Assembly (NCBI GenBank): GCA_963422375.2
Contig: CAXXKD010000001.1
Span: 160,001 to 224,000 of the forward strand
Reading direction: 5' to 3'
Source: Bryobacterales bacterium
GTDB taxonomy: Bacteria; Acidobacteriota; Terriglobia; Bryobacterales; UBA6623
DNA length: 64,000 bases
The notes beneath the pieces were generated by a model, which was not told the DNA's origin, searched no databases, and saw only the letters and a list, made by a program, of their open reading frames with translations. The stretch's first letter is position 1. Each line of letters begins with the position of its first letter. Positions 1 through 64,000 of the stretch are shown here, piece by piece. The translations under genes were made by a program, and so were the position numbers.

Positions 1-394
1 ACCCCTAGGGCCGTGGCAAAGACCACAAGCAAGACAGTTCTGCAATGCATCAGTTTCCCCGCTGTTCTGATCCGGCCGACTGCCATCGGCACCGACCGCC
101 AACACAATCCTCGCGATAGCTCTTCATCCGTTGAACGCTGTCATGGACAGCTACCGCCTACAGTGTAACCCCCCGGTGCCGCCGGACCTGACCGACCGCG
201 CACGGGGATTGCCCTGTCCAGGATACCAAGGAGAGCGCAGCGGAAGTTGCGCGCCGCAGACCGGTCTGTACTATAGTGCTGACCAGCACGTCTTGAGTCG
301 TCAGCCTCGCTCCTGGCCGTTCGCGGGAGCGGGTTGCTGGCATGCTCCCCGGCCGCGGCCGGCAAAGGGCGTCTGCATCCGAGCGGCACCTACC

Positions 395-1819
395 ATGCAT
401 CGGCGCGGGCTACTCAGGACCGCATGGTCAGTAGCGAGCTGCCAGTGCCTCGGGCGCATGGCGGCGGCAGGTGCGGAGACCGGCATTTCGCTGGACCGCT
501 TCGGGGGCTGGACCGCCAGAAGATTCGAGGCCACCGGTTTCTTTCGAGTGGAAAAGGACGACCGGTGGTGGCTGGTTACCCCGGATGGTCACGCCTTCCT
601 CAGCTTTGGCATCAATCACCTCCACCCCGATCTGTGGGGCCAAGACTACAACCGTGCTTCTTGGGAGGCGCGTCTGCGTTTGGACGACCTGTCCGGGCCC
701 TCGTTTCGCGCAGCGCTGAGAGCTTGGTTCCTCGAGGCCTGTCGCGAGTACGGTTTCAATACGTTAGGCGTCCACGCCTCGCTGTCGATTGCGAACGCTC
801 CGCGACCGGCCTTGCCTTACATGCAGCCGATTCGATTCGTAAACATCCCGCACTGGGTCGACGAGGTTCCCGACGAGAATTTCGTGGACGTATTCGGTGA
901 GGAGTTCGCTCTCCATTGCGATGGGCTGGCTCGCGACCTAGCCGCGCCCGCGCGCACCGATCCATTCCTTCTCGGCTATGCCATGAGCGACTGCCCGTTG
1001 TTCACGGAGGAAGATTGCCGCGAACGCCCCGACGTCATAGGAGGGGCCCGGCGCAAGGCGCGAGTCGGCTGGCCGCGGCGGCTGCGGAACCTCGGAGAGG
1101 GCAGTCCTGGAAAGATTGCCTATGTCGAAACAATGAAGCTCCTGTATCGGGACGATATCTGCAGGTTCAACGCGACCTACGGTACTCGCTTCGGATCGTT
1201 CGATGCACTCGTGGCAGCCAAGCAGTGGCGCCTGCGAACTGATTTGTCCAACGGCAACGAGACCCGGGACAACGTCGAGTTTCTTAAGAGGGTCGTGGCT
1301 CGGTATTATCGGACGGCCCGCGACGCCATCCACCGGCACGATCCGAATCATCTATTCTTCGGCGACAAGATCAATGCCAATACGGACACACTCGACACCG
1401 TGCTGCCAGTGACCAGCCAGTTCACCGACGTCGTTTTCTATCAAATGTACGCCCGGTACGAGGTGCAGAAGCCCGGTCTCGACCGCTGGTCCGACAGTGT
1501 CGACAAGCCGTTCCTGAACGGCGACTCCGCGTTCACCATGATCACGGAGCAGATGCCGCGGCCTTACGGGCCCGTGGCCGACAGCGTGGAGCAGCGAGCC
1601 GAGTGGACCGAGGAGTTTTTCCGGAGCGCTTTCGCCCGTCCGGACTTCGTCGGCTGGCACTATTGCGGCCTGATCGACGCGCCGAACCAGATCGCGCGCA
1701 AGCAGGCGCGCCAGCATTCCGGACTGCTGGACGGTCATGGAAACCCGTATCCAGCGCTCAAGCAGGCAGTCGTGCGCTGCGCCTCCGACATGTACCGCAT
1801 TGCGCTGGGAAATGCGTGA
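395..1819 (+). CDS. Secreted glycoside hydrolase, beta-agarase/GH50-like
   Basis: Motifs GFFRVEKDDRWWLVTPDG, YGFNTLG, DPFLLGY, DPNHLFFGD, FVGWHYC resemble GH50-like TIM-barrel hydrolases. Start set at ATG 395 (MHRRGLL.., twin-arginine-like), not TTG 131. Confidence 0.6.
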   Translation: MHRRGLLRTAWSVASCQCLGRMAAAGAETGISLDRFGGWTARRFEATGFFRVEKDDRWWLVTPDGHAFLSFGINHLHPDLWGQDYNRASWEARLRLDDLSGPSFRAALRAWFLEACREYGFNTLGVHASLSIANAPRPALPYMQPIRFVNIPHWVDEVPDENFVDVFGEEFALHCDGLARDLAAPARTDPFLLGYAMSDCPLFTEEDCRERPDVIGGARRKARVGWPRRLRNLGEGSPGKIAYVETMKLLYRDDICRFNATYGTRFGSFDALVAAKQWRLRTDLSNGNETRDNVEFLKRVVARYYRTARDAIHRHDPNHLFFGDKINANTDTLDTVLPVTSQFTDVVFYQMYARYEVQKPGLDRWSDSVDKPFLNGDSAFTMITEQMPRPYGPVADSVEQRAEWTEEFFRSAFARPDFVGWHYCGLIDAPNQIARKQARQHSGLLDGHGNPYPALKQAVVRCASDMYRIALGNA

Positions 1820-2039
1820 AGCGCTGCTCTGCTGCCAAGCAGCCGCGGCCCGCGACGAGCGCCGCGAAGCCGCAAGGCTCGATTCATTCAGCCTCGGGCC
1901 CGTGGAGAGGGGCCGGAGCACAGCTATTCAAGTGCGTTGCGGTCCTTCCGTGCTTCGATTTTGGCGGTGTCTATGTCCGGCACGTTGAGGAGGTCGTCCA
2001 TTGACCGGAGGGGAGTGCTTGGCTAGGTAGTCGGCTAGC

Positions 2040-2530
2040 CGTGATTTTTCAACGGGTTGTCCAGGCGGTCCCGGCCGACGCAACGGAAGGTGCGCACCCA
2101 ACAGTCTTCCGCAGGGGAGCCCGAATGGACATCCATAGGCATGCCCGGTGGACCCCGCAGAGTCGAGTCGGCGTCGTCCGACGGGTGGTCGCGCAGGGGC
2201 AGACCCCGCCCGCTTTGGGCTCCTACTGCCGCCTCGGCAGCCCCGTCCGGTGCATCCTCACTGACCACGGCGGATGCTACTGTGCCGCGACCGGAGCCCC
2301 TCTTCACCAAGCCCTGCACGCCACAGACCAACGGCTAGGCCGGGCGCTGTCTCCAGACCGCGCTGTGCGCGGGGGACTGCGCCTGCGCCTAGGACACCTC
2401 GGACCAGCCACCGGCCCCTCCCAATCTTGATTCCACCGCTACAGTGGGCAGCGGCCGCACGCCAGTCTCCTAGCTAGGCCGCCCAGCAGCAGACTCCGCC
2501 TGGCCGGGGACAACCTGTTGAGGTGCCACA
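2040..2530 (+). mobile_element. IS481-family element, internally deleted and degenerate
   Basis: N-terminus MDIHRHARWTP (ATG 2125), core fragments LTDHGGCY and FTKPCTPQTNG, C-terminus NLLRCHT*. Imperfect IRs CGTGATTTTTCAACGGGTTGTCC / GGACAACCTGTTGAGGTGCCACA. Flanks GCTAGC / CCTAGC match the NCTAGN target typical of IS481. Confidence 0.85.
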
Positions 2531-2616
2531 CCTAGCATCAGCAGCTTTTTGTCCCTGGCCTTGACGCCCAAGCCGGCCATCTTGGTCGGCGTCGCCGCCC
2601 AGCCGTTCTTGCCCTA

Positions 2617-3069
2617 GGGCCTGTTAACGCTACCGCAGCGCATCGACGATGAGCACGAAGACGAGGCAGCCGAGGAAGATGACGTCGCGTTTCTCGAAAC
2701 GCGAGAAGATACGGCGGAAGCCCTTGAGGCGTCGGAAGAGACGCTCGACTTCGTTGCGCCGCTTGTACGGTTCCCTGGCGTACTCCCAAGGTTCGACGCG
2801 GTTGCGTTGCGGCGGAACCACGGGCACGCAGCCCAGATCGAGGACCAGTTGACGGGTGGCGTTGTCCGCGTATGCCCGCTCCATGATCAGCGCCGGGCTG
2901 TGCGCGGGCTGCGGCAGCGTGTTCAGGAGCTTGCGGCCCTCCGGGGCGTCCTGGGCGTTGCCCGGGGAGAGCGTGCAGGCCACTGCCGTGCGAGCGTCCG
3001 CGGCAACCCTATGCATCTTGGGGTGCCATCCGCCGCGGGACTTGCCGATGGCTTGCGGACCGTTTTTTA
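2617..3069 (-). mobile_element. IS5-family transposase, C-terminal part, truncated by IS1595
   Basis: KNGPQAIGKSRGG..ERAY..YKRRNEVERLFRRLKGFRRIFSRFEK. End GGGCCTGTTAAC sits next to CTAG. The 5' half is missing at the IS1595 junction. Confidence 0.85.
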
Positions 3070-4599
3070 GGGAATTATATATCTGAGTGCCGAGGGAATC
3101 AAGTCGGCAAATTATCAAGCCATAATAAGATTTCATATTTCTTCCGACTTTCCGTTGATATTCTGTGGTGTTTATTGGTAGAATAGTTCCAGTAGTGGAT
3201 ACCGTAAATGAAGAAACAAGGTCCCGGAAAGTGGTTCCGTAAAGGCATCACATTGATCGAAGTGATCGCCATGTTCCCCGATGACGAATCCGCGGAAAGA
3301 TGGTTCGCTGCCATGCGCTGGCCGGACGGCCACGCGTGCCCCCACTGCCGCGGATCCAGCGTGCAGTCCGGCGCGGCCCACCCTTCGATGCCGTACCGTT
3401 GCCGCGGCTGCGGCAAGCGCTTTTCGGTGCGCACCGGCAGCGTGATGGCCGACACCAAGCTCGGCTACCGCACCCGGGCCGTCGCCCTGTTCCTGCTGGC
3501 CACCGGCATTAAGGGCGTCTCGAGCATGAAGCTGCACCGCGATCCGGGCATCAGCCGGAAGTCGGCCTGGCACCTGGCGCACCGCATCCGCGCGTGCTGG
3601 GAGCGCGCACAGGGCCTGTTCGCCGGCCCGGTGGAGGTGGACGAGACCTACGTCGGCGGCAAGGAGCGCAACAAGAAGGAGCGCAACCAGCACGAGAGCA
3701 AGAAGGCCCGCGCCGGGCGCGGGCCCGTCGGCAAGACCCCGGTGGCGGGGGCGCGGGACCGCGCCACGAACGCAGTGGCCGCGCGGCCGCTGCCGGGCAC
3801 CGCCGAGGGCGACCTGCAGGGCTTCGTGCGCGGCCGGGTCGCGCCGGGCGCGCAGCTCCGCTCCGACGAGGCGGCGGCCTGCGCCGGCATGGCGGAGTTC
3901 GCGCACGAAGCCGTCCAGCATTCCGGCGGCGAGTACGTGCGCGGGGCGGCGCATACGAACGGCATCGAGTCGTTTTGGTCCCTGTTCAAGCGCGGCCTCT
4001 ACGGAACCTATCACCGGATGAGCGTCCGTCATCCGGGTCGCTACCTCACGGAGTTCGCGGGACGGTGCAACGACCGCGACTGCGACACGGCGGAACGGAT
4101 GCGGCGCATGGCGCGGGGCCTGGTCGGCCGGACGCTGACCTACCGGCAGCTGACCGGCAAGGCCGCGGTCGCGGCCCGAGCGGCGCCCTCCGAGCTGAGC
4201 GCCGCAGCCCGCTGCCGACGCACTCTTCACGCTCGATGCGCTTCACGCTCGGTGCGAGGGGCGCGCCGGATCTGGAATCCCCCGGCGCGACCCGAGTCCG
4301 GCCCGGACCATCCATGCAGGCCGTCGAGCGCCGGGGATCCGCTGTCTTCGGCCCTCGGAGGGCACGCAAGCGGCTTGCAAGGGGTGCCCTCCACCGCAAA
4401 CCGGATTCCACCGGGCATGCGAGGGGGCCTCTCTTATCCGTGCCTCGTCCATTCCGCTGGCAGGTTCGATTCAGATACGATCCCACCTTTCCGTGCCTAC
4501 CGCGGCTGCATTCGAATGACCCGAGCCAGATGCCGACCTCCCTGCTCAGAGCAGTTCTAGTCGGACATGGCGTTGTCGGCACTCAGATATATAATTCCC
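3070..4599 (+). mobile_element. IS1595-family element, copy 1, both ends present
   Basis: 24-bp TIR GGGAATTATATATCTGAGTGCCGA at 3070 and its inverse ending at 4599. TTTTTTA on both flanks. Confidence 0.95.
3208..4179 (+). pseudogene. IS1595 transposase (Zn ribbon + ISXO2-like DDE); stop lost, ORF reads through to 4560
   Basis: CPHC..YRCRGC, VEVDETY, SDE, HTNGIESFWSLFKRG. The TGA present in copies 2 and 4 is CGA here (4177-4179). Confidence 0.85.
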
Positions 4600-4607
4600 T
4601 TTTTTAA

Positions 4608-5030
4608 TTGAATGGCGGCAACATCCGCGGGGACACCGCTGCGGGAGTTGCCTTGCGCCCCAATCTCACAGGTGCGTCATTCAAGTCCTCCAGCCAAGGC
4701 CAAGCCTCGACGGCCGGCGTGATCGGATTCGACTGGCTCAACGAAGATGCCTTCGAGACTCCGGCACCATTCACTCTGGGGAACGCGGGACGGACTCTCC
4801 TGGGAATTCGAGGACCGGCCCGAGTCAACTTCGACGTGATGCTAGCGAAGAACTTCCGCTGGGGCGAGGGATGGCGGGCGCGCTTCAGCGTGGAAGCCTA
4901 CGACTTCACCAACACGTCTGCGTTCAACATCCCGAATATCACGCTGGACAGTGGGAGCTTCGGGATTGTATCCGGCACGCTGCCCAGCAGTCGCAGAATC
5001 ATGCAGATGGGGCTGCAGATTACCTTCTAG
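4608..5030 (+). pseudogene. C-terminal fragment of Oar-like TonB-dependent receptor
   Basis: RPNL..AF..PAPFTLGNAGR..GP..VNFD..LAKNF..F.VEAY.FTN..F..P..FG..RIMQMGLQITF*. The 5' part is lost at the IS end. Confidence 0.85.
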
Positions 5031-5179
5031 CAAGTGTCAGCTCAAGCCGATTCTCTCTTGGCGGCTGGGACCGACGAGACTCGTCTGTTCCGGCCGCCTT
5101 TCTCAACCAAGCGGCCCGGCGGCGTCGTGGTCGCGAGACGCGTCTTGGGCCCTGCCCTCATCTGGTCGGCAGCGAGCTA

Positions 5180-5434
5180 GTGCCCGTGACAAAACTCGTA
5201 TCACCTTGAAAAAAAAGGTGTTAGATCCAATCTGTCAAGGCGAAGATTTCGCTGGAATGCTACGACTAGTCCGAAATCCTGGCGATTCTGCGTAGAGGGC
5301 GGAAATCTTCGCGATTGGCGGCTGAGCAACTTCCGACCTTGGGCCTTATATGTTGTGTTGGGAGCTTCAACTGACCTCAGGATGTAGTATGAAATGCTGA
5401 TCGGGCCAGAATTCAGGGGTTTTGTCACAAGCAC
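5180..5434 (+). mobile_element. 255-bp MITE (IS1182/IS5-like ends)
   Basis: IRs GTGCCCGTGACAAAAC / GTTTTGTCACAAGCAC. Perfect flanking direct repeat GAGCTA (5174-5179, 5435-5440). The left ~150 bp recur inverted at 59750-59897. Confidence 0.8.
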
Positions 5435-6008
5435 GAGCTAAGAGCGCTGTCGGTGTTCCCGAGGGCGCCCGCGTTCCGCATTCCTTGATCGCTCGAGCCT
5501 CGGTGCCGGGCCCGACCCGGGCTAGGCGGTAGATTCGCGCCGACTGTACTCCCCCCGCCTCACCGGCCTGCAACTCCCGAAGGACGGCCGCAGCCAGCGC
5601 GGTCGGAGGCATGGGAGGCTGCTCGGTTGAGGTATGCGCGGATTCGGGTCACGTCCCGAACGCGAGCGACGGTGCAGCCCAAGCCGGAACGGGCGTTGCC
5701 CGCGGAGGCTGGCCGAGGCGTCCTAATGCCGGACGTCCCCTTCCCCGACCTTGGCGGCGATGAATCCGCTGCGGCTGCCCTGCGTCGTCAGCCACGTCCA
5801 TTGGACCGCCTTCGGGCCTTCCGCGGCCGGATTGAGGGCCAACTGGACCCGCTTGCAGTGTAGTCGGTCGCTCCGACCGAGGTCGAGAGGGCGCAACCCC
5901 GATCCGGCATTCCCCTACGGCTACATTCTGGTAGAGTAATGTACTAGACAGCACAGCTTATCCCGAATACGGCGCAGGCTGTATGAATGGTGATCGGAAG
6001 GTAATTGG

Positions 6009-8822
6009 ATGACAGAACACGATTCTCCCGGGAACATCGGCCGAGGCCTCGGAGCGGCGGGCCACCTGCTAGCGGCCGGCGCTCTGGCCGCTTGCTTGTT
6101 GGTCATAGTGGTTCAGCCCGCAGGCGCTCAGGAGTGCCTAGAGGCGACGGTGGTCGACCCGTCCGGGGCGGCGGTCGCCAACGCCACGGTGTTGATCGGC
6201 GCGAGCGAGCGGCCGACCGACGATCTCGGAGTTGCAACGTTTTGCGGGCTCGGCGATGGCCCGCACTCGGTGGTCGCCGTCGCCCCGGGCTTGGCGCCGG
6301 CGGAAATCACGGTGACGCAATCGTCTGGTGCCGTGCGGATCCCTCTAGCGCTCGAGACCGTGACCGACCAGATCGTGGTGATCGGAAGTCGCACCGAAGG
6401 TCGCACAGTGCTCGAGTCGGCCGTTCCCGTCGACATAGTCGCCAGCGACGAATTCTCGCAGCAAGGAGACGTCGACGTAGCGAACCAGTTGCGCAACACC
6501 GTGCCGTCGTTCAACGTCAACATGAACCCCATCAGCGACGCCGGCACGATCGTCAGGCCGGCCAGCCTGCGCAATCTTGCTCCCGACCACACGCTCTTGC
6601 TCGTGAATGGCAAGCGTCGCCACCGCGCCGCCGTGATTCACTGGCTCGCCAGCGGGCCTACCGACGGTGCTCAGGGGCCCGACCTCGCGCCGATTCCGTC
6701 AATCGCCATTCAGCGCGCGGAGGTGCTTCGCGACGGCGCGTCCGCGCAGTACGGATCCGACGCCATCGCCGGCGTGCTGAATTTCGTTCTGAAAGACGCG
6801 TCCCAAGGCGGCACCATCCAAGTGACGGCCGGCGGCTACGGGGCGGGCGACGGGCAGAGCCTCACCTTTGCCGGCAATGTCGGCCTGCCGCTCGGGGAGG
6901 GCGGCTTCGCCAACCTGAGTCTCGAGTACGGCAACTCGGACCCCACCGACCGCGCCGTGCAGCGCTACGACGCGACCCAGCTCATTGCCAACGGCAACAC
7001 ACACGTTCGGAGCCCTACGGCCCAGATCTGGGGCCAGCCCCGTATCGACGACGACGTCAAGTTCTTCGGCAATTTCGGCAAGTACGTAGGCGGCACGACC
7101 CAGATCTACGCCCATACGAACTATGCCAGCAAGCACGTCGACGGCGGCTTCTACTTCCGCAATCCACACACGCGAGGCGGCGTCTTCAGCGGCGACGGCG
7201 GGCAGACGCTGCTGGTCGGCGACATGCTCGACGCCCGGGACGGCACCTTGGACGGCTCGGCCGGCTGCCCGACGGTGCGGGTCGGCGGCGGCCGGATCCT
7301 CGATCCGGACAACTACCAGAGCGTGCTCGACGATCCGAACTGCTTCACCTTCCACCAGCCTTTCGCCGGCGCTCCGAACGGGAAGCCGGGCGGCTTCACG
7401 CCGCAGTTTGGCGGTGACTCCCAGGACAGCTCGATCGTGGCCGGCTTGCGCGGCACGTTTGCGCCGAACCTGATCTGGGACGCCAGCCTCAGTCTCGGCA
7501 CCAACTTCATCGACTTCGTCATCTACAACACGGTAAATGCCTCGATGGGCCCGGAGTCCCCGACGGAATTCGATCCCGGCAACTCCAGGCAGCAGGACAC
7601 GAATATCAACTTCGACATCGCCTACGCCGCCTCTGATAACCTGCACCTCGCGACGGGCTTCGAATGGCGGAACGAGGAGTTCACGATCGAGGCCGGCGAG
7701 CCGGCGTCGTGGCAGTTCGGCCCGCTCGCCCCGCAAGGCTTCAGCGCCGCTTCGAACGGATTTCCCGGCTTCAGCCCCGTCGCCGAGGGGAGCTGGGGCC
7801 GCAGCAACTACGCCGTCTACGGAGATATCGAGCTGGGCGGGGCGGACAGCCGCTACACGGTCGGCGGCGCGGTTCGCGCCGAGAGGTTCAGCGATTTCGG
7901 CACGACCGTCAACTACAAGGTCTCGGCCCGCGGCGAACTGACGGACTTCTTTGCGTTGCGCGGCGGCGGCAGCAGCGGCTTCCGTGCGCCGACGCCCGGA
8001 CAGCAGAACGCGTTCAACGTTACTTCGGAATTCAACGCGGACGTCGGAGACATCATTAACAATGGCACGATCCCGTCCATCTCGGAGGTAGCCAAGCTGG
8101 TCGGAGGCCAGGCGCTGAAGCCCGAGAGGTCGCGCAACTACACCGTCGGCTCGGTCGTCGAGAAGGGGCAGTTCAGCCTCACTACCGACTACTTCCATAT
8201 CGACCTATTCGACCGACTGACCATCTCGCAGCGGTTCTCCCTGCGGCCGGAGCAGGTCGACGCGCTCGTGGCCGAGGGCATTACCAGCGCGGCTAACCTC
8301 GGCACGTTCCGCTTCTTCACGAACCAGATCGAGACTTCGACGCAGGGCGTGGACGTGGTGGCGACGTACGCACCCGAATCGCTTGACGGCAAGACCGTGT
8401 TCAGCTTCCTGTGGAATCACACCAAGACAGCAGTCATCAGCCAAGAGTCGGACATCCTGAGCGAACGGGAAATCCACTTGTTCGAGAACGCGTTCCCGGA
8501 GACCCGCTGGAGTTTCACCTTGCGCCAGAACGAACGGCGCTTCCGCGTCATGGCGCGCCTGAACTACTGGGGCGACTTCTACGACAAGGACGACGCCCGC
8601 AACTACGGGAGCGAGTATCTCATCGATCTCGAGCTCACCTACAAGCTGACCGAGTCGTTCTCCCTGTCGGGGGGCGGCCAGAACATCTTGAACAACTACC
8701 CCGAGCAGAACCCAGACGCGTTCATCGGTCTAGGAAACCTCTACCCGCAGACCGCACCGTTCGGCTTCAACGGAGGGTACTACTACATGCGCCTGACCTA
8801 CAACTGGGGTGCCAGCTTCTAG
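6009..8822 (+). CDS. TonB-dependent receptor with N-terminal carboxypeptidase-regulatory-like domain
   Basis: Signal peptide, IVVIGSR TonB box, plug motifs LLLVNGKRRH and EVLRDGASAQYGSDAIAGVLNFVLK, GFRAPT, C-terminal aromatic beta-strand. Confidence 0.95.
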   Translation: MTEHDSPGNIGRGLGAAGHLLAAGALAACLLVIVVQPAGAQECLEATVVDPSGAAVANATVLIGASERPTDDLGVATFCGLGDGPHSVVAVAPGLAPAEITVTQSSGAVRIPLALETVTDQIVVIGSRTEGRTVLESAVPVDIVASDEFSQQGDVDVANQLRNTVPSFNVNMNPISDAGTIVRPASLRNLAPDHTLLLVNGKRRHRAAVIHWLASGPTDGAQGPDLAPIPSIAIQRAEVLRDGASAQYGSDAIAGVLNFVLKDASQGGTIQVTAGGYGAGDGQSLTFAGNVGLPLGEGGFANLSLEYGNSDPTDRAVQRYDATQLIANGNTHVRSPTAQIWGQPRIDDDVKFFGNFGKYVGGTTQIYAHTNYASKHVDGGFYFRNPHTRGGVFSGDGGQTLLVGDMLDARDGTLDGSAGCPTVRVGGGRILDPDNYQSVLDDPNCFTFHQPFAGAPNGKPGGFTPQFGGDSQDSSIVAGLRGTFAPNLIWDASLSLGTNFIDFVIYNTVNASMGPESPTEFDPGNSRQQDTNINFDIAYAASDNLHLATGFEWRNEEFTIEAGEPASWQFGPLAPQGFSAASNGFPGFSPVAEGSWGRSNYAVYGDIELGGADSRYTVGGAVRAERFSDFGTTVNYKVSARGELTDFFALRGGGSSGFRAPTPGQQNAFNVTSEFNADVGDIINNGTIPSISEVAKLVGGQALKPERSRNYTVGSVVEKGQFSLTTDYFHIDLFDRLTISQRFSLRPEQVDALVAEGITSAANLGTFRFFTNQIETSTQGVDVVATYAPESLDGKTVFSFLWNHTKTAVISQESDILSEREIHLFENAFPETRWSFTLRQNERRFRVMARLNYWGDFYDKDDARNYGSEYLIDLELTYKLTESFSLSGGGQNILNNYPEQNPDAFIGLGNLYPQTAPFGFNGGYYYMRLTYNWGASF

Positions 8823-9085
8823 CCCGAATTCGCCGATTGGGGAACCTGATGGCTCGCGAAGCACAGCACGGCAAATGTGTAGGGAATCTGGACGGTCGCA
8901 GTTGGCACCACGAGGTCTGCCGAGACCGGATCACGCCGCTATGCCCTGCAAGAGAGTCACGCCGGTTCCTTCCCGCTCGGCTGGCGCGCAGGTCAGGGAA
9001 TGAGACGTCTCGAGACAGCTTGCCCCGAGGGCAGGTCGCAAGATCGAAAGGGGTAGGAGTTGATCGAAACATCTTCCTAGCTTGA

Positions 9086-10637
9086 ATGGAATACCGGATC
9101 CCGGCCGGGCATCCAGATTCTTCGGAGCCTAACCGTCCTAGCGCTCGGGCCCTCTTGGCGGCCGTGCCCGCCACGGCCCAGGACTGTCTCGAGGTAACCG
9201 TGGTCGACCCGTCAGGGGCGGCAGTCGCGAATTCGACCGTAGTGATCGGCCCGAGCGAGCAGCCCACCGACGACCTTGGCGTCGCGACCTTCTGCGGTCT
9301 TGGGGACTGGCCCCACTCGGTCCTCGCGTTGGCCCCGGGCCTGGCCCCGGCGGAAATCACGATCCAGCAGTCGGCCGGTGCCGTGCAGATCCCCCTAGCG
9401 CTCGAGACGGTGAGCGACCGTATCGTCGTCATCGGCAGCCGCCGCAGGGGCGCGCAGTGCTGGAGTCATCCGTGCCCGTCGATATCGTCGGGAGTGAGGA
9501 CTTCACCCAGCAAGGCCAGACTGACCTGGCCAACCAACTGCGCAACACGGTCCCGTCGTTCAACGTCAACTCGAACCCCATCAGCGACTCCGGCACGATC
9601 GTGCGGCCGGCCAGCCTGCGCAACATGGCTCCGGACCACACGTTGCTGCTCGTGAACGGCAAGCTCCGCCACCGCGCCGCCGTGATTAACTTCTTCGCGG
9701 TCGGGCCGACGGCCGGTGCGCAGGGACCTGACCTGACGCCCATTCCGTCGATCGCGGTCCAGCGCGCGGAGGTCCAGCGCGACGGAGCGTCGGCGCAGTA
9801 CGGATCCGACGCCATCGCCCGGGGTTCTCAACTTCGTCCTGAAGGACGCTTCGCAGGGCGGCAGCGTCCAGGTGACCGCCGGGGGCTACAGCGCGGGCGA
9901 CGGCCAGAACCTCACGTTCGCGGGCAATGCCGGACTGCCTCTAGGCGGGGAGGGTTCGCCAACCTGAGTCTCGAGTACGGCAATTCCCGGCCCACCAACC
10001 GCGCCGTGCAGCGCTACGACGCGGCACGGCTGATCGCCCACGGCAACAACTACGTCCGCAGTCCGACGGCCCAGGACTGGGGTGAGCCTCGCATCGACGA
10101 CGACGTCAAGTTCTTCGGTAATTTCGGCAAGTACGTGGGCGGCACGAAGCAGGCCTACGCCCATGCGAACTATGCCGCCAAGCACGTCGACGGCGGCTTC
10201 TACTTTCGCAACCCGCACACCCGTGGCGGCGTCTACAGCGGCGACGGCGGCAAGACCCTGCTCGTCGGCGATCTCCTCGATGCCAAGGACGGTGTCTTGG
10301 GCAGTTCCGCCGGCTGCCCGACCGTGCGGGTCGGAGGAGGCCGGATCCTCGATCCGGACAACTACCAGCGGGTGGTTAACGATCCCAACTGCTTCACCTT
10401 CCACAAGCCGTTCGCCGGCGCTCCGGAGGGGAGGCCGGGCGGGTTCACGCCGCAGTTCGGAGGGGACTCCCAGGACAGCTCGATCGTCGCGGGTCTGCGT
10501 GGCACCTTCCCCCGAACCTTGTCTGGGACGCCAGCATGAGCCTCGGCACGCACATCCTAGACCTGTTCATCTACAACACGGTGAATGCTTCGATGGGACC
10601 GGAGTTCCCGACGATGTTCGATCCGGGCGACTACTGA
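9086..10637 (+). pseudogene. Tandem paralogue of the TonB-dependent receptor, frameshifted and truncated
   Basis: Collinear high similarity to 6009-8822 (QDCLEVTVVDPSG.., GFYFRNPHTRGG). Frameshifts near 9150, 9440, 9820, 9945 and 10510. Ends just before the IS at 10654. Confidence 0.9.
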
Positions 10638-10653
10638 GAGGCGCAAAAGTCTT

Positions 10654-11694
10654 CCTGATTACCCACAAGACTCAGCCAAGGTTAGGAGACGGTAAGGCAT
10701 GGGCGGGGTGCGCACGGAGGCGTGGAGCAGGCGGGGGACCAGCACCGCCAGATCGTAGCGGCGGTTGAAGCGGTAGCGGAACTCGGCGAGGTACCGCGGC
10801 AGGTGCTTGCCGTCGAGCGAATGGCAGGTTCCCGCCAGGGACTGCTTGACGTTCGCCAGCATCGTGTTGACCCGGAAGAAGCGGGAATCGCCGCAGCTCC
10901 GCTGCCCGCCTCCGGTGACGGTCGGCACGTGCTCGCAGCCGGCGCCGGCCACGTCCCGGAAGCAGGCCAAGCCGTCGGAATGCACCTCCGTGCCGGGCTG
11001 CAAGTGCCGCCCGGCCCACGCTGCCAGCGTCTTCTTGCGGAAGCCCGCCACGCCGCTCATGCGCATCCTTGCCGGCTGGCCGTCGGCGGTGACCTGCACG
11101 GCGGCCACGAACGGCGTCTTGCCCGCCGCGCCGCGCCCGCGCTTGCCGCCGCTCCGCTCCCCGCCCCAGTAGGCATCGTCCACCTGCACGATGCCGCCCG
11201 GCGGCACGCGCTCGTCGCGCTCCTTCATCACTTGCAGGAGCTTGTGCTTCATCTTCCAAGCCGTGTTCCGGCTCACGCCCAGCTGCCGCGCCAGTTCCAG
11301 CGACGAAACGCCGTGCTTGCCCTGCGTCAGCAGGTGGATCGCCAGCAACCGGACGGTCAGCGGCAGCTGGGTGGCGGCGCAGATCGTGCCGGCGACGAGG
11401 GAGGTCCGGCGGTGGCAGGCATTGCGGCATGGCACTGCCAGAGCTTGCGGGAGCGGATGCGGCAGTGTCGCCGGGAGCCGCACTCCGGGCAGCGGAAGCC
11501 GTCCGGCCAGCGGGCGTTGAAGACGGCCTGCTCGCATGGCCCCTCGCTGCCGTAGCGCTGCAGGAACTTGCCCAGGCTGAGTCCCTTCTGGAATTGCACG
11601 CGATTGCGTTTCAGCTGCTATCCCCTTTCCTGTCAGAGATTTCCGATCTCCTTCAGTATAGCATATCCTCGGCTGACGTTCGTTGTTAATCAGG
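10654..11694 (-). mobile_element. IS1595-family element of a second type; transposase frameshifted (~11600 to 10659)
   Basis: IRs CCTGATTA..TCAGCC / GGCTGA..TAATCAGG. QFQKGLSL..RWPDGFRCPECG, VQVDDAYWGG, HSDGLACF, YLAEF.YRFNRR. Confidence 0.9.
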
Positions 11695-13208
11695 ATAAGA
11701 TTTCATATTTCTTCTGACTTTCCGTTGAAATTCTGTGGTGTTTCTTGGTGGAATAGTTCCAGTAGGGGATACCGTAAATGAAGAAACAAGGTCCCGGAAA
11801 GTGGTTCCGTAAAGGCATCACATTGATCGAAGTGATCGCCATGTTCCCCGATGACGAATCCGCGGAAAAGTGGTTCGCCTCCATGCGCTGGCCCGACGGC
11901 CCCGCGTGCCCCCACTGCCTCGGATCCAGCGTGCAGTCCGGTGCGGCCCACCCTTCGATGCCGTACCGTTGCCGCGGCTGCGGCAAGCGCTTTTCCGTGC
12001 GCAGCGGCAGCGTGATGGCCGACACCAAGCTCGGCTACCGCACCCGGGCCGTCGCCCTGTTCCTGCTGACCACCGGCATCAAGGGCGTCTCGAGCATGAA
12101 GCTGCACCGTGACCCGGGCATCAGCCAAAAGTCGGCCCGGCACCTGGCGCACCGCATCCGCGCGTGCCGGGAGCGGGATCAGGGCCTGTTCGCCGGCCCG
12201 GTGGAGGTGGACGAGACCTGCGTCGGCGGCAAGGAACGCAACCGGCACGAGAGGAAGAAGGCCCGCGCCGGGCGCGGGCCCGTCGGCAAGACGCCCGTGG
12301 CGGGGGCGCGGGACCGCGCCACGAACGCAGTGGCCGCGCGGCCGCTGCCGGGCACCGCCAAGGGCGACTTGCAGGGCTTCGTGCGCGGCCGGGTCGCGCC
12401 GGGGGCGCAGGTCCGCTCCGACGAGGCGGCGGCCTACGCCGGCATGGCGGAGTTCCCGCACGAAGCGGTCAGGCACTCCGGCGCTCCGGCGGCGAGTACG
12501 TGCGCGGGGCAGCGCATGCGAACGGCATCGAATCGTTTGGGTCCCTGTTCAAGCGCGGCCTGTACGGAACCTATCACCGGATGAGCGTCCGTCATCTCGG
12601 CCGCTACCTCACGGAGTTCGCGGGACGGTACAACGACCGCGACTGCGACACATCGGAACAACAGAGGAACAACAGAGGAACAGATGCGGCGCATGGCGCG
12701 GGGCTTGGTCCGCCGGACGCTGACCTACCGGCAGCTGACCGGCGCAGCTGACCGGCAAGGCCGCGGTCGCGGCCTGAGCGGCGCCCGCCGAGCTGAGCGC
12801 GACAGCCCGCTGCGGGCGCGCTCTTCACGCTCGGTGCGCTTCACGCTCGGTACGAGGGGCGCACCGGATCCGGAATGCCCCGGTGCGACCCCGGTCCGGC
12901 CCGGACCGTCCATGCAGGCCGTCGAGCACCGGGGATCCGCTGTTTTCGGCCCTCGCAGGGCCTGCAAGCGGCTTGCAAGGGGTGCCCTGCCACCGCCAAC
13001 CGGGTTCCACCGGGGCAACCGGGGCATGCGAGGCGGCCTCTCTAGTCCCTTCCTCGTCCAATCCGCTGGCAGGCTCGATTCAGATACGATCCCACCCCTC
13101 TGTGCCCGCCGCGGCCGCACTCGAATGACCCGAGCTCGACACCGACCTCCCTGCTCACAGCAGTTCTAGTCGGACATGGCGTCGTCGGCACTCAGATATA
13201 TAATTCCC
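11695..13208 (+). mobile_element. IS1595 copy 2; left TIR lost, transposase (from 11778) frameshifted near 12480
   Basis: Near-identical to 3126-4599. Right TIR ..CACTCAGATATATAATTCCC ends at 13208. Short internal duplications present. Confidence 0.95.
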
Positions 13209-13542
13209 ATTCAATGCCCCTCGCCCAGAGCGCATCATTGAACAGCCAAGGCGATGGATGTGGCAAGTGAGGCCCGGTACCAGGAGGGGACGAATGGCCG
13301 GCGGTCCGGCGCTGATGCATCCTGCGGTTCGACCGGACCAACGGTCTCTAGCGCGTCGACCATTCATAGGTTACACTTCAAGATAGAGGCTGGGAATCGG
13401 ACCGTACGTGAATTCCGCCGAGCATTTCGCGGGGAGTACCGCTGCCCGAGAACGGCAAGCAGTGCGATGCGGGCGCTTGGACGCTGGCCCTGTCTCCTGC
13501 GGAATCGATAGGCAGGGCTAGACAGGCAGGGCTAGAGGAGGA

Positions 13543-16446
13543 ATGCCGCGGATTAGCGAGGCGGCCTTCAACGTCGAGCTGGCCAACGTCCTGCGCGGGA
13601 AGAATCCGCGCTGGCTGCATCGCATCGGCGCGGAGCAGTCCGAGGTCTTTGAGCAACGGGCGCTCCGCCCGGACATCCTAGTCGATAATCCCGGCGGGCT
13701 GCCGGTGGCTGTAGAGACCGAGTTCCTGCCCGCCGGCGGCGTCGAGGAGGATGCGCGCAGGCGTCTCGGCTTGGTGGTCGGAGACTTGGGTGCCGCGGTA
13801 GAGCAGAGCCTGGCGGTGCGGGTACCGGTCTCCCTGCGCCAGGAGCAAGGCGACCTCGCGCGGCGGATTCAGTCCGCGGAATTCGCCTACTGCGTCTTCT
13901 CCTTGGCGGAGACCGAGCCCGCTCGCTGGCCGGCCTCGGGCTGGATCCGCGGCGGTGCCGACGACCTGGCGGCCTGCATCGAGCGGGTCTCCGTCTCCGA
14001 GCGCCTGATCGCGAAGGGGATCGAGATTCTGGAGCGTCGCGTGCGGCAGGCGGCCCGGCGCGTCCTGACGGACAGCGAGCTCGGTTTCGACGGGCCGTTG
14101 CTGGAGATGGCCGAACTGCTGCACCAGGAGCCGGGCGAGCAAACGGCAAGGATGGCGATGGCGATCCTCGCCAACGCCCTGATCTTCCACAACTCGATTG
14201 CCGGTGCGCACCGGCTCAAGAGGATCGACGAGATCCGGGACGGCCTAGGCGACATCTCGCCGCGCCTGATCCAAGAGCAATGGCGGCACGTCCTGAGGAA
14301 CATCAACTACTGGCCGATCTTCGAGATCGCCTCGGCGATTCTCGGCGGCTTGCGGGCGAGCTCGACGAAGCCGGTGGTGGCGCTGCTGGCCGGCGCGGCG
14401 GGCGAGCTGTCCAACGTAGGCGTCACGAGCCTGCACGACATGTCGGGGCGCATGTTCCAGCGGCTGATCGTGGACCGCAAGTTCCTCGCCACGTTCTACA
14501 CGCTGCCGGTCTCCGCGGCCCTGCTGGGCGAGCTGGCGGTGTCGCGAATGCGGTGCGACTGGTCCAGCGGGAAGGCGCTGGCGGCGTTGCGGATCGCCGA
14601 TCTGGCCTGCGGCACGGGCACGCTGATCTCGGCAGCTTACCAAGCGGTCCTAGGCCGGCACCGGCGGGCAGGGGGCAACGACGCGAGAGTGCATGCGGCC
14701 ATGATCGAACGGTCCTTGGTGGCGGCGGACATCATGCCTGCGGCAACGCACTTAGCGGCCTCTATGCTGTCCAGCGCTCATCCGGGGCTGAAATTCCGCC
14801 GGACGCGGGTGCTGACGATGCCCTACGGCAGGCAGGCGGATGGGCGCCCCTTGGCGCTGGGCTCGCTGGACCTGATCACCGAAGAGGTGGCGCGACCGCT
14901 GTTCGGCACGGGGCGGAGGGTGGCTTCCGGGGACCGCCCGGATGCCGAGGACTGCGACGGCCGGGACGAGGTCGCTTTGGAGCACGGGGCGGCGGACCTG
15001 GTGATCATGAACCCGCCGTTCACGCGGCCGACGAACCACGAGTCGTCGACGGTTCCCGTGCCTTCGTTTGCCGGCTTCGAAAAGACGGCGGAGGAGCAAA
15101 GAGCGATGGCGCGGCACTTGGCCCGCATTCGCGGTGCGCTGGGGACTGCGGCGGGTCACGGCAACGCCGGGATCGCGTCGAACTTCGTCGACTTGGCGCA
15201 CGCCAAGGCTAGGCCTGGGGGTGTGGTGGCGCTGGTGCTGCCGATCGCGGCGGTAAGCGGCGTCGCTTGGCGGAACATGCGGGCGCTGCTCGCGCGGCAC
15301 TACTGCGACCTGACGGTTGTCACGCTGGCGGTGAGCGGCGACACCGCTAGGGCGTTTTCGGCCGACACGGGCATGGCCGAGGCGCTGGTCGTTGCCACTC
15401 GCAAGCGAGACGATTCGGAAGCGAGCGGCGACACCATGTTCGTCAGCCTGTACCAGCGTCCGGAGAGCCTCGCGGCGGCCGCGGAGACGGCTAGGGTGAT
15501 CGCCACGCTGACGGCGGACAGCCGTAGCGGCCGTCTGAGAATCGGCGACAGCGAGGTGGGCAGCTTTGTGAGGGCGCCGCTAAGTGAGGGCGGTTGCGCA
15601 CGGGTGCGGGAGCCGAGGCTCGCGCACGCCATGATGTCGTTGCGCGGAGGACTTCTGAGTCTCCCGCGACTGGCCCCGTGCGAGCTGCCGGTCGCGCTGC
15701 TCGGTGAGCTAGGCGACCGGGGCCCGCTGCACCGTGATGTCTCGGGGGCAGAGACTGGTTCAGGCGGGCGGCCACGAGGCCCGTTCGAAGTGGTCCCGCT
15801 GGAGGGGACGCCCATTCAGGCGGTACCGTATCCGATGCTGTGGGCGCATTCAGCGGAGCGCGAGCGGCGGCTCGTCGTCGAGCCAGACACCACAGGAGAG
15901 CCTAGGCCGGGATGTGCTGACCGGGCCATTGACCTCTGGAAGCGGACGGCTGGTCGGCTGCACTTCAACTTGGATTTCCAGCTGAATTCGCAATGCCTCG
16001 CGGCGTGCCTGACGCAGGAGCCGGCGATGGGAGGCAGGGCGTGGCCAACCTTCTTGCTGAAGCGGGCTCAGCTGGAACAGGCCCTTGCGCTCTGCGCGAA
16101 CTCCACGCTTGGCCTGATGGCTTTCTGGTGGATCGGGAGCAGGCAGCAGGAGGGGCGGTCCGTGGTCACGATCAAGTCGCTGCCGGGCCTGCCGGTCCTT
16201 GACGTTCGTGCGCTCGACGATTCGCGAGTCGACGTAGCGCGGAGCGCATTTGACAGCTTCCGGCGCCGGACCTTCCTGCCGGCCAACGAGGCGTACCGAG
16301 ACGAGACGCGCCACGCCCTTGACCGCTTCGTTTTGGTGGATCTCTTTGGCTTGTCCGAGGCAGTTCTCGAGCCGCTCGCCGTCGTCCGGGCCCAGTGGTG
16401 CGCAGAGCCATCGGTACATGGAGGCAAGGCATCCGCGATTCAGTAG
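13543..16446 (+). CDS. Type IIG-like restriction-modification fusion (nuclease + amino-methyltransferase + TRD)
   Basis: GAGGAGG RBS. N-terminal RPDILV..AVETE (PD-(D/E)xK-like), FYT, motif I IADLACGTGTL, motif IV DLVIMNPPF, long C-terminal region. Confidence 0.8.
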   Translation: MPRISEAAFNVELANVLRGKNPRWLHRIGAEQSEVFEQRALRPDILVDNPGGLPVAVETEFLPAGGVEEDARRRLGLVVGDLGAAVEQSLAVRVPVSLRQEQGDLARRIQSAEFAYCVFSLAETEPARWPASGWIRGGADDLAACIERVSVSERLIAKGIEILERRVRQAARRVLTDSELGFDGPLLEMAELLHQEPGEQTARMAMAILANALIFHNSIAGAHRLKRIDEIRDGLGDISPRLIQEQWRHVLRNINYWPIFEIASAILGGLRASSTKPVVALLAGAAGELSNVGVTSLHDMSGRMFQRLIVDRKFLATFYTLPVSAALLGELAVSRMRCDWSSGKALAALRIADLACGTGTLISAAYQAVLGRHRRAGGNDARVHAAMIERSLVAADIMPAATHLAASMLSSAHPGLKFRRTRVLTMPYGRQADGRPLALGSLDLITEEVARPLFGTGRRVASGDRPDAEDCDGRDEVALEHGAADLVIMNPPFTRPTNHESSTVPVPSFAGFEKTAEEQRAMARHLARIRGALGTAAGHGNAGIASNFVDLAHAKARPGGVVALVLPIAAVSGVAWRNMRALLARHYCDLTVVTLAVSGDTARAFSADTGMAEALVVATRKRDDSEASGDTMFVSLYQRPESLAAAAETARVIATLTADSRSGRLRIGDSEVGSFVRAPLSEGGCARVREPRLAHAMMSLRGGLLSLPRLAPCELPVALLGELGDRGPLHRDVSGAETGSGGRPRGPFEVVPLEGTPIQAVPYPMLWAHSAERERRLVVEPDTTGEPRPGCADRAIDLWKRTAGRLHFNLDFQLNSQCLAACLTQEPAMGGRAWPTFLLKRAQLEQALALCANSTLGLMAFWWIGSRQQEGRSVVTIKSLPGLPVLDVRALDDSRVDVARSAFDSFRRRTFLPANEAYRDETRHALDRFVLVDLFGLSEAVLEPLAVVRAQWCAEPSVHGGKASAIQ

Positions 16447-16449
16447 CCC

Positions 16450-16612
16450 GCGGTTCATCACCCCATAGGCCCGCTCATGCCGACGGGAGGCGCTCGTCTG
16501 GATCGGCGAGTAGATTCGGCCGCACGACGGTTCTCGAGCCGCTCGCCCCGCTTGCCACTGAAGACGTCACGTCGGTTTCGCCGGACAGCGTGATGTCCGT
16601 GTCAATGTAGCT
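16450..16612 (-). pseudogene. Possible small remnant of an Oar-like TonB receptor
   Basis: DITLSGETDVTSSVASGASGSRTVVRPNLLADP resembles the RPNL region of Oar-type receptors. Confidence 0.35.
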
Positions 16613-17828
16613 TCGCCGGGTTGGCCGCGCCGCGTGCCCCGCTAGGACGAGGTGCGGACCACGTCCCTTATGCGGGCCCGCGGGACACTCGACAGCTCCG
16701 TCGCAGGGGGTCCCCGTCGGCCTCTCTTGGATTCCAATGGCTGAAGCGCAACACCGTCCGTTCGGTTCGCCGGCAGGCAACCCCTGCAGCGCCGGGCCAC
16801 CGTTCATGAACTGCCGGACCTCATCCAACCCCGGCACCGACGCGAGTTCGAATTGCACGATGTTTTTCCCGCGGGCCTCGTGCGTCCGGGGGAGGCCCCG
16901 CTCGGGCGCACTCCACGCCGGAAGTGCCCGTCCGCTTCAGGCTCATGTCACTTCGGGAAGGCTTCATCCTGCGCCACGGTGCCATCGTGCTGATTCCGTA
17001 AGATCGCAGGAATTGCTGAGCATGTCGACATTCCATTCCGCCCTTGATCCGTGACCCAGCGGGGCGAGTTGGCTTGCGGAAGCTAACCAACGAATTCTCG
17101 AGAGTAGAATCTTGCACCATAGCGAAACCGGTGCTACCTGCAAATTGGGCCACATGTTCCAATCCTTGATCCATCGGTCGAATGAATCCGAACTGGGTTG
17201 CCGTTTCTGAGGGGTCTCTGGCGTCAGTCGATCACGGCTAAATACAGACCTACCGGATTTCCTGATGGTGGTCCGCATAGGGCAGTCGCAAGTCCGTCAA
17301 TTTCGATCCCAATGTCCGTCCTAACCAGCTCGAATGCCAGCGGCGGCGAACTGCTCCTGCCCGTAAGTCACGGCGCGGCCGTCGCGCCTGAGGGACACCG
17401 TAGGACGCATGCGTAGTCCGAGGCTGCTGCGCGTGTTGCCGTTCTTCGCGTCCGGGATGCATGGCGCGACTCTCACGCCGCGTATGCGCTGCAGGGTCCG
17501 CGTGCGGTGCGTGGCGGTTGCGTGCCGTCATCCTCGGGCCGCCTGGCCGGTCCTGCGGCGGCAGCCCGGCATCAGGGCTCGGTCGGGCTGGGCAGCTCGC
17601 TCCAGACAACACGCGAACGGCCTTCTCGGGGCTGGCTACCGCCGAGAGTCCGGTCGGCACGCCGTACTCGGCTCGGCCTTGCGGACGCCGTCATCGGCCG
17701 CGCCACCGGCCCCGGCTGGCAGGTCGGCGCAGCCGACCGAGGCGAGGGGCACTCCAACCCCTCCGCAGCGCGGCCCTCGCGCCGTTTCCGTGGGGCGGCG
17801 GGGCGAGTCGATAGAATCGACGAAGGCG

Positions 17829-20651
17829 ATGCGACGAGTCAGTCTTTTCCCGTGGGCCCTGCTGGCCCTCGGCTGCCAGTTTCAAGATCCCCTCTTGGTG
17901 GGGCCGTATCGCGTTCCGCGGGGCTTCGCGGTGGAGGCCGTTGCGGACGCGGCCAAGGTCGGCTCGCTCATCCAAGTCACCTTCGACGCGCAGGGCAGGC
18001 CGGTCGTCGCCAAGGAACGCAGCCATCCAGTCCGCCTGCTGGACCTCGACGGCGATGGGTTCTTCGAGTCCGAGCAGGTCGTCAGCGACCGGGTTGAGAA
18101 CTGCCAGGGGATCTTCTTCGACGGAACCACGCTCTACGCGAACTGCACCAACCCCGACAACCGCGAGGCCTGTCTCTTCCGACTCTCGGACGAGGACGGG
18201 GACGGAGTCGCGGATTCCCGCGAGGTCGTCGTACAGTACACGGGACGCATCGGGGAGCACGGCCCTCACGACATCCGCCGGGCGCCAGACGGCTCGCTGA
18301 CAGTCCTAGTCGGAAATCACACCTTCGTGCCGTCCGAGCGCATCGCGGCCGAGTCGCCGCTGCGCGGCTACAAGGAGTCGCAGCTGCTGGACCGCTACAT
18401 GGATGCCCGCGGGCACGCCGTGGGGCGCATGGCCCCCGGGGGCGCCCTGTTCCGGATCGAGGGCGGCGGCGAGATGTTCTCGCTCCGGTTCGGCGGGTTC
18501 CGCAACCCCTACAACCACGCATACAACGCGGACGGCGAGGCCTTCACGTTCGACTCGGATATGGAGTGGGACATCAACCTCCCGTGGTACCGCGAGGTGC
18601 GCTCCGTGCATGGCGTTCCCTCCGCGGACTTCGGCTGGCGGACGGGCTCGGGCAAGTTTCCCGCCTACTACATCGACTCTCTCCCGCCGGTCGACGACCT
18701 GGGACGCGGCTCTCCGGTGGGCGTGGACTTCTATCACAGCTACGCCTACCCGGCGGAGTACTTTGACGCATTCCTGCAGGGCGACTGGTCCCGCGGGCGT
18801 GTCGTCCTGTCTAAGTTCCGCAGGTCAGGCGCGACCTACGAACTGGCCGAGCCCGCCACCGACTTCATCTACGGCGAGCCCCTCAATGTGACCGACTTGG
18901 AGGTAGGCCCGGACGGCTTGGTCTACTTCACCACCGGAGGGCGCAATACCCAAGGCGGCTTCTACCGCGTGCGCTATGAGGGCTACCGCGCCAACTCGGG
19001 CCGCCGTCCGGAGACTGGCGTCCTCTCCGTGGTGCGCCAGCCGCAGCCGCTGTCCGCGTTCAGCCACGCTTATTTTCAGGCGCGCAAGCGGGAGATGGGC
19101 GACGCGTGGGGAGCGGAGCTCCAGGCGCTGGTCCGGGACGAGACAGCTGAGTCGGCTGACCGGATTCGGGCGCTGCACCTTCTGCAGCGCTACGCCCCCA
19201 AGCCTGACGCTCCCCTGATCCGGTCGGCGTTCGAGAGCGCCGACGCGACATTGCGGGCGGCCGCGGTCTACGTGGTCGGCCAGCATGGCAGCGACCGAGC
19301 CAAGGCGATCGCCGCCGAGGCGCTCGAGGACAGCGACCCCTTCGTGAAGAGGCGCGCTGCCGAGGCCCTGCTGCGCATGGGCGACCCGGCGTTCGGCGGG
19401 ATCCCGGATCTGCACGCCCTGCTCGGCGACGGTGATCGTTTCGTGCGCTGGGCGGGCCGCGTCGCGCTGGAGGCGACGCCTACGGAGGCGTGGAAGGGTT
19501 TGGTCGTCGAAGACCGGGATCCGATGTCGTCGGCTACGGGGATGCTCGCTTTGGTCCGCACGGCTGAGAGGGCCATCGACCTTGAACCGGTCTTCGAGAA
19601 GACTTTGTCACTGCTTCGACGCGAGGGCGTCGCCGCCGAGGCCGAGCTGGCCCTGCTGCGCGTCTTCCACCTCGCCTGCTTGGAAGTCGCCGACGGCTGC
19701 CGCGAGAGCCTGCGCGAGCAACTGTACGACATCGTGGCTCCTCGCTTCCCGTCGGCGGACGAGCGGCTGAACCGCGAGTATGCCCTTACGATGGCCTACG
19801 CCGCACGCCCGGAGGCTATTGCCAAGCTGCTCGCCCAGATCCCTTCCGGGGACGAAAGCCAGCAGTTGCAGATCCATTACGTCTACGCGCTGCGGGAGAT
19901 CCAGGACGGCTGGACGCCCGAGCAGAAGCGGCAGCTCGTGGCATGGTTCCAGAAGGCGAAGGAATGGCGCGGCGGTGCCAGCTTCGTCGGCTTCGTCAAC
20001 CGGCTCTTCGAGTCCTGCCTCGAGTTCTTCGACCCGGGCGAGACGCAACAGGCCTACGCGGTTATCCCGGAATTCGCCCCGGTCGAGGACGAGAGGCTTC
20101 TGGTATCCCTGCGCCGCGGCACGGGCCACGTCCAGCCCAACGTGTTCGCCCGCAAGCGAGGCACGAACCTCTACAGCGAGCAGGAGATCTTCGAGTACAT
20201 GATGTACGACCCGATGACGACGATGGCCACCCGCGAGCAAGGCCTCCGAGTCTTTGAAGAGGCCTGCGCCAAGTGCCATCGCTTCGGCGACCTCGGCAAG
20301 GACTACGGCCCCGATCTGACGACGGTGGCGAATCGCTTCTCGCGGCGCGACCTGCTGGAAGCCACCCTGTGGCCGTCGAGGACGATCTCCGACCAGTACC
20401 GTTCGTGGCGGATCGAGACTAGGGACGACGTCTATTCGGCCATGATCCTGGAAGAGGACGAGCTGTCCGTCACAGTGTTCATCCCGGACCTGGAGCGCCC
20501 CGTCGCGATCGCCCGGGAGAGTATCGTCGACCTGCGCGAGTCCGAAGTCTCGATCATGCCCGAGGGCCTGCTGGACCAGTTCGAAATGCGCGAAACGGCC
20601 GGCCTGTTCCGCCTCCTGCAAGAGGCCGTCTCGGAGGGAGCCGGCGACTGA
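17829..20651 (+). CDS. PVC-type haem-binding lipoprotein (beta-propeller + HEAT repeats + cytochrome c)
   Basis: Lipobox LALGC. DxDGDG motifs, EHGPH, GFRNPY, FTFDSDMEWD, HEAT-like repeats, CAKCH..GPDLT, SIMPEGL. Confidence 0.85.
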   Translation: MRRVSLFPWALLALGCQFQDPLLVGPYRVPRGFAVEAVADAAKVGSLIQVTFDAQGRPVVAKERSHPVRLLDLDGDGFFESEQVVSDRVENCQGIFFDGTTLYANCTNPDNREACLFRLSDEDGDGVADSREVVVQYTGRIGEHGPHDIRRAPDGSLTVLVGNHTFVPSERIAAESPLRGYKESQLLDRYMDARGHAVGRMAPGGALFRIEGGGEMFSLRFGGFRNPYNHAYNADGEAFTFDSDMEWDINLPWYREVRSVHGVPSADFGWRTGSGKFPAYYIDSLPPVDDLGRGSPVGVDFYHSYAYPAEYFDAFLQGDWSRGRVVLSKFRRSGATYELAEPATDFIYGEPLNVTDLEVGPDGLVYFTTGGRNTQGGFYRVRYEGYRANSGRRPETGVLSVVRQPQPLSAFSHAYFQARKREMGDAWGAELQALVRDETAESADRIRALHLLQRYAPKPDAPLIRSAFESADATLRAAAVYVVGQHGSDRAKAIAAEALEDSDPFVKRRAAEALLRMGDPAFGGIPDLHALLGDGDRFVRWAGRVALEATPTEAWKGLVVEDRDPMSSATGMLALVRTAERAIDLEPVFEKTLSLLRREGVAAEAELALLRVFHLACLEVADGCRESLREQLYDIVAPRFPSADERLNREYALTMAYAARPEAIAKLLAQIPSGDESQQLQIHYVYALREIQDGWTPEQKRQLVAWFQKAKEWRGGASFVGFVNRLFESCLEFFDPGETQQAYAVIPEFAPVEDERLLVSLRRGTGHVQPNVFARKRGTNLYSEQEIFEYMMYDPMTTMATREQGLRVFEEACAKCHRFGDLGKDYGPDLTTVANRFSRRDLLEATLWPSRTISDQYRSWRIETRDDVYSAMILEEDELSVTVFIPDLERPVAIARESIVDLRESEVSIMPEGLLDQFEMRETAGLFRLLQEAVSEGAGD

Positions 20652-20759
20652 CGCCGGATGTTTCGCCGTCAGCCGGAACCCTAGTCGGGCAGGGGTGCCG
20701 AATCGCTCGACTATAATTGACCAATGGCGTCGCGCACCGCGGGGCGGCTCTGAGCCAAG

Positions 20760-21194
20760 ATGCGCAGCTTGATCGTAATTCTGGGCGCGGTCGCGAGTCT
20801 CGGCCTGGGACTTTTCTGGGCGGGCCTAGGGATTCTGGGGTGGATTCAGGGCGGCGAGATGCACGTACCGCTGCTGCCGACCGAGCCGGACAGCGCTGCC
20901 ACCGGCTTGTTCGTGGCGGGATTCTACGCGACCTTGGCCGCGCTCCTGTCTCTTCGCAGAAGTCGCGTGGGACGGTTCCTGCTGCTGCTCTTGTCGCTGG
21001 GTCTTGTCGTGGTGCTAGGCTACGCCGTGTTCAGCGCTACCTACCGGTTCGACGGGCTCGGCGGGTTCGGACGCCACCTGCTGCTCCTACTGGGTTCGCT
21101 TGTCCTGCTCTGGTCGACCTGGCTGGGCTTCCGCAGTCCGGGCGGCCGCGACGACCTCTCGCACGTCGTGCGGCCAGGGGCCGCTCGCAACTGA
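20760..21194 (+). CDS. Hypothetical membrane protein (~4 TM)
   Basis: Four hydrophobic stretches; same orientation as neighbours. Confidence 0.7.
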   Translation: MRSLIVILGAVASLGLGLFWAGLGILGWIQGGEMHVPLLPTEPDSAATGLFVAGFYATLAALLSLRRSRVGRFLLLLLSLGLVVVLGYAVFSATYRFDGLGGFGRHLLLLLGSLVLLWSTWLGFRSPGGRDDLSHVVRPGAARN

Positions 21195-21272
21195 CCCGGC
21201 GCGAGGCTCTCGGGCCCTAGCCCGGTCCCGTCGCGCGGTCGGCGGGCGAACGGGTAGCCGCTTTGTCCCATA

Positions 21273-22454
21273 ATGGCGAGGGGGGCGATCGCGATGGACG
21301 TATTCGATCAAGTGCGGGAGGCATTGTCCTCCGGGGACGTCGATGCCGCGTTCGACCTTGTCATCCAGCGGTTCCGCGAGGAGCGCTCCTATCCCCTGAT
21401 CTTCGAGGCGCGCCTGATGCGGAAGCGGCACGAACTGGGCATGCCGCTCATCCAGACGGAGCCGTGGCGGAATCTCGATGCGGATGTCCAGGCGGAATAC
21501 GAGCAGGCCACCGTTGATGCGGCCCGCGAAGTGGGCACTCTCTTCCTGGACGACGGGCAGGTCGGGCGGGCCTGGCCCTACTTCCGGGCTCTCGGGGACA
21601 AGGAGCAGGTCCGGGCGGCGATCGAGTCCTGCACCGAGTCCGAGGCCGGCGAGGCCTTGGACGGCGTCATCGAGGTCGCCTACCACGAGCAGGTCCACCC
21701 GAGGAAGGGATTCGAGCTCATCCTCAAGCATTACGGCACCTGCCGTGCGATCACGAACTTCTCCCAGTACCCTGTCGATGAGGGGCGGGCGGACTGCGCG
21801 CACCTGCTGGCGCGGCAAGTCCATTCCGAGCTCCTGTCCAACGTCAAGTACGCCGTCAAGCAGAGGGAAGGGGCCGAGCCGGCCGGCGATGACTTGGCGG
21901 CGGTCGTGCGCGATCGGGAATGGCTGTTCGAGGGCAATGCCTACTACCTAGACACGTCCCACGTGTCGTCGCTCGTCCAGATGGCCCCGTCGATTGAGCG
22001 CAAGGAGACGCTGGAGCTGCTGCTCGGCATGGCTGAGTACGGTCGGCGGCTCGGCGAGATGTACCAGTTTCCCGGCAACCCACCCTTCGAGAACGTTTTC
22101 GAGGATTTCGGCGCGTACATCCGCGCGGCGACCGGAATCGACGTCGAGGGCGGCCTAGCCCACTTCAGGCGCAAGGTCGAGACGTGCGACCGGAACGTCG
22201 CTGGCACCACCCCGGCGCAGGTGCTGGTCAACCTGCTGGTTCGAGTCGGCCGGCCCACGGAGGCCGCGGACGTGGCAGTGGAGCATCTCTCCGAGGCGGA
22301 CCCGCAGTACCTGACCTGCCCGAACGCCCTGCAGCTTTGCCAGATGGCCGGAGACTACGGCCGCCTGGCGGACGTCTCGCGCGAGCGTCGCGACCTGCTG
22401 AGTTTCGCCGCTGCTACGATGCAAGCCGCCGGCGTACAGCCCGTCGCTGCCTGA
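21273..22454 (+). CDS. Hypothetical alpha-helical protein
   Basis: 393-aa ORF with typical codon usage; directly upstream of the FAD oxidase. Confidence 0.75.
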   Translation: MARGAIAMDVFDQVREALSSGDVDAAFDLVIQRFREERSYPLIFEARLMRKRHELGMPLIQTEPWRNLDADVQAEYEQATVDAAREVGTLFLDDGQVGRAWPYFRALGDKEQVRAAIESCTESEAGEALDGVIEVAYHEQVHPRKGFELILKHYGTCRAITNFSQYPVDEGRADCAHLLARQVHSELLSNVKYAVKQREGAEPAGDDLAAVVRDREWLFEGNAYYLDTSHVSSLVQMAPSIERKETLELLLGMAEYGRRLGEMYQFPGNPPFENVFEDFGAYIRAATGIDVEGGLAHFRRKVETCDRNVAGTTPAQVLVNLLVRVGRPTEAADVAVEHLSEADPQYLTCPNALQLCQMAGDYGRLADVSRERRDLLSFAAATMQAAGVQPVAA

Positions 22455-22475
22455 TGGCTCAAGTACGATAGAGCC

Positions 22476-23909
22476 GTGCTACCGGAATCCGCCCTGAGGG
22501 CTCTGCAGCAGGCTGTCGGCCGCCGGGCCGTCTTGCACCGAGACCAGGACCTGCTGCTGTACGAGTACGACGGAAGCATCGACAAGGGGCGCCCCGAATG
22601 CGTGGTGTTCCCGCGGCGCACCGAGGACGTCGTCGAGATCGTCCGCATCGCTGCCGACCATTCGCTCCCGCTGGTCGGGCGGGGGGCCGGAACCGGTCTC
22701 AGCGGCGGGGTGATTCCCCAGCGCGGCGGGATCATGATCGGATTCTCGCGCATGAACAGGATTCTCGAGATCGACCTCGAGAACGAGTGCGCCGTGGTCC
22801 AGCCCGGGGTTGTCAACTTGGACATCACCCGCGCCGTGGAGGGGCGCGGCTACTACTACGCCCCGGACCCGTCGTCGCAGAAGGCCTGCACGATCGGCGG
22901 CAACGTGGCCGAGAACGCCGGCGGGCCTCACACGCTGATCTACGGGGTGACCACCAATCACGTGCTCGGCATCGAGGCGGTCCTGCCGGACGGCACCGTG
23001 CTGGTCGCGGGAGGCAAGGAGCAGGATCTGCCAGGCTACGACCTGCGCGGCCTGCTGACCGGCTCCGAGGGCACCATGGCCTTGATAACGAAGGTCATCG
23101 TGCGACTCATGCGGGCTCCCGAGTCGGTCGAGACGCTGCTGGCCATCTACGAGCGCGCGGAGGACGGCGCGTCCACGGTGGGCGAGCTTACGGCCCGGGC
23201 GATCACGCCCGCGGCCGTGGAGATGCTCGACGGCGTGATGCTCCGCATGGTCGAGGAGGCGACCCACGCCGGCTTTCCGATGGACGCCGAGGCCGTGCTG
23301 CTGATCGAGCTCGAGGGCGTGCGCGAGTCCGTGGCGGAGCAGCTCGAGCAGGTGCAGTCGGTCTGCATGGGGTGCCGTGCGCGCGAGGTGCGCGTCGCGC
23401 GCAACGCCGCCGAGCGCGCCCTGTTGTGGAAGGGCCGCAAGAACGCCTTCGGGGCCGTCGGCCGGGTCAGCCCGACGTATTACGTGCAGGACGGAGTCGT
23501 GCCGCGCACGCGCATCGCGGACACGCTGCGGCACATCTACAGCGTGTCGGAGAAGTATGGACTCACGATCAGCAACATCTTCCACGCCGGCGACGGCAAC
23601 ATGCATCCGATCATCCTGTTCGATCCGCGCAGCCGGGACGAGACGCGGCGCACGCGGCAGGCCGGGGAGGACATCCTCCGGTACTGCATCGAAGCGGGCG
23701 GCGCCATCACCGGCGAGCACGGCGTGGGCATGGAGAAGAACGAGCTGATGCCTCTGCTGTTCGCGGAGGACAGCTTGGAGCAGATGGAGCGCCTGATGCG
23801 GATCTTCAATCCGGACGGGCGACTGAACCCGGGCAAGATCCTGCCGACGGGCAAGGGCTGCCTCGAGATCCGCCCGCCGCCGGCGGCGCACAAGGCCGCG
23901 GTTTGGTAG
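22476..23909 (+). CDS. glcD: FAD-linked oxidase, glycolate oxidase subunit GlcD-like
   Basis: RGAGTGLSGG, APDPSSQKACTIGGNVAENAGG, GSEGT, FHAGDGNMHP, GEHGVG, LNPGKI. Confidence 0.85.
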   Translation: MLPESALRALQQAVGRRAVLHRDQDLLLYEYDGSIDKGRPECVVFPRRTEDVVEIVRIAADHSLPLVGRGAGTGLSGGVIPQRGGIMIGFSRMNRILEIDLENECAVVQPGVVNLDITRAVEGRGYYYAPDPSSQKACTIGGNVAENAGGPHTLIYGVTTNHVLGIEAVLPDGTVLVAGGKEQDLPGYDLRGLLTGSEGTMALITKVIVRLMRAPESVETLLAIYERAEDGASTVGELTARAITPAAVEMLDGVMLRMVEEATHAGFPMDAEAVLLIELEGVRESVAEQLEQVQSVCMGCRAREVRVARNAAERALLWKGRKNAFGAVGRVSPTYYVQDGVVPRTRIADTLRHIYSVSEKYGLTISNIFHAGDGNMHPIILFDPRSRDETRRTRQAGEDILRYCIEAGGAITGEHGVGMEKNELMPLLFAEDSLEQMERLMRIFNPDGRLNPGKILPTGKGCLEIRPPPAAHKAAVW

Positions 23910-23962
23910 CCGGCGGCCCCGCCGGACGGGCGACCGCCTCTGTTTGATAGCATCCCATCGTC

Positions 23963-25585
23963 ATGCGCTGCGCTGCCGCTCTCGTCTTGCTCGCGTTGGG
24001 ATGTGCGCACCGTGGCGCGCAGGAAGTCGCCTTCGATCCGGCCGCGCTGGCCGCGCACGTCCGCTTCCTGTCCCACGACCTTCTGGAGGGCCGTGGACTC
24101 GGCGGGCGTGGGGAAGAGCTGACCGCCGAGTATCTCGCGGCGCAGCTCGCGATCGCGGGTGCCGAGCCCGCCGCGGAAGACGGCACGTACTTCCAGAGCG
24201 TGCCGCTCGTGGAGGTCGCGCTGCAGGAGGGCTCGTTCCTGCGCCTCGCCGGCCGCGACACGGCCTGGCTCGAGGAATTCGTGGGCAGCAACGAGCGCCA
24301 GACCGGGCGCGAGGTCTTCGACGCGGAGCTCGTGTACGTCGGACGTGGAATCGCCGCTCCCGAGTTCCACTGGGACGATTACAAGGGTGCCGACGTCGAC
24401 GGCAAGATCGTCGTGCTGTTCACCAATGAGCCGCCCTCGGACGACGCGGCCTTCTTCGGGGGCCGTGCCCTGACCTACTACGGCCGCTGGACCTTCAAGT
24501 TCGAGGAGGCCGCCCGCCGGGGGGCCTTGGGAGCGCTGATCGTCCACACGGATGCGACGGCGGGCTACCCGTGGCAGGTGGTCCGGAATTCGTGGAGCGG
24601 GGGCCAGTCGTACGTCGAGGTCGCGGAGGGCGAGCCGAAGCTCGCCTTCGCCGGCTGGGTGACATCGGAAGCTGCCGAGCGCCTGTTCGAAGCATCGGCG
24701 GCGACGCGGGGCAGCGGGCTCGCGGACTTGCTGGCCCGGGCGAACGAGAGAGACTTCGCGCCGATTCCGCTCGGCGTCCGCGCCCGGGCGGACATCCGCA
24801 GCTCGATCGTGCCGCTCGAGACCCGCAACGTGCTCGCTCGCTTTGAGGGCAGCGACCCGGAACGCCGGGACGAAGCCGTCCTGTACACCGCCCACTGGGA
24901 CCACATCGGCATGCGCGCCCCCGAGCCCGGCGAGGACGGGATCTACAACGGTGCGGTGGACAACGCCACCGGCTGCGCGGTTCTGCTGGAACTGGCTTGG
25001 GCCTTCGGTGCGCTTCCCGTGCGGCCGGCCCGCACGGTCCTGTTCGCTTTCGTCGGCGCCGAGGAGAGCGGCCTGCTGGGCTCGGCCTACTACTCGGCCC
25101 ATCCCGCGGTACCCGCCGGGCGAACGGCGGTGAACCTGAACTACGACGCGCTGTATCCCTACGGAGCCACGAGCGACATCTCGATCCCGGGCCACGAGCG
25201 GACGACGCTCCGGGGCGCGGTGGAGACGCTAGCGGCGGAGTTCGAGCTGAGCCTGACGCCCGACGCCCACCCGGAACAGGGCTACTACTACCGCTCGGAC
25301 CAGTTCAGCCTCGCCAAGCACGGCGTACCTGCATTCTCGCTCAAGTCCGGCACGCAGTATCTCAACCGGCCGGAGGGATGGGGCGAGCAGCGATTGGGGG
25401 AGTACCGGGAACGCCACTATCACCAGCCGTCCGACGAATATCATGCCGATTGGGACTTCGCGGGCATCGCGGACCTAGCCCGGTTCGGTTTCGAGCTGGG
25501 CCGGGCGGTCGCCGACCAGCCAGGCCTGCCGACTTGGAACGAGGGGGACGAGTTCCTCGCCGCGCGCGAGCGCTCCTGGCGGTAG
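23963..25585 (+). CDS. M28 family metallopeptidase with PA domain, lipoprotein
   Basis: Lipobox LALGC. TAHWDH, NGAVDNATG, AEESGLLGS, RSDQF, YHQPSD. Confidence 0.9.
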   Translation: MRCAAALVLLALGCAHRGAQEVAFDPAALAAHVRFLSHDLLEGRGLGGRGEELTAEYLAAQLAIAGAEPAAEDGTYFQSVPLVEVALQEGSFLRLAGRDTAWLEEFVGSNERQTGREVFDAELVYVGRGIAAPEFHWDDYKGADVDGKIVVLFTNEPPSDDAAFFGGRALTYYGRWTFKFEEAARRGALGALIVHTDATAGYPWQVVRNSWSGGQSYVEVAEGEPKLAFAGWVTSEAAERLFEASAATRGSGLADLLARANERDFAPIPLGVRARADIRSSIVPLETRNVLARFEGSDPERRDEAVLYTAHWDHIGMRAPEPGEDGIYNGAVDNATGCAVLLELAWAFGALPVRPARTVLFAFVGAEESGLLGSAYYSAHPAVPAGRTAVNLNYDALYPYGATSDISIPGHERTTLRGAVETLAAEFELSLTPDAHPEQGYYYRSDQFSLAKHGVPAFSLKSGTQYLNRPEGWGEQRLGEYRERHYHQPSDEYHADWDFAGIADLARFGFELGRAVADQPGLPTWNEGDEFLAARERSWR

Positions 25586-25699
25586 GGCCGCGCCTCCCGA
25601 CGGTTGCGCGGTTGCGGGCGGGCGATCCGATATAATCGCTAAGGCGCAGCCCGGTCGGACGGCATGCGCGTTTCTAGTCGCAGGACCCGGAGGAAGGGA

Positions 25700-26128
25700 A
25701 TGAGAACTGTTTTGGTTGCTGTTGCCTTGGCGTCGGTGGTGACGGTCGCCGCCGTAGCGGACAATCACGAAGGACACGCCTACAAGAAGGCCGCTTCCGT
25801 TCACGACCTCATGGAGTACATGGTCAAGCCCGCCATGGACAAGGTCAAGGCATTCCGCGAGAGCGGAGGACCGTCTGGCACGGACGAGTGGAAGAAAGCG
25901 CACGGCGCCATCTCGATGGTGAACGAGGCATCGCAGCTCGTGCTGATGGACGGCCGCGTCAAGGACGACGCTTGGAGCGAGGGGGCGGCCCAAGTCATCG
26001 CCGCCTCACGCGACGCCATGCTGGGCGCCTACCGCATGGACGCCATGGGCTACGACGCGGCCCTCAAGGCCATGTCGGGCGGCTGCAAGACCTGCCACGA
26101 CGTTCACAAGAAGGACCAAGACAAATAG
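25700..26128 (+). CDS. Class II (c'-like) cytochrome c
   Basis: Signal peptide, helical body, C-terminal CKTCH. Confidence 0.85.
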   Translation: MRTVLVAVALASVVTVAAVADNHEGHAYKKAASVHDLMEYMVKPAMDKVKAFRESGGPSGTDEWKKAHGAISMVNEASQLVLMDGRVKDDAWSEGAAQVIAASRDAMLGAYRMDAMGYDAALKAMSGGCKTCHDVHKKDQDK

Positions 26129-26324
26129 CTCCGCCCCCGGATCTGCGACCCCTGCACCGATTCAGGCGGCGACCTCCCCTGAATCCTCCTGCGGGACCGA
26201 GCGCGACATAGGTCGCGCGCAATGGCGCTAGGGCATACAATACAATGTCGGCGACCTCCTGCTACGGAAATCGCCGGCCTGACGGAGTGCCCGTGGCGGC
26301 CCGTGGCCGCCACGGGCAGTCGCG

Positions 26325-26582
26325 CTACTCGTAGTAGGCTGCGTTGCGATCGATGAACTCGTCCCACTCCTCGGGAAGATCCTCTTCCGCGAAGATCGCC
26401 GAAACGGGGCAGACAGGCACGCACGCGCCGCAGTCGATGCACTCCTCCGGGTCGATGTAGAGCATCTCTTCCGTCTCGAAGTCGTCTTCGTCCGACTTAG
26501 GGTGGATGCAGTCCACCGGGCAGGCGTCCACGCAAGCGGTGTCCTTCGTGCCGATGCACGGCTCCGCGATGATGTAGGCCAT
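26325..26582 (-). CDS. Dicluster (7Fe-type) ferredoxin
   Basis: MAYIIAEPC..CVDACPVDCI..IDPEECIDCGACVPVCPV. Confidence 0.95.
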   Translation of the reverse strand: MAYIIAEPCIGTKDTACVDACPVDCIHPKSDEDDFETEEMLYIDPEECIDCGACVPVCPVSAIFAEEDLPEEWDEFIDRNAAYYE

Positions 26583-26748
26583 GGTCTAGAACCTCTCTCC
26601 TGAACTGACTCGAACTACGCTCTCGCCGACCTGTCCGCCGCTTCGCCTATCAGGACCGACGGCCTGCCGAGAAACCGATTCTAGCACAGTGCCCGCCGGG
26701 CGGAATGCGTCCGAGCCTCGACCTAGCCCGAGCGTATCATGATGCGTA

Positions 26749-27090
26749 ATGACGATGAAGCGATGGATCACGATCCTCGCCGCGAGCTTGCTGATGGTGC
26801 CTCTCTTGGCTCAGACGGGCGGACGAGGGCGAGGCGGGCGCAATCCGCCGTTCGGGGCGGCTCCGCAGGATCGCCTGCCGGACGGACGCTCAAGGACGCT
26901 CATGATCCTCAAGAAGGATGTCGAGCGGTCCACCGAGGATATGGCCAAGGTCATCGAGCTGGCCACCGAACTGCAAGGCGAGATCGAGAAGAATGAGTTC
27001 CACACGGTCGATCTGGGCAGCGTCCGCAAGGCCGAGGAGATCATTAAGCTCGTCCGGCGCGTCAAGTCGCGCATGAGCCGGTCGCAGTAG
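26749..27090 (+). CDS. Small secreted helical protein
   Basis: Signal peptide followed by a coiled-coil-like region. Confidence 0.65.
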   Translation: MTMKRWITILAASLLMVPLLAQTGGRGRGGRNPPFGAAPQDRLPDGRSRTLMILKKDVERSTEDMAKVIELATELQGEIEKNEFHTVDLGSVRKAEEIIKLVRRVKSRMSRSQ

Positions 27091-27139
27091 GTCGCCGCGA
27101 CCGGCTTGGGCGGGGCGGCAGCGCGGGCATTTTCGAGAG

Positions 27140-28699
27140 ATGCGAACCACCGGTTCGGGTATTCCGGCGGTCGTGGTCATGCTGGCATGGAGATACTCCG
27201 AGCCGCCTTCGTTTCGCACCGAACCGTCGCTGGTCGCTATTCCGAACCCTGCGGCGCCGCTGGCAGCCGCGCTGTCGTTCTGTCCCGCCCTGATCGATGT
27301 CGCCGACGGCGTGCATATGTGGCGCTTGGAATACGGCCCCGAATTCGATTCGTCGGAAGTAGAGCTTGCGGTCGTCGGCACCCGGTCCGACACGCGCCAC
27401 GAGATCAGCGTCGACCTCCGCTCCGGCCGGGGGTGCCGAGGTCGCGCATCCCGACGCCTTTGTGTTCCGCACGCCTCTCCTGCCGGAGGTCGCGATCGAG
27501 TTCCCGAAGATCCGCGTCCATCTCAGCGCGCCGGACGAGATCGAACCGGGGGTGACGGTTTTCAACCCACGACGACGTCAGATGGGCTCTGGCCGGGACG
27601 CGTCTGAGTTCAACGCCGGGTTCGGCATGCTGGCGGTCTTGGACCATGCCGGCTAGGTCGTGGCGTACCGCCGGATCGATTCCCGCATCAGCGATTTCGA
27701 GAAGGCTTGCAACGGCAACCTGCTGTTCGTCACGGCTGACTTTCGCCGGGTCGAGATGGACTGCCTCGGCAAGACGGCCTGCCGGTGGTATGCTGCCGGC
27801 CGTCCGCATGGGCCCGCCGACAGCATCGCCATGGACACTCTCACCCTCCATCACGAGATTGACGAGATGCCGAACGGGACCTTATTCGCGCTGAGCTCCG
27901 AGTGGCGGGAAGTCGATGACTACTACCCAGACGAATATGACGAAGCCCCACCTCCCATGCGGCAGAGGGTCATGGGTGACGTAATCGTCGATTTCGGGCG
28001 CGAAACTGGGAAGGTTGCGTGGGGGTGGAAGGCGTTCGATCCCACGGACCCGCACCGTAGCACGTACGAGACGCTCTCGGATTATTGGATCCGCGGCGGA
28101 TTCCCGCTACCAACCGGCGGCCGTCAAGATTGACCGCGAGACCTGGCTAGTCGAGTGGATCTTCGGCGAGCCGAGCGGGTGGGGCGACCTCTACGAGAAC
28201 ATCCTGAGGACTGACGGCGATGTCCAGTGGCCCTACTACCTGCGCTCACCCGAGTCGACGCCGCACGGCACTCTAATGATCTTCGACAACGGGAACTACC
28301 AGGCGCGCCCGTTCACAAAGCCCGCCGATGTTGTCGACACCTAACTCGCAGGCCGTCGAGTTCTCCATCGACGAAGACAGCATGACTGCCCGCCAGCGTC
28401 GGCAGTCCGAGACCATGGGACCCGACTGGGTCGTCGCGATTGCGATGGGCGACGTTGGCTGGCTGCCCCATACTGAGAACGTCCTCGCGGCCTACGGAGC
28501 CTTGCTGGATCCCGCTTCGATCGGCAGCGCGCGGTGGCAGTCGAGCTCCCGCTTAGAGTTCAGCCAGCGGACTCGCCCGCGCGAGTTCATGCGCAGCGAC
28601 CCGCCCGAGGTTGTCTACGAGGTTGCGCTTCAAGGCGATGGATCGGACTTGGGATGGTCACTGAATGGAGTGGGGCGGATTGATTGCATCGGTCCATAG
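27140..28699 (+). pseudogene. Aryl-sulfate sulfotransferase (ASST) pseudogene
   Basis: Fragments PNPAAPLAA, LHHEIDEMPNG, GDVIVDF, GTLMIFDNGN, AVEFSIDE, MGDV.WLP.T.NVL. Several frameshifts and an in-frame TAG at 27654-27656. Confidence 0.8.
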
Positions 28700-29930
28700 G
28701 GCACAGCTTGGCTTGAACGCCGACGAGGCGATTCGGGCGGGACGGGCGTGCGCCCGCCGGCCATGCCTGCATCGCTTCGAATGACGATAGTGCCGTTGAA
28801 CAGGCGAGAGTCGTTGGCGGAATTCTAATGCTCGTGCGGGCAAGAGAGACGATCAATCTCGAGGACTCTTGGACTTCGGCGGGTCTTGCTGAAAGCATAT
28901 GCAGCATTCCTCGCGATTTGCGAGTCCAATCTTGATCAAGTTTGAAACCGACCTAAGGAATGGGGCCTTCCGACAGCTTCAGTTGACAAGACCTTGGACT
29001 GCAAGACTACTGTACTACTGTCGGATTCTCAGTACGGTCACCAGTCCGGAGCACCTCCGTTTCAGTGGACATTCGGTGTGAATCACGCCTGTGCCGAGGT
29101 TGTGAAACTACGGCCCGCTGGGAATCACAGATTCAAGATCGTGATGAGTGGGACGGTAAGCGTCGATTCCCTGGGCCCGAGCGTTCGGATCTCTTGAAAT
29201 CGCAACCAAGTCCACCAGGTCTGATGCTAACCGCACAACGATTGATTGGAGAGGATGGCGGTTCGACGCGAAAGAGGGGCCAAGGGGCTCTGACTCTGTC
29301 GCGACGGTGCACGTCTGGCTGCTTGACGAGACTCGGAATTCCGTACATCAAAGGATTGGTCAAATACGGTCGTCCCGGCGTGAGGCCGTGGGATTCTCCG
29401 CAAGGCCTTTCGATTCAGGCACTTGAGGCGGTGCCCTGACGCGAGTCGGCGGACGGCGGACCGAGGGGCCCGGCTAGCGAAGCCGCCGCCCGCCCGCAGG
29501 GGCCTTGCCGAGCAACACCCCTGCCCGAGGGGGCAACGGCGGTCGGACCTGACATCGGGACGAGGGGGCGGCGGTCAGTCAGGGTCCGGCGCGAGACGCG
29601 GCTCGCGACGCAGGATCCCCGTCCCGCTGCGTGTCGCGAGGGCGTGGCGGGCGGCCCCTAGCCGGCGCCTTGGCGGACCCTCCCGCGCGACGGCCGCCGG
29701 CGCTGCCGTGCGCGACCTCGGGCAGGCCCGGGGCACGGCCGGCGCTGCCTCGGCCCGGCGAGCGGGTCGGCCGGCGCTGGCCGGGACCTCCCGGAAGGTG
29801 TAGGGCACCGGCTCCGGCCGCGGTCCCGAGGCGCATTTCGAGAATTTTATATCAGATCATTATTGCATTGATATTGGATCTATTTGGAATGAAATAGATT
29901 TTCCAATTATTTCCATTATTTTTTTCTATA

Positions 29931-32309
29931 CGCCCATTCAACTCCGAAGTGCGACACACGGGTAAGGGGCGGTGGGCTAGGATACTAGGACCACAGTAGC
30001 AGATCCAGCGGCGCCGGACAAGCCGCTGCCGGGCCGAAGCGGGGGGCCGCGTCCCGGGCAGGCGGGAATGCGTGTCCCGTTTCCGGAAGGGAATTATATA
30101 TCTGAGTGCCGAGGCAACCGATTTTGCAAATTATCAGTCCATAAATTAATTTCATATTTCTTCCGGAGATCTGTTGACAGTCGGTGGAGTATATTGATAG
30201 AATAGTTCCAATATATGAGGTCGTCTATGAAGCAGAAAGGTCCCGGGAAGTGATTTCGTAAAGGCATCACTCTGATTGAAGTGATCGCCATGTTCCGCGA
30301 TGACGAATCCGCGGAAAAGTGGTTCGCCTCCATGCGCTGGCCGGACGGTCCGGCATGCCCCCACTGCCGCGGCTCCAGCGTGCAGTCCGGCGCGGCCCAC
30401 CCTTCGATGCCGTACCGTTGCCGCGGCTGCGGCAAGCGCTTTTCCGTGCGCACCGGCAGCGTGATGGCCGACACTAAGCTCGGCTACCGCACCCGGGCCG
30501 TCGCCCTGTTCCTGCTGACCACTGGCATCAAGGGTGTCTCGAGCATGAAGCTGCACCGCGACCTAGGCATCAGCCAGAAGTCGGCCTGGCACCTGGCGCA
30601 CCGCATCCGCGCGTGCCGGGAGCGCGGGACCGCGCCACGAACGCAGTGGCCGCGCGGCCGCTGCCGGGCACCGCCAAGGGCGACCTGCAGGGCTTCGTGC
30701 GCGGCCGGGTCGCGCCGCGGGCGCAGCTCTACTCCGACGAGGCGGCGGCCTACGCCGGCATGGCGGAGTTCGTGGGACGGTGCAACGACCGCGACTGCGA
30801 CACGGCGGAACAGATGCGGCGCATGGCGCGGGGCCTGGTCGGCCGGACGCTGACCTACCGGCAGCTGACCGGCAAGGCCGCAGTCGCGGCCCGAGCGGCG
30901 CCCTCCGAGCCGAGCGCCGGGGATCCGCTGTCTTCGGCCCTCGGAGGGCACGCAAGCGGCTTGCAAGGGGTGCCCTCCACCGCCAACCGGATTCCACCGG
31001 GCATGCGAGGGGGCCTCTCTAATCCGTGCCTCGTCAATTCCGCTGGCAGGCTCGATTCAGATACGATCCCACCTTGCTGTGCCTACCGCGGCCGCATTCG
31101 AATGACCCGAGCCAGACCCGGAGGGTCGAATCCGCGCCTGTCCGGGCGCAGCTCCCCCGCGCCCCTGTCCCCGCGGCGGGCTGCCAGCCCTGCCTCAGCC
31201 CCGCGGCACCCGCTCCCGCGCCGCCGGGAAGACTTCCTCCGGCGTGCGCCCGCCCGGCACCTTCCGCGGACGCCGGTTCAGGCGGTCCCGCGCCTCCCGC
31301 ATCCGGGCCGGGTCCACCCGCCGCAGGTCCGTCCCCTGCGGGAAGTACTGCCGCGGCAGCCCGTTGGCATGCTCGTTCAGCCCGCGCTCCCAGGAGTGGC
31401 AGGGCCGCGCGAAGTAGAAGCCCGCCCCCAGCCGCTGCGCCACCTCCCGGTGCCTCCCGGTGCCCCGCGAACTCCTTGCCGCGAACTCCTTGCCGTTGTC
31501 GGCCGTGATCGTGCGCGTCACGGCCCCGCTCCCTGCGAGCATGGCCGTCATCGCCGCCCCGACCAGCTGCGCCGTGCGCCGGCTAACCGGCTGCACTAGC
31601 AGGTACTTGGAGAACCGGTCCACCAGCGTCACCAGCGTCCCGCGGCGCGGCCCGCCGATCACGGTGTCGGCCTCCCGGTCGCCGACGCGCGCCTGCGCTT
31701 GCGCCTCCGCCGGGCGCTCCGCGATGTCCGCGCGCCCCGGGATCAGGCCGCGGCCCGCCGTCCGGCCGACCCGCCGGACGCGCTTGCGGCCGCCCTGCCT
31801 CAGGTGCCGGTACAGCCGGCCCCCCTGCCGCCGGTCCGCGCGCACCAGCTGGTAGATCCGTTCAGGGCTGATCTCCAGCGCCCCTTCCCGCTTCAGCCGC
31901 GCCGCGACCTGCTCCGGGCTCCAGTCCTGCCGCAGGCAGTCCTCGATCCGCGCCCGCAGCGCCGACGTCAGCTGGCGCCGCCGCCGCTCCGCGCGCTCCC
32001 CCAGCTGTAGCTCGCCGCGCGCTCGCCCTCCGCCGGTCGGCCGTTGCGGCCCACTTCCCGGTAGATCGTGGCCCGCTTGCGGCCCGGCTGCCCGGCGATC
32101 CTGTCCGCTCCCTAGCCCGCCGCCCGCAGCGTCTCGATCCGGCAGCGCTCCTCCTGCCTCACGTGCGTGTAGCTCTTCCGCATCTGCCTCCCTGCTCCTT
32201 CCAGCACCTACCAGCCTACTGCCGCGACACCACCGGTCGCTGGCCCCCCCTCTCCCCTCCCTGCCATCTTGTGGCTCGGCGCGTGTCGCACTTCGGAGTT
32301 GAATGGGCG
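29931..32309 (-). mobile_element. IS30-family element (transposase 32183 to ~31195, broken) containing IS1595 copy 3
   Basis: IR CGCCCATTCAACTCCGAAGTGCGACAC at both ends. ATA on both flanks. MRKSYTH..ERCRI, GD.EADTV, TITADNGKEF, HSWERGLNEHANG, LNRRPRK. Confidence 0.92.
30089..31115 (+). mobile_element. IS1595 copy 3; nonsense codon, internal deletions, right end lost
   Basis: Left TIR at 30089. TGA at 30251. Deletions near 30625, 30770 and 30915. Confidence 0.9.
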
Positions 32310-32359
32310 ATATACTTTTAATTAAATCACATAATATAACAATATACTAGAATTGAAAT

Positions 32360-33418
32360 GGGAATTATATATCTGAGTGCCGAGGGAATCAAGTCGGCAA
32401 ATTATCAATCCATTATAAGATTTCATATTTCTCCCGAATTTCCGTTGACATTCTGTGGTGTTTCTTGGTAGAATAGTTCCAGTAGGGGATACCATAAATG
32501 AAGAAATCAGGTCCCGGAAAGTGGTTCCGTAAAGGCATCACATTGATCGAAGTGATCGCCATGTTCCCCGATGACGAATCCGCGGAAAAATGGTTCGCCT
32601 CCATGCGCTGGCCCGACGGTCCGGTATGCCCCCACTGCCGCGGCTCCAGCGTGCAGTCCGACGCGGCCCACCCTTCGATGCCGTACCGTTGCCGCGGCTG
32701 CGGGAAGCGCTTTTCGGTGCGCACCGGCAGCGTGATGGCCGACACCGAGCTCGGCTACCGCACCCGGGCCGTGGCCCTGTTCCTGCTGACCACCGGCATC
32801 AAGGGCGTCTCGAGCATGAAGCTGCACCGCGACCTAGGCATCAGCCGGAAGTCGGCCTGGCACCTGGCGCACCGCATCCGCGCGTGCCGGGAGCGGGATC
32901 GGGGCCTGTTCGCCGGCCCGGTGGAGGTGGACGAGACCTACGTCGGCGGCAAGGAACGCAACAAGCACGAGAGGAAGAAGGCCCGCGCCACGAACGCAGT
33001 GGCCGCGCGGCCGCTGCCGGGCACCGCCAAGGGCGACCTGCAGGGCTTCGTGCGCGGCCGGGTCGCGCCGGGGGCGCAGCTCTACTCCGACGAGGCGGCG
33101 GCCTACGCCGGCATGGCGGAGTTCGCGCACGAAGCCGTCAGGCACTCCGGCGGCGAGTACGTGCGCGGGGCAGCGCATGCGAACGGCATCGAGTCGTTTT
33201 GGTCCCTGTTCAAGCGCGGCCTGTACGGCACCTATCACCGGATGAGCGTCCGTCATCTCGGCCGCTACCTCACGGAGTTCGCGGGACGGTACAACGACCG
33301 CGACTGCGACACGGCGGAACGGATGCGGCGCATGGCGCGGGGCCTGGTCGGCCGGACGCTGACCTGCCGGCAGCTGACCGGCAAGGCCGCGGTCGCGGCC
33401 TGAGCGGCGACCGCCGCG
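32360..33418 (+). mobile_element. IS1595 copy 4 (transposase 32498-33403, 17-aa in-frame deletion), right end lost
   Basis: Left TIR at 32360. ORF near-identical to copy 1. Confidence 0.92.
32445..32474 (+). promoter_or_regulatory. Sigma70-like promoter of the IS1595 transposase
   Basis: TTGACA-18 nt-TAGAAT with TG before the -10. The same hexamers occur at 30174-30203 with a diverged spacer. Variants TTGATA and TTGAAA in copies 1 and 2. Confidence 0.7.
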
Positions 33419-33469
33419 CCAGCCCCTGCAACGCGCCGGCGCGCCGGGCCCGGGCCGGCGCCAGCCGTC

Positions 33470-34202
33470 CGCGCTGACGACGCACCCGAGCCTGTCCGCC
33501 GAGCAGGTGGCGGGCCTGCTGCGCTCGCGCTGGACGCAGGAGAACTTCTTCAAGTACATGCGCAGCGAGTTCGGGCTCGACACCCTGGCCGAGCACGCCC
33601 TGGCGGAGGTCGCTCCGGACACGCGGGTGACCAACCCGCCCTGGCGCGTGGCCGGGAACCTGCGCGAGAAGACCGAGGAGCGTCTCGGCCGGCTGCGCCG
33701 CCGGCTGGCCCGGGAAGAGCATCCCGACAGCGAGCGGGGCCGCCGGCTGCAAGCGCAGCCGGCCGCGGCCGACAGGCTCGAAAAGGGCCTGGCATGGGGC
33801 ATGAGCCACTGCCGGCAGCACGTCCCGGCGGGCGAGCTGGACCCGGAGGACCGCGTGACGGCCCTGCCCGCGCCGCTGCGCCACCTGCTCGAGACCGTGC
33901 GCGTGGCGGCCTGCCGGGCCGAGCCGGCCATGGCGGCCGTGGTCGCGCCCGAGCCGGCCAAGCCCGAGACGGCCCGCGAGCTGCTGCAGGCGCTGTTCCG
34001 CAGCGCGGCCGGCCTGCGCCCGGACCCGGCCGCGGGCACCCTCGCCGTGAGCCTGCTGCACCAATCCAGGCGGGCCCGCGACGAGGCGCTCGGACCGCTG
34101 ACCGCGGATCTCAACCGCGCCCGGGCGGCGTTCCCCGGCACGGACCTGCGCTTGTCCTACGAAATCCTGCCGGCCGCTCCGACGCGCCCGGCGGGGGCCT
34201 AG
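33470..34202 (+). pseudogene. C-terminal fragment of an unclassified large transposase
   Basis: LRSRWTQENFFKYMRSEFGLDTL..ARELLQALF..LN....FPGTDLRL.Y, recalled from putative DDE transposases. 5' part lost at IS1595 copy 4. Confidence 0.7.
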
Positions 34203-35287
34203 CGCGGCTCCTCAGGCGGAGCGCTGGAAGCGCGGGCCTCCCCGGCGGCCCGGCCGGGTCCCGAGCCAGCCGCGACCAACCGCGGCGGGTTCCGCGCGGA
34301 GCACCCGCGGTCGCCGCCGACGACGGCCTTCCCCGGAGGTGACCGGACCGCTCCCGGTACCCGTCCCCGCCGGCTGGCCGGCGCAGTTACCGGTGACACC
34401 GCTCTCCCGCTCGAGGTACCAAGGCCCCGATCCATGCCTCCGCGGCTGCTCGCCCCAAGGCCGTCCGCGAGTCCCTGCGGCCAGCCCATCGCCCCGGCCA
34501 CACCGTCCCGCTCCCCTCCGACGCGAGACTCTTGGACAACCCAAAACTGCCTATGTTCGGAACTCTGTGCCTGCCGTGTCATAGGGCTCCGTCCTCTCCG
34601 TCTCCGTTCCCACGCTTCACGGATCACCGGAGTAGATCGCGGAAATAGCGCAGGTCAATTTATTGATCGATGACCGTACTTCTCCATGAATGATCGGTCT
34701 CAATTGACAATCCTTGACCAAGAGCTGTGGAGAGAAATCGACATAGGGATGGAGCATGAGGGCGGATTACGAGAAAGCCAAGCTCTCGAGGATGCCCGCA
34801 AGAGCCGTGCAAAGCCTCTAGATTGCCCGCGTGGAAACCGCCACGCAGGGAATCGAGCTTGACCCCCGTCCCAGAATCTTCGTCCCGGCTGCCCCGGGAG
34901 GAATCCAGTCGAGCGACTGCGAGACCGAGTTGCACGAGAGGCTCTTCGGTCTGCCTGCGAGCCGCATCCGAGACCGTGCGCAGCCGCGCGAGGAGGCACG
35001 ACGCCGCCGAGGAATCGGACGTCGCCGAGATCGCTTCTTCACCGGCCGTCCGGGGATGTGCCGTCGGTCCGCTCTCATTCCGGGCCTGCTCGCGTCGCGC
35101 GTGAACGGAGACTGCGACCGGCTGACAATGCTGGCGAAGCCCGTGCGTCCAGCAAGAGCCAGCATACGATACTAATGGATCTCGGTCGCCCACCGCGCCG
35201 TTCGTCGACGCGGTGCTTTCAGGCTTGCCGCCGCGGGCCGTAGGCGGCGCCCAGTTCCCTCCTCGCCCCGGTACCCGCAATCCGCTC

Positions 35288-36745
35288 ATGCTGCTGCTCT
35301 TGATCCTCGCCTGCCTGCCGCTCGCGGCCGAGTCGGGCTCCCTGCCCAACTTCGTAGTCATCCTCGCTGACGACCAGGGCTACGCCGACCTCGGAGTGCA
35401 AGGCCACCCGTACATCCGAACTCCGCGAATCGACCGAATGGCGGCGGAGGGCCTCCGCTTCACGGATTTCTACGCCCAGCCCTTCTGCGGTCCGGCGAGG
35501 GCCGCCTTGATGACCGGCACCTACCCGTCGCGCAACAGCCTCATGTTCAACCACATCCCCGGGGCTCGGACGGGAATCCATCCGAACGAGATCACGATCG
35601 CCGAACTACTCCGTGACCGAGGCTACGCGACAACGATGCTGGGCAAGTGGCACTTGGGTGACGCGCCCGACTTCCTGCCCACCCGCAACGGCTTCGACTC
35701 GTATTACGGGCTGCCGTACTCCAACGACATGTGGCCATTCCACCCCAAGATCGAGCGCCGCCCCGACGAAAGCGAGCGCATGCGCTACACCCGGGAGCGC
35801 ACGGACTACACCGGATACGCCCAGTCCGACGAGACGTATCCGTTGGACTGGTTCCCGCCCCTGCCACTCGTCGAGAACGAGGCCGTCATCGAGACCAACC
35901 CGCTCCAGGAGCGCCTGACGGGCGACTACACCGATCGCGCGATCGAGTTCATCCGTTCCAATCGCGAGCGCCCGTTTTTCGTCTACATCGCGCATGCCAT
36001 GCCCCACGTGCCTCTGTTCCGGGGGCGCGCCTTCCGCGACAGGTCGCTGCGAGGGCTGTACGGGGACGTCATCGAGGAGATCGATCACCACACGGGGCGC
36101 GTCCTCGACGTTCTGGAAGAGCTCGGGATCGACGGGAACACCCTAGTCTTCTTCACGTCCGACAACGGCCCGTGGGCCGGGTACGGCATCGACGCCGGCT
36201 CGGCCGGGCTGCTGCGCGGGAGCAAGGGCACGGTCTTCGAGGGAGGGATTCGCGTGCCGGCGATCATGCGCTGGCCGGGTCGCATCCCGGCGGGCCTGGT
36301 GACCTCCGAGGTGGCCTCGATCATGGACATCTTCCCGACGCTGGCCAGCTTGGCGGAGGGGCAGCCGCCCGGCGACCGGACGATAGACGGGCGCGACTTG
36401 CAGCCCCTGTGGGAGGATCCGGACGAGGCCCGCGGGCACGAGACGCTCTATTTCTTCGAGGGCGGATTCCGCTACCGGGCCGAAGACGGCCCGCCTGCGA
36501 ACGATCCAATCCTGCGAGCCGTTCGCTCGGGGCCGTGGAAGCTGCACGTGAGCACGGAACAGGGCGAAGGCGATTCGGTGACGATCGAGCCCGGGGAGCT
36601 GTTCCAGCTGCACTGGAATCCCAGCGAGTCGCGCGACGTGGCCGCCAAGCATCCCGACATAGTCGAGCGCCTGGCGGGCCGGGCCAAGTCGTTCATGAGG
36701 GGCTTGCTCAAGGACATTCGCCCGCTGGGCCGTCTCGCTGACTGA
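35288..36745 (+). CDS. Secreted sulfatase (arylsulfatase A family)
   Basis: PNFVVILADDQG, CGPARAALMTG (CxPxR), GKWHLG, MPHVP, TSDNG. Confidence 0.95.
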   Translation: MLLLLILACLPLAAESGSLPNFVVILADDQGYADLGVQGHPYIRTPRIDRMAAEGLRFTDFYAQPFCGPARAALMTGTYPSRNSLMFNHIPGARTGIHPNEITIAELLRDRGYATTMLGKWHLGDAPDFLPTRNGFDSYYGLPYSNDMWPFHPKIERRPDESERMRYTRERTDYTGYAQSDETYPLDWFPPLPLVENEAVIETNPLQERLTGDYTDRAIEFIRSNRERPFFVYIAHAMPHVPLFRGRAFRDRSLRGLYGDVIEEIDHHTGRVLDVLEELGIDGNTLVFFTSDNGPWAGYGIDAGSAGLLRGSKGTVFEGGIRVPAIMRWPGRIPAGLVTSEVASIMDIFPTLASLAEGQPPGDRTIDGRDLQPLWEDPDEARGHETLYFFEGGFRYRAEDGPPANDPILRAVRSGPWKLHVSTEQGEGDSVTIEPGELFQLHWNPSESRDVAAKHPDIVERLAGRAKSFMRGLLKDIRPLGRLAD

Positions 36746-36762
36746 CGGAGCCGGGAAGGGGG

Positions 36763-39048
36763 CTACTCGACGGCGTAGAGTCCGATGTCGATGCCCCTCT
36801 GACCGTCGGAGCGGTCCCCTGTCGCCGCGATCACGTTCGTGCCCTCGCGCAGCAGGCCCGCGCTGCCGCTCAGGTCCATGTGGTGGTAGTGGCGCCCGCC
36901 GGGCCGGATGTCGCCGAAGTTGAAGACCTCCTCCCCGTTGAGGTAGATCGCTCCGCTGTCGACTCCGCGGTAGGTTTCGAGCCAGAGGCTCTCGGGCACG
37001 GACTCGACCTCGAACGTCCTGCGCAGCCAGATCTGGCCGCTCGTCCAGACCTTGCCGGTCGGGAACTGGGCGTCCTCGCCGCTCTGGAACGGGCCGGGCG
37101 CGCTCTGCCACCCTTCGCTTTCCGTGCCGGTCGTCCATCCGTCTTCCGGCGCGTCCATGCGGTACTGCCATTCGCGAGGCACGGTTTCCGAGGTCGGCAG
37201 AAGCGCCCTTTCAACGCCTTCGGACCTGTAGATCAGGCCGTGGAGCGGCTCGAGGGCGTCCCTGTCGAACTTGACCAGCTCCCTGTCGTAGGTCATCAGG
37301 CCGTTGACTTCGCCCTCGACGTCGGTCGTCTGCGTGTAGATGGCCGCCGCGAGGCCGAGCGCGCGCGGACCCACGAGATTGCTCACGACCTCTTCGTACT
37401 TGGCATGCAGGTCCTCGTGGCTGAAGTAGGTCCGGTAGCCCCAGTTGCGCCTGTCGGTCCACCACAAGTGCCCCTCGACCGGCCAGCCCAGACCGCCGAA
37501 TTCGCCGAGCAGGGTGGCCCGGCCGGGCGTGACCCGTTCCATGCCGGGACCCGGGTACATGTGCGCGTCGTACACGTCCCCGATCCCGCGGTCCGTCCAG
37601 CCGCTCGTGGTGTTGACGAGACGCGTCGGGTCGCGCTCGCGCACGAAGCGGTCGATCCGCTCCACGTCGTACTGGCCCCACCCTTCGTTGAACGGCACCC
37701 ACATGACGATGGAGGGGAAGAACGAGAACGCGTCGACGAGCTCCGCCAGCTCGGCTTCGAACTGCGCGGCCGAGTCCTCCGGTCGCTGCGCGTCTTCCGG
37801 GTCGGCCGGGCCTACCCGCAGATTGCCCTCGCTGCCCCGGCGCAGGTTGCCGTTGGGCATGTCCTGCCAGACCAGCAGCCCGAGCCGGTCGCAGTGGTAG
37901 TACCACCGCGCCGGCTCGACCTTGACGTGCTTGCGCGCCGTGTTGAATCCGAGCATCTTGGTTACTTCGATGTCGTAGCGCAGGGCCTCGTCGGTCGGGG
38001 CCGTGTAAAGCCCGTCGGGCCACCAGCCCTGGTCGAGGGGCCCGAACATGAAGAGCGGCTCGCCGTTCAGCGCCAGGCGGGAGAAGCCGCGCGAGTCCTC
38101 CACCAGGGATATGTCGCGGATGGCGAAGTAGCTGGTCACCCGGTCCAAGTCCTCGCCGTCGCGGGCGAGGGTCACGTCCAGGTCGTACAGGTTGGGCGCG
38201 TCGGGCGTCCACAGCTGCGGATCCTCCACGCGGAGCCGCACGGCTTCGCCCGGCGTGCCGCGGGCCTCGCCCACCCGGCTCCCGTCGCGATAGGCTGCCA
38301 GCCTCACCGTGCATCCCGGGCAGCTCCCCCGGGTGGAAACGGTGATTTCCGCCGCCCCGCCGGGCCGGTCGGGCTCGATCCTGAGGGAGTCCACCGAGAC
38401 CGCCGGGACGGGCTCGGCCCAGACCGTCTGCCAGATGCCCGTGATCGAGGTGTACCAGATGCCGCTCGGCGCGCTCACCTGCTTGCCGCGGGCCTGCGTC
38501 CAGGTGTCGGTCGGATCCCAGACGGAGACGGCCAGGTCCTGCTCGGCGCCCTCTGCGAGCAGGTCCGTCACGTCGAAGGTAAAGGGCGTGTAGCCGCCCT
38601 TGTGCTCGCCGGCCTGCTCGCCGTTCACGTACACGCGGGCGTGCCAGTCGACGGCCCCGAAGTGCAGCAGAATCCGCTCGCCGCGCCATTCGGGCGGCAC
38701 CTCGAACGACCGCCGGTACCACAGGGAGCGCTCCAGACCGGGCACCTCGCCGACACCGGAGAGCGTGGACTCGATCGCGAAGGGAACCAGGATCTGCCCG
38801 TCGAAAGCGGCCGGCCGCCCGGCCTCCTTGGGCGTGAGCGCGTAGTCCCACTGCCCGTTGAGATTCAGCCAGCGCCCGCGGACCATCTGCGGACGCGGGT
38901 ATTCGGGCCAGGGCAGGGCGGGGTCCACGTCCGCGGCGAACCGGCTCGTCATCGGGACTTCCTCCGCCGGCTCGGTGCAGCCCCAGGTCCCGGCGAGCGC
39001 GAGCGCTCCCGCGCATGCGAGAATTTGGCGGCGGATCGTCGCGGGCAT
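36763..39048 (-). CDS. Glycoside hydrolase family 2, lipoprotein
   Basis: Lipobox TWGC. LHFGAVDW, LDQGWWPDG, RKHVKVEP, WVPFNEGWGQ, LGEFGG. Confidence 0.92.
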   Translation of the reverse strand: MPATIRRQILACAGALALAGTWGCTEPAEEVPMTSRFAADVDPALPWPEYPRPQMVRGRWLNLNGQWDYALTPKEAGRPAAFDGQILVPFAIESTLSGVGEVPGLERSLWYRRSFEVPPEWRGERILLHFGAVDWHARVYVNGEQAGEHKGGYTPFTFDVTDLLAEGAEQDLAVSVWDPTDTWTQARGKQVSAPSGIWYTSITGIWQTVWAEPVPAVSVDSLRIEPDRPGGAAEITVSTRGSCPGCTVRLAAYRDGSRVGEARGTPGEAVRLRVEDPQLWTPDAPNLYDLDVTLARDGEDLDRVTSYFAIRDISLVEDSRGFSRLALNGEPLFMFGPLDQGWWPDGLYTAPTDEALRYDIEVTKMLGFNTARKHVKVEPARWYYHCDRLGLLVWQDMPNGNLRRGSEGNLRVGPADPEDAQRPEDSAAQFEAELAELVDAFSFFPSIVMWVPFNEGWGQYDVERIDRFVRERDPTRLVNTTSGWTDRGIGDVYDAHMYPGPGMERVTPGRATLLGEFGGLGWPVEGHLWWTDRRNWGYRTYFSHEDLHAKYEEVVSNLVGPRALGLAAAIYTQTTDVEGEVNGLMTYDRELVKFDRDALEPLHGLIYRSEGVERALLPTSETVPREWQYRMDAPEDGWTTGTESEGWQSAPGPFQSGEDAQFPTGKVWTSGQIWLRRTFEVESVPESLWLETYRGVDSGAIYLNGEEVFNFGDIRPGGRHYHHMDLSGSAGLLREGTNVIAATGDRSDGQRGIDIGLYAVE

Positions 39049-39139
39049 CCATGAAAGGCTAGCAGACCCCCGGTCCGTTCCCGGCGCGCCCGGCCCGCGG
39101 TCGGCGCATGTTCGCGCCGCGCGGGACGGGAATCCGGAG

Positions 39140-39978
39140 ATGATCCTGACCCTCACTCTCAACCCCGCCATCGACCTGGCGCGCGGCGCTTCGACTTCGG
39201 CGGCAGGGCCTTCCTCGAGTCGGAGCTCGAGACCGCCGGGGGGAAGGGGATCAACGCGGCTCGGGTCATCCACTCCTACGGCGGCGCGGTCCTCGCGGTA
39301 GCGCCGGTCGGAGGGCGCAACGGGCGGAGATGCGGCGAGCTGCTCCGGGCCGACGGCGTGCCGGCCGACCTAGTGAGGGTGGAGGCGAAGACGCGGCGGA
39401 ACGTGGCCGTCTCGGACCGCGCCGGCGCGACTCTCAAGCTGGACCAGAGGGGCCGCGCGCTCTCCGCCGGGGAACTGGCCCGCGTCGCAGCCGCGGTGGA
39501 GCGGCGCCTGCCCGGCCTGCGCTGGCTGATGCTGGCGGGCAGCGTCGCTCCCGGCAGCCCCCTCGGAGCCTACCGGCGCTTCGCGAGGATGGGCCGGCGT
39601 GCAGGCGTGCCCGTCCTAGTGGACACGAGCGGGCCGTCCCTGGCGGAGGCGCTGGAGGAGGGCCCGGCGCTGGCCAAGCCGAACCGGCGGGAGGCCGCCG
39701 ACCTGCTCGGGCGAGAGATCCCCGGAACCGACGAGGCGGTTCGGGCCGCCGAGGAAGTGCGCCGGCGCGGGGCCGAGCGGGTCGTGCTCTCGCTCGGCGG
39801 CGACGGCGCGGTCGTCGCCAGGTGCCCGGTCGGTTCCGGGGACGTCCTGGCCGCGGTCTGCGTCTGGTCCTTGGATCGCGGGGATCCGTTCGCGGACGCC
39901 CTGCGCCGGGGCGTGGCGGCCGCGACGGTCGCGGCTTCGCTGCCCGGTCTCGAGTTCGGGAGCCCGGCGCAGGTCTAG
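39140..39978 (+). pseudogene. 1-phosphofructokinase-like PfkB kinase, frameshifted
   Basis: MILTLTLNPAID lies in one frame; GGKGINAARV, LAGS, KPNRREA and VGSGD lie in another. Shift at about 39185-39235. Confidence 0.75.
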
Positions 39979-40010
39979 TCCATGCTCGTCCGGGTCGCAG
40001 TGCGCGCCGG

Positions 40011-40628
40011 CTAGCCTCCCTCGCCTCCGGCGCGCAGGTGGCGGTCGATCTCGCCGACCAGCTGGTTGACGCTGCGCTCGGCGGCCTTTCCCAGGCACGA
40101 GACCACGGAGCGCACCTCGCTGGCCGGGACCGGCTCGGCCGCCGCCGCGCTGCCCGACCAGACGACCCTCCCGGTCGCGGCGTCTACCAGCTCGAGGGCC
40201 AGCCCGGCGGCAGCCTGCACCCGCCCCTCGTAGTCGATCTCCTCGAGCTGCAGCAGCTCTCCGCGCAGAATGAAGTCAGCCTCGGTCCTGCCGTCGAAAG
40301 GAACCACGGAGGCGAATGTGCCGCGCGCCGCGAGTTCGAGGGCCAGGAGGCGGCCGATGCTGTCCTCGGGATCCTCGGCCCAGCGGTGGTACTCGTAGAA
40401 GCCGACCTGCTCCCGGGACTCGCGGTAGACGATGCGGCCTTGGCCGACCAGCTTGCCGGCGCGCAGCGGCATGAGGACGGCCGTCCCGTCGAGCCGCTCC
40501 GCGGCAGGCGCCGGGGCGGGGAGGTCCAAGGCGTAGTAGAGCGTGGGAGGCGCCTTGCCCCCGCATGCAGTCCACGCGACGATCGCGGCTAGGACCGCGA
40601 CAGACCGCGTGTGCGAGAGCGGTTGCAT
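40011..40628 (-). CDS. PqiC/ABC-transport auxiliary lipoprotein
   Basis: Lipobox WTAC. YYALD, IVYR, YEYHRWAE. Confidence 0.8.
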   Translation of the reverse strand: MQPLSHTRSVAVLAAIVAWTACGGKAPPTLYYALDLPAPAPAAERLDGTAVLMPLRAGKLVGQGRIVYRESREQVGFYEYHRWAEDPEDSIGRLLALELAARGTFASVVPFDGRTEADFILRGELLQLEEIDYEGRVQAAAGLALELVDAATGRVVWSGSAAAAEPVPASEVRSVVSCLGKAAERSVNQLVGEIDRHLRAGGEGG

Positions 40629-40653
40629 GCTAATCTTGGGCCAGCAAGTCATT

Positions 40654-40965
40654 ATGGTCGCTCCTGCGCTTTCCTGCTATCGCTGCGGCCATCCGCAGCG
40701 CCTCGTGCCGCGCGAGAAGATCGGGCGGCGCGACGCGTGCGTCGGCTGCGGAGCCGACCTGCACTCCTGCGTCCATTGTCGCTTCTACGATCCCAGCCGC
40801 GACAACCAGTGCGCGGAACCCCAAGCGGAATGGGTGCGGGACAAGGAGAGCGCGAACTTCTGCGGCTACTACGAGGTTCGCACGTCCGTCAACCTGACGG
40901 CGCGAGGCGGCACCAACAAGGCGGCCGACGCCCGCGCCGCCTTCAATAGCCTCTTCCGGAAGTAA
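40654..40965 (+). CDS. Small Cys-rich (probable Zn-binding) protein
   Basis: CYRC, CVGC, HSCVHC, C..NFC. Confidence 0.75.
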   Translation: MVAPALSCYRCGHPQRLVPREKIGRRDACVGCGADLHSCVHCRFYDPSRDNQCAEPQAEWVRDKESANFCGYYEVRTSVNLTARGGTNKAADARAAFNSLFRK

Positions 40966-40995
40966 GGGCCCGCTGCGGGCCGGAGCGCCGCGACC

Positions 40996-42948
40996 GTGCA
41001 AGTGCAGGACGTTGTCACGCCGGGAACGGCTCGCGGCGGGCGCGACCCCGCCACCGGCCTGTCGCAGGTAGAGCGGGTTTGCGGCATCTACGGCGTGGAC
41101 GGCTGGGGCTTCGGCTACTTCGGGGCGAACGAAGCCGGTCACCTGACCGTCGCTCCGCTCAAGATCCCGCGGCTGAGCGTCGACGTGTACGAGGTGGTCC
41201 GCCGGCAGGTGCGCGGGCAGCAGGCCCCGCCCTTCCTGCTGCGCTTCCCGCAGGTGCTGGACGAGCGACTGGCCGCCCTGCACGAGGCCTTCAGCGCCGC
41301 GATCGAGGAGTTCGAATACGCTGGCCGGCACATCGCGGCCTACCCGGTCAAGGTCAACCAGAAGGCCGCGGTGCTGCGGCGTCTCGTCGAATCCGGGCGG
41401 CGGTACGACTACGGCCTGGAGGTCGGGAGCAAGGCCGAGCTCGTCGCCGCGCTCGCGATGCCGCTGTCGGAGAGCGCCCTGATCGTCTGCAACGGGCTGA
41501 AGGACGAGCTCTACCTGCGCCTCGCCATGCAGGCGGGCCGGCTCGGGCGGCAGGCGGTGATCGTCGTCGAGGATCTCGAGGATCTGCGCATGACGCTGCG
41601 CCTCGCGCGGACTCTCGGCCTGGCGCCTCCGATCGGACTGCGGGTGAAGCTGAGCGCGCGCGGCAGCGGCAAATGGGAGGATTCCGGCGGCGAGTTCGCG
41701 AAGTTCGGCATGAGCACCCTGGCCCTGGTGCGGGCCCTCGCCCTGGTCGAGGAGGCCGGCGCGCGCGACCGGCTGCGGATGCTGCACTTCCATATCGGGT
41801 CGCAGGTCAACGACATCCGGCGCGCCAAGTACGCCTTCAAAGAGGCGGCCCGCGTCTACGCGAAGACGCGCCAGACAGGCTTCGCGATCAAGTACCTGAA
41901 CGTCGGGGGCGGGCTGGGCGTGGACTACGACGGGTCCCGCACGGCAAGCCAGTTCTCCATGAACTACACCGTGCAGGAGTTCGCCAACGACATTGTCTAC
42001 GCTATCGGCGAGGTCTGCGACGCCGAGGACGTCCCGGCCCCGACGATCGTCACCGAGCACGGGCGGGCCATGGTGGCCTACCACGCGATGCTGGTCGTGG
42101 ACGTGCGCAAGGTCGTCACCCCGGGCGTGGCCGACGGGGACTTCGAGGGAATCGAGTCCGAATCCGAGCCGGTGCTGGAGCTGGTCGACCTGTCCCAGGG
42201 GATCAACGCGAAGAACTTCTGGGAGCGCTACCACGACGCCGTGCAGCAGCGCGGCGACGTGAATTCGCTGTTCGAGCTCGGCTACCTCGGGCTGCAGGAC
42301 AAGGCCAAGGGCGAATGGCTGTTCTGGAGGATCTGCCGCGAGGTCGCGAGGCTGTCGCGGACGATGAAGGACCGTCCCGAGGAATTCGAGGACTTGGAGC
42401 GGATGCTGGCCTCGAAGTACGTCTGCAACTTCTCGATGTTCCAGTCGCTCCCCGATTTCTGGGCCTTCGACCAGCTCTTCCCGATCGTGCCGCTGCACCG
42501 GCTCGACGAGCTGCCGACGGAACGGGGCGTGCTGTGCGACATCACCTGCGACTCCGACGGCACGCTCGACCGCTTCGTCGACACGAAGCACTTCAAGGAG
42601 TCGCTGGAGCTGCACACCCTGCGCCCGGGCGAGCCGTACTATCTCGGGGTCATGCTCCTCGGGGCGTATCAGGAGACCCTCGGCGACGTGCATAACCTGT
42701 TCGGGGTGGTGACGGAACTCAACGTGAGCGTCGAGCCCGACGGCAGGTGCGTAGTCGACCAGCCGGTCCGCGGCGACCGCGTGCGGGACGTTCTCGGCGA
42801 TATCGATCTCCAGCCCGAGGCCCTGCGCGAGGCGCTCGCCCGGCGCCTCGCCGAGCGCAAGGCGTCCGGCTTGATCGGCGACGAGGACGAGCACGAGGTG
42901 CTGGCCACGTCCTCCCGCGTGCTCGACGACTATACTTACTTGGTTTGA
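40996..42948 (+). CDS. speA: Biosynthetic arginine decarboxylase
   Basis: YPVKVNQ (PLP Lys), GLEVGSKAEL, HFHIGSQ, GGGLGVDYDG, DITCDSDG, GAYQE.LGD.HNLFG. Confidence 0.95.
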   Translation: MQVQDVVTPGTARGGRDPATGLSQVERVCGIYGVDGWGFGYFGANEAGHLTVAPLKIPRLSVDVYEVVRRQVRGQQAPPFLLRFPQVLDERLAALHEAFSAAIEEFEYAGRHIAAYPVKVNQKAAVLRRLVESGRRYDYGLEVGSKAELVAALAMPLSESALIVCNGLKDELYLRLAMQAGRLGRQAVIVVEDLEDLRMTLRLARTLGLAPPIGLRVKLSARGSGKWEDSGGEFAKFGMSTLALVRALALVEEAGARDRLRMLHFHIGSQVNDIRRAKYAFKEAARVYAKTRQTGFAIKYLNVGGGLGVDYDGSRTASQFSMNYTVQEFANDIVYAIGEVCDAEDVPAPTIVTEHGRAMVAYHAMLVVDVRKVVTPGVADGDFEGIESESEPVLELVDLSQGINAKNFWERYHDAVQQRGDVNSLFELGYLGLQDKAKGEWLFWRICREVARLSRTMKDRPEEFEDLERMLASKYVCNFSMFQSLPDFWAFDQLFPIVPLHRLDELPTERGVLCDITCDSDGTLDRFVDTKHFKESLELHTLRPGEPYYLGVMLLGAYQETLGDVHNLFGVVTELNVSVEPDGRCVVDQPVRGDRVRDVLGDIDLQPEALREALARRLAERKASGLIGDEDEHEVLATSSRVLDDYTYLV

Positions 42949-42976
42949 GGCCCGCGGTCCGCGGGCGGCGCGCCGA

Positions 42977-44506
42977 ATGCCCTCTGCGACCCCTGCGGCC
43001 GGCGCGACGGTCGCGGCGCTGCTGGCCCCGCACGACGCCGGATCGCCCGCGCTGCTGGACGAGAGCGGGGCGGCGACCACCTACGGGCAGCTGCGCGCGC
43101 AGGTCGAGGCGACCGGCGAGACGCTGCGCCGCCGCGGCGTCCGACCGGGCGAGGCAGTCGCCCTGGCCTTGGGGAACGGCCCCCGCATGGCCGCGGCCTT
43201 CGTCTCCGTGTCCGCCTGCGCGGCGGCGGCCCCGCTCCATCCGGGACTGGGCGAGCGCGAGTTCCGCGAGAGCTTGGAGAGCCTGCGGGCGAAGGCCCTG
43301 ATCGTCGAGGCCGGCACGGGCCGGGCCGCGGCGCGCGCCGCAGCTGATCTGCGGATCCCCGTACTGGAGATGGAGGGGACGGGCCGGGGTGCCCTCTTCC
43401 GGCTGGACTCCGGCCCGGCCGCGCGCCCGGGCGGCGCCCGGGCGGCGGGCAGAGAGGATCCGGCGCTGCTGCTGCACACGTCGGGGACGACGGCCCGCCC
43501 CAAGCTGGTGCCGCTCGCGCACGCCAACCTGGCCGCGTCGGCTCGCAACATCGCCGCGACCCTGCGCCTGGGGCCCGGCGACACCTGCCTTAACGTCATG
43601 CCGCTGTTTCATATCCACGGCCTGATGGGCGCCCTGCTGGCCTCGCTGAGCGCCGGCGCGGCGGTGGCCGCGATGCCCGGATTCCGGGCCCTGCGCTTCT
43701 TCAGGTGGCTCGAGAATCTCCGCCCGACTTGGTACACAGCCGTGCCGACGGTCCACCAGGCGGTTCTGCAACGGGCGGCCCGGAACCCGGGCGCCCGCCC
43801 GCCCGCCCGGCTGCGGCTGATCCGGTCGTCCTCGGCGGCCCTGCCGCCGGCTGTCCTGGGCGCGCTGGAGCAGCGGTTCGGCTGCCCGGTCATCGAGTCC
43901 TACGGCATGACCGAGGCCGCGCACCAGATGGCGAGCAACCCGCTGCCCCCGCGGATGCGCAAGGCCGGGAGCGTGGGGCCGGCCGCCGGGCCGGAGATGG
44001 CCGTCCTAGGCGCCTCCGGCGAGCCGCTGCCGGCGGGCGGGACGGGCGAACTGGCGATTCGCGGCCCGAACGTCATGACGGGCTACGCCGACAACCCCGA
44101 GGCCAACGCGCGGGCCTTCTGCAACGGCTGGTTCCGTACCGGGGACCAAGGGTTCCGCGACGCGGACGGCTACTACACAATTACCGGGCGGCTCAAGGAG
44201 CTCATCAATCGGGGCGGGGAGAAGATCTCTCCCCGCGAGGTTGACGAAGCGCTGCTGGAGCATCCGGCGGTGTCTCAGGCCGTGGCCTTCGCCGTCCCGC
44301 ACGGCATGCTGGGCGAGGACGTGGCGGCCGCGGTCGTGCTGCAGGACGGAATGCGCCTGACGCAGCGCCAGTTGCGGGAGTTCGCTGCCGAGCGGCTGGC
44401 CGCATACAAGGTGCCGCGCACGGTCGTGTTCGTCGATGCGATCCCGAAGGGACCGAGCGGCAAGCTGAAGCGGGTCGGGCTCGCGAGAGACCTCGGCCTG
44501 GCGTGA
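42977..44506 (+). CDS. Acyl-CoA ligase, oxalate-CoA ligase-like
   Basis: HTSGTTARPK, PLFHIHG, PTWYTAVPT, YGMTEAAHQMASNPLPP, FRTGD, GK. Confidence 0.85.
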   Translation: MPSATPAAGATVAALLAPHDAGSPALLDESGAATTYGQLRAQVEATGETLRRRGVRPGEAVALALGNGPRMAAAFVSVSACAAAAPLHPGLGEREFRESLESLRAKALIVEAGTGRAAARAAADLRIPVLEMEGTGRGALFRLDSGPAARPGGARAAGREDPALLLHTSGTTARPKLVPLAHANLAASARNIAATLRLGPGDTCLNVMPLFHIHGLMGALLASLSAGAAVAAMPGFRALRFFRWLENLRPTWYTAVPTVHQAVLQRAARNPGARPPARLRLIRSSSAALPPAVLGALEQRFGCPVIESYGMTEAAHQMASNPLPPRMRKAGSVGPAAGPEMAVLGASGEPLPAGGTGELAIRGPNVMTGYADNPEANARAFCNGWFRTGDQGFRDADGYYTITGRLKELINRGGEKISPREVDEALLEHPAVSQAVAFAVPHGMLGEDVAAAVVLQDGMRLTQRQLREFAAERLAAYKVPRTVVFVDAIPKGPSGKLKRVGLARDLGLA

Positions 44507-44520
44507 CCGCGCCGCGCGGG

Positions 44521-45249
44521 TCAGGCCGCCGGTCTCTCGAATACGTCGGCGACCGTCCGCTGGATGGCCTCGGCGGCGGCCCGCGGGTCGCTCGCGTCGC
44601 GGATCGGGCGGCCGACGACGATGTGGTCCGCGCCGTTCAGGAACGCCTGCCGGACGTCGACCGTGCGCTTCTGGTCGTCGGCCCTCCGGTTCTCGACCGG
44701 CCGGATGCCTGGGCAGACCACCAGCAGGCCGCTGTCCACGCTCTGGCGCAGCCGGGCCGCCTCCAGGCCGGAGGAGATCACGCCGTCGCAGCCGATCTCG
44801 TACGCGCGCCGGGCGCGCGAAAGCACGAGTTCCTCCGGGTCGCAGCGGAAGCCGAGGTCCTCGAGATCGCCTCTGTCGAGGCTGGTCAGCGCGGTGACCG
44901 CGAGGATGCGCACGTCGCCCTTGCTCTCGCAGGCGGCCGCGAGCATGGCGTCGTTCCCGTGGACGGTGCAGCAGTCCACGCCGCGTCCCCAGAGCCGGCG
45001 CACGGCCCGCCCCACCGTGGCCGGCACGTCGAAGAACTTCAGATCGACGAACACGCGCTTGCCCGCGGAGGCGAGATGCCGGACGAGGGCGAAGTAGCGG
45101 CTGTCCATGGACAGCTCGAGGCCCAGCTTGTAGAACTCGACGCTCCCTCCCAGCGTGTCGGCCAGGTCGCGCGCCGCGGCGACGTCGGGCACGTCCAGGG
45201 CGAAGATCAGCCTCTCCCGCAGGGGCACCGGGTTGGTCGAGAGGGGCAT
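44521..45249 (-). CDS. pyrF: Orotidine 5'-phosphate decarboxylase
   Basis: LIFALD, KLGLEL, FVDLKFFDVPATV, PGIRP, DDQKR, VVGRPI. Confidence 0.97.
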   Translation of the reverse strand: MPLSTNPVPLRERLIFALDVPDVAAARDLADTLGGSVEFYKLGLELSMDSRYFALVRHLASAGKRVFVDLKFFDVPATVGRAVRRLWGRGVDCCTVHGNDAMLAAACESKGDVRILAVTALTSLDRGDLEDLGFRCDPEELVLSRARRAYEIGCDGVISSGLEAARLRQSVDSGLLVVCPGIRPVENRRADDQKRTVDVRQAFLNGADHIVVGRPIRDASDPRAAAEAIQRTVADVFERPAA

Positions 45250-45304
45250 CGGAGTCTAGGCTAGCGCGAGTCCCGCGAGCGGTGCCCCGCAGTACACTGG
45301 AGCG

Positions 45305-46108
45305 GTGAAGTCCGGGCCCGCCCTTCTCGCCGGCGCGTGGCTGGCGGTCGCGCTCGGCTGCGGAGCGCCGGTCCCCCGGGCGGGCGAGCCTCTCGCGGGC
45401 TACCGGATCGTGGATCTCACGCACCCGTTCGACGAGACGACCGTGTTCTGGCCGACCGGGCGGCCCTTCCGCCACGAGCGGACCGCATGGGGCCGCCAGC
45501 CCGACGGCTACTGGTACAGCGCCTACGACCTCGCCATGAGCGAGCATTGCGGCACCCATCTCGACGCGCCGATTCATTTCGCCGAGGGTCGGCCGGCGGT
45601 CGGCGACCTGTCGCTGGAAGACCTGTCCGGCCCGCTGGCCTTGGTTGACATCGAGCGGCAGTGCGACGCGAATCCCGACTACGCTGCCCGGGTCGCCGAC
45701 CTGGAGATCCACGAGGGAGAGCACGGCAGCGTGCAGCCGGGAACGGTGGTACTGTTCCGGACCGGATGGAGCCGCCGGTGGCCGAACACGCTGGAATACC
45801 TCGGGGACGACACGCCCGGGAAGGCCGACGGGCTGCACTTTCCGGGGATCTCGCGCGAGGCGGCGCAGTGGCTCGTCGAGCGCGGCGCGGCCGCTGTCGG
45901 AATCGACACGGCCAGCATCGACCCGGGCGAATCGACGGACTTCGTCGCGCACCAAGTGCTGGCCGAGGCGTCGATCCCGATCCTGGAGAACGTCGCCAGC
46001 CTCGCTGCAGTGCCTCGAACCGGCGCCTACCTGCTGGCGTTTCCGATGAAGATCGGGCACGGTTCCGGCGCTCCCTGCCGGATCGCGGCCCTCCTTCCGC
46101 CGGCGTAG
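45305..46108 (+). CDS. Cyclase family (kynurenine formamidase-like) lipoprotein
   Basis: Lipobox ALGC. HCGTHLDAPIHF, VGIDTASID, LENV. Confidence 0.9.
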   Translation: MKSGPALLAGAWLAVALGCGAPVPRAGEPLAGYRIVDLTHPFDETTVFWPTGRPFRHERTAWGRQPDGYWYSAYDLAMSEHCGTHLDAPIHFAEGRPAVGDLSLEDLSGPLALVDIERQCDANPDYAARVADLEIHEGEHGSVQPGTVVLFRTGWSRRWPNTLEYLGDDTPGKADGLHFPGISREAAQWLVERGAAAVGIDTASIDPGESTDFVAHQVLAEASIPILENVASLAAVPRTGAYLLAFPMKIGHGSGAPCRIAALLPPA

Positions 46109-46118
46109 CCTGGCGGCA

Positions 46119-47201
46119 TCAGGCCGCTCGGGAAACGAGATCCGAGACGGGTCGGATCAGCAGCCTGTTCGACGCGGTCGCCGGCAGGGTAGTGAGCAGC
46201 ACGAAGCGCGTGCCGCTACGCGGGTCGGCCCACGCCCGCGTGCCCGTGGCGCCGCTGTGCCAGAACGTCTTGTCGGAGCAGCCGGCTCCCGCGCCCTTGC
46301 CGAGGGCGAAGCCCAGGCCCCGAGCGGTTGCCAGCCGCGGCGTGTGGTTCCGCACCATCAGCCGCGCCGTGGCGGGCTTGAGGGCGACCGCTTCGTCCGG
46401 CGCGAGGAATTCGCGGAAGAACCTCGAGACGTCGGGCGCGCTCGCGTGCGCCCCTCCCCACGGGGAGGCGAGGTTGCGCCAGTAAGGGCTGTTCCAGTCC
46501 CAGCGCTCCGCCTCGGTCTTGCCCTGGCCGCCGTGCGGCGGCCCTTGCTCCACCTGGCTGCGCTGCGTGTCTGCCAGCGCGAACCGCCCGAGGCCCAGCG
46601 CCGTGCGACGCATCCCTAGCGGCACGAACAGCTCGCGCTCGAGGAATTCGGGGAAGGGCGCGCCCGTGACTCGCTGGCAGATCTCGGCCAGCAGCAGGAT
46701 GCCCATGCTCTGGTACGAGTACTTCGTGCCCGGCTCGAACAGCAGGTCAGCGCGGATCGCCCGCTCCACGAACTCGCTCAGCGGGGCGTTGCGCTTGCGG
46801 AGCGCGACGTTTTCGGGCAGCTGGTCGGGCAGCCCGGACGCGTGGGTCAGGAGGTGCTGCACGGTCACGCGCGCCCTAGCGCCCTCGCGGAACTCCGGGA
46901 TGTAGCGACGCACCGGATCCGCTGTCCGCAGCTCGCCCCGGTCGGCCAGCAGCATCGCCCCCGCGGCCGTCATGGGCTTGGTGATCGAGGCCAGCAGGAA
47001 GATCGACTCGGCCGACTTGGCTGTCCCGAAGGATTCGCTGAACACATGGCTGCCCATGCGAATGTCAAGCGATGCGCCCGCTACCGCGCCGCTGTCGACG
47101 GCCCGCCGGATCAGATCGGTGGCACCGTCGAGGGCGTTGCGGGCAAGGACCCTCGCGACAGGTGCCGCCAATGCGCTGCCAATGAATGCGCGTCGCTCCA
47201 C
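46119..47201 (-). CDS. Serine hydrolase (beta-lactamase-like), Tat signal
   Basis: ERRAFI, SITK (SxxK), LLTHASG, YQS, HSG. Confidence 0.9.
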   Translation of the reverse strand: MERRAFIGSALAAPVARVLARNALDGATDLIRRAVDSGAVAGASLDIRMGSHVFSESFGTAKSAESIFLLASITKPMTAAGAMLLADRGELRTADPVRRYIPEFREGARARVTVQHLLTHASGLPDQLPENVALRKRNAPLSEFVERAIRADLLFEPGTKYSYQSMGILLLAEICQRVTGAPFPEFLERELFVPLGMRRTALGLGRFALADTQRSQVEQGPPHGGQGKTEAERWDWNSPYWRNLASPWGGAHASAPDVSRFFREFLAPDEAVALKPATARLMVRNHTPRLATARGLGFALGKGAGAGCSDKTFWHSGATGTRAWADPRSGTRFVLLTTLPATASNRLLIRPVSDLVSRAA

Positions 47202-47385
47202 AACGGACGGATTCTAGCAGTCCGGGCGCCCCCGGCCTCGCACCGCATCTCCGAGCCAGCGAAACCGCGTTCTGCCCGGCCGAGTTCCGCGCGGCCGGCC
47301 TCCGCGGCCAAGAGCGGGCGGGCCGGTGCATTCCGGGCTCCGCCCCTGATGGGCGCGACCGCATTGCCCGCCGGGCCGCGTGCGC

Positions 47386-49227
47386 CTACTCGAGGTCGGA
47401 TCGGATCTTGCCGATCAGGTTCGGAAGGTAGGCCCGGAACCGCCGGTCGAGGCCTGCGGGCTGCGCGGGCAGAGCGAGGATCTGAGGGAGCGAGGGCGCG
47501 GCGCGCCCGTCCATGTAGTCGAGCGCGTTGAGCGCGGCCATCGCGACGTAGACGCCGTGCCGCTCCGCGTTGGCGAGATCCGCCAGCACCGGCCGCGCCC
47601 GTGCCGCGTCCGCGTCGCTCCCGTGTCGTCCGAGCGCCTCGCCGGCCGCGACACGCACCGCGGGGTCCTTGTCGGCCAGGGCGTCGCGCAGCGGCCCGGC
47701 CAGTTCCGCGACGGCCGCTTTCCCGCGGATCACGGCGCCCGTCGCGGCCCAGTACCGCACGGCGCCATCGCGGGCCTGCAGGCCCGCTCGCAGCTCGCCC
47801 TCGTCTCCGTCGCGAGCGCCTGTCGCCACTTCCGCCATGCGCATGATACGGTCCAGCGGGTAGCGCTCGGGGTTGGCCCCCATGACGTGCGGCGCGTCCT
47901 CGCCGGACCGGGCGTGAATCGCGCTCTCCGGCAGGAACCCGAGGTCGCGGATCGACAGCGACCACTCCCGCCGGGCCCGGCGCATGCGCTCGAGCACGCC
48001 CCGGTGCGCGGGGCTCCGCGCGATGTTGCGGGTCTCGTCCGGATCCTCGTCGAGGTCGTAGAGCTCCTCGGCCGGCTTGGTCTCCCAGAAGTGCGTCCGC
48101 GGTGCGCTCAGCTTGCCCTCCCGGTAGAGCCGGTGCCAGACGGCCGTGGTCGGGGTCTGGAACATGTACTGGATGTACTGCCCGTAGATGCGGTGCGGCA
48201 TGAAGTTGCGGATGTAGATGTAGCGCTTGTCGCGGACGCTGCGCACCATGTCGTAGCGCTCGTCCATGCGGCCGCGGAAGGCGTAGGAGTACTTTCGCGG
48301 CGGCGCCTCGAAGCGGCCCGCGAAGGCGTGCCCTTGGAAATGAAGCGGTGGCTCGATCCCGGCCAGGCTGAGCACGGTGGGTGCCAGGTCGACGAATCCC
48401 ACCAAGCGGTCGCTCTCGCCTCCCTCGGCGTACTCGGCCGGGCGCAGGTCGCGGAACTTCTCCGGCACGTGCAGGATCAGCGGGACGTGCAGGCCGGAAT
48501 TGTAGGTCCAGCGCTTGCCGCGCGGCATGCCCGGCCCGTGATCGGCCCAGTAGAAGACGATCGTGTTCTCCTCGAGGCCGTCCTCGCGCAGCTCCGCCAG
48601 CACCCTGCCGGCCATCGCGTCCATCTCGGAGATCTTGTCGTGGTACTGGGCCCAGTCCTGGCGGCTCTCCGGCGTGTCGGGATGGTACGCCGGGACGCGC
48701 ACGGTCGCGGGGTCGTGGACAGCGTCGTGGGGGCGCCTGCGGATCTGCGACTCGTGAGTCACCGTGAAGTTGAACACGGCGAAGAACGGCTGGCCGGACG
48801 CCCTGTTGCGCCAGTGGGCATCGCGGCTGGACTCGTCCCAGACCTGCCCGGGCTTCTCGAGGTTGTAGTCCTCCTTGGCGTTGTTCGAGACGTAGTAGCC
48901 CGTCTCTCGCAGGTACTGGGGAAACATGCGCATTCCTCGTGGAAGCCGCGTCAGCGAGCGCATGTGCTGCGAGCCGGTCGACGGCGGGTACATGCCGCTG
49001 ATGACGGTGGTCCGCGCCGGGGCGCACACCGGGGCCGTCGACCACGCGTTGCGGTAGATCATGCCGCGCTCGCCGAGGGCGTTGAGGTTCGGCGTGGTCG
49101 CGTAGCGGTCGCCGTAGACGCCTAGGTGGGGGCCGTTGTCTTCCGAGCTGATCCACAAGATGTTCGGTTGCTCTGCGCCCGCGGGTACAACCGAGGCGAT
49201 GGCTAGGAGGAGCGCGCGGACCTGCAC
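47386..49227 (-). CDS. Sulfatase with C-terminal HEAT repeats
   Basis: PNILWISSED, CAPAR (CxPxR), ADHG, VRYWAA and VRVAAGEAL HEAT-like motifs. Confidence 0.92.
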   Translation of the reverse strand: MQVRALLLAIASVVPAGAEQPNILWISSEDNGPHLGVYGDRYATTPNLNALGERGMIYRNAWSTAPVCAPARTTVISGMYPPSTGSQHMRSLTRLPRGMRMFPQYLRETGYYVSNNAKEDYNLEKPGQVWDESSRDAHWRNRASGQPFFAVFNFTVTHESQIRRRPHDAVHDPATVRVPAYHPDTPESRQDWAQYHDKISEMDAMAGRVLAELREDGLEENTIVFYWADHGPGMPRGKRWTYNSGLHVPLILHVPEKFRDLRPAEYAEGGESDRLVGFVDLAPTVLSLAGIEPPLHFQGHAFAGRFEAPPRKYSYAFRGRMDERYDMVRSVRDKRYIYIRNFMPHRIYGQYIQYMFQTPTTAVWHRLYREGKLSAPRTHFWETKPAEELYDLDEDPDETRNIARSPAHRGVLERMRRARREWSLSIRDLGFLPESAIHARSGEDAPHVMGANPERYPLDRIMRMAEVATGARDGDEGELRAGLQARDGAVRYWAATGAVIRGKAAVAELAGPLRDALADKDPAVRVAAGEALGRHGSDADAARARPVLADLANAERHGVYVAMAALNALDYMDGRAAPSLPQILALPAQPAGLDRRFRAYLPNLIGKIRSDLE

Positions 49228-49298
49228 GCACCGAGTATACCGCCGCGGTATGAGATAGAATCTTTACTCGGCCTCCGGACTAGCCCGCAGGTGCATCC

Positions 49299-49754
49299 AT
49301 GCGTTGTCCTTTCTGTTCCCTCCCGAAGGACAAGGTGATCGACTCGCGGGCGAGCAGGGAAGGCGACTCGATCCGCCGCCGCCGGCACTGCCTGGGCTGC
49401 GGCCGCCGCTTCACGACCTACGAGCGCATCGACGACATTCAGTACGTGGTTGTCAAGAAGGACCGGCGGCGGGAGCGCTTCGACCGCAAGAAGGTGCTCG
49501 AGGGACTTCTGCGCGCCTGCGAGAAGCGACCCGTCACCATGGTGCAGATGGAGGACATGGTCAGCGCCGCGGAGGAGCTGGCGATGCAGTCGCACGACCG
49601 GGAATGCACGACGAAGAGGATCGGGGAACTGCTCATGAGCCGGCTGCGGAGGATCGACAAGCTCGCCTACATCCGGTTCGCTTCCGTGTACCGCGACTTC
49701 CAGGACTTGGACGAGTTTCTCAGGGAAATCCGGGGCCTGCGGTCGGAGCGATAG
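49299..49754 (+). CDS. nrdR: Transcriptional repressor NrdR
   Basis: MRCPFC..VIDSR..IRRRRHC..C..RFTTYE, ATP-cone, AYIRFASVY. Confidence 0.98.
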   Translation: MRCPFCSLPKDKVIDSRASREGDSIRRRRHCLGCGRRFTTYERIDDIQYVVVKKDRRRERFDRKKVLEGLLRACEKRPVTMVQMEDMVSAAEELAMQSHDRECTTKRIGELLMSRLRRIDKLAYIRFASVYRDFQDLDEFLREIRGLRSER

Positions 49755-49793
49755 AGCCGCCGGCCGGCGCGGCTACGCCGGGCCGCCCGACGT

Positions 49794-51173
49794 TCACGGG
49801 CGCGCCTCGCGCCGATTCGGCAGTGCGCGAGGCGCTGGGCGCTCGTCGACGAGGAAGGCCTGGCCGCTGCCCGTCCCTTCCCACGCGTAGTAGAGGAGCA
49901 GGCCGTCCAGGACCCGGTTTCCCTCCCCGTGCGCGAACTTCGGGTTCTGGTGCCGGAGTCCGCTCTTGGCCGTCAGGGCGCGGACACGGCGCCAGTTCAC
50001 GCCGGCGGCGTCGGACGCCCATTCCTCGATGCGGTCGCCCCATCCGTACCGGTTCATTTCGCTTTCGTCGTTGGACTCGCCTTCCCCGGCGACCAGGAAC
50101 GCGCGGAACGAACCGTCCGGTCGCCGGGCGAGGCGGCCCGAGTTGAACGGATGGCCCGTCGCGGCCAGCGGCGTCCGCGTCCAGCGCCCGCCCTCCCGGC
50201 GCAAGAAGTAGAAGGTCGAAGCGTAGGGCGACTCGTCGGAGACCGGCAGCAGGAAGGAGGGCTCGCCCTCCTCGTCCAGGGCGATCGACGCCCCGGCCGA
50301 CGCGCTGCCCCCTTCGGTGTCCCAGATCAGGCAATCGCGCTGCGCCGTCGCGAAGTTCACGGGCCGGGGGATCTCCCGGCCGTCGGCGTTGAAGGTCTTG
50401 CCGCTGGCGAGATCGACGCGCAGGTAGTGCAGGTTGTGGCGGCGCGTGTAGTCGTGGAGCACCGTCCCGTAGCGCTCGCTCTTGACCGGCTCTTCGACCT
50501 TCCAGACGAATGCGACGTGCAGCGTGCGACCGTCCGCGCTGACGCGGGTGGCATGGTAGGAGCCGGCATGGGACGCCAGCGGCGACTCGTGCGGTGGTGC
50601 GTCCATATCGACGACCGGCCGGTCGGGGCGCCGCCATGTCAGCCCCGAGTCGTCGGAAACGCGGTAGGTCCAGAATCCGAGATGGCCCCCGTCCCGGAAG
50701 TATGCCAGCGTCCTGCCGCCGGCGATACGGTGGATCTGGGGATACGACACCGAGGTCGAGATCGCAGGCAGCTGCTTCCAGCGACCGATGTCGGCGGGCC
50801 TCGCCGTAGCGAGGTGGAACCCGGGCGTGCGATGAAACCCGAAAGCGACGTGCAGGCGACCGTCCCCCTCGGCCCAGACGACGGGGGAGTAGTGCTGGTC
50901 CCCGGCGAAGCGCCGGGGGTTGATCGCGATGTCCGTGCCTTCGAGCAGCATTCTGGGATCCGAGAAGCGGCGCGTCTCGAGGTCGTAGGCTCGAATCCAA
51001 GGCAGGCCCCCGCTACCTCGCCAGACGATGTACAGGCTGCCGCCGCTTTCGACCGCCTGCGGGAACATGCGGCTGTCGTACAGCATCTTCAGCGCGCCGT
51101 CCTCGGCGAATCGCACGGTCCCGGCGGGAACGAGGCAAGCGGCGAGGGCAAGGACGACAAGGAGGCGGGGCAT
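49794..51173 (-). CDS. Secreted BNR-repeat (Asp-box) beta-propeller protein
   Basis: Signal peptide, HYSP, SYPQ, Asp-box SDDSGLTW. Confidence 0.75.
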   Translation of the reverse strand: MPRLLVVLALAACLVPAGTVRFAEDGALKMLYDSRMFPQAVESGGSLYIVWRGSGGLPWIRAYDLETRRFSDPRMLLEGTDIAINPRRFAGDQHYSPVVWAEGDGRLHVAFGFHRTPGFHLATARPADIGRWKQLPAISTSVSYPQIHRIAGGRTLAYFRDGGHLGFWTYRVSDDSGLTWRRPDRPVVDMDAPPHESPLASHAGSYHATRVSADGRTLHVAFVWKVEEPVKSERYGTVLHDYTRRHNLHYLRVDLASGKTFNADGREIPRPVNFATAQRDCLIWDTEGGSASAGASIALDEEGEPSFLLPVSDESPYASTFYFLRREGGRWTRTPLAATGHPFNSGRLARRPDGSFRAFLVAGEGESNDESEMNRYGWGDRIEEWASDAAGVNWRRVRALTAKSGLRHQNPKFAHGEGNRVLDGLLLYYAWEGTGSGQAFLVDERPAPRALPNRREARP

Positions 51174-51262
51174 GGACGCTACCAGAGTATTCCGCTCCGC
51201 CGTCGGGACGGAAGACCTCGGCGTCCGGCCCCTCGCAGCGGGTCCGTCGGTCCCTGCCGCGC

Positions 51263-54085
51263 TCAGTCCTCTTTCGTGATCCAGATCGGGCTCGACCAAG
51301 CGACGTTGCCGTCCTCCTGCTCGACCCGCACGTAGTAGTAGTGCTCGCCGGGAGCGAGGGACTGCTCGCGGAACTCGAGCTCCATGCGCTCCCCGTCGCC
51401 CTCCTTGGTGAGGACGTAGGTGTTGTCGCGCACGACGGCGACCTCCTTGATGTCGCTCGTCCCGCGGATGACCGCCGTGACGGTCGGAATCGCCGTCGCC
51501 GTGCCCTCGTCCCCTTGGATCCATTCGCTCTGGCCCGCGCGCAGTCGGTAGTCCAGGATGATGTTGCTCGTCGCGGCGTAGGTGTGTCGCTTGCGCATCG
51601 CGTCCAGCAGGCCCTGCCGGGAGAAGTCGTCGGCAATGACCATCGCGTACGACGTATGGGTGGACACGTGGTCGGAACTCGCCTGGACTCCCAGCTTGTA
51701 GCCCTTCTCCCAGGCGAGCCAGACGAAGCCCTTCGGTCGGAAATTGCCCGCCCACAGGTCGCTGCGTGCCTCCGACGAGGCCAGCGGGGCGCCGTCGTGC
51801 TCGGCCGAGGTTCGCGCGCCTTGGAATATCTCGACGATCGGCTCGAGCGCCGGGTCGTTGTCCCGCCAGTCGGTTCCCATCGTCGTGTGCGAAGTATGCG
51901 AAGTCGCGATGCCGCCCTGCTCGCGCAGCGTGTCGTATAGGAACGGACCGCTGCTCGTGTCCCGCTCCTCCCGCGTGATCAGAATGGGCTTGTTCCCGCG
52001 CTCGGCGTAGATGATGTTGCGGTGCCCGTTCGGGTAGCCCAGGCTGCGCTCGTACCCGAACAGGGTCACGAATCGCCCGGGTACGTGAAACATGTCCTCC
52101 GCCTTCTCCGTGCGCCACCAGCTGTACTCCGTGTCCTGGCGTCCCCACGGGGAACTCGGGTCGCTCGAGCCCTTGTGGTCCGTCACCACGTAGAAGTCCA
52201 TCGCCGCCGCGTCCATCATGTAGCGGAACGAGGTGTACAGGGAACCGTCGCCCGTGCCGTCGAGCGAGATGTCGGTGTGGCGGTGCATGTCGCCGCGGTA
52301 GATCCCGTAGCGCTTACCGCCCGACAGGATCGCGTAGTTGCGGATCGCGGCCACCTGCTCGGCTTCGCGAGCCTCTAGCGGCAGCATGGCGGGGCGCTCG
52401 CGGCCGCGCGGCCCGAGCAGCGCCGGATTGACGCGCTCGCCCCGGAACTGGCCGGACAGCTCGGCGAAGAACACCTGGTTGTCTCTCGGATAGTGGCCGA
52501 AGTTCGGGCCGCCCCAGAGCTTCTGGTCCGTCGTCCACGACGCGTACAGCTCGCCTCGGGGCCCGGCGACCGCGTCGCTCGGGCCCTCGTTGCGGCCCAC
52601 GCTGTTCGGAATCCGGAACGGATGGGCCCACTGGCCGCCCGCGTAGTACGTCGCCATCACCTCCCACTTGCCGCCTGCCGCCCACAGCGATTCGGGCTTG
52701 GTGGCGCGGACGCGGGGGCGCAGGACGAGCCACATGCGGCCCTTGCTGTCGGGGGCCAGCAGCGGACTCTGGACGTACCGCCGCACGCTCGGCCGGAAGC
52801 GGCGGTTGACGTCGTCGAGCGGCTCCAGCCACTCCCCGCCGCTCCAGACGACGACCCTGCTGGTGCGCGACTGGTAAATGCCGGCCCCGCCCCGCAGGAG
52901 GAAGCCGGTGTCCTTGCCCCAGTTCTCTTCCGACTCGTCGTACGCGATCCATACGCGGTCCTCGGCGTCGACCGCGATGCTGGGGGAGCCGTGGTAGCGC
53001 GGCGTGTCGGTCACCCGCAGCAGGTCGCCGGGCCGGTCCTCGCGCACGGACCGCAGGCGGATGTTGTAGCTGCCGCCCTCGTAGCTGTCCCAAGCCACCC
53101 AGGACGCCCCGCTGGAGTCCGCGGCGATGGCTGGGTACCATTCGTTGGCCGCTGCTCCGGGATGGCTCAGGCGGACCTCGTCGGACCACGCCGAGCCGTC
53201 GAACGACTTGTAGTAGATCGCGGAGAAGCCGCGCCGCGCCGCCTGCCACGCCAGATGCAGCCGGCCGTGCCGGTCGCTGGCGAGTGCGGGGAAGATGTTG
53301 TTGCCCGGCCCGGACGTCACGGCCTGCGGCGCGCTCCACGCCCCGCCGGACCGCCGGGAATGCATGATGTGCCAGTCCCCACCGTGCCGCCTGGCCCAGA
53401 CAAGCTCCAACGTGCCGTCGCGGCCGTAGGCGGTGTCCAGTCCCTGCAGGTCGCCGGCGGCGCCTTGCACGGTCTCGATCGCGCCCCATGCCCCGTCCGA
53501 GCGGTCGCGCGCGAACACCTGGTCGCTCTCGTTCCGGTACCCGATCCAGGCTAGGGACAGGGTGCCGTCGTCCGACATGGCCATCGCCGGGTAGTCGTCC
53601 TCGTACTCGTCCGTGGTCACCGCCTCCACGGGCGGCACGCGCCGCACCTCGACCTTCGTCGACAGGATGTGCATCGAGTCCGACGGCGGCAGATCGGCCG
53701 GCTTGAAGAAAAAGTCCCCGTTGGCCGTCTTGACGCTGACCGTCGCGTCTTCGGGCGCGCGGTAGTACAGCGTCACGCCGACCGTCTGGACTCGTGTGAC
53801 GTGGGGGAACGGCAGTTCGTGCGGGTGCATGCCGCCGGTCGGGCGGACCCACGGGTCCGTACGGGCCACCCACGAGTGGTCCGGCCCGATCGATTCGCCC
53901 TCCTTGAACCGGTATCCCCGGAGGTCGACGATCTCCCCCTTGTCGATTTCGAGCGAGCCGTCCCAGACCTGGGGCTCGGCATCCTTGATCCCGAACTCGA
54001 TGTTGAGTGCCCGCACGGGGCGCTCTCGGCCGGGGCTGGCCGCGGGGAGCAGCAGCAGAGGCAGAAGCGTTGCGAGGAGTCTCAT
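51263..54085 (-). CDS. Secreted beta-propeller + PHP-like metallohydrolase (DUF3604/CehA-McbA-like)
   Basis: GDMHRHT..SLDG, VTDH, GYE, GHRN, SHT, SSDH, YYYVRVEQ.DG..AWSSPIW. Confidence 0.8.
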   Translation of the reverse strand: MRLLATLLPLLLLPAASPGRERPVRALNIEFGIKDAEPQVWDGSLEIDKGEIVDLRGYRFKEGESIGPDHSWVARTDPWVRPTGGMHPHELPFPHVTRVQTVGVTLYYRAPEDATVSVKTANGDFFFKPADLPPSDSMHILSTKVEVRRVPPVEAVTTDEYEDDYPAMAMSDDGTLSLAWIGYRNESDQVFARDRSDGAWGAIETVQGAAGDLQGLDTAYGRDGTLELVWARRHGGDWHIMHSRRSGGAWSAPQAVTSGPGNNIFPALASDRHGRLHLAWQAARRGFSAIYYKSFDGSAWSDEVRLSHPGAAANEWYPAIAADSSGASWVAWDSYEGGSYNIRLRSVREDRPGDLLRVTDTPRYHGSPSIAVDAEDRVWIAYDESEENWGKDTGFLLRGGAGIYQSRTSRVVVWSGGEWLEPLDDVNRRFRPSVRRYVQSPLLAPDSKGRMWLVLRPRVRATKPESLWAAGGKWEVMATYYAGGQWAHPFRIPNSVGRNEGPSDAVAGPRGELYASWTTDQKLWGGPNFGHYPRDNQVFFAELSGQFRGERVNPALLGPRGRERPAMLPLEAREAEQVAAIRNYAILSGGKRYGIYRGDMHRHTDISLDGTGDGSLYTSFRYMMDAAAMDFYVVTDHKGSSDPSSPWGRQDTEYSWWRTEKAEDMFHVPGRFVTLFGYERSLGYPNGHRNIIYAERGNKPILITREERDTSSGPFLYDTLREQGGIATSHTSHTTMGTDWRDNDPALEPIVEIFQGARTSAEHDGAPLASSEARSDLWAGNFRPKGFVWLAWEKGYKLGVQASSDHVSTHTSYAMVIADDFSRQGLLDAMRKRHTYAATSNIILDYRLRAGQSEWIQGDEGTATAIPTVTAVIRGTSDIKEVAVVRDNTYVLTKEGDGERMELEFREQSLAPGEHYYYVRVEQEDGNVAWSSPIWITKED

Positions 54086-54171
54086 CGCCGTCCCATTATC
54101 CACGGGCATATCCGGAGCCCGAGCCGGCCCGAGGTTGACGTGGGGCGGGCGGTCGTCCTATCCTGCGGTGG

Positions 54172-54957
54172 ATGCACAGGGGCATCGCGGCGCTGCTGGC
54201 GGCCGGGCTGGCCGTCGCGCAGGGCCAGGAACTGGAGAGCAGCCCGTTCCACGGCGACGAGGCGTCGACCGGCGTCGGCCAGGCGAGCTTCCGCCTGCGC
54301 TGCTCGGCCTGCCACGGCATCCATGCCGAAGGCGGTCGCGGGCCGGCCCTGAACCGGGGCGAGTTCGAGGCCGGCGACACGGACCTGGCGATCTATCGCG
54401 TAATCGCGAACGGCGTGCCGGGGACCGAGATGCCTGCCTTCGGCGCCCGCAGCACCGAGGAGAACATCTGGCGGATGGTCGCCTACCTGCGGACCTTCGC
54501 GGCCCGCGACGACGAGGTGCTTGGCGGGGATCCGGCGCAGGGCGAGGAGCTGTTCTGGAATCGGGGCGGCTGCGGCGGCTGCCATCGAGTCGGCCAGCTG
54601 GGCGGGCTCTTCGGCCCCTCCCTCACGCGCATCGGTCGCGCTCGCAGCGCCGCGTACTTGCGCGACGCGCTGCTGGATCCGCAGAAGGATCTCCCGCCCG
54701 GCTACTACGTAGTGAGGGTCGTCAGGCGCGACGGGCGCGCTGTGCAGGGCATCGGGCGGGGCTTCGACGATTTCTCGGCGCAGCTGATCGACGCGTCGGG
54801 CCGGTTCCATTCGTATCTCCGGGAGGAGGTGGCCTCGGTCGAGCGGGAGTTCGTGTCGCTCATGCCCGCCACCTACGGCGACATCCTGACCGAGGAGCAG
54901 CAACGGAGCCTGCTCGCCTACATGCGGAGCCTGCGCGGCCAAGGAGACCGACGGTGA
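54172..54957 (+). CDS. Di-haem cytochrome c
   Basis: CSACH, CGGCH, PGTEMP, SLMP. Stop overlaps the next start (GTGA). Confidence 0.9.
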   Translation: MHRGIAALLAAGLAVAQGQELESSPFHGDEASTGVGQASFRLRCSACHGIHAEGGRGPALNRGEFEAGDTDLAIYRVIANGVPGTEMPAFGARSTEENIWRMVAYLRTFAARDDEVLGGDPAQGEELFWNRGGCGGCHRVGQLGGLFGPSLTRIGRARSAAYLRDALLDPQKDLPPGYYVVRVVRRDGRAVQGIGRGFDDFSAQLIDASGRFHSYLREEVASVEREFVSLMPATYGDILTEEQQRSLLAYMRSLRGQGDRR

Positions 54958-56576
54958 AGGTGGCATTGAGCATTGGCATCCTGCTTGCGGGCGGCCTGTC
55001 GGCCCAGGGACCGGTGGACGCGGTCGCGCTGCTCGGCTCCCAGGGAGACAACGAGTCCTGGCTGATGTACGGCCGCAACTATTCCGCGTGGCGCTACTCG
55101 CCCTTGGACGAGATCAGCGCCGAGAACGTTGGCCGGATCGTCCCGGCGTGGATCTTCCAGTCGAACGTCCCCGGCAAGTTCCAGACCACCCCGCTGGTTC
55201 GGGACGGCGTCATGTACGTTACGGGCCCGTCGAACCACGCCTGGGCTTTGGACCTGAGGACCGGCCGCCAGCTGTGGCACTACTCCGAGCCGGTCCCGCC
55301 CGACTTGGCGCTGTGCTGCGGGCAGCCCAACCGAGGCTTCGCCATGCTCGGCGAGCGCCTCTACAAGGTCAACGCGCAGGCCACCTTGGTCGCCCTCGAT
55401 GCGAAGACGGGCGAAGTGATCTGGGAGGTCGAGTCCGCCGACTACCGCAAGGGCTATTCCAACACGGTGGCCCCGCTGATCGTCGGCGACAAGGTCGTGG
55501 TCGGCATCGCGGGAGCCGAGTTCGGGACCCGCGACTTCATTGACGCCTACGACGCCGCGACGGGCCGGCGGGCGTGGCGGTTCTGGACGGTGCCTGGCCC
55601 TGGCGACCCCGGCAACGAGACTTGGGGCGGCGATTCTTGGAAGCGCGGCGGGGCGTCCACGTGGATCACGGGAAGCTACGACCCGGAGCTGAACCTGATC
55701 TACTGGGGCACCGGGAATCCCGGGCCCGACTTGGACGGCGCCCCGCGTCCAGGCGACAACCTCTACAGCGATTCCATGCTCGCGTTGGACGCGGACACCG
55801 GCGAGCTACGTTGGCATTTCCAGTTCACGCCGCACGACGTTCACGACTGGGACGCGGTTGCCGACCCGGTGCTGGTGGACGTCGAGGTCGACGGCAGGCC
55901 TCGCAGGGCTCTGGTGCATGCCAACCGGAACGGGCACTTCTATGCGCTCGACCGCGCTACCGGCGAGTTCCTTTTCGCCCGCGCCTACACCGAGGTCAAC
56001 TGGGCCGACGGCATCGGGCCGGACGGGCGCCCGATCCTCATCCCGGGCCGGACGCCCACCGACGAGGGCACGCTGACGTGCCCCGGCATGGGCGGCGGCC
56101 ACAACTGGCACGCGACGAGCTACAGCCCCGGGACGGGCTTGTACTACTTCAACAGCGGCGACGGCTGCCAGATCTACCACGGGGCCACCCAGGACTTCGT
56201 GGAAGGCGAGTTCTATCTCGGCAGCGCGATGGAGAACGTGACCGGCCAGCCGCGAGAGGGCTCGATCATCGCGTTGGACCCGGCAACGGGCGACCAGCGC
56301 TGGCGCTTTCCGCTAGTGAGCCCGCCGACGAGCGGCATGCTCTCGACGGGGGGCGGCCTGCTGTTCGCCGGCACGGCCGAGGGCTACTTCATGGCGCTCG
56401 ACGCGGCGACCGGCAAGCCCCTGTGGCGCTTGCAGGCGGGAGGCGCCGTGCGGGCCCCGGCGGTCACCTACCGCTTCGACGGGCGGCAGTACGTCGCCAC
56501 GGCCGCGGGCACTGCGATCTTCGCGTTCCGGCTGCCGCGCCGAGTCCCTCTCGAGCCGGCATCCGAGACCCCGTAG
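54954..56576 (+). CDS. PQQ-dependent dehydrogenase, methanol/ethanol family
   Basis: WRYSPL, vicinal CC (LCCG.PNRG), GAEFG, WGTGNP, PHDVHDWD, NRNG.FY, repeated LDA.TG..LW. Confidence 0.92.
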   Translation: MKVALSIGILLAGGLSAQGPVDAVALLGSQGDNESWLMYGRNYSAWRYSPLDEISAENVGRIVPAWIFQSNVPGKFQTTPLVRDGVMYVTGPSNHAWALDLRTGRQLWHYSEPVPPDLALCCGQPNRGFAMLGERLYKVNAQATLVALDAKTGEVIWEVESADYRKGYSNTVAPLIVGDKVVVGIAGAEFGTRDFIDAYDAATGRRAWRFWTVPGPGDPGNETWGGDSWKRGGASTWITGSYDPELNLIYWGTGNPGPDLDGAPRPGDNLYSDSMLALDADTGELRWHFQFTPHDVHDWDAVADPVLVDVEVDGRPRRALVHANRNGHFYALDRATGEFLFARAYTEVNWADGIGPDGRPILIPGRTPTDEGTLTCPGMGGGHNWHATSYSPGTGLYYFNSGDGCQIYHGATQDFVEGEFYLGSAMENVTGQPREGSIIALDPATGDQRWRFPLVSPPTSGMLSTGGGLLFAGTAEGYFMALDAATGKPLWRLQAGGAVRAPAVTYRFDGRQYVATAAGTAIFAFRLPRRVPLEPASETP

Positions 56577-56666
56577 GCTAGGGAATGGTGCTTCGCGCCT
56601 CGTGCAATGCGAGGCCGGGCTAAGTTTGGGCTTGGCGGGGGCAATGTAGGCGCGGGAGGGAATGAC

Positions 56667-57497
56667 ATGAACACGGATCTTCAAAGCGAATCTCTGGGCG
56701 ACGTGGTCCAACGCACGGTCGGAGTCAGTGTGACCTTGGTCGTCGCGGGGGTGGTGGCGCTCGTCATCCTGTACAACTCGTTCCAAGTGGTCGGTGCAGG
56801 CGAGCGAGGCGTGGTGTTTTCGAAGTTCGGCGGCGTCCAGGAGGGCGTGCGCGGCGAGGGGCTGCAGTTCAAGATCCCGCTCATCCAGGCGATCATTCCG
56901 ATAGACGTGCGGATCCAAAAGTCGGAAACCGACGCTTCCGCGTCGTCCAAGGACCTGCAGACCGTTCATTCGCGCATCGCGCTCAACTACCACATCTCAC
57001 CCGAGGAGGCCTGGCGTATCTACCAGGACGTCGGCACGTTGTACATGCAGCGCCTGATCGATCCGTCCGTGCAGGAGGCCGTCAAGGCCGCTACGGCCCA
57101 GTTCACAGCGGAGGAACTAATCACCCGGCGCGGCGAGGTCTCGGCGCGGATCAAGGACATGCTCACGGAGCGGCTGGTGCCGCACAACATCATCGTGGAC
57201 GAATTCAACATCGTCGACTTCAACTTCTCGGATGTATTCAACCAAGCGATCGAGGCGAAGCAGACGGCCGAGCAGGAGGCGCTCAAGGCGCAGCGCGACC
57301 TAGACCGGATCAAGATCGAGGCGGAACAGACGATCACCGCGGCGCGGGCGGAGGCCGAGTCTCAGCGGCTCCAGCGCGAGACGATCACGGATACGATCCT
57401 GCAGCTGCGGGCGATCGAGAAGTGGGATGGCGTCCTGCCCCAGGTCACGGGAGGCACCGTGCCGTTCATCAACGTCGGAGCGACGGGCCAGCGCTAG
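56667..57497 (+). CDS. SPFH/prohibitin family protein
   Basis: N-terminal TM, GERGV, SKDLQ, AIEAKQ.AEQ, IEKWDG.LP. Confidence 0.92.
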   Translation: MNTDLQSESLGDVVQRTVGVSVTLVVAGVVALVILYNSFQVVGAGERGVVFSKFGGVQEGVRGEGLQFKIPLIQAIIPIDVRIQKSETDASASSKDLQTVHSRIALNYHISPEEAWRIYQDVGTLYMQRLIDPSVQEAVKAATAQFTAEELITRRGEVSARIKDMLTERLVPHNIIVDEFNIVDFNFSDVFNQAIEAKQTAEQEALKAQRDLDRIKIEAEQTITAARAEAESQRLQRETITDTILQLRAIEKWDGVLPQVTGGTVPFINVGATGQR

Positions 57498-57808
57498 GGA
57501 TTCCCGGCTGGAGTGCCTCAGCCGGAGCGGATCTGGCGCCGTCGGCAGCGGCGACGGCTTGCTGCCGGCCCGGATACCGCGGGACTTTGTGCGCACCGTC
57601 CAAGTGGGCGGTGGCGGAGCGGTGCCACGCGAGCCGCCGTGCAGGTCAGCTTCCGGGTCAGGGAAGCGAGGGCCGAAGGTCGGCTTCGCGAAGGGCCGCC
57701 GTGCGAGGACGGGCCGACCTCGCCTTGCAGCCGGTCCGCGGGGTCATCGAAGCGGCCCGCGGGGAGGCTGCTCGCGTCCAAGCCGTCACCCCGGCCCGCC
57801 GACTCTAG

Positions 57809-59218
57809 CTGATCTTCGACAGTTTGAAATTGTAAGTATTGGTGCTTCAACAACTTAGGAGCTGCAGCAGGGGCGAATTAGCACCACGCCGGTGACCGCC
57901 GGGTGCCATCGCACGGGGTTTGTGGTCAGCTTGGTCCCTTCAGACGACCGGGATGCCCCGCCTCCATTCAGACGGCCAGGTCGCTGCCCTCTTCCCGGCG
58001 CAGTATCGGCGGCAGGCGCGCTCCCACGCAGCTCAGCGCCCGCTTCACCGCCTCGCTCGCCTCCGTGCGCAACCATCATCTCCTGCAACCGCGCCAAGCC
58101 CCGTATTAGGTCCGCCCATTCCACCGCCGCGCCGACCTCCCGCAGGCGCCGCTGCAGGTCCTGCCTCAGCACCAAGGCCAGGAACGAGCGGAACACGTGC
58201 CCCCGAATCGCCTCGTCCGTGCGGTGGAACACCGGGCGCGTGCGCAGCAGCGACTTCGACTCGCGGAAGCAGCGCTCTACGCGCCACAGCTCCTTGTACT
58301 TCAAGGCCGCCTCGGTGGCTCCTAGCGGGGCCTTGACGCGCAGCGCCCACACCCCGTCGAAGCGCTCCTCGTCGGCGATGCGGTCCTCGTCGATGCGGAA
58401 GCCCCGGCCCCCCTCGCCCTCGTCCTCGGCCGGATAGCGCCGGAAGCCGCGATTCCCCGCCAAGCGCTTGGCGCCGGCGCCGAGACGCTCGCGCAGCTTC
58501 GCCACGGTCTCCTCGCGCACCGCGCGATCGCGACGCGCCTGTCGCTCGTTGCGACACACCACGTAGCGCCGCCCGGCGGGCCCTGATCATCCCGCACCGC
58601 CACTTCCCGCACCGGCCCGCCCAGCCAGGCCATCGCGCGGTACAGGTGCTGCAGTTCCAGCGCGGAGGCCCCCGCGACGGCTTGGTCGGCCTTCCAGTCG
58701 ATGGCGCTGCGGTCGGAGCCCGGAGCGAGCAGGCGGTGCAGGACCGCGAGGAACACGGCGCGCTCGGCATCGAAGCGGAAGCGGCGACCGCGCAGGGCCG
58801 CGCGCAGGGCCCCCTGGCAGCCGGTGAGTTGCCACACGCGCTCGAAGACGAGCGCGGGGCCGGTCACGCGGCAGGGGAGGCCCTCGGCCGGCGTCTCGCG
58901 CTCGGCCAGCACCGCGGCGTGGCGCGAGAGGCGCGCCCCGGACACGAGCAGGCGGTCGAGCGCGCCGCTGTCCCGGAGCCGGTCGAGTCGCCCGAGAGAG
59001 GCGAGGATCTTCCGGCGCACCTTGGAGCCGTCGCGGGAGTTCTCGACGAGCTGCACGTAGGTGTGGTTGCCGACCTTCTTGGATCGCAGGAACATCGCCC
59101 TCAATCGCAGCACTACGGAAAGCGACCGGTCAAGCCCGTGTTCGTGATTCCTCCGAAGGTGCCGGGAACTCCTGCGGGTGCCCGGCCGGACAACTGCATG
59201 AGGTAGTAACTTGCTCGG
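57809..59218 (-). mobile_element. IS1634-family element; transposase from 59095, internally deleted and frameshifted
   Basis: MFLRSKK..YVQLVEN.R..LGRLD, HLYRAM.WL, YK.LW.VERCFR..KS.L.TRPVFH..IRGHVF. End CTGATCTTCGACAGT. The other end is approximate. Confidence 0.85.
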
Positions 59219-59439
59219 ATAGTTCTATATCCAGGACGGCACCGCGAGATCACGGCTTCCTCCGGCGCACTCGGAAAACGGGCCGCTTCCTAGCACGGGA
59301 TGGCGATCGAAGTCATTCCGTGGCACTACATTAACTTCGCCGCGGGCAGGATCCGGCCCGCAAGCCGTCGGGATCCGTCTAGGATGCATACGGATATTAC
59401 CACAATATATGGGACTACTCGGAAGAGACACCACGTCAT

Positions 59440-59755
59440 CTAGACATCGGAGTCGGTGAAGCTCATCTTGCGGGGCGCGCCGGCGTCGGGCCGCGGCTCG
59501 TCGTCCTCGCCAAACTGTTCGTCGTACAATCCCAGGTCGGGCTCCTCTGTCTCGCTTCGTCGCGCAGGGCGACGGCCGGACGATGTGGTAGTGGTTATAG
59601 CCGAGGCCAGTGCCCGGAATGCCGGCCGAGGCCCGCGCTCCTCGCGGGCCGATCGTCAGACCCGCACCCCGAACGCCGGCCGTCAAGGACGGCCCCGACT
59701 TGCTGAGGTTCACCGTGAGACCCGGCACGATCGGAATTCTCCGAAAGAAGCTCAG
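59440..59755 (-). pseudogene. DUF4236-domain gene, start lost and probably frameshifted
   Basis: LSFFRRIPIVPGLTVNLSKSGPSLTAG.RGA..TIGPRG.....GIPGTGLGY matches the DUF4236 pattern. An acidic tail lies in another frame. Confidence 0.7.
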
Positions 59756-59897
59756 CCGCCAATCGCGAAGATTTCCACGCTCTACCCAGAATTGGCAGGA
59801 TTTCGGACTAGTCGTAGCATTCCAGTGAAATCTTCGCCTTGAGAGATTGGACCTAACGTCCTTGTTGTCAAAGGGATACGAGTTTTGTCACAGGCAC
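59750..59897 (-). repeat. Left end of the element seen as a MITE at 5180-5434
   Basis: Inverted copy GTGCCTGTGACAAAACTCGTATC..GGAATGCTACGACTAGTCCGAAATCCTG..GGAAATCTTCGCGATTGGCGGCTGAGC. Confidence 0.9.
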
Positions 59898-61609
59898 TAT
59901 ATAGGGCGGTGGAAGTCGCGATGCCCGCGGGGTCACTTCTGGTCCCGAGACAGCGGCGACGGAACATGACGTGGGTACCGGGATGCACCCAAGCGGGGGA
60001 ATCGCGCGCCCGGAGCGGGTCGGGCGGCCCTCGAGAGAAACCTCGAGATGCCGCTGTAGTCGGTCCCGCGCGAAGGAGGAGGCGGAGTGCCGTCGGGCCT
60101 GTGACCTTCGGTTCGACTTGTGGTGAGGGAGCGTCAATTTGTTCCGAGCGACGAAGTGGCTTGGACGAGGAACGACACGGGCGCGACGGAAGGCACCATC
60201 GCGGAGACGACCGAGATGTCCTGGGATCTCGTGCGCTTAAGCTCTGACGCATGATCTCGGGTCCAAGCGAACCGGAATGCGGTGGGCGCCCTGCTTGACC
60301 CAAATGAAGTGGCTCGGAAAGGGAAGCTCTTGAGGACGGCGACGGAGCGTGAGGATATACCGGGGCGCAAGGAGAGGCGACCCAAGTATCCGGCAGAGGA
60401 GTCGGTGATCAACATCCTGAAATGGCAGGCATTGGACCGGTTGATGAAATGAAATCCAGTCGAGTCTAAGCGAGTAGAAGGTCTAGAAATTCTTGCGGTT
60501 CGTAAGAATCGAGTAAGACCGATGCTCAGAGTCAGAGAGCGCATAAATCTGAACGAGTTTCGCCTGAAGGAGGCAGCGTAGCGGCCCGATCTAGCTCAGA
60601 GATTCGAATGAATTCGGCCCCTAGACGAGATAGAATGAAATATATGGATTGGAGAGTGACAGTGAGTAACCAAAGAATTCACAAGAGAACGAATTTCGGC
60701 CGAAATCTCAAGCACCTCTTTCCTTGGTGTTGTTTGAATTCGTTGCGTGAAGCCGATTCTGCGAGATTCCAAGAGTACCTATGAATTCAAGACTCATATT
60801 GTCTAGGGGTGACACTGCCCTGATGATGGCGTTCCATCAAGAGGCTTGGGAACGTCTTCTCCAATGATCAATTTTCTGAGAGTTTCGTCCAATCGTTATA
60901 CTCTGCGACACTACGACTGATCGTCTCTCCTGCGTGAGCATCGTGCGAGATCTCGTCAATTGAGGCGAGGTCGTTCTCTACGACCTATCTTCGTAGATGA
61001 CAAGCTGTGAGTGGGCAGTCGGGGGGCTTCCCTTGGTCCTGCACTCGTATAATCCTGCCAAATCCATTATTGCCCGCATGGTCCGGTGTTCAACATCCCG
61101 TGGTCGTCTGACTAGCGATGTCGCTATATGGGACGGCTCCGACGGACCGCGAGAAGCCCACGGGCCGCAAGCGGCCCCGGCCCGGATGAGCACGGACCGG
61201 TCTCGCCGCCGTTGAGGCGCGTGACACTCCGTCCGACGGCCAGCATGAAGGCTCCAGCCGAGTGGACCCGCCTCACTAGCGCGACATGACAAATGAAACG
61301 GGCGGCATTCCGCCGATCCCGGAGACTGCTTGTGAAATCACTCAGTGCGTCACGAGTAGTTTCAGACACCTGTCCTCCATATGCGCATGCGTCACAGAGA
61401 CGTACAAGATGTAGACAGGATAGTGCCACCCCTTGGAGAAGACTCTTGACGCTTTGAGTAACGATTTTCGGCTGGTCCGGGACTCGCTCCGGCCCTCGAC
61501 CGCGGGATGTCTGAGCCCTGCTCTCCGCGTGCCAGTGTTGCTCCCGGGGAATCGCCTTTCAAGACGGGGAAGCTCGGCCTCGTGGCCGCTTCGGAAATTG
61601 GCGTCCCCC

Positions 61610-62803
61610 CTACGCGGCGCCGGCTTCGGCTTGCCGGAGCGCTCGCAGCACGTTCCCGCCCATGATCTTGGCCACGTCCTCGTCCGAGAAGCCGCGTTCC
61701 TCTAGCGCGGCAACTAGGTTCGGAGTCTTGCCGATGTGCTCGAGTCCCTGGGGCAGCTTCAGTCCGACGCTGTCGTAGTCCGATCCCAGTCCGACGTGGT
61801 CGATGCCCGCGACGGTGGCGGCGTGCTCGATGTGGTCCACGAGGCGGCTCAGGGGCGGGGCCCCGATCATGTCCACCTCGGCTAGGTTCAGCTGCCAGAG
61901 CTCCTCGGAGAGGCGTTTCAGGTCGCCCGCGAATTCCTTCCGCACCTGCGCGCGCTTGCGTCCGATCTCGCGCAGCTCCGGGAAGCGGGCCCTGTAGTCG
62001 TCGTCCAGCATGCCGGCGTAGTAAGCGACGCCGAGCACGCCGCCGTTCTGAGCCAGGGCCTTGAGCATGCCGTCGGTCAGGTTGCGCGCGTGATTGGCTA
62101 CGGCCTTGCACGCCGCGTGCGTGTTCAGGACCGGAGCCGACGACACCTCGACGGTGTCGTAGAACGCCCGTTCCGAGGCGTGCGAAAGGTCGGCCATCAT
62201 GCCGATGCGGTTCATTTCGCGAACGATTTCGCGGCCGTGGTCGGTCAGGCCTTCCGGTCCCTCGTCCTGGTACTCGGCTGCGCCGACCCACGGCGTGTTC
62301 CCGCTGTGGGTGAGCCCCAGGTACCGCGCCCCGAGGCGATAGAGCTGTCGCAGGACCTCCACGCTCGAATCGATCATGTGCCCTCCCTCGACACCGAGGA
62401 AGACAGCGATCTTGTTCTCGCGCTGCGCGCGCAGGGCGTCGTCGGCCTTCAGCCCCAGGAACAGGTCGTCGGGATGACGGTTGACCGATTGGACGATCAC
62501 GTCCGTGATTCTGAGCGCGTCCTTGACAGACTCGACCGGCTTCTTGCTGCGGGCGGAACTGAAGACCGCGAAGAAACCGGCATTAAGGCCTCCTTGGCGC
62601 ATCTTAGGTATGTCGACTTGGCTGTACTCCGGGCTCTCGCCCATGTCGAGCCCCTCGGCCACGAGCCGACCGGGGGTGTCGATGTGCAGGTCGAAGTAAA
62701 GGGGGCCGCTGGGTGCGGCGGGCTCGGCATCCGATTCCGTTGTCCGGCCGCACGCTGCGAGGAGCGCGGCCGCCGACAGCCCGAGTTCGCGACGGCTAAG
62801 CAT
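61610..62803 (-). CDS. Membrane dipeptidase (peptidase M19), Tat lipoprotein
   Basis: SRRELG..LAAC, DLHID, VEGG, LTH, DLSH, THA, RNLTD, HVGLGSDYD, MGGN.LR. Confidence 0.92.
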   Translation of the reverse strand: MLSRRELGLSAAALLAACGRTTESDAEPAAPSGPLYFDLHIDTPGRLVAEGLDMGESPEYSQVDIPKMRQGGLNAGFFAVFSSARSKKPVESVKDALRITDVIVQSVNRHPDDLFLGLKADDALRAQRENKIAVFLGVEGGHMIDSSVEVLRQLYRLGARYLGLTHSGNTPWVGAAEYQDEGPEGLTDHGREIVREMNRIGMMADLSHASERAFYDTVEVSSAPVLNTHAACKAVANHARNLTDGMLKALAQNGGVLGVAYYAGMLDDDYRARFPELREIGRKRAQVRKEFAGDLKRLSEELWQLNLAEVDMIGAPPLSRLVDHIEHAATVAGIDHVGLGSDYDSVGLKLPQGLEHIGKTPNLVAALEERGFSDEDVAKIMGGNVLRALRQAEAGAA

Positions 62804-63234
62804 GGCGCCACGATTGTAGTGGATTCGGCTGCGTCGGCGCCGTTCGATCCGATTCCCGGACGGCGCATTCAGGCGCCCCGCGCGCGCGGTTCGGCTGGAG
62901 CGAGCAGGCAGCGCCGTTGCGCGGCGGGCCTGTGCCTAGCGCATTGCGGCGCGACCCGCCGCCGCGGAAGTCTCGCGCTCCCATGCGACGCCAAGCTTGA
63001 AGATCTCAGGGTTGGCGGGCCGGGCGGCCGCCGCCTCGAGTCGAACCGAGCTCGAAGGTATCGTTGATCGAGGGCGGGTAGCTGGCAGGAGGCGGAGCTT
63101 GCCTTCGGCCAGGCGGATTCCGATCCGGAACCGCGGCGCGACCGGCGAAACGGGACCGGCCCGGGAGTCCACCCGCACCGGCGCGTGCGGCTGCTCGGCT
63201 CGAGGCGTGCTGCTCGGCCGGCTGCCGCCGGGGC

Positions 63235-63539
63235 TCAGGCCGCTGCGGCCTTCCCGGTCAGCTGCCGGTACGTATGGATCTTGGCGAACAGGCCCCGAGC
63301 CATGCGGCGCATCTGCTCCGCGCTGTCGCAGTCACGGGCTTTGCGACGCCCCGCGAACTCGGTCACGTAGCGGTGCAGCTGCCGGGCGCTCATGCAGTGA
63401 TGCGTCTCGTAGAGGCCGCGCTTGAACAGGGGCCGGAAAGACTCCACGCTAGTGCCGGGCGCGGACCCGCGCACCTACTCGCCGTCCGAGTGCTTGACCG
63501 CCTCGCGGTCGAACTTCTCCGTGCCGGCGTAGAATTCCC
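63235..63539 (-). mobile_element. IS1595 remnant (diverged copy 5)
   Basis: GGGAATT end fused directly to TACGCCGGC. Then VESF..LFKRGLY.T.H.MS...L.RY.TEFAGR...RD.D..EQMRRMARGL..TYRQLTGKAA. Confidence 0.85.
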
Positions 63540-63983
63540 TTACGCTTCACCCTCTATTTTCTTCCGCAGGCACGCGAAGAACTTGTCCGTGATCATCTTG
63601 GCCGTGCCAACCAGCAGCCGCTGGCCCACGCGCGCGACCGGGCCGCCGACCTGCGCCTTGGCCCGCACGGCGACCGAACTGGACGAGTCGCACTCGCTGA
63701 TCGAGATGCGCGCCTCCCCTCTGGCGAAGCCGGCGGTCCCCTTGCCGGCCACTCGCAACGTGAAGGAAGCCGGGCGGTTCAGGTCGTGCAATTCGACGGT
63801 GCCCCGGAAGCGCCCCTTGATGGCTGCGACGCCGAGCGTCATCTCGGCTTGGTAGCAGTTCTCTCCGAGCGGTTCGAGCTCGTCGCAGCCGGGCAGGCAG
63901 CTGGCTACCGTCTGCGGGTCCGTCAATGCGTCGAACACCTCCCTAGGCTCGGCCGCGAAGCGGTACGCACTCTTGAAATCCAT
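63540..63983 (-). CDS. coxG: CoxG/SRPBCC family protein
   Basis: VFDALTDP..VA.CLPGC, G.AAIKG.F.G, VGGPVARVGQRL. Confidence 0.85.
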   Translation of the reverse strand: MDFKSAYRFAAEPREVFDALTDPQTVASCLPGCDELEPLGENCYQAEMTLGVAAIKGRFRGTVELHDLNRPASFTLRVAGKGTAGFARGEARISISECDSSSSVAVRAKAQVGGPVARVGQRLLVGTAKMITDKFFACLRKKIEGEA

Positions 63984-64000
63984 GAGACGGGATACTCCGC

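Follow-up and report, generated by a model that had tools for sequence, protein, structure and literature searches.

Why do unrelated insertion sequences (ISs) of one bacterial chromosome carry the same kind of base change at normally conserved residues of their transposases? The question is raised by a stretch of 64,000 nucleotides from a Bryobacterales bacterium, called the window below. A first-pass annotation, made from its letters alone, described a directional, context-biased T>C hypermutation of IS copies, and put forward two possible sources: a repeat-targeted inactivation analogous to fungal RIP, or a Vsr-like repair tied to C5-methyltransferases.

Altered insertion sequences of the window

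The elements concerned are listed in Table 1. The main IS1595 family has 104 copies genome-wide, 88 of them near full length; the transposase of copy 1 starts at 3208 and reads through an altered stop at 4177. The short repeat F17 may be MITE-like, judging by its size.

Table 1. Repeated elements and transposase remnants in the window
Element	Position	Strand	Evidence
IS1595 copy 1, main family (F00)	3070..4599	+	Pfam PF12762 and PF12760, polymorphic sites
Short AT-rich repeat (F17), 60 copies, copies also polymorphic	5178..5434	.	Repeat family
Second IS1595 family, 102 copies	10654..11703	-	Pfam and repeat family
IS1595 copy 2, main family	11695..13208	+	Pfam and repeat family
IS30-family element, 23 copies, split by IS1595 copy 3	29931..32309	-	
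IS1595 copy 3, internal deletion, within IS30 element	30126..30919 (matched part, ends approximate)	+	
IS1595 copy 4, main family	32360..33419	+	Pfam and repeat family
Low-copy transposase remnant adjoining IS1595 copy 4	33420..34573	+	Pfam Transposase_29
IS1634 remnant, low copy	57808..59451	-	

All 11 differences that had been named between IS1595 copies (at 3595, 12135, 12216, 3877, 4063, 30778, 33362, 3856, 3541, 12111 and 4177) are as described, and so are the changed motifs of the IS30 transposase (GDRE at 31683, RPCH at 31407, GLPR at 31362, KVPG at 31263) and of the second IS1595 (FRVN at 10877, GTCH at 10832); the IS1634 motif HVFRS lies at 58199, beyond the span first described. An IS481 with a terminal CGT had also been listed; no IS481 was located, and only the IS30 transposase matches that family, weakly. 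The IS30 element has terminal inverted repeats of 30 nucleotides (29931-29960 and 32280-32309), whose first base is C at 48 of 49 genomic ends and T at one. Genome-wide, the four IS30 changes are present in 21/21, 20/21, 17/21 and 20/22 copies respectively. W>R is found in 76 of 88 copies of the main IS1595 family and in 96 of 98 of the second, where Y>C occurs in 96 of 97. The C>R change of IS1634 is seen in all three covering copies and is therefore possibly one inherited event.

Could these variants be an artefact of sequencing, assembly or polishing that is limited to repeats? The signal is indeed seen in repeats alone, and our check was made at the level of contigs. However, contigs of runs X1 and X5, two separate samples of one study of which at most one can be the source of the assembly, carry both alleles at IS sites (for example 3344 and 4177) in similar shares and show no difference in the listed long single-copy pieces. 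Coverage by run X6 was patchy. An artefact is hardly credible, and the base changes observed in the IS copies are confirmed as real.

Direction and context of the changes

The frequency spectrum was derived from conserved codons of the two IS1595 families (88 and 102 copies). Ancestral states were taken from foreign homologues; polarisation by majority consensus was dropped, since the derived allele is often the majority, and 13 conserved codons at which no ancestral allele remains were set aside. Counting sites with the derived allele in at least 5% of copies, we found T>C at 36 of 274 sites versus C>T at 2 of 353 (Fisher p 7e-12), and T>G at 18 of 291 versus C>A at 1 of 481; pooled with transversions, AT>GC changes affect 54 of 565 sites and GC>AT changes 3 of 834 (p 8e-19), bearing in mind that sites inside one family are not fully independent in these Fisher tests. 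Among GC-neutral changes, T>A occurs at none of 292 sites and C>G at 12 of 485, three of those being near-fixed family differences. The directional load noted at first is thus borne out, and the T>C excess with it, but the bias is not one of T>C alone: T>G takes part and is as frequent as T>C in the second IS1595 family. The term 'hypermutation' does not hold. Private variants, which represent new mutations, are balanced across 12 repeat families (T>C 1.96 versus C>T 2.12 per 1000), with bias neither in type nor in context. The bias resides in the spread of alleles, not in new mutation.

The context bias of the first-pass annotation also stands: the affected T precedes purines, above all in C[T]GGG and G[T]AGG. 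Every such site at a conserved codon is altered (12 of 12), in 28-98% of copies. This context rule is present in relatives and in four of four unrelated GC-rich replicons, and is not special to the studied genome. Creation of particular methylase motifs was rejected as a cause, as no single motif fits. One-strand adenine deamination was rejected as well, with 10 hot T>C versus 13 hot A>G on the coding strand and no strand effect, and it also leaves T>G unexplained. Replication strand has no effect on the IS changes (0.397 versus 0.374, p 0.31, with a weak skew and noisy strand assignment).

Dependence on repeats and exchange between copies

Is the change confined to repeats, or does it only become visible in DNA released from selection? 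The orthologue test covered about 1.2 Mb of G004 and scattered loci (1100 predicted genes, 595 matched loci). The hottest contexts are altered at 400 of 613 IS copy-sites (65%), versus 3 of 67 in 25 single-copy genes that are broken by strict criteria and, by their background changes, at least as old as the IS copies. A looser set of broken genes gives 4 of 187, and 475 intact single-copy genes give 4 of 1655. The broken single-copy genes lean GC-ward by about 3:1; in a comparison of pseudogenes with paralogues, we counted T>C at 19 of 1149 sites and C>T at 21 of 2068, counts that are too few alone. Six candidate genes interrupted by an IS, considered as an age-matched control, were left out. 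High-copy loci have a T>C/C>T ratio of about 18, as against 2.3 for nine solitary IS1595 relics, and the ratio of hot to cold contexts is 1.2-1.4 in repeats of two to four copies, a set that includes genes under selection, versus 3.5-7.7 at higher copy number. In fragments shorter than 300 bp, we counted 16 derived alleles against an expectation of 25.3. The change therefore depends on repeats by the copy-number, solitary-relic and broken-gene comparisons, and this part of the first interpretation is supported: the load weighs much more heavily on repeats than on dead genes present once. Of three relatives, G015 alone hints at the same skew; none is seen in G008 and G021.

These comparisons bear on a recurrent hot-spot mutation acting genome-wide, for instance during a past failure of mismatch repair, and visible in unselected DNA alone. 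A model trained on single-copy synonymous sites alone predicts the hot IS sites (AUC 0.83), broken genes and solitary relics lean GC-ward, T before purines is scarcer in the studied genome than in its relatives, and the mutS signature of Pseudomonas aeruginosa has T>C at CTN and GTN (PMC11695600). However, the contrast between 3 of 67 sites in equally old or older broken genes and 65% in ISs largely refutes this account, and T is retained at 390 of 8141 synonymous C-y-GGG sites. The loss of mutSL or nucS had been suggested as a thing to look for; the mutS and mutL frames are open without stops (878 and 631 aa, activity being predicted only) and NucS has no match in the genome. Intact mutS and mutL frames and the lack of a strand effect argue in the same sense, as does the A:T>G:C hot spot of Escherichia coli, a T before CCC (PMC13250602), which is cold here. 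We regard such hot-spot mutation as quite improbable. A mismatch-repair-deficient hypermutator is not supported either, as the mutS and mutL frames are intact and the signature is not present in all unselected DNA.

Do the copies exchange sequence? IS copies are fine mosaics. In each of the two large families, transversion polymorphisms are less linked the further apart they lie (permutation p 0.003); within the main clade, r2 is 0.20 for pairs 4-15 bp apart and 0.04 for pairs separated by more than 300 bp (p 0.03). Insertions, deletions and multi-site blocks are common to different clades. Linkage decay and shared indels or blocks are found in the two 100-copy families and in F05; the decay is weak in F03 and not significant in the smaller families F04, F07 and F08. 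Part of the mosaic polymorphism may be older than insertion, which is a point against conversion, and copies that lie close together resemble each other no more than remote copies do, an observation that does not discriminate. A toy model favours biased conversion (lnL -443) over unbiased conversion (-504) and no conversion (-577), its input having more C>T than T>C, contrary to the GC-ward lean of about 3:1 in broken single-copy genes. By this indirect route, frequent short-tract ectopic gene conversion among the IS copies appears to be demonstrated.

Hot sites show no linkage even to close neighbours (r2 0.018), so co-conversion is not seen for them, and their alleles stand at similar frequency across different clades. 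Both facts tell against shared descent, in which dead masters would have multiplied in trans and the variants would be inherited or come from earlier hosts. Clades do exist, near-fixed changes (96/98, 21/21, 3/3) could be single events, and the T>G and C>G changes of the second family are often conservative (K>Q, M>L, F>L). Yet descent would yield linkage and gives no reason for a directional split of 54 versus 3, while four-gamete results imply many origins of hot alleles on the copy tree. We give it little credence.

Taken with the spectrum, short-tract GC-biased gene conversion between ectopic IS copies is the probable explanation. A mismatch in heteroduplex between differing copies would be resolved more often to the G:C allele, with a resolution bias that may be strongest where T precedes purines. 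A mutation arising once in about 100 copies would then be copied onward if AT>GC and erased if GC>AT. As the codons for conserved Trp, Tyr, Leu, Gln, Lys and Met and the stop codons contain A or T, inactivating alleles would therefore spread family-wide. Input mutation, apparently mildly GC-leaning and, on small numbers, about threefold hotter in the same contexts, would seed sites early.

The main rival is error-prone repair synthesis triggered by homology: repeats would be repaired off each other, and Pol IV or DnaE2 would write G:C in set contexts without a donor allele, as in RIP but in the reversed direction. Like the observed change, it requires repeats. It accounts for the missing linkage and for the 12 mid-frequency hot sites out of 12, a regularity that fits a donor-independent rate and counts against gene conversion. 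The genome has dinB near vsr, and a second DnaE, next to a RecA-like protein, points to a putative imuABC cassette; Pol IV of P. aeruginosa generates A-to-C changes (PMC12318082). On the other hand, private variants are unbiased and identical contexts mostly give all-or-none outcomes: when a same-context partner is hot, the site is hot in 17-22% of pairs (base 13%), and at site 4142 two clades have 36 altered copies out of 74, but a third clade with the same flanks has none out of 11. Both results fit a dependence on donor alleles, as expected under gene conversion. We consider this rival unlikely. The burden of hot alleles per copy shows no correlation with private variants (rho -0.04), which does not discriminate.

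Candidate enzymes and known systems

Which activities could bias the resolution? No responsible enzyme had been seen in the window; a genome search returned an intact vsr (TIGR00632 match), found in 30 of 31 genomes of the genus. It is an orphan, with no methylase in the 15 neighbouring frames scanned and no PF00145 match near, while the genome has 18 DNA_methylase matches; recA is intact. Vsr repair tied to Dcm-type sites finds no support: of the C[T]WGG sites in IS families, 23 of 26 remain more than 90% T, and C-y-WGG is T-enriched genome-wide at synonymous sites. T>G changes cannot be produced by T:G repair and therefore argue against Vsr as the full cause; a broad-specificity Vsr acting on heteroduplex DNA is a candidate for the T>C part only. 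MutY removes A opposite G or C and would yield both A>C and A>G. Under GC-biased conversion, the orphan Vsr (T:G to C:G) and MutY would both be candidate enzymes. Short-patch T:G to C:G repair by Vsr, with some enzymes active in all contexts, and a rise in short recipient patches when MutY is overexpressed during recombination in Helicobacter pylori have been described (PMC6116569, PMC12907096, PMC2582958); the case here differs in that the Dcm-type motif is not the target and T>G requires another activity.

Lassalle et al. (2015, PMC4450053) inferred bacterial GC-biased gene conversion (gBGC) from the recombination of alleles between strains. Common to both cases are a recombination-linked fixation bias to G:C, the possible spread of deleterious alleles and a proposed repair bias. 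The word 'ectopic' is absent from that study, whereas we deal with about 100 ectopic copies on one chromosome, for which the frequency spectrum is polarised, a context rule applies and single-copy DNA serves as control. In Mycobacterium tuberculosis, conversion between paralogues has short tracts (median 101 bp), with C>T depleted and T>C enriched (bioRxiv 2026, PMC13061034). It involves mostly PE/PPE and esx genes, with 7 events in insertion sequences, in a MutS-less NucS lineage, whereas the studied genome has MutS and MutL; the accessible part of that account reports neither sweeps of inactivating alleles nor T>G. Dead IS copies sharing lesions undergo gene conversion in the Wolbachia wBm (cited in PMC3196728). 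The likeness is conversion on non-functional copies with shared lesions; there it is homogenising, with no base bias in the description available, while here the copies are mosaic and the lesions directional.

The RIP analogue fares less well. Fungal RIP is repeat-dependent and context-biased and inactivates transposons, but it changes C:G to T:A where we see AT>GC, and we observe mainly the spread of existing variants, not bursts of new ones; the opposite direction, the unbiased private mutations and the all-or-none outcomes at identical contexts all speak against it. A wider reading, doubtful but conceivable, is a bacterial repeat-induced silencing in which ectopic pairing would trigger G:C-writing short-patch repair or repair synthesis, with a donor allele or not. 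The conserved orphan Vsr and MutY would then serve as a genome defence that extinguishes whole IS families, the more so the higher their copy number. This context-dependent bias would also shape synonymous sites in GC-rich bacteria at large.

It has long been asked why the GC content of many bacteria exceeds the value predicted from their mutation spectrum, and the case for bacterial gBGC has so far been built on correlations between strains. Within one closed genome, an IS family of 100 copies amounts to a population in which direction, strength, context and single-copy control are all readable, and the same test is repeatable on any long-read genome rich in ISs. The IS copies thereby offer a clear view, within a single genome, of a much-debated force that may contribute to the high GC content of bacterial DNA. 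The process also provides a way, dependent on copy number, for an entire IS family to die. Mutation spectra derived from repeats can mislead, and so can IS consensus sequences, because most copies often carry the broken allele (W>R, 76/88 and 96/98 copies). The genome has a GC content of 67%; that of the families ranges from 49% to 78%, and lies above 74% in several but not all of them.

Direction of the variants shared among IS copies

The genome carrying the window, G000 (6.0 Mb, 67% GC, three contigs, C1-C3), is 15% repeated. Clustering of its repeats gave 18 families with at least four copies, the two largest being IS1595 families of 104 and 102 copies. We call 'main family' the one to which the IS1595 at window 3070-4599 belongs, with 88 near-full-length copies in G000. 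Changes were polarised by foreign homologues at conserved codons of the main family (97 proteins, 162 codons, with 13 more set aside) and of the second family (102 proteins, 153 codons). Counting sites where the derived allele is present in at least 5% of copies, the pooled families have AT>GC changes at 54 of 565 sites versus GC>AT changes at 3 of 834 (P = 8e-19), which bears out the directional load, proposed as T>C/A>G in the first-pass annotation. Every main-family copy has lost conserved residues, departing at 6-26 of up to 162 positions, and several lesions are nearly fixed: two of the second family affect 96 of 98 and 96 of 97 copies, and those of IS30 are present in 17-21 of 21-22.

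This load had been described as hypermutation. However, private variants (present in one copy; 12 families with at least nine copies, leaving out sites changed in several copies) show neither a T>C bias nor any context pattern.

Changes shared by at least 5% of copies (changed/total sites) and private changes in 12 families
Change	Shared, main family	Shared, second family	Private count	Private per 1000 copy-sites
T>C	23/146	13/128	272	1.96
C>T	2/181	0/172	653	2.12
T>G	2/156	16/135	125	0.90
C>A	1/243	0/238	178	0.58
C>G	4/245	8/240	245	0.80
T>A	0/157	0/135	48	0.35

Among related genomes, only G015 gives a hint of the skew, with four T>G, one T>C and no C>T shared variants; G008 and G021 give none. 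In G015 (loci L079-L090), identical Lys>Gln (A>C) changes also recur across IS1595 subfamilies, including 99% identical copies.

All 11 IS1595 positions named at first pass read as described in the window, as do the seven motif changes that were located; no IS481 was found there to carry the reported terminal CGT. Contigs of two sequencing runs, X1 and X5 (two samples from one study), have 0 differences from the assembly over the listed long single-copy pieces (window 1-11600; up to 5.2 kb), so that the population looks nearly clonal, while both alleles are present at IS sites. At site 3344, G makes up 74% and 83% of the summed depth of X1 and X5 contigs, versus 53 of 87 assembly copies. The IS variants are therefore very probably real.

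Repeats and single-copy DNA

As a single-copy control, 595 loci were matched to orthologues from relatives, including 475 intact and 25 strictly broken genes. The hottest contexts, defined from the IS data as CTGGG, GTAGG and TCTGG, are changed at 400 of 613 main-family copy-sites versus 3 of 67 sites in the broken genes (4 of 187 in a looser set) and 4 of 1655 in the intact ones. The effect is thus far stronger in repeats than in single-copy pseudogenes, a comparison proposed at the outset. The broken genes are no younger: their C>T (1.31% versus 0.86%), other T>C (1.71% versus 0.36%) and T>G (1.66% versus 0.39%) rates all exceed those of intact genes. These rates imply a GC-ward lean of about 3:1 in single-copy mutation, with changes roughly three times as frequent in the hottest contexts; the IS figures are far higher.

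Nine solitary IS1595 relics have T>C at 45/608 sites and C>T at 25/793, and 124 high-copy loci have T>C at 915/12217 and C>T at 65/15387. The pairwise hot/cold ratio goes from 1.2-1.4 in 2-4-copy repeats (including selected genes) to 3.5-7.7 at higher copy number. IS fragments under 300 bp hold 16 derived alleles versus 25.3 expected. Only six IS islands in G000 have coding signal on both flanks according to a crude detector, so that few of the hundreds of IS copies seem to have landed in genes.

Probable exchange between copies

In both large families (P = 0.003) and in the smaller family F05, transversion polymorphisms are less linked the farther apart they lie; the decay is not significant in F04, F07 and F08. 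Within the main family, indels are shared between clades (A-C): 16-17 copies of clade A and 5-6 of clade B have an insertion near 4088, two clade B and two clade C copies share a 54-bp deletion, and eight clade C and two clade B copies a 9-bp insertion. The hot sites are unlinked at every distance (r2 0.018), which would be expected from repair of single-base patches or from recurrent change. Same-context site pairs mostly have an all-or-none outcome, with 17-22% concordance versus a 13% base. At site 4142 the change is found in 36 of 74 copies of clades A and B but in 0 of 11 of clade C, a clade with higher frequencies at other sites. We found no replication-strand effect on IS changes.

A donor-independent rate of change in repeats suits part of these data: at conserved codons, C[T]GGG and G[T]AGG (changed base bracketed) are changed at 12 of 12 sites, all in 28-98% of copies. 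A toy model of single-site conversion among 92 copies, fitted to frequency classes, gave its best lnL, -443, when conversion was biased (bias 0.8, 3 events per site); unbiased conversion gave -504 and no conversion -577 (saturated, -430). Its input leans towards AT, in disagreement with the pseudogene data, so we take from it only the need for bias. Judging from sequence comparisons, the process probably works like GC-biased gene conversion (gBGC), three testable features of which we find here. What stands of the initial interpretation is a directional, context-biased, repeat-linked load; the burst of new mutation, the RIP analogue and Dcm-linked Vsr do not. By the features tested, we rejected RIP, Dcm-linked VSP repair and a mismatch-repair mutator; mutS and mutL, whose loss the first-pass annotation proposed to look for, have intact frames in G000.

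The proposal that bacteria undergo gBGC came from allelic recombination (PMC4450053). Short-tract conversion enriched in T>C is described for M. tuberculosis paralogous regions (PMC13061034), and conversion among dead IS copies for Wolbachia wBm (as cited in PMC3196728 and PMC3205602). In the open-access literature we found no paper in which biased conversion carries inactivating alleles through IS families of bacteria.

Sequence context and candidate enzymes

The supposed context bias is supported: unlinked C/T sites in IS copies lie before purines. Among them, y-GGG (y, C or T) is variable in 16 cases versus 16 invariant, and y-CCN almost never. Synonymous sites of single-copy genes follow the same strand-symmetric rule, T being scarcest before AAG (1.9%) and commonest before CCC (43%); trained on these sites, a model predicts hot IS sites with an AUC of 0.83. 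Relatives share the rule, and in 4 of 4 unrelated GC-rich replicons (L250-L253) T at synonymous sites is, on both strands, depleted where two purines follow and enriched where CC does; the rule is therefore ordinary in kind. E. coli hot spots have a context unlike that of the IS hot sites (PMC13250602). The T>C context of the P. aeruginosa mutS signature overlaps the hot contexts, but this signature includes C>T (PMC11695600).

Vsr repair tied to a C5-methylated motif, as first envisaged, conflicts with the state of Dcm-type sites: in the IS families, T persists at >90% in 23 of the 26 C[T]WGG sites, and C-y-WGG is T-enriched across G000 synonymous sites (C-y-AGG 31% T, versus 18% in relatives; C-y-TGG 42%). 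The classic Vsr motif is thus not the target, and the enrichment in G000 may reflect decay that went unrepaired at a methylated motif of Dcm type.

Vsr, MutY, a second DnaE and C5-methylases are only candidates for the acting enzyme. Vsr, present in 30 of 31 genus genomes, thus has the distribution of a core gene; Vsr enzymes that are orphans or of broad specificity are known (PMC6116569, PMC12907096). The MutY-like frame of G000 has both domains, and in H. pylori recombination MutY overexpression raises short patches (PMC2582958). No NucS match was found in G000, which has an intact recA, 18 C5-methylase matches and a RecA-like neighbour beside the second DnaE.

Location of the elements discussed and of other features observed
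Feature	Location	Remarks
IS1595, main family	window 3070-4599	copy 1
IS5-family transposase fragment	window 2633-3049	adjoins IS1595 copy 1
967-aa frame	window 13543-16446	no Pfam match; weak match to defence-system DNA methyltransferase (E 8e-4)
Repeat	window 61083-61527	~13 further copies at roughly 70% identity
vsr orphan	L057:8399-8836 (C2 near 2578600)	close to dinB
Element >20 kb	C1:1-21509; C2:1307817-1341367; C3:479729-494719; other contig ends	99.9% identical; C5-methylase inside; recurs within C2
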